From positions 62,001-112,534 of the forward strand of contig MU271267.1 of assembly GCA_021432655.1 (NCBI GenBank): a DNA stretch of 50,534 bases, written 5' to 3'. The notes beneath the pieces are model-generated. The model was not told the origin of the DNA, searched no databases, and saw nothing but the letters and a program-made list of their open reading frames with translations. Source of the DNA: Atractiella rhizophila (Eukaryota). The position numbers and the translations under genes were made by a program. Positions 1-50,534 of the stretch are shown here, piece by piece. Each line of letters begins with the position of its first letter. Position 1 is the stretch's first letter.

Positions 1-1885
1 ATTTTTTTGTTCAGAAGGATCAGTTGTAGCACCTTGATAGATCTGATGGATCAATGTGGCGAGTCTGGAGATGGTGTTTAAGGTTTTATCATCAAGCTCA
101 AGATGAGCTAACACGTTATAGTCATCAGATATGGGTTCTGCCTTCCTTCCAAGAACCTGAGATTTGGCCTCACTCGTTGTGAACAATAAACAACATGGAT
201 GAAAACAAACTTCTTGAACAGCAGCCGTCCAAAAGATGTCCTCTTTCTTATGGCCCAGTTTCCAGAAAGCTGTGATCAAACACCATCTTGGAAGCTCTCT
301 GCTTAACCAGTCCTCAAAATCACTAGTCTTTTTTACAGGTTGACCAGTATCAGTACGATCATGATTTCATAGGATGGGGTAGACAAACCCTTGTAATAAG
401 GTGTGGATGAAAAGAGTGATAAATGTTTGGCGGAAACAACTGTCTTTCATTGCTTTTGGACCTTGAGGTAGGTTTCCAATTGGTTGGAGACAAACAATCC
501 CTATAGTCTTTGAATGGCGAACTGAAGCAGGAAAGATTGAGAAAAGATCAAAAGTCGACGGGGTAGATCTCTTGTCTGTTGAGTCTGACCGCACTTGTCA
601 AGGTGACCAAGCATTTGACGCCCATAGTCTAAATACTGAGAAAGTGCGGGATCTAACACCTCTGCTGTATCGTTCTCACTTCCAAGGACTGAAAAGACCC
701 AACCAGCCATGGCAGGAGCTTGAATCAATGTCTAGTGATGTATTCTTCGTCTGAAGGAGAGTTGGACATATTTTGCAAAGCGAAAGAGGATGTGAGCCGT
801 AGATTCAACAGTCTGTGCTACTTCAATCTTTGTAGCCAAATCGAAAAGATGGACAGGGGACTTGAAGGTACCGATTAACTGGGACTGCTCATCAGAGCGT
901 TCCATTGAGAGCAAGAGATTTGAGATGGCAGGAATATTGTCCAATCTGATCAGTGACTGGTCCATTGACAGAACGCCTTCCAAATCTTTCAGCTTTCTGC
1001 TCTTGAGCGATTTTCCAGCCGCATAGTATCCCTTGATACCTTCAAGCTCCTCTTGAAGGCAATCAAGACTGAGATCCTTTGTAAAGAAATCCATATTCAC
1101 TGGATGCTTAATGTGGATAGGGACATTGGTTCGTGATTGAGAGAGAGCTGCAGCTTTTCTGTTTGCCTTTGTTGATGTTTTTACTCTCTTTTGTCCCTGA
1201 TATAGCTATGTTGATATAAGCAAAATTTCCATACCTTTTTAAGCCAGCGAAAGTGTTTGCTTACATCTTGATCTAAATCAGCCGAGTCTTCAGCTGCTTC
1301 TCCCAAGGTGTTTGCCTTCCACTATGACTGGATTAGTTGATACTCTGAAGAAATTACAAAATATGGTACCTGACCTGTAAAGTGATTATGAACATGCTGG
1401 AGAATATATTTAGGCTGAGAGATACAAATAAAAATGGCAGAGGTTTGTTGACACGTACTGTAGAGATTCATTAAGTCCTCTCAACCGTTCCACCTCCTTG
1501 ACTAAACGTAGATATACCACATTTCCAGATATTCCCAAGGTATGCTCGTCCACATTTCCGACCAACGTGATCTCAGAACGAGATAAGTGCTTAATGGTGT
1601 CTGAACACATAAGACTGTCGTATTGATGGAGGGTGGCATGACGGCAGAGTCTGGTAGATGGCTGTGGGGCGTAATGGCTGCCAGGGGAGATTGTGTTGGC
1701 ATTAGGACGGTGAGATGTTCATATGGGTCATAACCTGTACATTCCACCAATTAATTCATGATTATGAAGAGAATGTGATAAAATACCATACCTTCCCCTA
1801 AATCATCCAAGCCATTGTTATCACTCCATATTTCTTCTTCCTCATCTGAAAGGGATATAGTATTCGAGCGTTTAGTAGCAGACAT
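1..1885 (-). CDS. Probable multi-exon gene of unknown function (possibly degenerate), divergent from the CACTA transposase; may run off the window start
   Basis: ATG at 1885 (MSATKRSNTISLSDEEEEIW...). Intron 1791-1735 (GTATGG...TACAG, 57 nt) joins exon 1 in frame to GYDPYEHL. Further protein-like pieces lie downstream on the minus strand (1100-732 MDFFTKDLSL...FRFAK). Later exons are not resolved. Confidence 0.4.
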
Positions 1886-2021
1886 GTATGTCTCAGCTTT
1901 AAAGGTATTTGTCAGAATGAAGGAGATTGTCGAGTTGAAAAAAAATGAAGTAGGGAAGTAGGCAACACACGTGAGCAAGTTCACTTTGTAATTCCACAAC
2001 TCCTCTAACTGCCTCAGGTCA

Positions 2022-5000
2022 TGTCATGGACAGTGCAGAAGATGCACTAGATTGGGCATGCAACTGTGGCAGATACTATGGGGGGGAGTGGCGAAGAGTA
2101 GCAAAGAGGACATTTGATCGGCATCCAAGATATTGTGAGGCAGATCTTGGTGGGATTGATGGATACGACGAGGAGGAGGAAGGAGAGATGGCGAGTAACA
2201 GCGAAGGTGAGGAGGAGCAAGGTTCGTATGCATGCACATTCAATAGAGGAACCAGCGTAAGGATTTGACTGAAAGATACCTTTGTCTAAATCCTCTGTTA
2301 GGCTGTTCATTCCACCGATGCTTCCACTACAGCTCCTGAAGGTGAACAGGACCCTATTGAGGCCATTCTTGCTGAGGTGGAGCGGGTTGAGTTGCGAAGA
2401 CTCGTACGTGATGGCTTCGCACGACCAACTGTTGGAAATGAAGGAGAGGAAGAACCTAAGGATGACTTATCGGAAAAAGACTCAACAGATCTAGAAGAGG
2501 ACGACTCTTCAGATGGAGAGGAGGAAACTGGGCTGGCAGGAGTCGGAGAGATGGATGAGCGTGGGCCGATCAACTGAATAAATCTTGAAGTTTGCTGATT
2601 ATTCCAGAACAGTGGATGATATGGTTTCTAACCTCCTGCCGAGTGACGAGCAGCTTGTCCGCCTTTTACACGAGCAGAAAGTGGTTCAGGAAGCCGAGCG
2701 TCGAGTTCACGATGTTAAAGACGAAGAAAAGTACAGATAAACACCTTTATCTTGTGAACAAATCATATCCCTCAAGATTTTCATGATGTGCCATGGTCGT
2801 GCTGCTGGATGCCTTTATGATGATCTGCGTCTCTGGATAGTGGATCGATTTCAAACTCCTACCCTCTCACTTGACCAAATCAAGCACCTTGTTAGGAATC
2901 AAGGCCGTATCATTCTCGAAGCTTTCGATATGTGTCCAGACACCTGCATTGCTTATACTGGTAGTCGATCGTAGTCGATCTGATCTTCAAGAGTGCCCTA
3001 AATGCCATCTTCCTCGCTATCGACAAAAGACTATGCGAAGTGGACGAACTAAGGATGTTTCCCAGCAACAGTTCTTCCTTGTTCCTTTTGAGACTCCTCT
3101 TCAGGCACGTTGGGCAACACCTCAAGGATCTTCTGCTTCGAAGCATCGAGCGAGACGGACAAAAGCTCTGCTTACGAAATATCCATTACCAGGAATGGTT
3201 CCAGTTGAGTTTGACGATATTTATTGTGGTTCAGATTACTTGAAGCTGGTACACGAGAAAAAGATTCTCCTTCTGACACACTGCTCACCTTCTAGCTCGA
3301 CGGTGCTCAGGTGTTCAATAACAAAAAACCTTCAGATAATATTTATCATCGTGATCGACTACAACCTTCCACCAGAGATCGGCTACAAACAGCAATATCT
3401 TATTCCTATTGGAATTATTCCAGGACCAAACAAACCTTGGGACCAGGATTCCTTTCTTTATCCAATTTTCCAACGTGTCAAAAAGCTGTCTATCAGTGGT
3501 TTCCTATCCACGACTCTGAGCATAATATCTGGTTCCGTTCTCGCCCTTTTATCATGCTTGGACTTTTCGATACCATCTGTGCTAGTGAAATGGCGGGAGA
3601 AGTTGGCCATACAGGTCGTCGAGGCTGTCATATTAACGGCTGTGCCTTAATCGGAGTACATGAGCCTGGACATTCAATCTACTATTATCCTCTCAGCCGG
3701 CCGACAAACTATCAAGAGTCTAAAGTTGAGCGACCAGATTACGATCCTCATAATCTTCCCACCGAAACTGCCCAGGAATATCAAAACCCATTTGGAAGAA
3801 CTTCAGGCAGCGCGCCGTGCTGGTCGACTTCGAAAAGCAGCAGCCCTCCAGTGAAAATATGGCATTGTCCATGATACACCTTTCGCTAAAATACGTACGT
3901 TTGGTGACGGTCCTCCTTTTTGTTTCATTGTTGATGGAATGCATGATCCAAATCTCAATTTTCCTGAACTGATGCTGGGTCTCTGGCGAGGCATGATTCG
4001 TCCATCCAACATGATAAGAGCAAAAACAGGCAAGCGCAAACGTGGAAAGGACGTACCTTTTCAATCATCTATCCTGCCAGAAGATCGACAGGAATGGGAG
4101 GTTCTTTTCGGCGAAGCTTGGCAACAGCACGGTATTGAGGTTGCGAACACTCGCACACACATCCCTTCGTCATGGGACAAATTTCTTCGGAACATTGATA
4201 TTAAGTATTCTGATTATAAGGCGAAGGAGTGGGAGACTTATTTCTATGGACTTGGACCAGGATTGCTCGAAGGGTACATTCCTGAACCGTTCTACTCACA
4301 CTATGTCAAAATCGTTTACTGCATTCGAAGTCTGCGAAAGCGTCGAATCTCTTGAAGGGAGCTGGACTTAGCTGAGGGACTAATTATTGAATATGTGAAA
4401 GAGCTTGAACAGCTGTATTATCAAAACGACATCCACCATGTCAATTTCTGTTGAATGTCTCTGTACAAGTTTTTGCATCTTGCGGCTCAAACTCGTCGAG
4501 TTGGACCATTTATCTACGTCACTCAGTGGACTCTCAAGCGAACTAGCGGCATTTTGGGCTCAAGAATACGTTAACCATCAAAGCCGTACCAGAACCTTTC
4601 AAAGAAGTGTATTCAGCAAGCACAGTGTCAAGCGTTATGCTCCATTGATACCACACTCATGGAGAAACGAATGCTCCGTACACTCCCTAAAGGCGCTCTC
4701 GAATTAGGTGGTTCCTTTGCATTGTTACGTGCCTCTGAACCTGCGGTCTTTACCGATGGACCTGAGAGGGATGTCACTTTGAATTATCTGCGACAGCTTC
4801 ACACTGAAGTAGAGCTGTTGGCATGGAATGGTAACTTTACAAAATGGGCACGTCTTCAACTGCCAAATGGGGAGCAAGTGTGGATGATAAAATTAATCAC
4901 TTTCTACATCCAAACCTAGTTTATGCACAATGAACCAATCCTCAAACCAAGGCCTGTGAACCACCGCAACCATTTAATGTTATAAACAGGAATCACAACA

Positions 5001-5246
5001 AGTACACCTGCTGGTGCAGGCTTACAAGTCACCACAACACCGTAATGATCATGACTCTCATACTCTTGGAATGGTCGAACTAGAGCAAGATGGTGGGTAA
5101 CTGAGGCCGTGGTCAGTTCCAAGAAGTAATTGACCTCGCCGTATTCAACTTCCATTTTCGTGGTAGGGGAGCTGTGTGGTGTATACATGATGTTCCGACT
5201 GATGTGAACCTCATTCTGAGGGCGTTGCAGTTCCTTCTATCGAGTA
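2022..5246 (+). pseudogene. CACTA/En-Spm (tnp2/Transposase_21-like) transposase pseudogene; terminal 364 bp inverted
   Basis: Fungal CACTA motifs appear in order across frameshifts and stops: CNCGRY, DMCPDTCIAYTG, CPKCHLPRY, YNLPPEIGYK..IPIGIIPGPNKPWDQDSFL, GHTGRRGC, DGMHDPNLNFPELMLGLWRG, YKAKEWETYFYGLGPGLL, GPFIYVTQWTLKR, KWARLQLPNGEQV. The C-terminus (SRNIM..EYGEVNYF..FIVHKLGLDV) is on the minus strand at 4893-5246. Confidence 0.85.
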
Positions 5247-6380
5247 CACAAGTTCGTGGCCTGCTGATAATAACATAAGTTCTGATCGTGTATTGTCGAG
5301 AAGTCATTCATCTTCCACTCCATTTCACCATACAATGTGACTCCTTGAGTAAATACTTTAGTGCAGCCCTAGACACAAGAGGGAGACGGACCAGGGCTTT
5401 CCTATGCAAGCTTGTTCTTAAGGTGACCGGTAGCCAAAGAACCTGTTAAGTAATGAATCAGCATGTACATGCAAATTTCGTTTGATTGCCATTCACACGT
5501 ACACCTTTGAACCATCAGATGGGCAGTAAAGCTGTCCTTCATTCGGTTGATACGAGTGGTTGGATTGATGGGCTGACTTTGCCGGAAAGCTAAGGTGGAG
5601 GTGGAGTTAACAAGCCTTGGAGACTGACGGACGGGGAGACCTTGTGGAGATTGGCCAAGAGGAGGAAGATGGTAGAGGGAATCTGTCATCAATGTCGTTG
5701 GGGACTATACTATGTCATGAAAGGCCGCGCGATCGCTTTGCTGGAAGCTGCTACTAGAAGCGTGTTGGTTAGCAGTCCATTCCACATCGTGAATAGAAGA
5801 GACAACAAACCAGAAAGAATTGTAAAGCACCTCCTCTTCACCCTAGGTTTTGTGCTGTGGCAGGCATGAACATGTACAATCCATAGAATGAAACTAACAC
5901 TGATCCCACCATCTTCACTCACGTCCCATCCCCACATTGAGAACCGCTACAGCGCTGATCACAATTGACGGTGACTGCTTCTTGAATATCCTCAAGAACT
6001 CGAGACCACATTGAAAGGAAAGAACGGGAAGGAAATTCCATCAATTTCCAGCTCAGCATGAGAAAATCTTTCTTCATAGTTATCGGACTATGTGCATGCA
6101 GGAAAATGCGGGAACTTTGTCTGAATTTGCCGCGAAAAGCTAGGAATAAGGGGAAATGTCGGAAAGGACTTTTGACAGGGGCTGACCAGTCACATTTTTT
6201 TTTTCAAGATGGCAATCGAAAGCTTGAATTGGGTGAATCATGATAGGTTTGGATGAGAACTGAGAAAGTGCAGGAAGGATGAGATTGAGGACTTTATGCG
6301 GAGGATGGGTGACAGGATCACACATCTCAGTGCAGATAATGTGGAGGACTCATCCACTTCAGCCTCAGCAGGCCTTTACT

Positions 6381-8029
6381 TAGGGATGCACAATGGGTGG
6401 TAACGTGACGGGTGGAGGATGCTATGTGAGCTTCTTCATGTCAAGTAAAGGCATGCGGTTGTGTTGAGGCAGCATCTAAGGTGAGGGCCGCACGTCGAAG
6501 GAACACGTAACGGGGTCGTAAGGGGTTTAAGCCTCACGTCTTGTAATATTGTGCTTACTGAGCTAAATAATGTAAAATAATGTACAGAATGAGTTTAAGA
6601 AATCGAAGAGCAAAAGTTCTGAGCAAAGAATTCCGACGTAAACATCGACACGAACATTTCAGCTCCCTTCTGCAATCACAGCCGAAGCAGCCTTTAGTTC
6701 CCTTGCCTTCCAATCTCTCTCCAATCGCAATTGAGCCTTAAGGACCATTAGCGCTTGAATTGTGTCTGGTTTGAGGCGTGCACGGCGGATCCCTATTGTG
6801 TTGTGTGCTCTGCTGAAGACACGCTCGACAGCCACGGAACAGCCTTCATATAATAAACAATCATTAGTCTTGTGAGCTTGCACTAACATGATGAGAAGGT
6901 GAATGTAACGAAAGACAGACCTGGAATAGAGAGGATGTGCCTTGCCATCTGAGACCACTCCTTCAAATCTGTTTTCGACCGCACACAATAAATCTCCAAC
7001 GGATCCTCCGCCCAGTCCAATGGAGGAAGACTGAACCAAAGGATCGGTTGCCGATCCTCATCCTCATGAAGCACCTTTCCTTATTGATTTGCCTTCTGCA
7101 TAAGCTTTGCTGAATATGTGAGTGGTGTTGCTGCAGACATTAGAACGTGCTTGAAGGATTCGGAAGGAGAAGAGGTGTGGGAAGATGGTGGTTGGCTTTT
7201 ACAAAGATAGTTGGTCATGATGAAAGGGGCAATCACCATCTTCATCCCTGCTGGAGAGCTGTTTCCTGAGCACCTCGCACATCTTGTAAAGCCACAAAGT
7301 CATCTAAGACAACAAGTAATTGAGTTAAAATCAGGATGAGAAGAGCGAGAGAAAACAACTGTACATAGTCTTTGTCCGGTCATATGGTTGTAACGGCGGC
7401 CCTTAAGACTTCCAGCTCATCATAACCGGGAATGGTTGAATTTCTATGATGAAGAAAATATCGAGTCAACATTGGCACAGGGAGACGGCAGAATGGATAG
7501 ACATACACCTCCTGTTCCCGTTTCTTTCTCTCTCTCACACTGATTGCCATTCCTTCTTCGTTATTCCTCTGTACCATGTCCACCAATTTGATTTGTCTGG
7601 CTGGCTTTGATGGGGCCGTGTTGCGAGACTGACAATTAGACGAAGTCGTCCAAAGGACATGGCACTCTTTTATCAATGGTCAGGATAGGGAGGCACTGGT
7701 GGAACTAGTCAGCTCTTGTTCGGTGAGAATATTCTGGAGGTGGTTTGACTTACATTAGAAAGGCAGCGTCACACACCGTGAACACAGAGAAATCTCCAAT
7801 CTTCTGATCATACCAGGCACACTGCCACACCAGCTAGCAGGCACAGTTGGAAGCTTGACGTATTGGCGGACGAAAACGGTAATGCCTTCCTCTTGCCTGC
7901 CGCACGTTCGTTAGGTCACGTCGAAGATGCGTGCGGGAGAGACGGGTTCCTTTGTGCTAGGCACCCGCCAAAAAAAGACGGGAACGTCGCACGGGTTCCG
8001 AACCCGTCCCGCCCCATTGTGCATCCCTA
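6381..8029 (-). mobile_element. Non-autonomous (internally deleted) hAT DNA transposon, 1649 bp
   Basis: Perfect 17-bp TIRs TAGGGATGCACAATGGG (6381-6397 and 8013-8029); 8-bp TSD CCTTTACT (6373-6380 and 8030-8037); subterminal ACGGG/CCCG repeats; internal hAT dimerisation-domain remnant. Confidence 0.95.
6659..7074 (-). pseudogene. hAT transposase C-terminal dimerisation-domain remnant with one intron
   Basis: DPLEIYC...WSQMARHILSIP[intron 6920-6844, GTCTGT..GACTAAT..AAG]GCSVAVERVFSRAHNTIGIRRARLKPDTIQALMVLK. The splice restores the typical hAT motif SIPxxSVxVERVFS. Confidence 0.88.
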
Positions 8030-8625
8030 CCTTTACTTATCTTCTCGCCTGAGATACCTATACTTGTCCAAACACCCGCTTCTTCCATTGCTCTCCCTCC
8101 TGCATACCCTTAAGAACCTCCACCTCTCCAATACGTGTCCACTCCCTTCCTCCATCTCAGACTGTCCTCTTGCCGCCTCCTCTGGAGTATGTCAACATCG
8201 AGCTGGCCCCCTTCTCTGCCAATGGAAAGACGACCATCCTACCCACTCCACTCGACTTCTCACACCTCACACAGCTCACCAAGCTGTTCCTCGACGGGGG
8301 CGAAGAAACATCAAACCTTGTTTCCACTCCGTTCTTCAGCAGACTCACGAATGCAATGGGCATAAAGCTGATAATACTCCAGTACTGTGTGGTGGACTCG
8401 TTTTACTTCCCAGACTTCATCCGCTGGTTCTTTGGAGATTGGCAGGTGAGCGACGCTGAGAAGGGGGATCGGAAAGGTGGGAGGAAGATAGGGGAGCGTC
8501 TTGAGGTTCGTCTATTCTTTGGAGAGTGGAGCGAGGAGGAGATCGTGATTGCGAGGAGTATGATGCAAAAGTACACAAGGAGCGAGAGATCAGGTATTTG
8601 GGAGCCTGGGAAGGGGGAGGAATGA

Positions 8626-9740
8626 TGTGGAAGGCACAGTCTGATTCAGGCTCCACCTCCAGAGCTACTAGATCAGACGCTGCACTCTCACATCGCTCTG
8701 AGCAGCCCATGATTGATGGAGGTGGCCGTGAACATGAAAGAGTTCGCGAGGGGGGCTTGTGCACTCGTTTTGCTAGCCAGCCAAATGCTCAGGTTACAAG
8801 TTGGGAGGATACCACTAGGGCAGCCCGACATTCCCAATCCCCAACACCTTCAGCACAGTCATAACCTCTTCCACCCTATTTTTCCTTCCCCCATCTCCAT
8901 CCACGCCGCTAGGGCCGAATGGTTGAGGGGCAGGATATAACACAATACACCAATCCGCCGCACCTTTTGAGCCTCTCTTTCTTTTCGACGGAACAGGTGC
9001 CTTTGGAGAATTCTAGGTCCGCTTCTGCGAGCCTGAATGGAACGGTAGTTGATAAAGCTGCTGGACTAGGAGATGCAAAAGAGTGGGGGATGCTGGATGC
9101 TTTTGGAGAGGATGAGGGGGAGAATCGGACAGGATGGTGGCTGCTCGACTTCTTCTACATCTGTAGGCAATTCTCAATCCAATCTTCGGAATGGTAGAAC
9201 ATAAAATACTATTGTAAAGAAAGAAAGGAGGCAGGCTTACCTCGATTGACTCTTGTGGCAGACACTCCACCACAGCAGTCTTTCTGATTCCCATGACAGT
9301 AGATTATTCATTACACTCCAACACAAAATCTCCAAATCTCATGACCCCTTCTAAGGCCTTCATCAGCTTTACCTCCGCCACAAGCGAGGCAGTTCGACTG
9401 CATTCTTACTGACAGCATGAAACCCATCCTCCGTCGTCTTCTTCCAGGTTTTGACACCTTCTCCGCTGCCTCCTTACTCCCTCTGGCCTCTAGCCACATG
9501 TGGGGATCATGCAGTGCGCTGTGTTGTCGCTGACTCACTTGAGAGAAAGGTGAGGCGTGTGGAGGAGAATGGCGACAGAAGAACCTCCTCCGCGTCAGCT
9601 GGACTTATGCGGCGCTGGAGTCAGGTGTACAATGCGGGGAAGGAGCTCGAAGGAGAGAAATAGGGGATGGAAGCCGGAGGAAGATTGAGGGGAAGGGGCG
9701 AATGTGTCGCAACGCATCGATTACGTCACTTAACTTGACA
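8626..9740 (+). repeat. 3'-flank segmental duplication shared with ~30261-31590
   Basis: Near-identical text after the stop codons of copies A and E (tgtggaaggcacagtctgattcaggctccacctc...). The E flank has an extra ~250 bp at about 30466-30714. Confidence 0.85.
9161..9730 (-). pseudogene. HSP104: Hsp104/ClpB-type disaggregase 5' fragment (into NBD1 Walker A), copy 1, with intron
   Basis: Degenerate reading EDGFHAVSKNAVEL...GK.D...KTAVVECL.Q..VNR, then intron 9240-9161 (GTAAGC...CTACAG), then DV. This matches the Hsp104 pattern AEEGFDALxKYAVDLTxLAxEGKLDPVIGR...GKTAxxEGLAQRIVNRDV. Confidence 0.7.
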
Positions 9741-10049
9741 TCGCTTGGACCTCGCTTGGATGGGATGCTCTGTGCTTTCACTCCCTCTTCTCATATTTCT
9801 GTCATGCCAGCTTTGTCCCGCTCGTCCACCATCCCCTCCACACACCCGTTCAACCGCCCAAACTGAAACTGAAACTTGTTCCACTAGAGCCACTTTCTGG
9901 TCTCCTCCAACACCGTATGGCTCCTCACATCCCTCCCGCCTCACGATCCCAAATCGCACTCTCCTGATCAAGATGATCCAGTTTTCGATGTCCCACCAAG
10001 CTACACCTCTCTCCATAGTGCCCTCATATTTCATCTCACCTCCCCCTTC

Positions 10050-11690
10050 GGTGTCCCCTTTTACTTCACTTTGACGTGCCACCACACGACGAAGCGCAGA
10101 GGCACCCAACCACCATTCGAAGCAGATCTACTCTCGCTACGCCGTGACAAGAGCGAATATCACATCGTTTTCTCCCCCTCTTCCCTCCCCTTCCTGCTTC
10201 ACTTTTATCCAGACTGAGCAGCTGGAGCAGCTCGTGGACAGGTTGGTCAGTGGATGCGGCAGTGAGAGGAGAGGGATGGAGAGGGAGATCGGTTGGGTTG
10301 AGGTGGAGAGGGAGGGGTTGCTGCTGGGGGAGAGAATCCGATCTGAGCTTATGCATATCCTGAGGAGGAGGAAGGTGAGCACGGCAGTGGACGGGAGCGG
10401 AAGGGAGTGGTGGACAACAAATCCCAGCACCTGCCCCTATCACTCTTCGACCAGCAGGCCAACAAGTGACCATTCAAAGGCTTCTCTGTGGGACATTGGC
10501 ATGGACGACCTCCGTCTTCTCAGCCGTCCTTTACACCCATATTCTGTCCCTTTGACGAGGAATGCATCGCGTGACCTAGCTGTCGCCTTCACCATTCACC
10601 TCTCTAACTCCCCCTCGTCAGCTCGCAGGAACCTCGTGGGATATTTGAGAAAAGGCGCCTTTATGTTAGATGACAGGCAAGCTTCCAGAATTGAGGACGG
10701 GGAAGAAAATAGACGGAAATTGAGAGTAGACATGGAGATGGAGAGGGATGGAGAGGAAATGGAGGATGAGAGGTGAGAAAATTTGAAGAAGGGTCTCGCG
10801 GAGGAAAGAGAGCGAGATGGGAGGCGGTCTGCGAGAGAGCCGGTGCAGCATCACATCGGTACTGCTTCTTCCGAACGAGGACTATTAGCGAGGGTGGATG
10901 ATGATGAGACAGAATGGGGTGACTCTCTGGTTGCCGAGTAAAGGCTGGGAGATGTACGTTAATCGACTCTGTTGTGAGTCGTCCATACTTTGACACTCTT
11001 TCGTCTTCACTGCTGATTCCTTGGGATGGGATGGAGCAAGGTTGTCCCCATCGTTGAAATTTTACCGGTTTATCCAGAGTGGAACGATTCACATAAGCAT
11101 GTGGTTTGTACGCCTCCCTTTCCTAAGACAAGTAGACAATGAAGATGGCAGTCAGACTCAGACTCTGGACAACTGACCGTCGGAATGGAATTCGAAAAAT
11201 GGCACGCCTTGTGCTGTCTGGTGCCCCTCAAGCCTCAAGCATTATTCGCATCTCAAAGCAGATAACAAAACAACAAAACACCATCACAACGAAGGACTCC
11301 CCTACCACGCTATGTTTAGTACCCTGCAGTGGTCTTCGTCACCATCACCGTGTGAAGTTATAGAACGTTTCCCCTTCTCCAGCGCCCAACTCCTTTCCGT
11401 CATCTATTTTGTCGGAGTATCATCTTTCGCTGGACTATCTCCTTGTTCTGGTCTGCATTGCTGCTGCGCTGCTACTTGATGGATTATGCAACTGACCTTG
11501 CATGTATTATAGTCAGAACAGCTGTTTAACATGCAACAGCTCCGCTCCCCCAAGCCGAAAAGCAGACGTATCAGCAGCTAAGCACAACTACGCTGGAGCC
11601 TCCAAACCGATGCAGCTGTCCCACCAACAAGCACGCTGTACTCCCAGACTGGATCACTTTCGGCTTGGGAGTGGAAGAGGTTGAGCAGCG
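10050..11690. repeat. Recurrent degenerate intergenic module M. Other copies at about 16950-19100, 22780-24030, 31950-33620, 42530-44340, 45900-47240 and partial 50250-50534
   Basis: Shared anchors, imperfect in some copies: gtggatctact, atccagatagagcag, caccacgtaccgt, ttcaccattcacctctc, cttcctttcctaagacaag, gactcagactct..acaactgacc, caagcattactcgcat. Confidence 0.8.
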
Positions 11691-12467
11691 CCAGTGCTAC
11701 TCAGCACCAACAACCTTCTCAGACCTCTCCCTCCTTACGAACCATCTGAAGCTGGAGTGAGGGAGCAGAGATGGAGGGGTCCGAGGATCCACGAGAAAGG
11801 AGACCTGACCAATAGCTCGAGTGTCGAACCAGAGAGTTAGGCGGCACCTCTCGTTGGGAAAGGAGGAAGGGGGTATCACGCCTCTCCATTTCCTCGAGGA
11901 CAACGAGCCAGTCAGAGGCAGACCTTCCTCGAATCTTCTGATAGCATCTCTCCTCATCTCTCCTCAGACTCACGAAGGACACAACGTTTCCGTCCATAAA
12001 CTGACGAAGAAGCCGATCAAGTTCTATAATGGGTTTGTAATAAGCATATCGATAAGGAGGGGAGATCAAAGAATGGGTGGACACTGATGGAGCCTTCTGT
12101 ATTCTTTGTAGAGGTGGCTGGTGGGAGAGTTTGGAAGGATGCTTCGAAAATGGCTCAGCACTTGGAATTACCTTACTATATCAGTGTTACCCCTCTTCCT
12201 TACCCTTATACCTAAAGGCAGCCGAGGCTGACAGGTTGCATGTTGTCAGAATGGATCAACGCCGTCGTGGTCTCCCTCATCGCCATGGGACTGCTCACCA
12301 TCTAACAAGGTGACGTCGGTGCCTTCACACCGTTCGGGAACAACCTCCGCTTAAAAGAGTTTTGTTCTCCTTCGTCTTTCACAGGAATCTTTGTGTATTA
12401 GCCCATTGCTGATTCTTACTCGCAGTCTTCGAAGTGAGAAACATATTCTCATTTCCTTCGAATAGCC

Positions 12468-12720
12468 GTGTGGACCGTCACTTTGCAGGCTGTGGTCAGG
12501 GGCAAGTTGGCCAGAAGCGCGAGGAAGGAAAGAGAGACTGCTCTCAGGGACACCGAGGACGTCATCCCCTTCCTCCAAGCTCACATTCGCGGCGCCCTCG
12601 TCCGTTCTCGACTTGCGAAACTTCGAGGAGCGCTGAGGATGGCGACGAGGGAGACGCAGGCGTTGCAAGCTCTGTTGAAAGGTAAACTGGGTAGGCAGAA
12701 GCATAGGACGATGGTGCAGC
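12468..12720 (+). pseudogene. Isolated fragment with three IQ motifs at 30-aa spacing (IQGAP/Iqg1/Rng2-like)
   Basis: LQAVVRGKLAR, LQAHIRGALVR and LQALLKGKLGR start at aa 6, 36 and 66 of the ORF. No CH or RasGAP domain is nearby. Confidence 0.65.
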
Positions 12721-13329
12721 GATTGTGGAGCGAGGATTATGGCGATTTTGCTATCAAGCCAACACGATCGAGCGACATCGTTCGTCCTCTCCTTCAACGA
12801 ACGACCGCCCTCATGATGGTGAAAACAGGAACGCCTCAGAATCCTGCACCATCTTCTGGCTCATTCGCTTAGGGGAGTGGAGATCGAAGCGCGGGTTGAA
12901 GAACGACGAATGAGGATATCCATCTTCCCTTGTGAGGCCTGCAGTTCGAGGTGAATGAAAGAGGATAGGCGATGGAGAGGAGGAGGACGGAAGTATGGAG
13001 GATGCAGAGCGGTTAGGGATTAATGGCCGAGGACGAGAAAGGGAGAAATGGACAGTAAAGGTGGTCCAATTCGCTGGATGTCATTCGTGAGTTATTCCGC
13101 CTCTACCATCCCTTACATGCAGACTTCCCTCGAACCACGGCTGAAAGCGATCAATTCTTTGCTCCATTCTTGGTCTACTTCGACACTTCCGAACGACTCT
13201 GAGTCTAACTCAGTCATCCCTTTGTCCTCCAAGAGTAAGCCATCTATTCGCTAAGGATAGTTCCATCATCCCTGCCACCTCACACAATAACAGTCATCAC
13301 CGCAGGTACGTACGCTTTTCTTTCAAACT

Positions 13330-13767
13330 GCTTCTTGATTCCAACTTGTCCATCAGCCAGATTCAACGTCCGTTCCCCAAATTGCTCCGTCGAATCGCCC
13401 ATTCATTCACAGAAGGTCAATTCTCGACGTCCAAACGAACCAGATGTCCTCCACTCTGACTTCGCAGTTCTCCGCATCGAATAAAGGCATGCCACACACT
13501 TCTATCCCCATTAACGAAGCGATACATCAATTTCGCCATTCTCTACGAAGTGTTTATCCAGGTCGTCTCACAGCTCAAAGTTTGGCACTCGGTTCACCTT
13601 CTTTGACAATCCTCGTCACAGCTTCGATCCCGTCAAGAGGAGGAGGTAAGGAGGAAGTTAAGTGAAGCTGATGACACCACCCAGGCATGATTTCATCTCC
13701 TGCTTTGGCTTTCTTCGTCTCATCCAACATGGGTTATGGATTCTAGTTTGCTGCCTCTGCTCGAACA
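13330..13767 (+). promoter_or_regulatory. Conserved ~430-bp upstream block (putative promoter/5'UTR) of the F-box/LRR genes
   Basis: Anchor tcttgattccaact at 13333, 19282 and 47832, each about 410-435 bp before the start. Variants of caggcatgatttcatctcc lie ~80 bp before the start in copies B, D, E, F and H. Function is inferred from position only. Confidence 0.45.
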
Positions 13768-15423
13768 ATGACGGAGCAGCAAACAGCTGGCCTTTACCGC
13801 GGCTCTCGTGCACCAAACTTGACGGCACTTGTCCATGTCATCACCCCACGCTACATGTCATCGATCCACGTGTCCATTCTTCCCTCTTTCCTAACTTGCC
13901 TCCCTGCATCAATTCACACGCTCCAGATTTCCTTTACCTTATCGCGATCATTGGGGAGGTGGGAACTTGAAGAGATGTCATCAAAATTGTCTTATTTATC
14001 ACTTGAGCAGGTCAAAAATGGACTCCACAACGATGGTACAATCAACCTTCACATTACTATCGACGCCGAAAGTGTCTCAGTAACCTTTTTTGACGTTGAA
14101 GGTCAAGCGTCGACTGTCGAAAGAGACCTCAAATCAGAGGTCGATCCGCTTGCTTCATATGGGGATTCATATACTCACACATTTCCTTTCTTTCGCGAGA
14201 ATGCCATATTCGCCCCCATTGCCTCATACTCCCAACATGAAGAACGCTTCCTCCCCGTCAGTGAGGACGAATCGTCACCCCTCCCATCCCTACCAACAAT
14301 TAGCATCATCCAACTCTCTGTCCCACCTCCAGACGCTATTCCATTCTCCATCTCGTGCTTGCCTGTGGAGCTCCTCTCTCTCATATTTAGTTTCTTCGAC
14401 AATGCTTCCACTGTCTCTGACGTATCCAAGCTCTGGAGGGAAGTTTCAGCTCCTTATTGGGGTGAACCTGATTCTGTGGTGGAAAAGTATGAGCGGTTGA
14501 AACGCTATCCTGGTGCTGGACGACTGTGGGACAGGCTGCTATTGGACGAAAGCATGGATGTTGGGATGGCGAAAGAGGTCATCGCAGGCTCGCCGGGTGT
14601 GACGATGGTGCGAACCGATGCATTTTGGAACGAAGAGGAGGCGAAGATTGTGTTGAACGCAATCGAACGCTTGAAACGGGTGGATGATGTCATGTTTGGA
14701 AGTGGTTCTAGAAAGTGGAGGAAGGAGGAAATCGAGACCTTTACGCGGAGGATGGGTGACAGGATCAGATTGCTCACAGTCGACGACGTGGAGGACTCTC
14801 CCGTTTCAACTTCAGCAGGCCTTTACTTATCATCTCGCCTCGAACACCTAGACCTCTACAACTACCTGCTTCTCCCGTCGCTCTTTCTCCCACACACTCT
14901 CCTCTATCTGTGTCTCTCCGATCTATGTCCTCTCCCTTCCTCCATCGCAGATTATCCTCTGCCACCTCTTCTGGAACAACTCACACTCGTGCTGACCCCC
15001 TTATCCGCTGATGGAAAGACGTCTGTCCTACCCACTCCGTTCGACTTGTCACACCTCACGCACCTCACCGCCATAAGCCTTGACGGGGGCGAAGAAACCA
15101 CAAACCTCGTTTCCCGCGAGTTCTTCAGCACCCTCAAAAATGCAACGGCGATATACCGGATAATACTCCGGTACTGTGTGGTGTCCTCGCTTGATTTCCC
15201 GGACTTCATCCGCTGGTTCTTTGGGGATTGGCAAGCAAGGGGAGCTGATAGAGGGGATCAGGAAGATGGGGGAAAGATGGACCGTCACCTCGAGGTTCGT
15301 TTATTCTTTGGAGAGTGGAGCGAGGAGGAAATTGTGATCGCGCGGAGGACGATAGGAGAATGCACAACGGGTGAAACGAGGCGGCGTTCAGGTGTTTGGG
15401 AGCCTGGGGAAGGGGACGTGTAG
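13768..15423 (+). CDS. F-box-like/LRR protein, copy B (551 aa, intact, intronless)
   Basis: Uninterrupted ATG-TAG ORF. F-box-like ISCLPVELLSLIFSFF..VSDVSKLWREV near aa 195-230, followed by LRR-like units (LEHLDL, LPHTLLYLCL, LPPLLEQLTL, LTHLTAISLDGG). Confidence 0.85.
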   Translation: MTEQQTAGLYRGSRAPNLTALVHVITPRYMSSIHVSILPSFLTCLPASIHTLQISFTLSRSLGRWELEEMSSKLSYLSLEQVKNGLHNDGTINLHITIDAESVSVTFFDVEGQASTVERDLKSEVDPLASYGDSYTHTFPFFRENAIFAPIASYSQHEERFLPVSEDESSPLPSLPTISIIQLSVPPPDAIPFSISCLPVELLSLIFSFFDNASTVSDVSKLWREVSAPYWGEPDSVVEKYERLKRYPGAGRLWDRLLLDESMDVGMAKEVIAGSPGVTMVRTDAFWNEEEAKIVLNAIERLKRVDDVMFGSGSRKWRKEEIETFTRRMGDRIRLLTVDDVEDSPVSTSAGLYLSSRLEHLDLYNYLLLPSLFLPHTLLYLCLSDLCPLPSSIADYPLPPLLEQLTLVLTPLSADGKTSVLPTPFDLSHLTHLTAISLDGGEETTNLVSREFFSTLKNATAIYRIILRYCVVSSLDFPDFIRWFFGDWQARGADRGDQEDGGKMDRHLEVRLFFGEWSEEEIVIARRTIGECTTGETRRRSGVWEPGEGDV

Positions 15424-16330
15424 TCGTGAGGGCGCAACGGGGCTTGACGCCGGATTCCGGACTGCTCACTCTCACTCTCAGTACTCGACGACAGTTTGTG
15501 GACAAGACAGAACCCTCTTCTCCGACCATGCTACCATTTAGTTTGCGACGATTTGGGATTGTACCAGATACCGGCCATCAACTGCTGCACAGGGCAACAG
15601 AGAGTGGCACCTTGCCGCGAATCCGAAATCAAACATCATTCACGCCGCTGGCATCGTGGGTGAAAGGGAAGAGGACCCTTGTTTTTCTTAGGATCGAGTC
15701 CAAAGGATTAAAGGTAGTGCGTCTGTAGGGGATTTTAAACGTATGTTGTTCAAAGAACAACCGTGATCGAAAGGAAGGACGTCTGCTTCACCTGTTGATG
15801 CTTTGGATGGCTAGAGTTCCTTACTGTTGCCTTACATCTAAGTTGAATAATGTAGATGGTCCATAGAACTTTGGACTGAGCCAGTGCCCCTCCCCTCACT
15901 TGCGAGGCGCGCTCTTTGCCTGTTATATAATATTTCTACCAAGCTACATCAAATCTACTCTGTCGAATTGAGAGACGAAGAGTCAAGTTGAAGATATAGC
16001 AGGCTCTGCCCGCATCGAGTCACCGTTTGATGTGACATCGCCAAAGTAAAGCTTCAAAACTTGTGCGGGATAGCAACATGCGAGTTGTGCTCGATAAATG
16101 ATCCCTCAGCTGCTTCGGTAACAGCATTACGGTGTTGAACATAAGATGAAATCGGCGTGCATAGTTGCATACATACAGACATAACCCCATCCAATGATCG
16201 TCATAACTCACTTCTTAGTGATCTTTCATGACCTCTACCATCAGACCGCCCCCATTCACACCAATTCCCTCCACACTTAGCAGCTCCATAAACCCGAAGA
16301 GAGGACGTACCTGGAGGGAAACTCTGCTTG
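15424..16330 (+). repeat. 3'-flank segmental duplication shared with ~41443-42235
   Basis: Near-identical text (gtcgtga.ggc.caacgggg...gaataatgtagatggtccatagaactttggactgagccagtgcc...) follows copies B and G2. Confidence 0.85.
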
Positions 16331-17054
16331 AGCAAACACGGGAGTCTAAGGTATTTCGAGGATCGGATCTTGGACGTGGTGACCGGCGGAATCGAGGGCT
16401 TTGGAGATCTTGGTGGTGGAGGCGACTGAGGCTTTGGCGTTTACGCGGAGATATGTGCGCTTTATGCGAGCAGCTGCATTGTGGTGTTACCGGTTGTATA
16501 TGTAGGCGAGGGGGAAGGAAGGACCTTTGGCATCTTTCGTTGAGCAATTCGAGGAGCGTGTGCTGGAGATTCCTATACGCACAAAATGGCAAACGCAAAC
16601 TGCTCAATCTCTTTAATTCCCCCTTCGTCACCAATCTAATGTCAACTCACAAGAGAGCAGAAGTCTTCCGAGGCTAACTTGAGTTCCCACTGGCAAAATC
16701 TTCAAAAGGGTATGCACCGTACTGTCTACTCCTCCCGATTATTCTTGCTCTAATCATTTTGACATGATGTCCATGAAGCTGTCATGAGCTTTGGAAGTCG
16801 ATGATCGGTGAGGGAGTGCGGGATGAGTGGAGCGGCTAACTTTGCAGCGCGGAAAGCGGGATCAACAAACGAGATCGACGACGTCATTCAAGCACTCGAA
16901 ATCCGACGACGCGTTGCTCCTGCATCAGAGTCACAGCGCCCAGCTCACCCAGCGCCTCCCTCGATTCGCCTCTCTGCACACTCAAATCTCCTACATATTC
17001 TATGCTGTCTCCTTCGCCTTCACTTTCGCTCTCGACATGTCTCACCTGACGTAC

Positions 17055-17749
17055 CAGTGCTCCCACCATTACACTATAATGGTAGGGTCCGTAATGGTAG
17101 GGTCTTCTAATGTCAAAGTTAGCACTATAAGTGTAATGTCAACGCAAAAAATATTATAAAATGCTGTTAATGTTAATGTCATTACATTATAAGGCATATA
17201 AGGATTAAAATGCCGTTCAAATATGGAAAGAGAAGATATGAGGTTCTAACCTCATAAAAACCCATAGGAACCATGTCTTCTATCAAGCATAATGGAAACT
17301 AAGACCTTTCACATTGTTCTAAGCGAATTCTGGCTGCTCTTACCTTTGCGACAGTCATTTAGCCATTCTGCAACCTTAAAAAGGGCGAAATAATGCATAA
17401 TGTCAGCGCTGGAGCTATGTCCACAACAATTCACAAGTATTAAAGTATTTGAAAGCCATTTTTGGTCGGACTTTCTGAAGATGCATCTGCAAAATTAATG
17501 TCATTTTAGGCATTATAAGCATTACTTTGTCACATTTTCATCAGTTTTAGGCTGCTACAAGGACTTTTACAGCCCAAAGCATTATAAGCATTGTAAGCAT
17601 TAGTAACATTATGTTCACTCAGGCGTTAATGTAAATGTCATTACTCAAGTAAGGTGAGTAGTGATGGAAACATTAACTTATAATTTAATGTGTTTAACAT
17701 TAATTACTCGGCATTAACCACTACCCGTAATGTAGTGGTGGGAGCGCTG
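17055..17749. mobile_element. hAT-type MITE (695 bp, AT-rich, non-coding)
   Basis: Imperfect TIRs: CAGTGCTCCCACCATTACA versus reverse-complemented CAGCGCTCCCACCACTACA. 8-bp TSD TGACGTAC at 17047-17054 and 17750-17757. Many TAATG repeats on the left and CATTA repeats on the right. It interrupts module M. Confidence 0.9.
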
Positions 17750-19559
17750 TGACGTACCCAGTTGCTCCCAACGAGTGCACGAAGTGGATCTACTAGAGCC
17801 ACAGAGCCAACTCCACAGGAGCTATCCCGCTCTTCTGTCTCCTTCCTCCTTCCTTATTATCCGGATAGAGCAGCTGGAGCATTCTTGCCAACAAGATGAT
17901 TTTGAAGATAGCAGAGGACGGTGGAGGGACAGCGAGATGGATTGGTCAATGTGGGCTTGGGGAAGGAGAAGGCGTAGGAGGAAGGCTGGCAGGTTTTTGT
18001 TGGAAGGAGGAGGTGTGCTGAGGAGGAGGGGGTGAGGACCGTAGGAGGTGAGTGGGGGAGAGGAGCTGACGACATCTCACCACGTACCGTCTGTCTGTTC
18101 TTGAGCCTGCAGGGCATCGTTTACCTAATCCCCAGTTTCTCTTAGGACATTTGCATGGACGCCTCTCTCCTCAACGTCCTGTACACCAAAATCCTGCCCT
18201 TTCCCTATCCTCCCTTCTACTTTGACAACTTCGCGAGGAACACGTCGAGCGACACACCTTTCGCTTTTACTATTCATCTGTCCAACTTCCGCCAGTCAGC
18301 TCGCGGGAACCATTCGGGGAAAGGGCTTCGTCATTCTCTAATGTCTTTGTTAGGAGGGTGACCGGCGGGATTCCGGGATTGAGGTGGAGGAGGTGAATTT
18401 CATGGAAAGTGGGAGTAGATGTTGAGATGCGGGGGTGATGTCGAGGAAATGGGAGGTTGAGACGGAGAGGACGAGGAAGGATTGAAGAAGGGTATCAAGG
18501 AGGAAAGGGAGTCGAGATGGGATGTGGCAGGGCAGAGTGTCGGTGTAGCATTAGCACTACTTCTTTGAAAGAGGAGCACTAGCGACGGCGGGGATGGAGA
18601 TGAAACGAGGGTAGAGTGGCTCCCTGATTGCCGAACGATATGGGAGGATAGAACCGGGAGAGTTACGCTAGTCAACTTTGTTGTGTGTCTTCCCTACTTT
18701 TACACTCCTTCCTCTTCACAACGCTGATACCAAGCGAAGCGGTGGTATAGGACGAGGGATGTGGGTGTGGACATTGTCAAAGCTTTGCTAGGTTGATCAA
18801 AGCGGAACGACTGGCATAAACGGTGCTGGATGTCCACAGAATACTCACAGCTGTGCCAATCTGTGCCAGGGTGAGAGTGTCAAAAGACGAAACCTCGCAT
18901 AGTTCGTACGCCTTCTTCTCCTAGAATAGGAGGAGATTGATGACGGCGACTGAACTCACATGCTGGACAAACTGACTAGACTCGCATCTTCGACAGAGAG
19001 CACAGCCTATGTTTATGTTGCCAGTGTCCTTCGAGCTTCAAACGTTACTCGCACATCAACGTACTACACTATATCAACGCACAAAACAGTCTCATACGCC
19101 AACTCGGAATGCAGGACTTCAGTTCTCCTCCCCTCCATCCGTCGTCCTCTTTCATTCGCTTCCGCCTTCCCAACTGCAAGAGATTGTCATTCACTATTCT
19201 TCTTTCCGCACTTCCCTGTTCCCTCTCTCAAGCGAGTGAAATTGAAGGTTACCAACGCCATTCCCTTCGAATGGGACTCTTTCTTGATTCCAACTTGCCC
19301 AAACCATCGTCCGTTCCCCACATCCTCTGCTTCGTTCGTTCACAGACGGTTAATTCTCTTTGTCCACCACGACCTTCTCTTCGACCTTCTCTTTGAAGTG
19401 GGACGTCCGACATCAATAAAGGCCAACAGGTAAGCGATCCACCGATCGTGCCACTCTCTTGGAGTCTCGAACTGTTCCGCTAGGAAGGCTTGCAGCTCAC
19501 AGTTTGGCCCTCAGTTCGTCTCCTTCCCCAATCTTCACCAAAGTTTGGATCCCGCCAAG

Positions 19560-21335
19560 ATGAGAAGGGTCAGGAGGAGGCTGGAGCCTGCTAATGCAAC
19601 TCAGGCACGACTTCATCCCCCCCGTTTGATTTATTTCTTCTTCTTATCTAACGCGGGTTATGGGCTCCAGTCTATTTTCTCTTCTCAGAGGCTGACGGAG
19701 CAGCGAACATCTAGTCAATGCCAGGACTCTCAGGAACTAGATTCGAGGGCTCTTGTCCATGTTATCTCCCCAAATGTGGTAGCCGATTCCATCCACCTCT
19801 CCATCCTTCCTTCTTTTCTATCACGCCTGCCACCATCAATTCACACGCTCCGGATTTCGTGTAGCTTATGTCGCCCAACGGGGGGAAGGTGGTGGTATTT
19901 TTACATGTCCGCAAGATTTTCGTATTTATCACTTGAGCGGGTCGAAAATGCGGTCGACAAGGATGGCGTAATCAATCTTCACATTACAGTCAACTGGGAT
20001 AATGTCACAGTAACCTTTTTGGAGGTCGAAAGACATGGGTCGACCCTCGAAAGGGATGTCAAATCAGACATCGATTTGCTAGATTCATATCCATGTTGCA
20101 CTTGGACCTTTCCACTATTGCTAGAGAATGCGATCTTCACCCCAGTAGCTTCATACTCGGAACAAAAAGGACGCTTCATCCCCATCGTCGACATTGAGTC
20201 GTCATCCCTCCCATCCCCTCAGCCACGTAGCATCATCCAAGTCTCCGCACCACCTCTAGATGTTGTTCCATGCTCCATCGCGAGCTTGCCTGTCGAGCTT
20301 CTTTCTCTCATATTCAGTTTCCTCGATCCCTACTGTGTTTCCATTCTCTCCTGCGTGTGCAAGCTCTGGAGGGATGTTTCAGCTCCTTATGATCCCGAGC
20401 CATTTTCTCTGACGGAAAAATGTGTGCGATTGAAATGCAATCCTGGTGCCGGACGATTGTGGAACAAACTGAGATTTGTCGAAAGTATGGATGTTGGGAT
20501 GGTGACAAAGGTCATCGCAGGCTCGCCGAATGTCACGCAAGTGGACATGGCTGCAATTTGGAATGTAGAGGAGGCGAAGATTGTGTTGAACGCAATCGAA
20601 GGCTTGAAACGGGTGGATGACGTCACATTTGCAGGTTCGAGAAAGTGGAGGAAGGAGGAGATTGAGAACTTTGTGCAGAGGATGGGTGACAGGATCAGAT
20701 GGCTCGATGTTCGCGACGTGGAGGACTCTCCCGCTTCAGCCTCAGAAAGCCTTCACTTATCATCTCGTCTCGAATACCTAAACCTTAGAAAGTACCCGCC
20801 TCCGTCATCGCCCTCCCTCCCACACACCCTCAAGCACCTCGAACTCTGGAATATGTGTCCACTCCCTTCCTCCATCTCAGACTGCCCTCTGCCACCTCTT
20901 CTGGAATATCTCACCATCAGGCTCGCCCCATTCTCCGCCTATGGAAAGACCTCCATCCTACCCGCTCCGTTCGACTTCTCACACCTTACACACCTCACCA
21001 CCCTGGTCCTTGACGGGGGCGAAGAAACGTCAGGCCTCGTTTCCCGCGAGTTCTTCAGCACCCTCACAAATGCAACGGCGATACGCTATATGACGCTCTG
21101 GTACTGTGTGGTGGATTCATTCGACTTCCCAGACTTCATCCGCTGGTTCTTTGGGCATCGGCCGGTGAGCGGACTTGAGAAGGTTCACGAAGTGAACCTG
21201 GTACTTGTTGTTCGGTTGTTCTTTGGAGAGTGGCACGAGGAGGACATCACCTCTGCAAGGATGACCATGGGGGAGTACACAAGGAGCAAGAGCTCAGGTG
21301 TTTGGGAGTCTGGGGAGCTGGAGAAGCACCGGTAG
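19560..21335 (+). CDS. F-box-like/LRR protein, copy C (open frame; the family start ATG is CTG at 19692, with an upstream in-frame ATG at 19560)
   Basis: No stops or frameshifts. SIASLPVELLSLIFSFLD...VCKLWRDV followed by LRR units; ends GVWESGELEKHR*. Confidence 0.75.
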   Translation: MRRVRRRLEPANATQARLHPPRLIYFFFLSNAGYGLQSIFSSQRLTEQRTSSQCQDSQELDSRALVHVISPNVVADSIHLSILPSFLSRLPPSIHTLRISCSLCRPTGGRWWYFYMSARFSYLSLERVENAVDKDGVINLHITVNWDNVTVTFLEVERHGSTLERDVKSDIDLLDSYPCCTWTFPLLLENAIFTPVASYSEQKGRFIPIVDIESSSLPSPQPRSIIQVSAPPLDVVPCSIASLPVELLSLIFSFLDPYCVSILSCVCKLWRDVSAPYDPEPFSLTEKCVRLKCNPGAGRLWNKLRFVESMDVGMVTKVIAGSPNVTQVDMAAIWNVEEAKIVLNAIEGLKRVDDVTFAGSRKWRKEEIENFVQRMGDRIRWLDVRDVEDSPASASESLHLSSRLEYLNLRKYPPPSSPSLPHTLKHLELWNMCPLPSSISDCPLPPLLEYLTIRLAPFSAYGKTSILPAPFDFSHLTHLTTLVLDGGEETSGLVSREFFSTLTNATAIRYMTLWYCVVDSFDFPDFIRWFFGHRPVSGLEKVHEVNLVLVVRLFFGEWHEEDITSARMTMGEYTRSKSSGVWESGELEKHR

Positions 21336-21815
21336 TGATAGGAGGCATTGTTCCATTCAAGCTCCAAATACGAGGTGGCTGGGTTTAGCTTTTCTGCGTG
21401 TTTCTACACAACATAGAATGAGTCCGCTAATCTCGTCATCCTTTCTGAAGACCTACTGTCCTCCCCTTCGCAGAACTCGTTCACATTCTGTTCTGAGTCC
21501 GAATGCGAACCCTCCCCCGGCGCCTCAACACGCCGCTCTCAACCCTCGACGCCTTCATAACATTCAACACCTCCCCGACCCTATTCTTCCTTGCTTAATG
21601 CGATACTCTGCTCCGCCATGCTGTCGTGCCTCTGTTGTCTTAGATGGAAGAGGTGCTTTGAGAGAATTGCACATTCTCTTTTGTAAAGGGGTAGCTGGAC
21701 TAGGAGAGCTGAAAGAGCGGAGGATGCTGGACGTTCTTTTGGAGAGGATGAAGGAGAGAACCAGAGACAGAGCGGCGTAAGTCCAGTGCGCGTGCGCCGT
21801 TGCTACTCCGTGAAT

Positions 21816-22420
21816 CTGTAGGCAGTTGCTGCAATCAAACGATCTGAATAGTAGAACGTTAATACCATCGCAAAGAAAGGGGAGGAACGAGGACTTAGCT
21901 CGATAGATGAACCTTTGTGACCACAGCATTCTCTCCCGTTCCAGGATCCCACGAGAGCGTAATATTCTTCTTCCTCCTACTCAAAATCTCATAGTCTTAC
22001 GATCTGTTCTAAGACCTCATCCAGCTTTCCCTCCGCAAGCGAGCCAATTCGAGAGCATAGTGGTTGTTGAGATCAATGGAACTCGTCCTCTGCTGGCTTA
22101 CTCTCCACCTCACTCCCACCTATTTGAGCTTTTCTCCACTGCCTCCGTACTCCCTTTGGCCGTAGCCACAGATAGGCATCTTGGAGTGCGCTGTGTGCTC
22201 GCTCACTTGCTTGAGCGTGAAAGGTGATAGTACGGAGGAGCATGGCGACAGAAGAACCTTTCTAGCCGGCAGGAGGTGTACAGCGCTGCAGTCAGGAGTA
22301 GAGTACCCGAAGGAGTCCGAAGGAGAAGATGGAAGCCAGAGGAAGGTCGAGGCGAGGCGGGATGGGAGACGGGGAGCGGCTAACTCGGATGTGGCGGAGG
22401 ATCAACTACGTCATTCAACT
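21816..22420 (-). pseudogene. HSP104: Hsp104 5' fragment, copy 2
   Basis: VESKPAEDEF...NHYALELARL/AEGKLDEVL...ILSRRKKNITLSWDPGTGENAVV. The intron donor is mutated to CTAAGT; the acceptor CTACAG is retained. Confidence 0.7.
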
Positions 22421-25110
22421 CGCCGTCCATGATCGAGAACTTCCAAACGGTGGAATTTGAGTGAGCACTTTTTAGCGGCACTCCTTCCTCTGCTTTCCTT
22501 GGTTCCAACTTAGGTCCACCATTCGCCCCCCCAATGCGCTTCGTCGACCCTCCGAACCGCAACGTGTTCCCCTCGAGGCATTCCCTTCGCCCCTCACAAC
22601 CCATGGCTCCTCTTCATCCCTCCCACCTCCGGCACGGGATCCCAAACCACTCCTCCCCGCGCAAGTACAAACCACTCTCCTGGTCCTCGCCAAGCCACCA
22701 TCTCTCTCCATACTGCACTCAAATTTCACCTCCACCCATCCAGCTTCTCCGTCATGTCCCCTGTCGCCGTCTCCTTCGCTTTCCCTTTCTTTGACGTACC
22801 ACCACCCGAGATACCGCAAGGGCCTTTAAGGCCCCTTTGGAATATCGGCTCGCGTCGCACAAGAGCAAATGCGTATCCTCCCCGTCGTTCCGCTCCTTCC
22901 TCCTTCGCTTTATTCAATATTCATTAGATAAACCGGCTAGAGCAGTCCGTAGAAAGCTTGAGGATGCCGCAGAGGGAAGAGAAGGAACGATGAGGAGGGA
23001 GATGGGTTGATCGAAGCGGGTTCGTGTCACCAGGTAGAGGATCTGTTTCAAGCTATGTGCATGTCCTGAGAAGGGGAAGGTGAGGATTGGAGCAAGGGCA
23101 GTGATGGAGAGGAGTGGAAACATCCCACCACGTACCGTTCTCTGCTCGTTCGCCTGCAGGCATCACATAACAGTCCGGCTGGGTTCTCCGGAGGACATTG
23201 GCATCGACGACCTCCCGCTGCTCAACCATCCTGTCCGCCCCAAATCCCGTCCCTCCCTATCTGCTGGCTCCCCCTTCTACTTCGACAAAGTAGCGAGGAA
23301 TGCGTCGAGCGTCCATCTTTCCGCTTCGACAATCATCTCTCCGGCTGCCCTCGCGTGCTGGCAGGAACAACGTGGGATATTCGGTGAGGGGCACGCTTCC
23401 TCACTTCCTCATGTCTTTGTTCGGTGCGAGTGGTCCGGATGCAGCACGGAGAGAAGAATGGATGGAATGTGGGAGTACATGTGGAGACGGAGGACTGATG
23501 TCGGAGAAGGGGAAGTAGGGGAGGATGAAGAAGGGTTGAAGAATGGTCCCGAGGAGGGAAGGAGTCGAGATGATGGGTGGTGCGGGAGAGAGTCGGTGCA
23601 GCATCGTGCTGAACGAGAGCTTCTAGCGGGGGTGAAGCGATGCCATAACATTGAGCGGAAAGCCTGTGAAGGATGGGGATGGAAGCGAATGGTTATGCAA
23701 ATCGACCATGGGGTGCGTCGTCCTCACTTTGATGCTATGTTGTGTTCACCACGCTGATTCTTCGCTATGCGATGGTGCAGGATGGTTGACTCTGTCGCGT
23801 ATTCGAAAGGGAACGACTCACACCTTCTGTCAGCATTGCCGGCAGCCAGAGGATAATCATCTATGTGGCTAAGGCGATAGCATCAAACGACGACATCATA
23901 GTTTGTGCCACTTCCTTTCCTAACGGAAGAGGAAAATGACAACGTGGTTGCATTCAGCCGCTCAATGAACTGACCATCCGAAGGCGATTCGAACCGTTTC
24001 CCTGCAAGATTCAAGCATTACTCTCATATCAGGTCTTGTTGTGGGGAAGAAGATGATTTTGAAGGCACCTCGATCGAATGACATCCATCCTCCTCTCTTT
24101 AAATCAGCGACAGCCCTGTGAGACGTGGCAATAGTAATGCTTCACAACGCTTTACTGCCTTCTTGCTCGCTGCCTTAAGAGATGGAAGAGGGAAGAGGAA
24201 GGGGAATTTCCGTCATGGCTCGTGATGCAGAGGCTTACTTCTACCCCAAAATGACTACAGGCCTCTGAACTCCCTCATCCGTCCTCTTTGCCCTCAGCGA
24301 GTAGACCGTCTATCCGCAAGGGAACGTCGACAGCGAACAATTTATTCAACTGGTCTTTACAACGCCGGAAACGAAGGAGCATCGAGCCATGATTTAAGGC
24401 TGTGGTTATGGATGCCTGCCTTTCAAACAGAACAAGCAATATTTTGATTCCAACTTGTGTAGCAGTAACATCCTTCGTCCGATCGCCACATACTCCGCTT
24501 GCGAGCGAGCGGGTTGGTGGCCATATTTTGGAGCAAAAATTGAGCTGACAGCTATGAGAAGGCTGCGTCAGATGGAAAGTCAAGAGTGAGATTGTGCGCA
24601 CTTATGAATACTTACCTCTGCATACACTCCATCGCCACATAGTTCAACTCTCGCTTCAGTCGAAACCAACCTCTTCTGTACCTCTTGCAGCCTCACGTCT
24701 ACTATCCAACTTACTTTGACAAGGGAATGGTGGTTGTTCCTTTGATCTGAAGCTCTTGAACCTCTCTTCCGATTTGTCTCTTCCACCATGTGTCAGCTAT
24801 TAGTATACATGTGAGGACATCGAAGATCTGGGGAGTAGGTTCGCTATAAGGTGTGTTTAATCCATGAGTCAGCTATCATGGACTAGATATCGGCGCATAA
24901 CTTCCAAAAGAAGCCATGAACAATCTGTACGGTATGATAGCAGAAACGGCAAAAAAGCTTCTAAAAAATAAGAAAAGGTTGAAGAAATAGATGAACCGAA
25001 GTGCTAAAGTGGGAGGGAGAGGGAAGACAAACCTTCAGTGATACCTTCAGTGATAACCCCTCTGCGAGCTGTCGTAACTATTCCAACTTTGCCAATGCGG
25101 AACGGTTATT

Positions 25111-25725
25111 CTAACATCCATCCCCCACCCCTCCATCTTCCCTCTCTATCCTCCTCAACTGTTCCAACTCCTCCCGACTCAAAAAACTATCTTCCTCCTT
25201 TCTCCCCCTCCTGAAACTCTTCCTCAACGCCTCGTCATCCGCCTTCTCGTCGTACATCTCCGACGTAGAGGAGTGACTCCCCCATTTGTACCGCTGAGAG
25301 TTGGGCGGAGTGCTTTGCGAGAGAGTACTATTTGGAGGGTGGGAGAAAGTGATGGTGTCGTAGTCTTCGACGAAAGTGTGGAAGAGCTCTTTGGATTTTG
25401 GAAGTGTCTCGGGGTTGATGAACCGTTCTTCGACTAGCCAAAGCCTGAATTTTGCTTCCTTCTCGAATATATCTGTTCCACCCTTAATGTCCATCAATTC
25501 TCATCCCCCAACATTGACGGTCCAGAAGAAGAAGGTAGGCAGGGACGGAGGAGGACGAGAGAAATAACCCCATACTTTCCCCACTCCACTCCCCCACCCC
25601 CTCCTTCCTTCTTCCTCCTCTTCTCCTCCTTCCGAACCTTCTTCCCTCTTCTCTCTTTCCTCGCCGCGCGCTCCATAGAAGTTTCGACACGTCGTTTTTC
25701 CTTCTTCTCTTTCTTTAGTCGACAA
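25111..25725 (-). pseudogene. Degenerate copy of a small conserved lysine-rich eukaryotic protein (WGKYG..D..K..F..WL.E...NPE.L...F..FVEDY family, function unknown)
   Basis: KKVRKEEKRRKKEGGGGGVEWGKYGVIS, then a probable intron ending AACAG, then DIFEKEAKFRLWLVEERFINPETLPKSKELFHTFVEDYDTITFSH...SFLSREELEQLRRIERE. Frameshifts are present. Confidence 0.55.
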
Positions 25726-26009
25726 TGTGAGGTGGAAGAGGGAGAGGAAGAGCGTGAGCGCCTTGCTGCCCGTTCACGTTTGGTTCAATATGAGGATACA
25801 TTAAACAGAGGTAAGGAAAGACAGACCTGGCGATCGGGAACGTTTCCTCTTCCTGTCTCTGTCTCTAGAAGGGAGCGGGATACCCCCTCCGCCTCCGGCC
25901 TTCTCTGGAACAAGAACAAGAGCGTCTTCTTCCCTCTCGCTCCCTGTGGCTGTGATGTTCACGCGACCCTAATACGCATGAACCACCGTTCTCAATCGGT
26001 ATGGAATAA

Positions 26010-26820
26010 CGTACGCTCCTTTCTGCTCTCTCTATCCCTCTCACGCTCTACGCTACGGCTCCTGCTCCTTCTGTCTCTGCCCTCACGGTCACGGTCATCC
26101 TTTTTCCGCTCTCCCCGATCTCTGTCCCTGTCTCTGCCATGGTAAGATGTCCCAGGACTGGGATCTCTTCCCATTTCGCTCAGGTCAAAACTGCCCAAGT
26201 TGTTTGTGGACGGAGTTGCGGACACAACGATGTGTTTTGTTTGTTTTGTTGAGCAACATATCAATTTACCTGTGTCGTAGCTCCTGGAGCTCCATCCATT
26301 CAGGCCTGATCAGGGCGAACATTTCATTTGAACATTCTTCCGAACACTCGTACATCGATGGATCAACTCCCTCTACCTTCCTTTGTCCTCCACCAGCCCA
26401 CTTACCTGGACGTACGCTGCAGGTCCATTCTGCTCTCTCTGTCCTTCTCACACTCTACGCTACGGCTCCTGCTCCTCCTATCTCTGCCCTCACGGTCACG
26501 GTAATCCCTTCTCCGCTCTCCTCGATATCCGTCCCTGTCCCTGTCTCTAGCATGATAAGACGTTCCGGGGCTCGGGTCTCTTCCCATTTCTCTCAGGTTG
26601 AAACTGGCTAATGGTGGTTTGTGGACGGAGTTGCGGATGCGAAGATGTGGAGCAAAAGGTCAATCAACAAGCAATTTTGAGCAATTCCCGTTTGTCGCAG
26701 CTTCTGGAGCTCCCTCCATTCAGGGCTGATCAGGTGCAACATTTCATCTCAACGCTCGTACATCGATGGATCAGCTCCCTCTTCCTCCTTTGTCCTCCGC
26801 CAGCCCACTTGCCAACAGCG
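26010..26820 (-). repeat. Tandem duplication (two ~420-bp units) of a coding fragment with an RS/RD-rich tail
   Basis: Both units read GKWAGGGQR...(D)PSMYE...EM..LI.PEW.ELQ.LR...SATPSTN...MGRDPSPGTSYH.RDRDRD...DREGRDRRSRSRSVE. Confidence 0.8.
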
Positions 26821-27388
26821 CTTACTCCATCTGCAGCGGAATGAGAGCAACTTCAATCACCATTTCTGTTCCTCCTCAGAACAATTTGTGAAATAGCTCG
26901 CCTTTGTGTGTGGGAAGTCGGTAGTATTGAACCACGAGATCTAGGCATGGACGTGCCCTCTTTCTTACTTTCCACCCATTAAACAACTCGACCAAATCCA
27001 GGTCGCTTTGCACTGCTTCTTTCATTAATCACATAAGGTCAATTCTCCATGCCCAACACGAACTAGACGGTCGTCCTGCTGAAGTCCGAGTTCTCTCCCA
27101 CATAAAAGCAGCCAAGCCCTTCTATCACCCAGCTACGAAACCATACATCGGTCTTGACTTTCGCCTTGGTTCTCCTGCTAATAGGCGTCTCGGTGGTCTC
27201 ACAGCTGGACCTCGGTTCATCTTCTTCAAGCTTTGTCACAGTTTAGATCTCACCAAACATGAGAAGGGTCAGGAGGAGGTTGGAGCCTGCTGATGAGGCG
27301 ACTCAGGCATGATTCATCGTCACCTTCAGGCTTTCTTCTTCTCAGTTAAATTGTGCCATGGCTCTAGTCTGCTGTCTTTTCTCAAAAC

Positions 27389-28507
27389 ATGCTGGAGCAT
27401 CAGTCATCTGGGTCACGCAAGAACTCTCAAGAACCAGGCTCGAGGGCACTTGTCTATGTCATCCGCCTAGTAGGCGCTCCACTTTCGATACACCTCTCCA
27501 TTCTCCCCTCTTTCTTGTCTCGCCTACCTCCGTCAATTCACATGGTCCAGATTTCGTTCGCATTATCGCGATCGTTTGGGATGTGGGACCTTGTAGAGAT
27601 GTCATCAAAATTGTCTTATTTATCACTTGAACGGGTCAAAAATGCGATCGACAAGGATGGTGCAATCAATCTTCACATTACCATCAACCGCAAAAATGTC
27701 TCAGTGACCTTTTTGGAAGTTGAAGGGCATGGGTCAACTGTCGAAAGAAATCTCAAATCAGAGGTCGACCGGCTTGCTTCATATAACAATCCATATACTC
27801 GCACATTTCCTTTCTTTCGCGAGAATGTCATCTTCACCCCCGTAGCCATATACAGCGAACACAAAAGATACTTCATTCCCATCAGAGACAACGAATCATC
27901 ATGCCTGCCATCCCTCAGCAAAGCTATCATCATCCGACTCTCTCTCCCAGATGTTCGTCCAAGCTCCATCTCATGCTTGCCTGTTGAGCTCCTCTCTCTC
28001 ATACTCCAATTTTTCTCCGAAGACACTTCCACTATAGCTAAGGTTTGCCAGCTCTGGAGGGAAGTTTCAGTTCCTTATTGGGGCGAACATGTTTCTTTGG
28101 TGCAAAAGTACAAGCGGTTGAAACGCTATCCTGGTGCTGGACGACTGTGGAACAAACTGGCGTTTAACAAAAGCATGGATGTCGGGATGTCGAAAAAGCT
28201 CATAGCAGGCTCACCGAATGTCACAGAAGTGGAGGTTGGCGCATTTTGGAATGAAGAGGAGGCGAAGATTGTGTTGAATGCAATCGAAGGCTTGAAACGG
28301 GTGTATGACGTCACGCTTACACGATGGGGTCCGAGAAAGTGGAAGAAGAAGGAGATCGAGAACTTTGTGCGGAGGATGGGTGACAGGATCACAGAGTTCG
28401 CAACTCGAGAACTCATTGCAACTTTTTGTCGATCTTGGTCAAAATTTCGATCCTGTCAGGATGGGAATGAAAATAGGATGGGCAAGGATGAGGGTGGCGC
28501 CTGCTGA
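27389..28507 (+). pseudogene. F-box/LRR copy D, 3'-truncated (372-aa ORF with a non-homologous tail)
   Basis: Homologous through NFVRRMGDRIT (~28392), then reads into the upstream block of copy E. Confidence 0.85.
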
Positions 28508-28602
28508 TGATTCGACCTACGCGTGATTTCATCTCCACCTTTGATATTCTTTTTCTTCCTAACATGGGTCATGGGTCCCAGTCTGCTATCTCTTCTCAAA
28601 TG

Positions 28603-30260
28603 ATGATGGAACGGCAAACATCTAGCGCACGCCAGGGCTCTCGGGCACCAGACTCAACGGCACTTATCCATGTCATCACCCCAGGCTACAGGTCGTCGAT
28701 CCACGTGTCCATTCTTCCCTCTTTTCTATCCCGCCTACCTCTGTCAATTCACACGCTCCAGGTTTCGTGTACCTTACCTCGTCCATTCAACGAGCACTGG
28801 AAGCCTGGACAGGTGTCCTCAAAATTGTCTTATTGTCACTTGAACGGGTTGAAAATGCCGTCGACAAGGATGGTGTAATCAACCTTCACATTACCGTCAA
28901 CCATGAAAATGCCACCGTAACCTTTTTGGAGGTCGAAGGGCATGCGCCGACTGTCGAAGAAGATGCCGAATCAGATGTCGACTCGCTTGCATCAGATGGC
29001 GATCCATATACTCACACATTTCATTTCTTTCGCGAGAATGCCATATTCGCCCCCATTGCCTCGTACTCCGAAGATGAAGAGCGCTTCGTCCCAATCGGTG
29101 AGGACGAATCGTCATCCCTCGAATCCCTGTCGATAGGTAGCATCATCCAACTCTCTGTCCCGCCTCTAGATGTTATTCCAAGCACCATCTCAGACTTGCC
29201 CATCGAGCTCCTCTGTCTCATATTTAGTTTCTCCGACGATGCTTCCACTGTTTCTGACGTTTGCAAGCTCTGGAGGGATGTTTCAGCTCCTTACTGGGGC
29301 GAACTTGATTCTGTGGCGGGAAAATACTCCCGGTTGAAATGCTATCCTCGCGCTGGACGGCTGTGGAACAAACTGAGGTTTGATAAAAGCATGGATGTTG
29401 GGATGGTGAAGGAGGTCATTGCAGGCTCGCCGAATGTCAAGAAGGTGTGAATGCATCCATTTTGGAATGAAGAGGAGGCGAAGATTGTGTTGAATGCAAT
29501 CCCAGGCTTGAAACGGATGGATGACGTCACGTTTGCACGGTGGGGTTCGAGAAAGTGGAGGAAGGAGGAGATCGAGAACTTCATGCGGAGGATGGGTGAC
29601 AGGATCAGATGGCTCGAGGTTTACGATGTGGAAGAATTCGCCCCTTCAGCCTCAGAGGGCCTCCACTTATCCTGTGACCTCGAATACCTATTCCTTTGCA
29701 AGTACCCACCTCTGCCATCGCTCTCTGAGTCCCTCCCACGCACCCTCAAGTACCTCAAACTCTCCAATATGTGTCCACTCCCTCCCTCCATCTCAGACTA
29801 CCCTCTGCCGCCTCTTCTCTATGGCCTCACAGTCGAGCTCGCCCCCTTCTCTGCCGATGAAAAGACCTCCATCCTACCTACTCCGCTCGACTTATCGCAC
29901 CTCACACACCTCAGCGAGCTGGTCCTCGATGGGGGCGAAGAAACGTCAAACCTTGTTTCCCGCAAGTTCTTCAGCCCCCTCAAAAACGCAACGCAGATAA
30001 GTGAGATAACACTCTGGTACTGTGTGGTGTACTCGTTCGACTTCCCAGACTTCATCCGCTGGTTCTTTGGAGATTGGCGGGTGAGGGGAGGTGAGAAGGG
30101 GAATTTGGTTGATGGAAAGGTCATAGGGTCGCATCTTGAGGTTCGTTTATTCTTTGGAGAGTGGAGCGAGGAGGAGATCGTGATGGCGAGGAGTACGATG
30201 GCAAAGTACACAAGAAGCAAGAAGTCAGGTATTTGGGAGCCTGGGGAGGGGGAGAAATGA
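28603..30260 (+). pseudogene. F-box/LRR copy E (1-bp deletion near 28835; in-frame TGA at 29448-29450)
   Basis: Three consecutive ORFs (28507-28878, 28767-29450, 29451-30260) assemble into a full-length paralog. Confidence 0.9.
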
Positions 30261-31054
30261 TGTGGAAGGCACAGTCTGATTCAGGCTCCACCTCTGGAGC
30301 TACTGGATCAGACGCTGGACTCTCACATCGCTCTAGGCGGCCCATGATTGATGGAGGTGGCCGTGAACATGAAAGAGTTCGCGAGGGGGACTTGTGCACT
30401 CGTTTCGCTAGCCAGGCAAATGCCTAGATTACAATTGGGAAGATACCACTAAGGCAGCCCGACGTTCAAACTATTGTTAACTAACTCGTTGAAAAAATGT
30501 ACAATAAACGTCTTTTGCTGAGAGGAAGTCCCTTGGACTGTGAATAACACGATCGACAGGAGAAAGCCAAGAAGTGGCCTCTCATAAGTCCAGTCAAGTC
30601 CAAAGCTGGCCATTTAGCGCCGCCTTCAGCGCATTGGAGATGAACTCATTCACACTCAGCTCGGAACTTCGAATTCAAACCCTCCTCCGGTGACTTCCTC
30701 AACACATCCCTCCCAACCCCCAACACCTTCGGCACATTCATCACCTCTTCCACCCCATTTTTTCTTCCCCTCGCCTCCATCCACGCCGCTAGGGCCGAAT
30801 GGTTGAGGGGCAGGATATATCGCAATACCCCAATCCGCCACCGCTTTTGAGCTTCTCTTTCTTTTTGACGTAACAGGTGCTTTGTGAGAATTCAAGGTCT
30901 GCTTCTGCAAGCCTGAATGGAACGATTGTTGATAAAGCTGCTTGACTAGGAGATGCAAAAGAGTAGGGGATGCTGGATGCCTTTGGAGAGGATGAAGGGG
31001 AGAATCGGAGAGAAGGGATGGTCCACAGCAGTGGCTGCTCTATTTCGTCTGCAT

Positions 31055-31620
31055 CTGTAGACAATTATCAATCCAACCTTCTGAATGGTAGAACATAAAA
31101 TACCATCGTAAAGAAAGAAAGGAGGCCGGCTTACCTCGATTGGTGCCTCTCTGTGCCAGACACTGCACCACAGTAGTCTTTCCGATTCTAGGTTCCCATG
31201 ACAGCAGATTATTCATTTCACTCCTACACAAAATCTCCTAAATCTCATGACCCCTTCTAAGGGCTTCATCCAGCTTTACCTCCACCGCAAGCGCCGCATT
31301 CTCATGGACAGCATCGAACCCATCGTCCGCCGTCTTCTTCCACCTTTCGACACCTTCTCTGCCGCCTCTGGCCTCTAGCCATACGTGGATATAATGCAGT
31401 GCTCTGTGTTGTCGCTGACTTGCTTGAGAGAAAGGCGGGGCGTGTGGAGGGGAATGGCGACAGAAGACGTCGTTAAGGCGTACAATATGGGGAAGGAGCT
31501 CGAAGGAGAGAAATAGGGTAGCCGGAGGAAGATCGAGGGGGACGAATGAAGCGGCTAACGGGAATGCGGCATCGATTACGTCACTCAGGCTCAGCTTGAA
31601 AGGAGTGCTAAAAGATGGTA
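31055..31620 (-). pseudogene. HSP104: Hsp104 5' fragment, copy 3, with intron
   Basis: KKTADDGFDAVHENAALAVEVKLDEALRRGHEI*EILCRSEMNNLLSWEPRIGKTTVVQCLAQRGTNR, then intron 31134-31055 (GTAAGC..CTACAG), then D. Confidence 0.75.
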
Positions 31621-34600
31621 ATTCGGGTATGGTCTGCTCTTTTAACAGCACTCCTTTCTCATCAATTCATCTTTCGTGACGCTTTGTCCGGCTTGGTTCA
31701 CCATCTGCTCCACACAACGCATCCAGGATTGTCTCAACGGCAACATGTTCCAAGCCCTCCACAACCATTCCGCCTCCTCCACTTCCATAACCCAAAGCGG
31801 CCCTTCATCCCTTCCCTCCCGTACTTCCCAATCTAAAACCACTCTCCCCACACAAGTACGACTACTCTCGCCTCTTCATTTGGCCACCGATATCTGCCTC
31901 AAATTTCATCTCGCTTCCCGCCCTCTCCATCTTCGTCGTCGCCTTCACATTCGCTTTGACGTACCATCACCACCAGACGTAGCGCATACGCACCTAACGC
32001 GTGTTGGAAACAGACTCACTCGTACCGCACAAGAACGAGTACCGTATCTCTCTCTCACCTCCGTTCCGTCTCCATCCTCCTTAATTTTATCCAACCCAGA
32101 CAGAGCAGAGCAGCCAGAGTAGCCCCACAGGCAGGTCGGTTCAGAGGATGCCGCAGAGGGAGGACGGGGAGGAGAGGAAGGGAGATGGATTGGTCGAGGT
32201 TGGGGGGAGAGGATTTGTTTTAAGCAGTATGCATATGCTGAGGACGAGAAGCGTGAGCGAGGTAGGGGTGAGGAGCGGTGGGGAGGAGTGGAAAACAAAT
32301 CACCACTTACCGTCTGCGCTTTCGCCTGCATGAATGGCTAGCCAATCACCCGGTTCCCTGCAGGAGTGGGCATGGATGACTCCATCTTCTCAACCATCCT
32401 GTCTCTCCCAAATCGTGCCCCTCACCTCTGCTCCCTCCCCTCCTTCCGCTTTGACAACGCGTCCAGTGAGGTATCTTTTGCCTTCGTCATTCACCTCTCC
32501 GACCGCTCCTTGCCGGCTCGCTGGAACAAGGTGGGAATAGTCGAGGAAAGGGCACACCTCCTCATTCCCCAGTGTCTTGGAGTGATGATGCGCAAGATTC
32601 CGGAATTGAAGAGGAGGAAGGCGATTGATGGAAAGCCGGAGAGGAGGTAGAGATGGAGATCTGATGGCGAAGGAATAGCTGGACGAGAGGATTCGAAAGA
32701 TTGCGGAGGTCTCGAGGAGGAAATGGTTTTGAGTTGGGAGGCAGCATAGGAGAGAAAGAGCTGGTACAGCGTCGGTGATACTTTTTTCGGAACGAGGACT
32801 GTTAGCGGGAGTGAGGTGACGAGACAAGGATTGAGTGCTCACTGGTTGCCGAGTAACGATGGGAGATGGAGCTTGGAGGTTATCCTTGACGTTGTTGTCC
32901 GTCTTTCTTACTTTACACTCTTTGCTCTCCACAACGCTGGAGCAGGAAGGAGATGTGCGACAATGTCAAAGCTCTGCGACCTTACCCAAAGTGGGACGAC
33001 TCGCAGGAGCTGTGCTCAATGCCTACCGAATATTCACATCCATGGTGAGGCGAGAGTGTCGAGAGATGAAGCCATGGTTTGTACAGCCTTGCATTCCCAA
33101 GACAAGCTGAGATTGAATGGCAGCTAGCCTCAGACTCATGACAACCGACCATCCCAAGAGAATTTGACAGATAGCACGCCTGATGCTCCTTGTTGCCCTC
33201 CTCAAAAATTACTCGCAAATCAACGCATATCAAACCACGAACGCCATCAGAACGCAGGACTCTGCCACAGTGGTCGTCATCACCATCGCCATGGGAGGCG
33301 TAGAACGCTTCCCTTCTCCATCGCCAACTCCCTTTCGTCGTCCAGTTTGTCGCAGCGCACCTTTCGCAGAATGTTGTCTTCTTGCCCAGGTATGCATTAC
33401 TTTCGCGCTGCTACTAGATGGATTCGGAAACTGACGTTGCATGTATTAAGAACAGCTTTCGATGACGGTCCCTCCTTCCTGCTGCCTCTCCATCCAACGC
33501 CATCAATTCCAAGTACCAACTACAAACAAAATGTCGCTCCAACCACAATTCCCACACGCCGTTTGCCATCCATTCGCTCACCCTAGGGCACGATAGGTCC
33601 TGAGCCGAAGAAGCAGTCTCTCCAATCGAGCGATCTGTCGGGTCTCCCTTCTCATACATCATGGGGCGCCTTCAAATTTACTCTAGCACTCCAACCTCCA
33701 GACAGTTTGTAGGAACGGACAGGCATGAGGCAGTTACGAATGCAGGAACAGGGTATCAACATTCGGAACTTATTTCAGGATTCAATGACTAAAGAGTTCG
33801 TTCTCCTTCGTCTCTTCCAAGATTTCCAGGGTATCAGCTGACCGTTCCTTACTCCCAGTCCTCAGAGTGAGAAACATATTTCCATTCGCACGACTACATT
33901 GACTTGATGCGAGGACGACGACGAGTTTGAAGCCACCTCGATTGAACGATGTCCTTCCTCCCCTTCAACGCACGATCGCACTGTGAAATGGCAACAACAA
34001 GAATTCCTCCTTTACAGTCTTCTTGCTCACGGGCTTCCGGGTGCGAAGCAGGAAAGGGAATGAGGAGAATCTCGGTCTCTGCATGTAAGGCAAACGAGTT
34101 CAGAGCTGAATGAGGGAGAATGATGGAGGAGAGGAAGACGCAAGTGATGGAGGAATAGTACAGTTAGTAACGAGTGTAGAGTGGTTGATAGGGGAGCTGA
34201 AGGAGTAGAAAGGGAAGAGTGAAACAGGTGCATTTTGCTGGTTGTCATTTGTGAGTCATTCACGCTTCTCTCAAAATCAAAACCCGACTCTGACAGTCTG
34301 CCCTCCATTTAAGGCCTTCCTCAGCTCCATCGAACAACTCCGAGTCTCTCTTGTTGTCTTCCACGAGCGGACCATCTATCCCGAGCTCTAGGAACCATGG
34401 TAGCTGTCATCGTTATAGTCTGTGCGACCTCGAACAAATTGAACCAACTCAAAGGTCTTTGCAATGTAGGAAAGGGATGGAGGATTATCAAACCGTGATG
34501 TTCACGATTGCAGGTACGGACGTTCCAAAACCCGTTCCCCACATTCTCTGCTTAATTCACCTCATTCATTTACGCAAGTCTTTGTAGTCCAATTTCTCCA

Positions 34601-34878
34601 TGTCAATAAAGCACGTCATAATCCGACAATGAAACGATCCATCGATCTCTCCATTGTCCTTGATTCTCCCAAGAACTGTTTATCCAGGTAGTCTCACCGC
34701 TCACACTTTGGGACCTCGGTTCAACTTTTTCCTCAATCTTCATCATAGTTTCAACCGAATCGAGGAGGACGGCGTCTGATGACGCGGAAATTCAGGCAGG
34801 ATTCCATCTCCACCTTTGGCTTTCAGCGTCTCATCTGACCTGCTTTATGGGAACTAGGATGTTCTATTTGTGCAAAAG

Positions 34879-36505
34879 ATGACGGATCAGCAAACATCCA
34901 GCTTTTGTGATAGTTCTGTGGAACCAGACTCGATGGCGCTTGTCCATGTTATCACCCCAGAGCAATATCCCAATTTGATCCACCTCTCCATTCTTCCCTC
35001 TTTCCTATCTCGCCTACCTCTCTCAATTCACACGCTTCGGATTTCGTTTATTTTATCTTGTTCATTGGACTCAAATTGGGAACCTGGAGAGATGTCCTCA
35101 AAATTGTCGTATTTATCAATTGAACAGGTCAAAAATGTGGTCGACAACAATGGTGTCATCAACTTTCGCATTATCATCAACCCCGAAAATGTGACAGTAA
35201 CCTTGTTGGAGGTTGAAGGGCATCTGCCGGTTGTCCAAAGAGCATACGATAATCCATACACTCGCACATTTCCTCTCCTTCGCGAGATTGCACTGTTTTT
35301 CCCCATGGCAACATGCCGTGAATACCAAGGACGCTACATTCCCTTTAGGGACTATGAATCATCATCGCTCCCATCCCTCCGGACAGCTAGCATCATCAAC
35401 TCTCCGTCCCACATACAGATGTTACTTCCTGTTTTATCTCCTGCTTGCCTGTGGAGCTCCTCTCTCTCGTATTTAGTTTCTCCCACGTCGCTTCCAATGT
35501 CTCTGATGTGTGTGAGCTCTGGAGGGAAGTTTCAGCCCCGTATTGGGGCGAACCTAATTCTGTGGTGGATAAGTATGAGCGGTTGAAACGCTATCCAGGT
35601 GCTGGACGACTGTGGGACAGACTGTCATTTGGTGAAGGCATGGGTGTTGGGATAGCGAAAGAGCTCATCGCGGGCTCGCCGAATGTCACGACAGTGTGGA
35701 TACATGCATTTTGGAATGAAGAGGAGGCGAAGATTGTGTTCGATGCAATCCAAGGCTTGAAACGCGTGAATGACGTCAGGCTTTGGAGGAGTTCGAGAAA
35801 GTGGAAGAAGGAGGAGATCGAGAACGCTTTGTGGAGGATGGGTGACAAGATCAGACACTTCAAAGCTTGTGATGTGGAGGACTCGCCCGCTTCAGCCTCA
35901 GCAGGCCTTTACTTATCTTCTCGCCTGAGATACCTATACCTGTCCCAACACCCGCCTCTTCCATCGCTCTCCCTCCCACACACCGTCAAGCACCTCGCAC
36001 TCTCCAATATGTGTCCACTCCCTTCCTGCATCTCAGAATACCCTCTGCCACCTCTTCTGGAACATCTCACAATTGTGCTCGCCCCCTTCTTTGCCGATGG
36101 AAAGATATCCATCCTACCCTCTCCGATTGATTTATCACACCTCACACACCTCACTCACCTGATTCTCGACGGAGGTGAAGAAACGTCAAACCTCATTTCC
36201 CATCAGTTCTTCCGAACCATAAAAAATACAACGGCAATTTTGCGATAACACTCCAGTACTGTATGGTAGATTCGATCGACGTCCCAGACTTCATCCGTTG
36301 GTTCTTTGGGGATTGGCGGGTGAGGGGAGCAAGGAGGGGGAATTGGGTTGATGGAGAGAAGGTAGGGTGGCATCTTCAGGTTCATTTATTCTTTGGAGAT
36401 TGGAACGAGGAGGAGATTGTGATTGCGAGGCGTGTGTTGGAGGAGTACCCAAGGAATGAGGAGTCAGGGATCTGGGAGTCTGGGGAGAGGGAGAATTGTT
36501 GGTAG
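34879..36505 (+). pseudogene. F-box/LRR copy F (frameshifts near 35397 and 36245)
   Basis: ORFs 34870-35586, 35445-36248 and 36263-36505 assemble into a full-length paralog starting MTDQQTSS. Confidence 0.9.
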
Positions 36506-39301
36506 TCTGGACGGCACAGTCTGATCCAGGCTCCAAGTCCAGTACAAAGCTACTGATCATATTCCTGATTCTCTTATCGCACTCAGCCCATGACTGAAGG
36601 ACATGCCTCGGACACAAAGAACTTGCCAGGAGGACTTGTGGCCACGTTCCGCTAGCAGGCCCAATGCTTAGGTTATGAGCTAGTACGATACAATAGGTCA
36701 GCCCATCAAATATATTACACAGACACTCAAATAACTTTTCCTTATCATTGTGGTTCCATGTCTCTGGGTTGACGAACCCAAAGGGGAAGACAGAATTCAG
36801 TGAGATGCTTCCAATACACTTTGAATTCGTGCAAAAACATATGTCACCAATCATTTTGTGCAACTAAGAACCTGTATAATCTATCTGAGAATGAAGAAGA
36901 GGTCGGTCATATACAACCAAATCCGAACTTGCGTTGAATGTTCAAGACTCCACTTCTTCAATAACAATATACGTCTTGTTGCCTTTATCTTCGTTCACAT
37001 TCATACCGGTTAGAGAGTCCAGTAAGAATGGAGTTGGTTGCCAGTGGGAGGCCACTTGGCTGTTGCACCAGTGAGGAGCCAGCAGAATCTGCTGGTCGAG
37101 GAGCTAGTTTGGGATCAAAGCTATAAACAGCCTGGAAGACTTACTTGTAATTGAAGCGTGCAAACTGACATGGGCTTCACTGCAATGGTCGTGTCCCTTC
37201 AATTCAAATTGTCCATTGTCTGTACCTCTTGCAGCCTCACATCTACGACCAAACTCGCTTCGATACAACGGAAGATGGTTGCTCTCCCCTATCTCGTGCA
37301 GCATGCCCCGGACCATCTCTTCGTACCATCTCTTGCATGGTATGTCACCCATGAGAACGCCTATGATGGCGGAGAAGATCTTACGAGCAGCATGATCAAA
37401 TCTGTTCATCCACCGTCCAAACATGGGAGTCGAATCACAAGTCAGAAACGGTTTGAGTGGTACAAAGCCGCAAGTAGAAAAGCACTTATAGAAAAAGATA
37501 GAAAGGTGGAGGAGTAGAAGTGCAAGGAGCGGAAAAGGGAGGACGAACCTAGATTAGTAACTCTCCACTCTGCTCCCCAGCCTACTCCATCTTCACCAAT
37601 GTGGACCGATTCTCCTGTATTCTTCTACTCAATATAACTTCTTAATCTCGTCGTCCTTTCCGATGACAGGACCTTGGTGCGCTGAAGGTGCATTCTGTGA
37701 GAGTGGGAGCATGGCACTCACCACACCGCCCACCGTTGTCTTCGTGCTTGCCCCACTTTGCCCTGCTTCCATATATATGTAGTCTACTTTCTTCTCTCCT
37801 GCTCTAGTGGTCGTTCACCATCTAGAGCAGGTAGGTCCTGCATTGTATCCATAGTGGTCGTTCACCATCTAGAGCAGAGCCGAACGAGCTTCTCACACAT
37901 TCTTTCACATTCTGTTCAGAAGTTCAAAACCCTCCTGAGCTAGCTCCTCAATACATCCCTCCCAACCATCGACGCTTTCATCACATTCATCATTCTTCCC
38001 GCCTCCTGTCACACTGCTACACCCGAATGATCGAGGGACACGATATGACACCTTGCTCTTCTGCACTATTTGTGCCTTTGTTTTGGACGGAATAGGAATA
38101 GCTTGGTACTTCGGGAGAGTTCCAGATCCGAGGGAAGGGCTACGCTGTCATTTGCGCATTTTTTTGGCACTCCGGCCACTGCCGCGCTTGCCGAAAGGCC
38201 GCCGTCAATTTGTGAAAGCTGTCAACTTGCTTCAAGGAATGGATGGAGCTCGATGGAGCTCCCTCCCTCTCGCAATGGCTAACATATCCTGCTGTAGCCA
38301 CAGCGAGTTCAAGTACTATAGAAGACCTTGTCAATGACGATATCGGCTGACTCTGCTTCCTGTGGGGAGATTTTGAACAAAGACTCTCCGTGGTACTGCA
38401 TTTTAAAAGATAGAAACTGTAACCAGTGCTTAGAATAATGTGGTCAAATAATATTGCATAGTATGAATTAGAACAGCTGAAGCAGGCAAGAGGGACTCAG
38501 GTCTTGTTTCCAAATAATCTCAATAGAAATGGCATGATGTCGGTTGAGTTTAGCAAATAGTTAATCAATACCAACCACTAAGTATCTTCTCAATGGCAAA
38601 GTGTTTACCGCTGTGTCTTGAATGAGAAACCCCCTTTATGTTCAGTAAATGGTTGGGATACATTCAGTCAAGAAGGTCTTAAACGGTCTTCATTTACATT
38701 CTAAAACTGGGCCTTCTCCTCCATTCCACCTCATCCTATGCTACCTAAATCTTCAATGTCTTGAGATAGACTAGTTTCGTCCCAAATCGCATCAATACCA
38801 TCATCCATAAGAAGAGCTTGGCCGTCCGAGACATGCAAATCAGGTTTTCGGCATCATTCCAACATCTGCGCAACTCAGCCTTTGTTCCCACATAGTTAAT
38901 GACAACGTAAACTGCCTGGCAACTCCTTCACCGTCTATCCTAATCAACCCATCGCTCATCGATCTAGGTCTACTCCGTCTCACTTCCTCTTCTTCAATCT
39001 CAATGCCACGATCTGTTCGGCACGGCGCATCGATTCCTCGCTAGTTACAGAGTGTGGTAAGTAGTTCCCATTCATCATTCTCAGCCTGGGAGCGACGGCA
39101 GACGGCGGAGGTGAGGAAGTGGTTGTATCGATGATAGCATTAGAACGAGTAATTAGTAGTCCTGGCTGAGAGGTGAGGGCAAGTGAAAAGCTGGTGAAAA
39201 CCCCGGTCGAGCAGTGGCCGCTCGATCAGCATAGCCCTATGTCCCTCCATACTCTTTCTGCAAAGGAACGATTGTGGGTAGTTGGACTAGGAGATGAAAA
39301 G

Positions 39302-40741
39302 ATGACGGAGCAGCAAACACCCAGCGTTTGCCATAGTTCTCCGGAACCAGACTCGATGGCAGTTGTCCATCTTATCACCCCAAATGATGATCCATATTCG
39401 ATTCACCTCTCCATTCTTCCCTCTTTCTTATTTCACCTACCTCCATCACTTCACACGGTCCGGATTTCGTTTGCCTTGTCTCGATCATTGAAGAGGTGGA
39501 AACTTGCAGAGATTTCACCAAAATTGTCTTATTTATCACTTGAACGGGTCAAAAATGTCGTCGACAAGGCAAGTGTAATCAATCTTCACATTACCGTCAA
39601 TGGGGAAAATGTTACAGTAACCTTTTTGGAGGTTGAAGGGCATCTGTCGGCTGTCAAAAGAGACTGGCTTTATAATGAGCCATACACTCGCACGTTTCCT
39701 CTTCGTCGAGAGAACGCCATATTCGCCGCTATAGCCTCATACTCCGAACAAGAAGGCTTTATCCCCATCAGTGACGATGAAGCGTCATCCCTCCCTTCCC
39801 TCCCTCCCGATAGCATCATCCAACTCTCTGCCCCACCTCGAGATGGTATTTCATGCATCATCTCGCGCTTGCCTGTGGAGCTCCTGTCTCTCATATTTAG
39901 TTTCCCCGACAATGCTGCCACCCTCTCTGATGTGTGCCAGTTGTGGAGGGATGCTTCAGCGCCCTATGGGGACGAACCTAATGATGTAGCGGGAAAGTAT
40001 AAGCGGTTGAAAGGCCATCCCCGTGCCGGACGTCTGTGGAAAGGGCTGGAATTTCACCACAGTGTGGATGTTTGGATGGCAAAAGAGGTCATCGTGGGCT
40101 CGCCGAATGTTAAGACAGTGAATCTGGATGCGTTTTGGAATGAAGAGGAGGCGAAGATTTTGTTGAATGCAATCGAAGGCTTGCAACGGCTGGATGACGC
40201 AACCTTTTGGGGATGGGGTTCGAGAAACTGGAGGAGGAAGGAGATCGAGAACTTCATGCGGCGGATGGGTGACAGGATCAGACGCCTCACAGTTCGCGAT
40301 GCGAAAGACTCTCCCACTTCAGCCTCAGAAGGCCTTCACTTATCCTCTCGCCTCGAATACCTACACCTCCACAAGTACCCGCCTCTGCCATCGCTCTACC
40401 TCCCACGCACCCTCAAGCGACTCGAACTCTCCAATCTATGTCCTCTCCCTTCCTCCATCACAGACTATCCTCTGCCGCCTCTTCTAGAAGAACTCAAGGT
40501 CGTGCTTGCCCCCTTCTTCGCTGATGGAAAGACGTCCATCCTACCCGCTCCATTCGACTTATCACGCCTCACATGCCTCAACTCGCTGTTCCTCGACGGG
40601 GGCGAAGAAACCTCAAACCTCGTTTCTCGTCAGTTCTTCAGCACCTTCAAAAATGCAACTGCGATAGATACGATACGGCTCAAGTACTGCTTGGTGGACT
40701 CATCTGACTGCCCAGACTTCATCCGCTGGTTCTTTGGGGAT
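39302..40741 (+). pseudogene. F-box/LRR copy G1: open from ATG to DFIRWFFGD, then joined through an A16 tract to another copy
   Basis: MTEQQTPS...ISRLPVELLSLIFSF...PDFIRWFFGD, then A-run 40742-40757. The normal C-terminal ~60 aa are missing. Confidence 0.8.
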
Positions 40742-40757
40742 AAAAAAAAAAAAAAAA

Positions 40758-41442
40758 GATCGAGAATTTTGTGCAGAGGATGGGTGACAGGATCAGATGG
40801 CTCAATGTTGACGACGTGGAGGACTCTCTCGCCTCAGCCTCAGCAGGCCTTCACTTATCCACTTGCCTCGAATACCTATGGCTAGCCAAGTACCCGCCTC
40901 TCCCATCGCTCTCCCTTCCACGTACCCTCCGGCACCTCGAACTCTGCAATATGTGTCCACTCCCTTCCTCCATCTCAGACTACCCTCTGCCACCTCTTCT
41001 AGAAGACCTCACACTCGTCCTCGCCCCCTTCTCCGCCAACGGAAAGACCTCCATCCTACCCACTCCGCTCGACTTATCGCACCTCACACACCTCACTTAC
41101 CTGATTCTTGACGGGGGCGAAGAAACGTCAAACCTCGTTTCCCGCGAGTTCTTCAGCACCCTCAAAAATGCAAAGTGGATATGCCGGATAGAACTCCGGT
41201 TCTGCGTGATGTATTCGTCCGACTTCCCAGACTTCATCCGCTGGTTCTTTGGGGATTGGCGGGTGAGGGGGATCGAGCAATGGGTTGATAGAAAGGCGAT
41301 AGGTAGGCATCTTGAGGTTCGTTTATTCTTTGGAGAATGGAGCGAGGACGAGATTGTGATTGCGCGGAGGACAATGGGAGATTGCACAACGGGCGTAACG
41401 ACGCGACGTTCAGGTGTTTGGGAGCCCGGGGAGGGGTACTAG
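40758..41442 (+). pseudogene. F-box/LRR copy G2, 3' half only
   Basis: IENFVQRMGDRIRWLNVDD...GVWEPGEGY*. It differs from G1 over the overlapping region; its C-terminus and 3' flank resemble copy B. Confidence 0.85.
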
Positions 41443-44338
41443 TAGTCGTGAAGGCACAACGGGGCTTGACGCCCGACTCCGGGACGACTGGTCACTCTCA
41501 CTCTCAATACCTGACCACTGGTTGTGGACACCACACAACCCCTTCTCCCGCCATGCTACCATTTCGACTGCGAAGATTTGAGATTGTACCAACTGCTGCA
41601 CAGGGCAACAGAGAGCACCTTGCTGCGAATCCGAAATGAAGCATCATTCACACCGCCGGCATCATGGTTGAAAGGGATGGGGCCCTTTGTTCTTCTTAGG
41701 ATCGAGTCCAAAGGATTAAAGGATTAAAGCTAGTGCGTATGTAGGGGATTTTAAACGTATGCCGTTCAAAGAACAACCGTGATTGGAGGGAAGGACGTCT
41801 GCTCCGCCTGTTGATGCCTCGGATGACTGGAGTTCCTTACTGTTGCCTTACATCCAAGTTGAATAATGTAGATGGTCCATAGAACTTTGGACTGAGCCAG
41901 TGCCGCTCCCCTCACTTGCAAGGCAGGCTCTCTGAGTATTATATAATATTTCTACTGAGCTACATCAAATCTGCTCTGTCGAATTGGGAGACGAAGAGTC
42001 AAGTTGGATATATAGCAGACTCTTCCCGTATTGAGTCACCGTTTGATATGAGATCGCCAAAGAACTTCAAGACTTGTGCCGGGATAGCAATATCCAACGA
42101 TCGTCACAACTCACTTCTTAGTGATCTTGTCAATGACCTCTACCATGAGACCTCCCCCATTCATACTGATTCCTTCCACGCTTAGCAGCTCCATAAAACC
42201 GAAGAGAGGATATCTGCGAGGGAAACTCTGCTCAGAAAGTGGTATCGACAACGTCATTCAAGCATTTAAAAGTCAACGATGCGTTACTCCTTCCGAATTC
42301 CTCAGCGCCACCAGCGGGCTCTTCCCTTCATTCCAACACTGTCCGGCTAGATCTACCATCAGCTCCAAACACCCGCTCGACCGTCCAAACTGCAACTTAT
42401 TCTACTCCAACCATTCTCTCTTCTGCTCCGACACCGTACGGCTCCTCTCATCGTGATCCCGAACTCACTCTCCCCCACGCAAATGTGAACCGCTCTTTGA
42501 CTCCTCACCAACCGCTGCCTCTCTCCACGCGCAAATCCTATCTCCACTCCTACATCTTCTATGCCGTCTCCTTCGCCTTCACTTTGGCTCTTGAGGCGCC
42601 GATATACCGCAGATGGTCCCAGCGCGTACACGAAGTGGATCTACTCGCACTGTAGAGTGAACACCACAGATCTCTCCCTCCCTCTTCCCTCCCCTTCCTC
42701 CTTCCTTTTTATCCAAGTAGCGCTAGAGCAGTCTAGCAGACAAGACGGTTTGGAATATGGCAGAGGTGGAGGTACAGCGGATGAATTGGTCGAGGTGGCT
42801 TGGTGAGGGAGAACGCATAGGAGGAGGCGGGCACGTTTTTGTTTGAAGAATGTAGTGTGCTGAGGAGGAGGAGGGTGAGGACCGTACGGGTGGCGAGTGG
42901 TGGAGAGGAGCGGACGACATCTCACCTCGTACCGTCGGTCCGTTCCTTCGCCTGCAGGGCACCGCGTAACCAATCCCCAGTTTCTCTGTAGGACATTATC
43001 ATGGACGCCTCTCTCCTCAATCGTACTGCACACCCAACATCCTGCCCTCCCCTATCCTCTCTTCTGCCACTTTGTCAACTTGGCGAGGGACACATCGAAC
43101 AACCTACCTTTCATTCCGTCATCCATCTCTCCGACATCCCCTAGCCGGCGCGCTGGAACCATTCGAGGAAAGGCACCCTCATTCTCTAATGACTTTAGTA
43201 GGAGATTGCGGAATTGAGGAGGAGGAGGGGAATTTCGTGGAAAGCAGGAGCAGGTGTCGGATGGGTAGGCGAGTTGAGGAAATGGGAGGATGAGAGGATG
43301 AGGATGGATCGAAGAAGGGTATCGAGGAGCAAACGGAGTCGAGAAGGGAGGTGACATGGGAGAGAACCCGTGCAGCATTGGTGCTGCGTTTTTCAGAATA
43401 ATTTGAGTGCGAGCGGGCGTGATGTGATGAGAAAACGACCAGGCGGCCCTATGGTTGACGAATGAGAGATGGGGAGATGGAACCGGAAGGTAGTACTAAT
43501 CTACTTTCTGGTCGGTCTTCCATACTTTATACTCTTTCGCCTTCACAACGCCGATCCCATGCGATGCGCTGGTGCAGGAAGCAGGATGCAGGAGCTGACA
43601 TTGCCGAATCTCCTGACGCTTTTCCAAAGGGGGACAACTCTCAGATTCTCGTCAGCGGTGCCCGCTTCCCGCAGGATTCACATATGCGATATCGTAGGAG
43701 CGTCAAAGACTGAACCATATGGTGCGTACGCCTTCCTTTCCTAAGACAAGTGGAGATTGAAGATGGCGGCCAGACTCAGACTCTCGACAACTGACCATCC
43801 GACGGATATTTGAAAGATAGCATGCATGCTGCCTGGTGCCCTTCAAGCATTACTCGCATGTAAATGCATATCAACTACAAAACACTATCAGAACGCAGGA
43901 CTCCCCTGCCAAGGGCCTTTGTCACCATTACCGTGACAGGCATAGAACACTCCCCTTCTCCAAGCGCCAACTCCCTTTTGTCATCCATTTTGTAGGAGTG
44001 TCATCTTTCGCGGGATTGTCTGTTCAGGTCTGCATCGCTGCTGCGCTGCTGATAGATGGATTCGTAAACTGTTCATGTATCAAGAGCAGCTTTTGATGAC
44101 GGTCGCCCCTTCCTGCTACCTCTTCGTCCACCGCCCTCAAATGTCACACCAATCCAAATCCCCTCACGTCCTTTGCCGACCCATTCCGCTCACCATCTGA
44201 CCGCCTCCGACCTATACAACAGGTCCTAAGCCGAAGAAGCAGAAGTAACAGAAGCTAGGCACCTATGTTAGCCTCTCCAAACCAATCCGATTGTCCCACT
44301 AACAAGCACACTGTGCTCCTCGACTGAATCTCTTCTGC

Positions 44339-44947
44339 TTGGGAGTGGAGGAGATTTGGGTCGTGTCGCACCACTCAACATCACTGCCTTCCATCTACAA
44401 TGAAGGGTTCCGCCTCATCTGCCCTCTCCTCGAGCTATCAGTCGGGTCCCCTTTCTCATGGGTCCTCGACCCGACTCTACTCTGGCACTCCACTTGCAGG
44501 CGGTTTGTGAGAAGGGACAGGGTTGAGACCGTTGCGAATGCAGGAATAAGGCATCATCATTTTCAACTTATTCGAGCATGCGATGGGCCGCTCGGAGAGA
44601 GATCCCTCGATTCTCCAGGCAGCATCACTCCTCGTTCCTCCATGTACTCCGAAACCAGATCCAGTAACGTAACGAAGAAGCAGCTCGAGCTCTACAATAG
44701 GTTCTATAACAAGTATATGGATAAGGGGAGTCAGAGAATGAGTGCTAGTGAGCAGTCGTTGGAGACTTCTTTTCGCAGAGCTGGATGGAAGAGGATTGGG
44801 TGGAAGGACTTTGGGAAGGACGGTTCGAAAATGCTTGATTACTTGGAAAACCTTCTGTATGCCAACCTCAGCCCTCTCTCCCATTTACATCAAACGGCAG
44901 CAGAGGTTGACTCGCTTAATAGAGAGAAGATCGAAGGGCGGGTGTAA
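44339..44947 (+). other. 202-codon open frame of unknown identity; decayed homologs at about 11660-12250 and 33630-33780
   Basis: Protein-like text (VTKKQLELYNRFYNKYMDKG...DGSKMLDYLE) is echoed by LTKKPIKFYNGF near 12000. No convincing ATG start. Confidence 0.35.
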
Positions 44948-45287
44948 TAACGACAATTGAGTATATCCGTCTTCCCTTCCAAGACCTGCAGTTGGGAGGT
45001 GAATGAAAGAGGATGAGGGGGAGGAGGACGGAAGTATGGAGGATGCAGAGCGGTTAGGGATTAATGGCTGACAACAAGGCGGAAAGGGAGAAATGGCACA
45101 GCGAATGAGCCGTAATTCGCCGGATGTCATTCGTGATCTATTCTGGTTCTGATATCTTGCCTGCAGACTTCCCTAGAACGACAGCTGAAAGTCATATACA
45201 TTCTTTGCTCCATTTATGGTCTACTTCTATTCTCCCAAACGACTCTGAGTCTCTCAACTCGAGGCCCTGCCCCCCCAAACAGTAACA

Positions 45288-45441
45288 GGGTGATCGGGAA
45301 GATGGGAGCAAGATAGGGGAGCATCTTCAGGTTCATTTATTCTTTGAAGAGTGGAGCGAGGGGGAGATTGCGATTGCGAGGAGTACGATGGCAAAGTACG
45401 CAAGGACGGACGGGTCAGGCATTTGGGAGCCTGGGGACTAG
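45288..45441 (+). pseudogene. F-box/LRR orphan C-terminal fragment
   Basis: DREDGSKIGEHLQVHLFFEEWSEGEIAIARSTMAKYARTDGSGIWEPGD*. Confidence 0.85.
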
Positions 45442-48260
45442 CGAAGAAGGCACTTTGCGATTCTCGTACATGTACAACGCGACTGCGCTGACTCTCATAT
45501 CGATTGTGAGGGCTCAGCCAGCCTTCGGACACGCCCGACGTCGCTGAAGGCTTGTGCCATGATTTCACTCATCATGCCTAGCACTTTGATTATGGCCTGA
45601 AAGGGTGCCACTAAGCTTACCCAACTTGGTGCAGAGATCCATCAAAGTTATTGACCGAAAGTTTAGTTATAGCTCATCAAAAATTTGTACAATACAAGAA
45701 TGTTACTGGCATTGCAACTACAACGCAAGTGCTTTGAGTTAGCAGCCACCCCCATCAGTACTTCGAAGGTGACTTGAGCACTCCTTTTGCTAGCTGGGAA
45801 GATGTTTTATATTACGACCTAGGAGGACTCGGGCATGACGTCCAATTAAATGTGAACCAACTTGTTGACAAACAGGACAAAATGTACAATCGCTTGCATT
45901 CCATCTCCGCCACTCTGTCTTCACCGTTACCTTCACTCACCTGACGCGCCACCACCCGACATACTGTAGAACCTCCCAAAGCGCGTTTACAGCAATTTAC
46001 AGTGGATCTACTCGCGTGGCACAACAGCTAACACCACGTTATTGCTCCGCGTCTTCCGTCTCCTTTCTCCTTCCGTTTATCCAGATAGAGCAGCCGGAGC
46101 AGCCCCACATGCAAGTTGGTGAGAGAATGCGGCAGAGGGAAGACAGAGAAGATAGGTTGATCTCGGTTGATCGAGGTGGGTTCGTGGGCGAGACGGAAGG
46201 GGATGATTTGGTTTAAGCAGAACGCATATCCTGCAGAGGAGGAGGGTGAGGACAGTAGGGTGGAGCGGTGGAGAAGGGTCGAAAGCACATGCACCACCTA
46301 CCTACCACCTCTCTGCTCTTCGGCTAGCGCGACATCACATAACCACTCAACGAGTTCTCCGCTGGATTGGCACGAACGACCTCCCTCCGCTTAACCGTCC
46401 TGTACCTCTGCCCCCTCCTTCCGCTTTTACAACTTGGCAGGAACACGCCAAGCGTCCATCTTTCGTCTTCGCGATTCGCCTCCAACTTCCTTCACCCGCT
46501 CGCTGGAACTATGTCGGGATATTTAGCGAACTAGGATGCTTCCTCAAAGGTCCTCTGTAGGAGTGGTAGCGGGCAAGGTTCCGGAATGGAGGTGGAGGAC
46601 ATTGGACGGGAAGCGGGCGTAGACGGGGACGTGGAGAGCTGATGTCGAGGAAATGGGAGGAAGAGATGAGGGCGATTGAAGAAGGATTTCGAGGAAAAGG
46701 CGTCGAGATGAGATGAGGAGTGGGAGACAGGGCTGCTAGCGAAGACGATGAAGCAAGGGTTGAGTGACTAGCTGGCTGCGAATGAGGGATTAGGAGATGG
46801 AACCGGGAATGTTACGCTCCTCGACCACGTTGTTTACCTTCCTTAATGTTGACTTTTTCCTCTCACAATGCTGATTTTATGCGACGCGATGGAGCAGGAT
46901 GCAGGAGTGGGACATCGCCGAAGTTCTGCGCCGTTATCCAAAGGGGACGACGGCCCTCCATGCAAGCATGGCTGTCTTCCTACAGAATCCTCATATCTGT
47001 CGTAATATGATAGTACCAAAGGACGAAACTTTTATTTGTTCTCCTTGCTTTCTTGCGACATGAGGTAAGGGAAGATTGACGATGAAGGTTGGTCTGGGTT
47101 GGTCTTAGTCGCTCCAGAAACTAACCATGCGAAGGCGATTCGAAAGGTGGGGACACCTTTTGCTTTCTCCTGCCCTTCAAGCTTCAAGAGTTACTCGCAT
47201 ATCAACGTATACTATCAACGCACAAAACGTACCTATGCGTCAACGATCCTATTAGAATGCAGGACTTGCCTGTCATCCTAGGTGTACTACCTTTGCATAC
47301 TGTCACTATGGACAAACGGGTACCTATTTCTCTTACAACGACAGCATTGCTTTCTGGCTTCATGTGAGGAGGAAGCTGAGTGTGAAGCCACCTCAATCGA
47401 ACCACATCCGTCCCACCTGCCCCACCAACCGACTTCCCTCAGAGACGCTGGTGACAGGAATACCTTAGAATATCCTGTCTTCTTACTCACTCGCGTAAGA
47501 GCGGCGCGCAGGGAAGGAGGAGCAATTTGCTGCACGTCACTCCGGCTGGTGAGTTGTACACGCTCTAATATTTCGCCCACGTCGTTCTCTTACACCATAG
47601 CCAAACTGAGATTCTCTCCCCTATCCAAGGTCTGCTGAAATTTTGCCGAGCGCGATCTCTCGACTCAGTCAGGCCTCCTTTTGTCCTCCATAAGCAGGTC
47701 TTCCCTGCCTCCCCAACAATCTGTGAGCTAATTCGATTCGTCTTTGCAGCCTGGGAAAGGGGGAGCGGGGAGCATCAAACCAGATAATATTCATGACTGC
47801 AGGTATGGAGGGCTTCCTTGCAAACGCACACTCTTGATTCCAACTGCCAGGTCGAACATCCATTCCCCACATCCGCCACTTGAATCGCTCCATTCATCCA
47901 CACAGGGTTAATTCTTTTCGCCCGACACACAACCAAAACATCCTCCTGCTCGAAGTTCGAGTTCTCCACATGAAATAAAGGCATGCGACCAACTACTGTG
48001 TCCCAACAACGAAAGGATCCATCAGTCTTACCCTTCTTCCACACTGTTCATCCAAATAGTCTCTCACTTCACAGGTTGGGACCTCAGTTCAACTTTTAAT
48101 TCAATCTTCATCACATTTCAATCACGTCAAGATGCGAAGGGTTAGGACGTTCGCGCCCCCTGCTGCTGAGGCAAATCAGGCATGATTTCATCTCCACGTT
48201 TGATATTCTTTGTCTCACTAACATGGGTTTGGGTTCTAGTCTGCTATCTCTTCTCAAAAG

Positions 48261-49879
48261 ATGACGGAGCAGGAAACATCTAGCGCACGCCACCGCTCTA
48301 AAGCTTCAAGCTCGACGGCACTTGTCCATGTCATCACCCCAGGATACAGGTCGTCGATTCACGTGTCCATTCTTCCCTCTTTCTATCCCGCCTACCTCTG
48401 TCAATTCACATGCTCCGGATTTCGTTTATCTTACCACGTCCATTCAAACGGAATTGGGAGCCTGGACAGATGTCCTCAAAATTGTCTTATTTATCACTGG
48501 AACGGGTCGCGAATGCGGTCAACGAGAATGGTGTAATCAATCTTGGCTTATCATCAACAGAGAAAATATCTCAGTAACCTTTTTGGATGTTGAAGGGCAT
48601 GCTGTTGACTCACTTGCTTCATATGGCGAATCATATACCCGCACATCTCCTTTCTTTCACGAAAATGCCGTCTTCACTCCTCTAGCCTCATACTCCCCAA
48701 CGCAAGAGACAGTTCATCCCCATCGGTGACAACGAATCGTCATCACTCCAATCCCTCCACAGAGCGAGCATCATCCAACTCTCTGTCCCACCTCCAGACG
48801 ATACTCCACACTCAATCTCGCGCTTGCCTGTTGAGCTCCTCTCACTAATGTTCAGTTTCCTCGATGGCGCCGAAGCTTCCATTCTCTCTAAGGTGTGCGA
48901 GATCTGGAGGGACGTTTCAGCTCCGCATGAGCGCGAGCCTGAGTCTCTGGCAGAAAAGTATGAGCGGTTGAAACGCTATCCTGGTACCGGACGATTGTGG
49001 GACGGACTGTGGCTGTATGGCAGTTTCAGCGTTGGGATGGTGAAAGAGGTCATCGCAGGCTCGCCGAATGTTACGGAAGTGGTGATGGATGCATTTTGGA
49101 ATGAAGAGGAAGCGAGTATTGTGTTGAATGCAATCGAAGGTTTGGAACGGGTGAATGACGTGACTTTCAGAAAGAGGGGTTCGAGAAAGTGGAGGAAGGA
49201 GAAGATCGAGAACTTTATGCGAAGGATGGGTAACAGGATTAGAGAGTTCAGAGCTTACGACGTGGAAGACTCTGTCCCTTCGGCATCAAAAGGTCTTCAC
49301 TTATCTTCCCACCTAGAACACCTACACCTTCGAAGGTACCCACCTCTTCCATCCCTCTCTCTCCCACGTAGCCTCCTCTACCTGCGTCTCTCTAACCTAT
49401 GTCCTCTCCCTACCTCCATCTCAGACTACCCTCTGCCGCCTCTTCTGGAGTATCTCGAGATTGTGCTCGCCCCATTCTCCATGGATGGAACAACCACCAT
49501 CCTATCCACTCCGCTCGACTTGTCACACCTCTCACAGCTCACCTCCCTGAGCCTCGATGGGGGCGAAGAAACGTCGAACCTCGTCTCCCGACAGTTCTTC
49601 AGTACCCTCAAAAATGCAACCGCGATAAACGAGATAACACTCCTATACTGCGTGGTGGATCCATTCGATTTCCCAGACTTCATCCGCTGGTTCTTTGGAG
49701 ATTGGTGGGTGAGGAGGATGGAGAAGGGGGATCGGTTTGATGGACGGGAGATTGGGTTACATCTTGAGGCTCGTTCCTTCTTCGGAGAGTGGAGCGAGGA
49801 GGAGATCGTGAATGCGAGGAAGATGATGGCGGAGTACAGGAAAAGCAAGGAGTCCGGCGTTTGGGAGCCTGCGGACTAG
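48261..49879 (+). pseudogene. F-box/LRR copy H (frameshifts in the N-terminal domain near 48380, 48540 and 48700; F-box plus LRR part open)
   Basis: Starts MTEQETSSARH; an open 351-codon stretch runs LPVELLSLMFSFLD...GVWEPAD*. Confidence 0.9.
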
Positions 49880-50534
49880 GTGCGGGGGAACGCTCCGAAT
49901 GTGATCCCAAGTACCCAAGTAGGACGCAACTCGGTGGGTAGACTCTCCTGTCAATCTCGAGAGCTCACAATCGAAGGAAATGCCTTCTACACGACTAAAT
50001 TCCCATGGTCGGCCACTTCGATTAAGCGCTCGGACGATGCTGTCACGCTCACCAACTGGTCCATCAAAGTGCTGCCATCGATGGTTATTAATGTTAGACA
50101 ACTAGCCAGTCCAGCATGTGTCTAATACAAAAACTGCCGTGAATCGCAACTGCAACAAAGCTGTATCCTATAGTAGCACTAGGACTGATTGTGACAGAGA
50201 GTGTGAATTGACGAAGGCAAGGTTAGAGGGAAGGCTGGAGTGTGTCATAATTGCAATGAGAGGATGAGTGGAGGAACAAGGGGTGTGGAGATGAGAGGTA
50301 TGGGAGAGAGCCCATGTTGCTTCGGTGCTGCTTCTTTCGGAATGAGGACTACTTAGCGAGGGTGATGAGATGTGACAAGCATTGAGTCGCCCTCTGGTTG
50401 CAGAGTAATGATGTGGAGATGGAACCGGAAAGGTTACGCAGATCGACTGTGTTGTAGGTCCTCTTCACTTTGACTTCTTTCCCGTCTACGGCGCTGATTC
50501 CATACGATGCGATGGAGCAGGATATGTGGCATTG

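Follow-up and report, generated by a model that had tools for sequence, protein, structure and literature searches.

A head-to-tail array of F-box/LRR copies with hypervariable predicted LRR strands in Atractiella rhizophila

Results

Copies, flanks and mobile elements in the window

We analysed a window of 50,534 nt from Atractiella rhizophila (contig MU271267.1, positions 62,001 to 112,534 of the forward strand; GenBank assembly GCA_021432655.1). A tblastn search with the open reading frame (ORF) at 19560-21335, termed c3 and used as the reference for residue numbering of all copies, returned 16 HSPs, all on the + strand, which grouped into 11 same-strand stretches between 6212 and 49876. 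These represent ~10 copies of one F-box/LRR family arranged head-to-tail on a single strand with pairwise DNA identities of 72-83% (Table 1). The ~10 same-strand paralogs or pieces in 44 kb reported in an earlier note were therefore recovered, and the scaffold motifs that it listed (FWNEEEAKIVLNAI, CPLPSSISDYPLPPLL, LDGGEETSNLVSR and DFPDFIRWFFG) as well as all four of its lists of variable strands were legible in the translations of the copies. Its picture of a repertoire stood in part: the array is real, but only two of the ~10 copies (c2 and c3) have intact full-length open frames, and ~8 are damaged, by truncation, frameshift or fusion or by a hAT-type element that splits the copy. The copy c6 is probably a pseudogene, the frame breaks of which are treated as introns in the public model P0032, and the homology of c7 to its paralogs begins abruptly at ~39297.

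Table 1. Family copies and associated features in the window (residue numbers refer to c3)
Feature	Position	Strand	Description
HSP stretches	6212-6385; 8031-8622; 13705-15411; 19560-21332; 27380-28414; 28546-30257; 34834-36496; 39287-40744; 40672-41433; 45298-45438; 48194-49876	+	tblastn
c1, left piece	6212-6380	+	Residues 345-400; in-frame stop; severed by transposon insertion
hAT-type transposon remnant	6381-8029		1649 bp, within c1; terminal repeats and target-site duplication
c1, right piece	8030-8622	+	Residues 398-589; frame change ~8170
c2	13768-15423	+	Intact ORF, 551 aa: N-terminal domain, F-box, LRR
c3, spliced 5' leader	17930-19559	+	Run X3 contigs
c3	19560-21335	+	Intact, transcribed; public gene model P0001, 569 aa
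c3, N-terminal domain	~19743-20246	+	
c3, F-box	~20277-20381	+	
c3, LRR	~20442-21281	+	Predicted
c4	27389-28507	+	Truncated ORF, 372 aa: N-terminal domain, F-box, first LRRs; homology stops at residue 387
c5	28546-30260	+	Full-length homology; frame change near 28840; in-frame stop at residue 329
c5, open C-terminal ORF	29451-30260	+	269 aa
c6	34834-36496	+	Full-length homology; two frame changes
c7	39239-40758	+	Open from N-terminus to ...WFFGD (residue 534), then A17 run (40742-40758)
c8	40759-41442	+	C-terminal piece, residues 366-586; adjoins A17 run directly
c8, ORF	40780-41442	+	220 aa
c9, fragment	45298-45438	+	Matches C-terminal 47 residues of the family
c10	48194-49879	+	N-terminal domain destroyed, four stops
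c10, ORF	from 48848	+	343 aa; starts within F-box, spans entire LRR domain

The non-coding flanks of the window copies were duplicated along with the genes. At its ends the hAT-type remnant has terminal inverted repeats of 17 bp that match perfectly (6381-6397 and 8013-8029), and it is flanked by a duplicated target site of 8 bp (6373-6380 and 8030-8037). It includes a minus-strand ORF for a hAT dimerisation domain at 6662-7057 (PF05699, 25 bits, cut-off 21.4). A tnp2-type transposase remnant at 2841-3647 fell short of the cut-off (23.4 against 28.6 bits). The birth-and-death dynamics proposed previously are borne out by the damaged copies, the duplicated flanks and the hAT insertion in c1. 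Among 114 inter-copy ORFs of at least 90 aa, Pfam matches to transposases or reverse transcriptases were limited to these two remnants. Other matches of these ORFs, to IQ, CSL zinc finger and KIAA0319_N, were few, short and low-scoring and were taken as chance. A second gene in the inter-copy repeats was rejected as a candidate, tblastx conservation being equal across all six frames.

At least one copy in the window, c3, is transcribed and spliced. The contigs of run X3 skip five short intron-like segments of c3 that are present in the DNA runs X1 and X2, which are continuous across 16666-20387; run X3 was treated as RNA-derived on this ground. Four of the introns lie in the leader (18089-18145, 18683-18739, 18906-18979 and 19428-19481) and one, a GC..AG intron, in the coding part (19605-19670). 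No in-frame ATG was found upstream of 19560 in the spliced leader.

Domain architecture of the family

Full-length members consist of an orphan N-terminal domain, an F-box and a predicted 10-repeat LRR solenoid, in this order. The F-box-then-LRR layout of FBXL proteins is thus present, with an additional domain of ~170 residues, beta-rich, conserved and without recognisable relative, ahead of the F-box. Modelled separately, this domain reached a pLDDT of 72 and a pTM of 0.66; its best Foldseek match against the PDB had an E of 0.4 and VIA-align gave no Z of 2 or more among 48,161 chains, a missing fold match that does not prove a new fold. No hydrophobic leader was seen in the N-termini on inspection by eye, without a predictor, and the term 'effector-like' in the earlier note thus found no support. 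Pfam matched no NACHT or NB-ARC domain in the copies, in the 44 family members or in the 114 inter-copy ORFs.

The F-box claimed for the family was confirmed on c3 (model P0001), which matched PF12937 with 35.9-36 bits (cut-off 24.3) and PF00646 with 28.6-28.7 bits (cut-off 20.5) and was the only window ORF clearly above a Pfam F-box cut-off; the PF12937 scores of c7, c2 and c4 (24.1, 19.7 and 16.6 bits) were all under it. Among the 44 family members, 34 matched PF12937 at E<=0.01 and 10 had no such match. Sequence matches in the PDB were weak (E 0.0065-0.71) and solely to the F-box motifs of FBH1, Skp2, FBXL17, FBXO42, FBXW7 and TIR1. The consensus LPxELLxxIFxF...VCxLW is nearly invariant across the 44 paralogs, with P222 and W248 invariant and L221, L226 and C245 conserved in at least 90%, and the mean entropy of the F-box in the 44-paralog alignment (1.44 bits) was lower than the 1.66 bits of the N-terminal domain. 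Its dN/dS was 0.53, indicating that the motif is maintained. In the AlphaFold2 model, the F-box segment 213-233 had a pLDDT below 50.

The C-terminal domain is predicted to be an LRR-type solenoid of ten repeats with a C-terminal cap, in agreement with the LRR domain proposed before. The AlphaFold2 model has a pLDDT of ~90 over residues 260-560, where strand and helix alternate in ten strand-plus-helix/loop units. Foldseek rows shown were, judged by title, all LRR proteins, including COI1, TIR1, D3/MAX2, Dia2, FBXL3 and Rad7, with a best E of 1.6e-4 and TM of 0.2-0.5. The core positions p1/p4/p6 of LxxLxLxx are conserved (0.62 bit), and the ten repeats are spaced by 20-38 residues. Because no Pfam LRR family matched (none at E<=1 on six window ORFs and none at E<=0.01 on the 44 members), the assignment rests on the predicted fold with modest Foldseek scores.

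Range of the family

We collected 58 homologues of 325-1035 aa from at least 35 contigs, of which 57 were named A. rhizophila and one was the product of the window itself. When 1.84 billion representatives were searched with a profile, 109 matched at E<=1e-3, 73 of them at E<=1e-10. Of 20 profile matches checked, 18 were from A. rhizophila, one was an unnamed assembly protein and one was from Gymnopilus, matching in the F-box portion only; at E<=1e-10, those checked included no relative from outside this species. As far as public sequences go, all strong homologues thus belong to A. rhizophila, and the family appears only in this root endophyte. Pfam searches of 25 distant or fused relatives identified an F-box-like domain in nine and a Gag family in none. 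No description of the family or of a hypervariable F-box/LRR face in fungi was found in the literature searched, which covered few subscription journals, and the literature naming A. rhizophila was, among the matches listed, ecology or taxonomy by title.

Variation on the predicted LRR strands

We defined a strand class of 30 positions, p3/p5/p7 in each of the ten LxxLxLxx strands. In the 44-paralog alignment, these positions had a mean entropy of 2.86 bits and 11.7 residue types, compared with 1.09 bits for the other 200 positions of the LRR domain, 28% of which were below 0.5 bit. When the 280 positions of the LRR domain were ranked by variability, 23 of the top 30 came from the strand class (Fisher p ~1e-21; Mann-Whitney p 3e-15), a concentration of variation on p3/p5/p7 that far exceeds chance; D, R, Y, E, H and W were frequent residues in this class. 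The variation was focused on alternating exposed strand positions, as had been described from the window copies. The loops and helices of an LRR are also exposed.

Codon models were applied to eight window copies (8-9 across the codon analyses), a sample of the genomic paralogs. With a shared synonymous rate, omega was 2.70 for the strand codons, 0.90 for p2/p8 and 0.42 for the rest, and omega=1 at the neighbours' rate was rejected for the strand codons (LRT 63.0, p ~2e-15); the six copies with open LRR frames gave a strand omega of 2.71 (LRT 43). M2a was preferred over M1a (LRT 89); of 18 sites with a posterior >0.9, p3/p5/p7 accounted for 13 and p2/p8 for two. Interleaved core codons had a relative rate of 0.82-0.85, and the excess is therefore specific to the strand codons and not regional. 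The dN of strand codons was above the dS of the remaining LRR codons in 27 of the 28 pairs; in all five pairs computed, it was also above the divergence seen in neighbouring non-coding flanks. The NG86 dN/dS within the strand class alone (0.51-0.68) was discarded: codon pairs there mostly differ at 2-3 bases, and path-averaging over such differences inflates dS.

The model fitted better when the strand class had its own rate (lnL -4450.3 vs -4457.4), which was 2.2-3.3 times higher; strand omega with a free class rate was 1.21 or 0.80, neither of which differs from 1 (p 0.44 and 0.46). Synonymous differences in same-residue codon pairs were 0.33 for the strand class vs 0.21. The four-gamete test was failed by ~60% of informative site pairs and the nearest paralog shifts along the gene, so that no single tree fits the copies; the absence of a single fitting tree is known to inflate site-model tests. 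In the loops of the N-terminal domain, where the alignment is poor, the site model also returned an LRT of 40 with nine 'selected' sites. Omega over the rest of the protein was rather high (0.42-0.72), and part of the divergence among the copies is decay, given that ~8 of the ~10 are damaged. The diversifying selection suggested by the earlier note is thus favoured by the omega of 2.7 at a shared rate and by M2a over M1a, but not by the omega of 0.8-1.2 with a free class rate, the mosaic look of the copies and the N-terminal-loop signal. Positive selection on the strand codons is likely, although its signal is not fully disentangled from that of saturation and mosaic exchange.

Discussion

The best overall explanation, which we consider probable although well short of certain, is a tandem birth-and-death cluster of an A. 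rhizophila-only family that forms a fast-changing SCF substrate-receptor repertoire. Among paralogs the scaffold is nearly constant, while three outward residues in each of the ten predicted strands have been replaced repeatedly, 2-3 times as fast as the interleaved codons change synonymously. New copies arise by segmental duplication carrying non-coding flanks and are lost by truncation, frameshift or transposon insertion. The F-box would dock the protein on Skp1 of the SCF (Skp1-cullin-Rbx1) ubiquitin ligase and the concave LRR face may bind the substrate of ubiquitination; as a whole, the family would be a putative set of substrate receptors with many distinct and fast-changing specificities. 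We infer SCF docking and substrate binding because both are established for the F-box/LRR proteins Skp2, FBXL3, TIR1 and COI1, and the targets and any immune role of the family are likewise what we infer.

The strand positions might instead be the unconstrained surface of a dying family, in which exchange, saturation and misalignment mimic positive selection. Such relaxed constraint, decay and mosaic exchange would fit the strand omega not different from 1 under its own class rate, the many damaged copies, the incompatible site pairs with nearest neighbours changing along the gene, the N-terminal-domain loops flagged by the site model and the rather high omega elsewhere in the protein. We regard this as unlikely, since the joint null of neutrality at the neighbours' rate was rejected, also with the six open copies, and since neutral sites cannot outpace interleaved synonymous sites or non-coding flanks; moreover, the LRR loops and helices, likewise exposed, are far less variable, and c3 is intact and spliced.

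The SCF assignment itself could be mistaken if the F-box-like motif were a degenerate relic or served another contact. The proteins would then bind through their LRRs on their own, and the orphan N-terminal domain would be the part that acts as effector. Although most copies have low F-box scores, 10 of the 44 members lack a match at the threshold used, the F-box is modelled with low confidence and a 170-residue domain without fold match in this place is unusual, we find this reading quite improbable: the F-box consensus is nearly invariant across the paralogs, less variable than the N-terminal domain and, judged by its dN/dS, maintained, and an F-box followed by LRRs is the standard FBXL layout. 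Very improbable, in our judgement, is that the family spreads by riding on or being copied by transposable elements or by retroposition, with variability as a by-product. The hAT element and the tnp2-type remnant, the lack of upstream homology and the terminal A17 run of c7, and the presence of the family on many contigs could be read in this way, but the hAT element interrupts a copy and does not carry one, the duplicated flanks show no frame preference and the inter-copy ORFs hold no transposase or reverse transcriptase beyond the two remnants. Single-strand head-to-tail copies are as expected from unequal crossing-over, and the codon-specific variability would be left unexplained.

Going beyond the preferred SCF substrate-receptor repertoire, the family could be an intracellular germline-encoded recognition repertoire, in which the hypervariable concave faces of the paralogs bind different foreign or selfish proteins (mycovirus, retrotransposon, competitor or host) for SCF destruction and exchange among paralogs and pseudogenes provides a reservoir of specificities. 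We hold this extension to be rather unlikely; if true, it would amount to a fungal ubiquitin-ligase-based innate immunity with NLR/VLR-like LRRs and degradation as its output.

The FBXL-type receptors Skp2, FBXL3, FBXL17, yeast Dia2/Grr1 and plant TIR1, COI1 and D3/MAX2 are known as conserved single genes. They too have an F-box directly before an LRR solenoid, and the F-box motif of the family aligns to Skp2, FBXL17 and TIR1 while its fold search gives COI1, TIR1, D3/MAX2, Dia2 and FBXL3. The A. rhizophila family differs from them in lacking a sequence-level LRR match, in the extra ~170-residue orphan domain, in its restriction to one species and in its hypervariable concave face. Plant NLR/R and agnathan VLR proteins combine hypervariable exposed x strand positions with a conserved LRR scaffold and belong to clustered, mosaic, birth-and-death families. 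The present family resembles them in its hypervariable, solvent-exposed x positions, but has no NB-ARC/NACHT domain and no sign of somatic assembly, and its presumed output is F-box ubiquitination rather than oligomerisation or secretion. The fungal NLR-like HET-E/HET-D/NWD proteins are proposed non-self receptors with intracellular WD40, ANK or TPR repeats and diversifying exposed positions. The A. rhizophila proteins would likewise be fungal intracellular repeat proteins with diversifying exposed positions, but they have another repeat type and no nucleotide-binding domain, and vary between paralogs rather than among near-identical internal repeats. PMC10282164, where it cites Krizsan et al. 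2019, describes F-box expansions of mushroom-forming Agaricomycetes that are large and fast-evolving, as is the present family, with no stable orthogroups in basidiomycetes; the passages concerned give numbers and developmental expression but no hypervariable LRR face.

In the array, the turnover of such a family can be followed through duplicated segments, incomplete copies, transposon insertions and mosaic exchange. In nematodes and plants, F-box adaptors expand and diversify their substrate-binding domain; they have long been suspected of acting against pathogens, which has rarely been shown. PMC8120010, where it cites Thomas 2006 and Xu et al. 2009, covers Caenorhabditis F-box (FTH/FBA) and MATH-BTB adaptors and plant F-box families. 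Like these repertoires, the A. rhizophila family has expanded in tandem within one lineage and gains and loses copies rapidly (~10 copies with two intact, and at least 58 one-species paralogs), but it occurs in a fungus, its recognition domain is an LRR and its variable sites keep a strict xxLxLxx register in all ten repeats. If the proteins are SCF receptors, they would make a tractable model in which to ask, with substrate trapping for instance, what such a diversifying repertoire of ubiquitin ligases recognises, and would allow a test of targeted degradation as a fungal defence. The logic of the nematode and plant families is unusually clear in this fungus, with nearly all variation at 30 positions of ten strands on an almost frozen scaffold, and the array is a new variation on adaptor repertoires already known from nematodes and plants.

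F-box/LRR architecture and extent of the family

The family copies in the window are designated c1 to c10 from left to right. Their F-box/LRR architecture, proposed in the earlier note, was supported by Pfam F-box matches and a predicted LRR fold. The c3 product matched PF12937 at 35.9 bits (cut-off 24.3) and PF00646 at 28.6 bits (cut-off 20.5), weaker Pfam F-box matches were obtained for c7 (24.1 bits), c2 (19.7 bits) and c4 (16.6 bits), and 34 of 44 family members matched PF12937 at E ≤ 0.01. A sequence profile search of the PDB returned F-box motifs as its only matches, all weak (E 0.0065–0.71), namely those of FBH1, Skp2, FBXL17, FBXO42, FBXW7 and TIR1. None of the Pfam LRR models was matched. 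An AlphaFold2 model based on 44 paralogs showed ten strand-plus-helix or strand-plus-loop units across residues 260–560 with a pLDDT of about 90, while its F-box segment was of low confidence. Every Foldseek match shown was an LRR protein by title, including COI1, TIR1, D3/MAX2, Dia2 and FBXL3, with modest scores (best E 1.6e-4, TM 0.2–0.5). The F-box is preceded by a beta-rich N-terminal domain of 170 residues, which was modelled alone at pLDDT 72 and for which neither a fold match nor a Pfam match was found. We infer an SCF function for the family proteins.

Homologues of 325–1035 aa numbered 58, comprising the window's own product and 57 named proteins that are all 'hypothetical protein' entries of Atractiella rhizophila, and were spread over 35 contigs, as told apart by length, with 3–5 members on several. 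A full HMMER profile search of 1.84 billion cluster representatives yielded 109 matches at E ≤ 1e-3, of which 73 reached E ≤ 1e-10 and 43 reached E ≤ 1e-30. Among 20 matches checked for species, 18 were from A. rhizophila, one was an assembly protein (E 4.9e-9), and the last was a Gymnopilus protein aligned over the F-box only. In the gene models P0062, P0058, P0071 and P0091 on other A. rhizophila contigs, family parts were joined to TPR arrays (TPR_10/TPR_12), RhoGAP or SH3, which reflects either genuine shuffling of domains or gene models that were merged.

A predicted hypervariable face on a nearly constant scaffold

All of the scaffold motifs and strand variants quoted in the earlier note were found in the translated window copies. 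We computed entropy across 44 paralogs, numbering the positions of each LxxLxLxx strand p1 to p8. Within the 280-residue LRR domain, p3/p5/p7 of the ten strands (n = 30) had a mean entropy of 2.86 bits (11.7 residue types), compared with 1.48 bits for p2/p8 (n = 20), 0.62 bits for the core positions p1/p4/p6 (n = 30) and 1.09 bits for the remaining positions (n = 200); the means were 1.66 bits in the N-terminal domain (n = 168) and 1.44 bits in the F-box (n = 48). The p3/p5/p7 class, to which all ten repeats contributed and which was enriched in D, R, Y, E, H and W, accounted for 23 of the 30 most variable LRR-domain positions (Fisher p about 1e-21). Going by the established geometry of LRRs, the side chains at p3/p5/p7 presumably face outward from the concave sheet. 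The hypervariability of strand positions on a nearly constant scaffold is, by these entropies, real and strong.

Selection and mosaic exchange

Codon alignments of the window copies were analyzed with custom GY94-F3x4 likelihood code, the M0 lnL of which (-4572.78) equaled the iqtree2 value. When all codon classes shared one synonymous rate (292 codons in 8 copies), omega was 2.70 for the 30 p3/p5/p7 codons (hereafter strand codons), 0.90 for p2/p8 and 0.42 elsewhere, and the strand codons differed from omega = 1 (LRT 63.0, p 2e-15); the six copies with open LRR frames alone gave a strand-codon omega of 2.71 (LRT 43). M2a was favored over M1a (LRT 89) and placed 8.2% of sites in a class of omega 5.5; the 18 sites with a posterior above 0.9 comprised 13 at p3/p5/p7, two at p2/p8 and three elsewhere. 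A site-model signal was also obtained in the N-terminal half, at nine sites in poorly aligned loops (LRT 40). In 27 of 28 pairs, strand-codon dN was higher than dS across the remaining LRR codons (median ratio 1.9), and it was also higher than the divergence of adjacent non-coding flanks in all five pairs computed, the sixth being lost to saturation.

The codon models rejected strand codons evolving free of constraint at the local neutral rate. Other results, like the N-terminal signal, tell against a straightforward interpretation. Freeing the class rate gave a better fit, with a strand-codon rate 2.2–3.3 times higher and omega estimates of 1.21 or 0.80, neither of which differed from 1, and same-residue codon pairs differed at a frequency of 0.33 in the strand class versus 0.21. 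Given that the interleaved core codons had a relative rate of 0.82–0.85, the excess is specific to strand codons and not regional. Near saturation and with 8 sequences, rate and omega are inseparable. The window copies are probably mosaics: about 60% of informative site pairs failed the four-gamete test and the nearest paralog shifted along the gene, with a PHI-like permutation p of 0.03–0.33. Coding synonymous divergence (0.32–0.55) was greater than flank divergence (0.12–0.33), a further sign of exchange with other paralogs. The diversifying selection proposed in the earlier note is likely, though entangled with saturation and mosaic exchange, and we regard it as the most likely, not a proven, cause of the strand-codon excess.

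For 8623–9730 versus 30258–31585 and 15424–16079 versus 41443–42093, flank JC divergence was 0.115–0.119, 3–4 times below the synonymous divergence of the flanked genes (0.32–0.44). Usually the flanks are the more diverged of the two, and the coding parts here may be exchanging sequence with distant paralogs.

Array layout and copy state

A tblastn search of the window with ORF 19560–21335 (c3) gave 16 HSPs in 11 stretches from 6212 to 49876, all on the + strand, and the copies shared 72–83% DNA identity. Flanks without coding were often inside the duplicated unit (8832–9730 versus 30711–31585, 80%; a second pair, 14731–16079 versus 40759–42093, 82%); they were equally conserved across all six frames and are therefore non-coding. 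Only two copies were intact, and the damaged, partial and transposon-split remainder supports the interpretation of the window as a birth-and-death array.

Family copies and other features in the window (reference residues are those of the c3 ORF)
Feature	Position	Strand	State
Transposase_21-like ORF	2841-3647	+	weak match
c1	6212-8622	+	C-terminal piece, split by 1649-bp element
hAT-type element	6381-8029		1649 bp, inside c1
c2	13768-15423	+	intact, 551 aa
c3	19560-21335	+	intact, 591-aa ORF
Local tandem duplication	26017-26406, 26424-26813		about 390 bp, 77% identity, upstream of c4
c4	27389-28507	+	ends after first LRRs
c5	28546-30260	+	one frame change, one in-frame stop
c6	34834-36496	+	two frame changes
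c7	39239-40758	+	runs to ...WFFGD, then A17 run; paralog homology from about 39297; ends inside last LRR
c8	40759-41442	+	partial, directly after c7 A17 run; restarts at reference residue 366
c9	45298-45438	+	47-residue scrap
c10	48194-49879	+	N-terminal domain lost

The element inside c1 is a non-autonomous hAT-type element with perfect 17-bp terminal inverted repeats, an 8-bp target-site duplication and a hAT dimerisation-domain ORF (25 bits, cut-off 21.4), and ends this perfect suggest that it inserted fairly recently. The Transposase_21 (tnp2 family) match at the array's left edge fell short of the 28.6-bit cut-off at 23.4 bits and is probably a decayed DNA-transposon remnant. Two origins would account for c7: insertion into the array of a retrocopy truncated at its 5' end, or an internal duplication of the LRR with a break at a slippery A run. 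The upstream homology common to other copies was absent from c7, and a comparable duplicated LRR block was found in the public paralog P0002 (752 aa). The local tandem duplication lies in a C-rich setting (GC skew -0.21 over 26001–28000) with no function apparent.

Expression of c3

Contigs of run X3, the kind of which is not on record, skipped segments of 57, 57, 74, 54 and 66 bases on c3, four with GT..AG and one with GC..AG ends, while 16666–20387 was unbroken in contigs of the DNA runs X1 and X2; c3 is therefore transcribed and spliced. The 66-base intron corresponds to 22 residues absent from the public c3 model P0001 (569 aa). The leader (17930–19559) exceeded 1.3 kb, was interrupted by four short introns and lacked any long ORF, and no in-frame ATG was found before 19560. 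Upstream ORFs or regulatory elements could reside in a spliced leader of this length. A leader portion (17755–18784) was repeated at 42605–43611.

Comparison with known systems

FBXL-type SCF receptors share the order of domains seen here, with the F-box ahead of the LRR. The hypervariability at xxLxLxx is similar to that of plant NLRs and lamprey VLRs; a nucleotide-binding domain is absent here. An immune role for the family is speculation. In the literature searched, coverage of which was incomplete, we found no account of this family, nor of any fungal F-box family with an LRR face of this kind. For Caenorhabditis and plants, PMC8120010 (citing Thomas 2006 and Xu 2009) describes F-box families that are lineage-specific, expand in tandem and have the substrate-binding domain under positive selection, and for mushroom-forming fungi PMC10282164 (citing Krizsan 2019) reports F-box families that are large and evolve fast.
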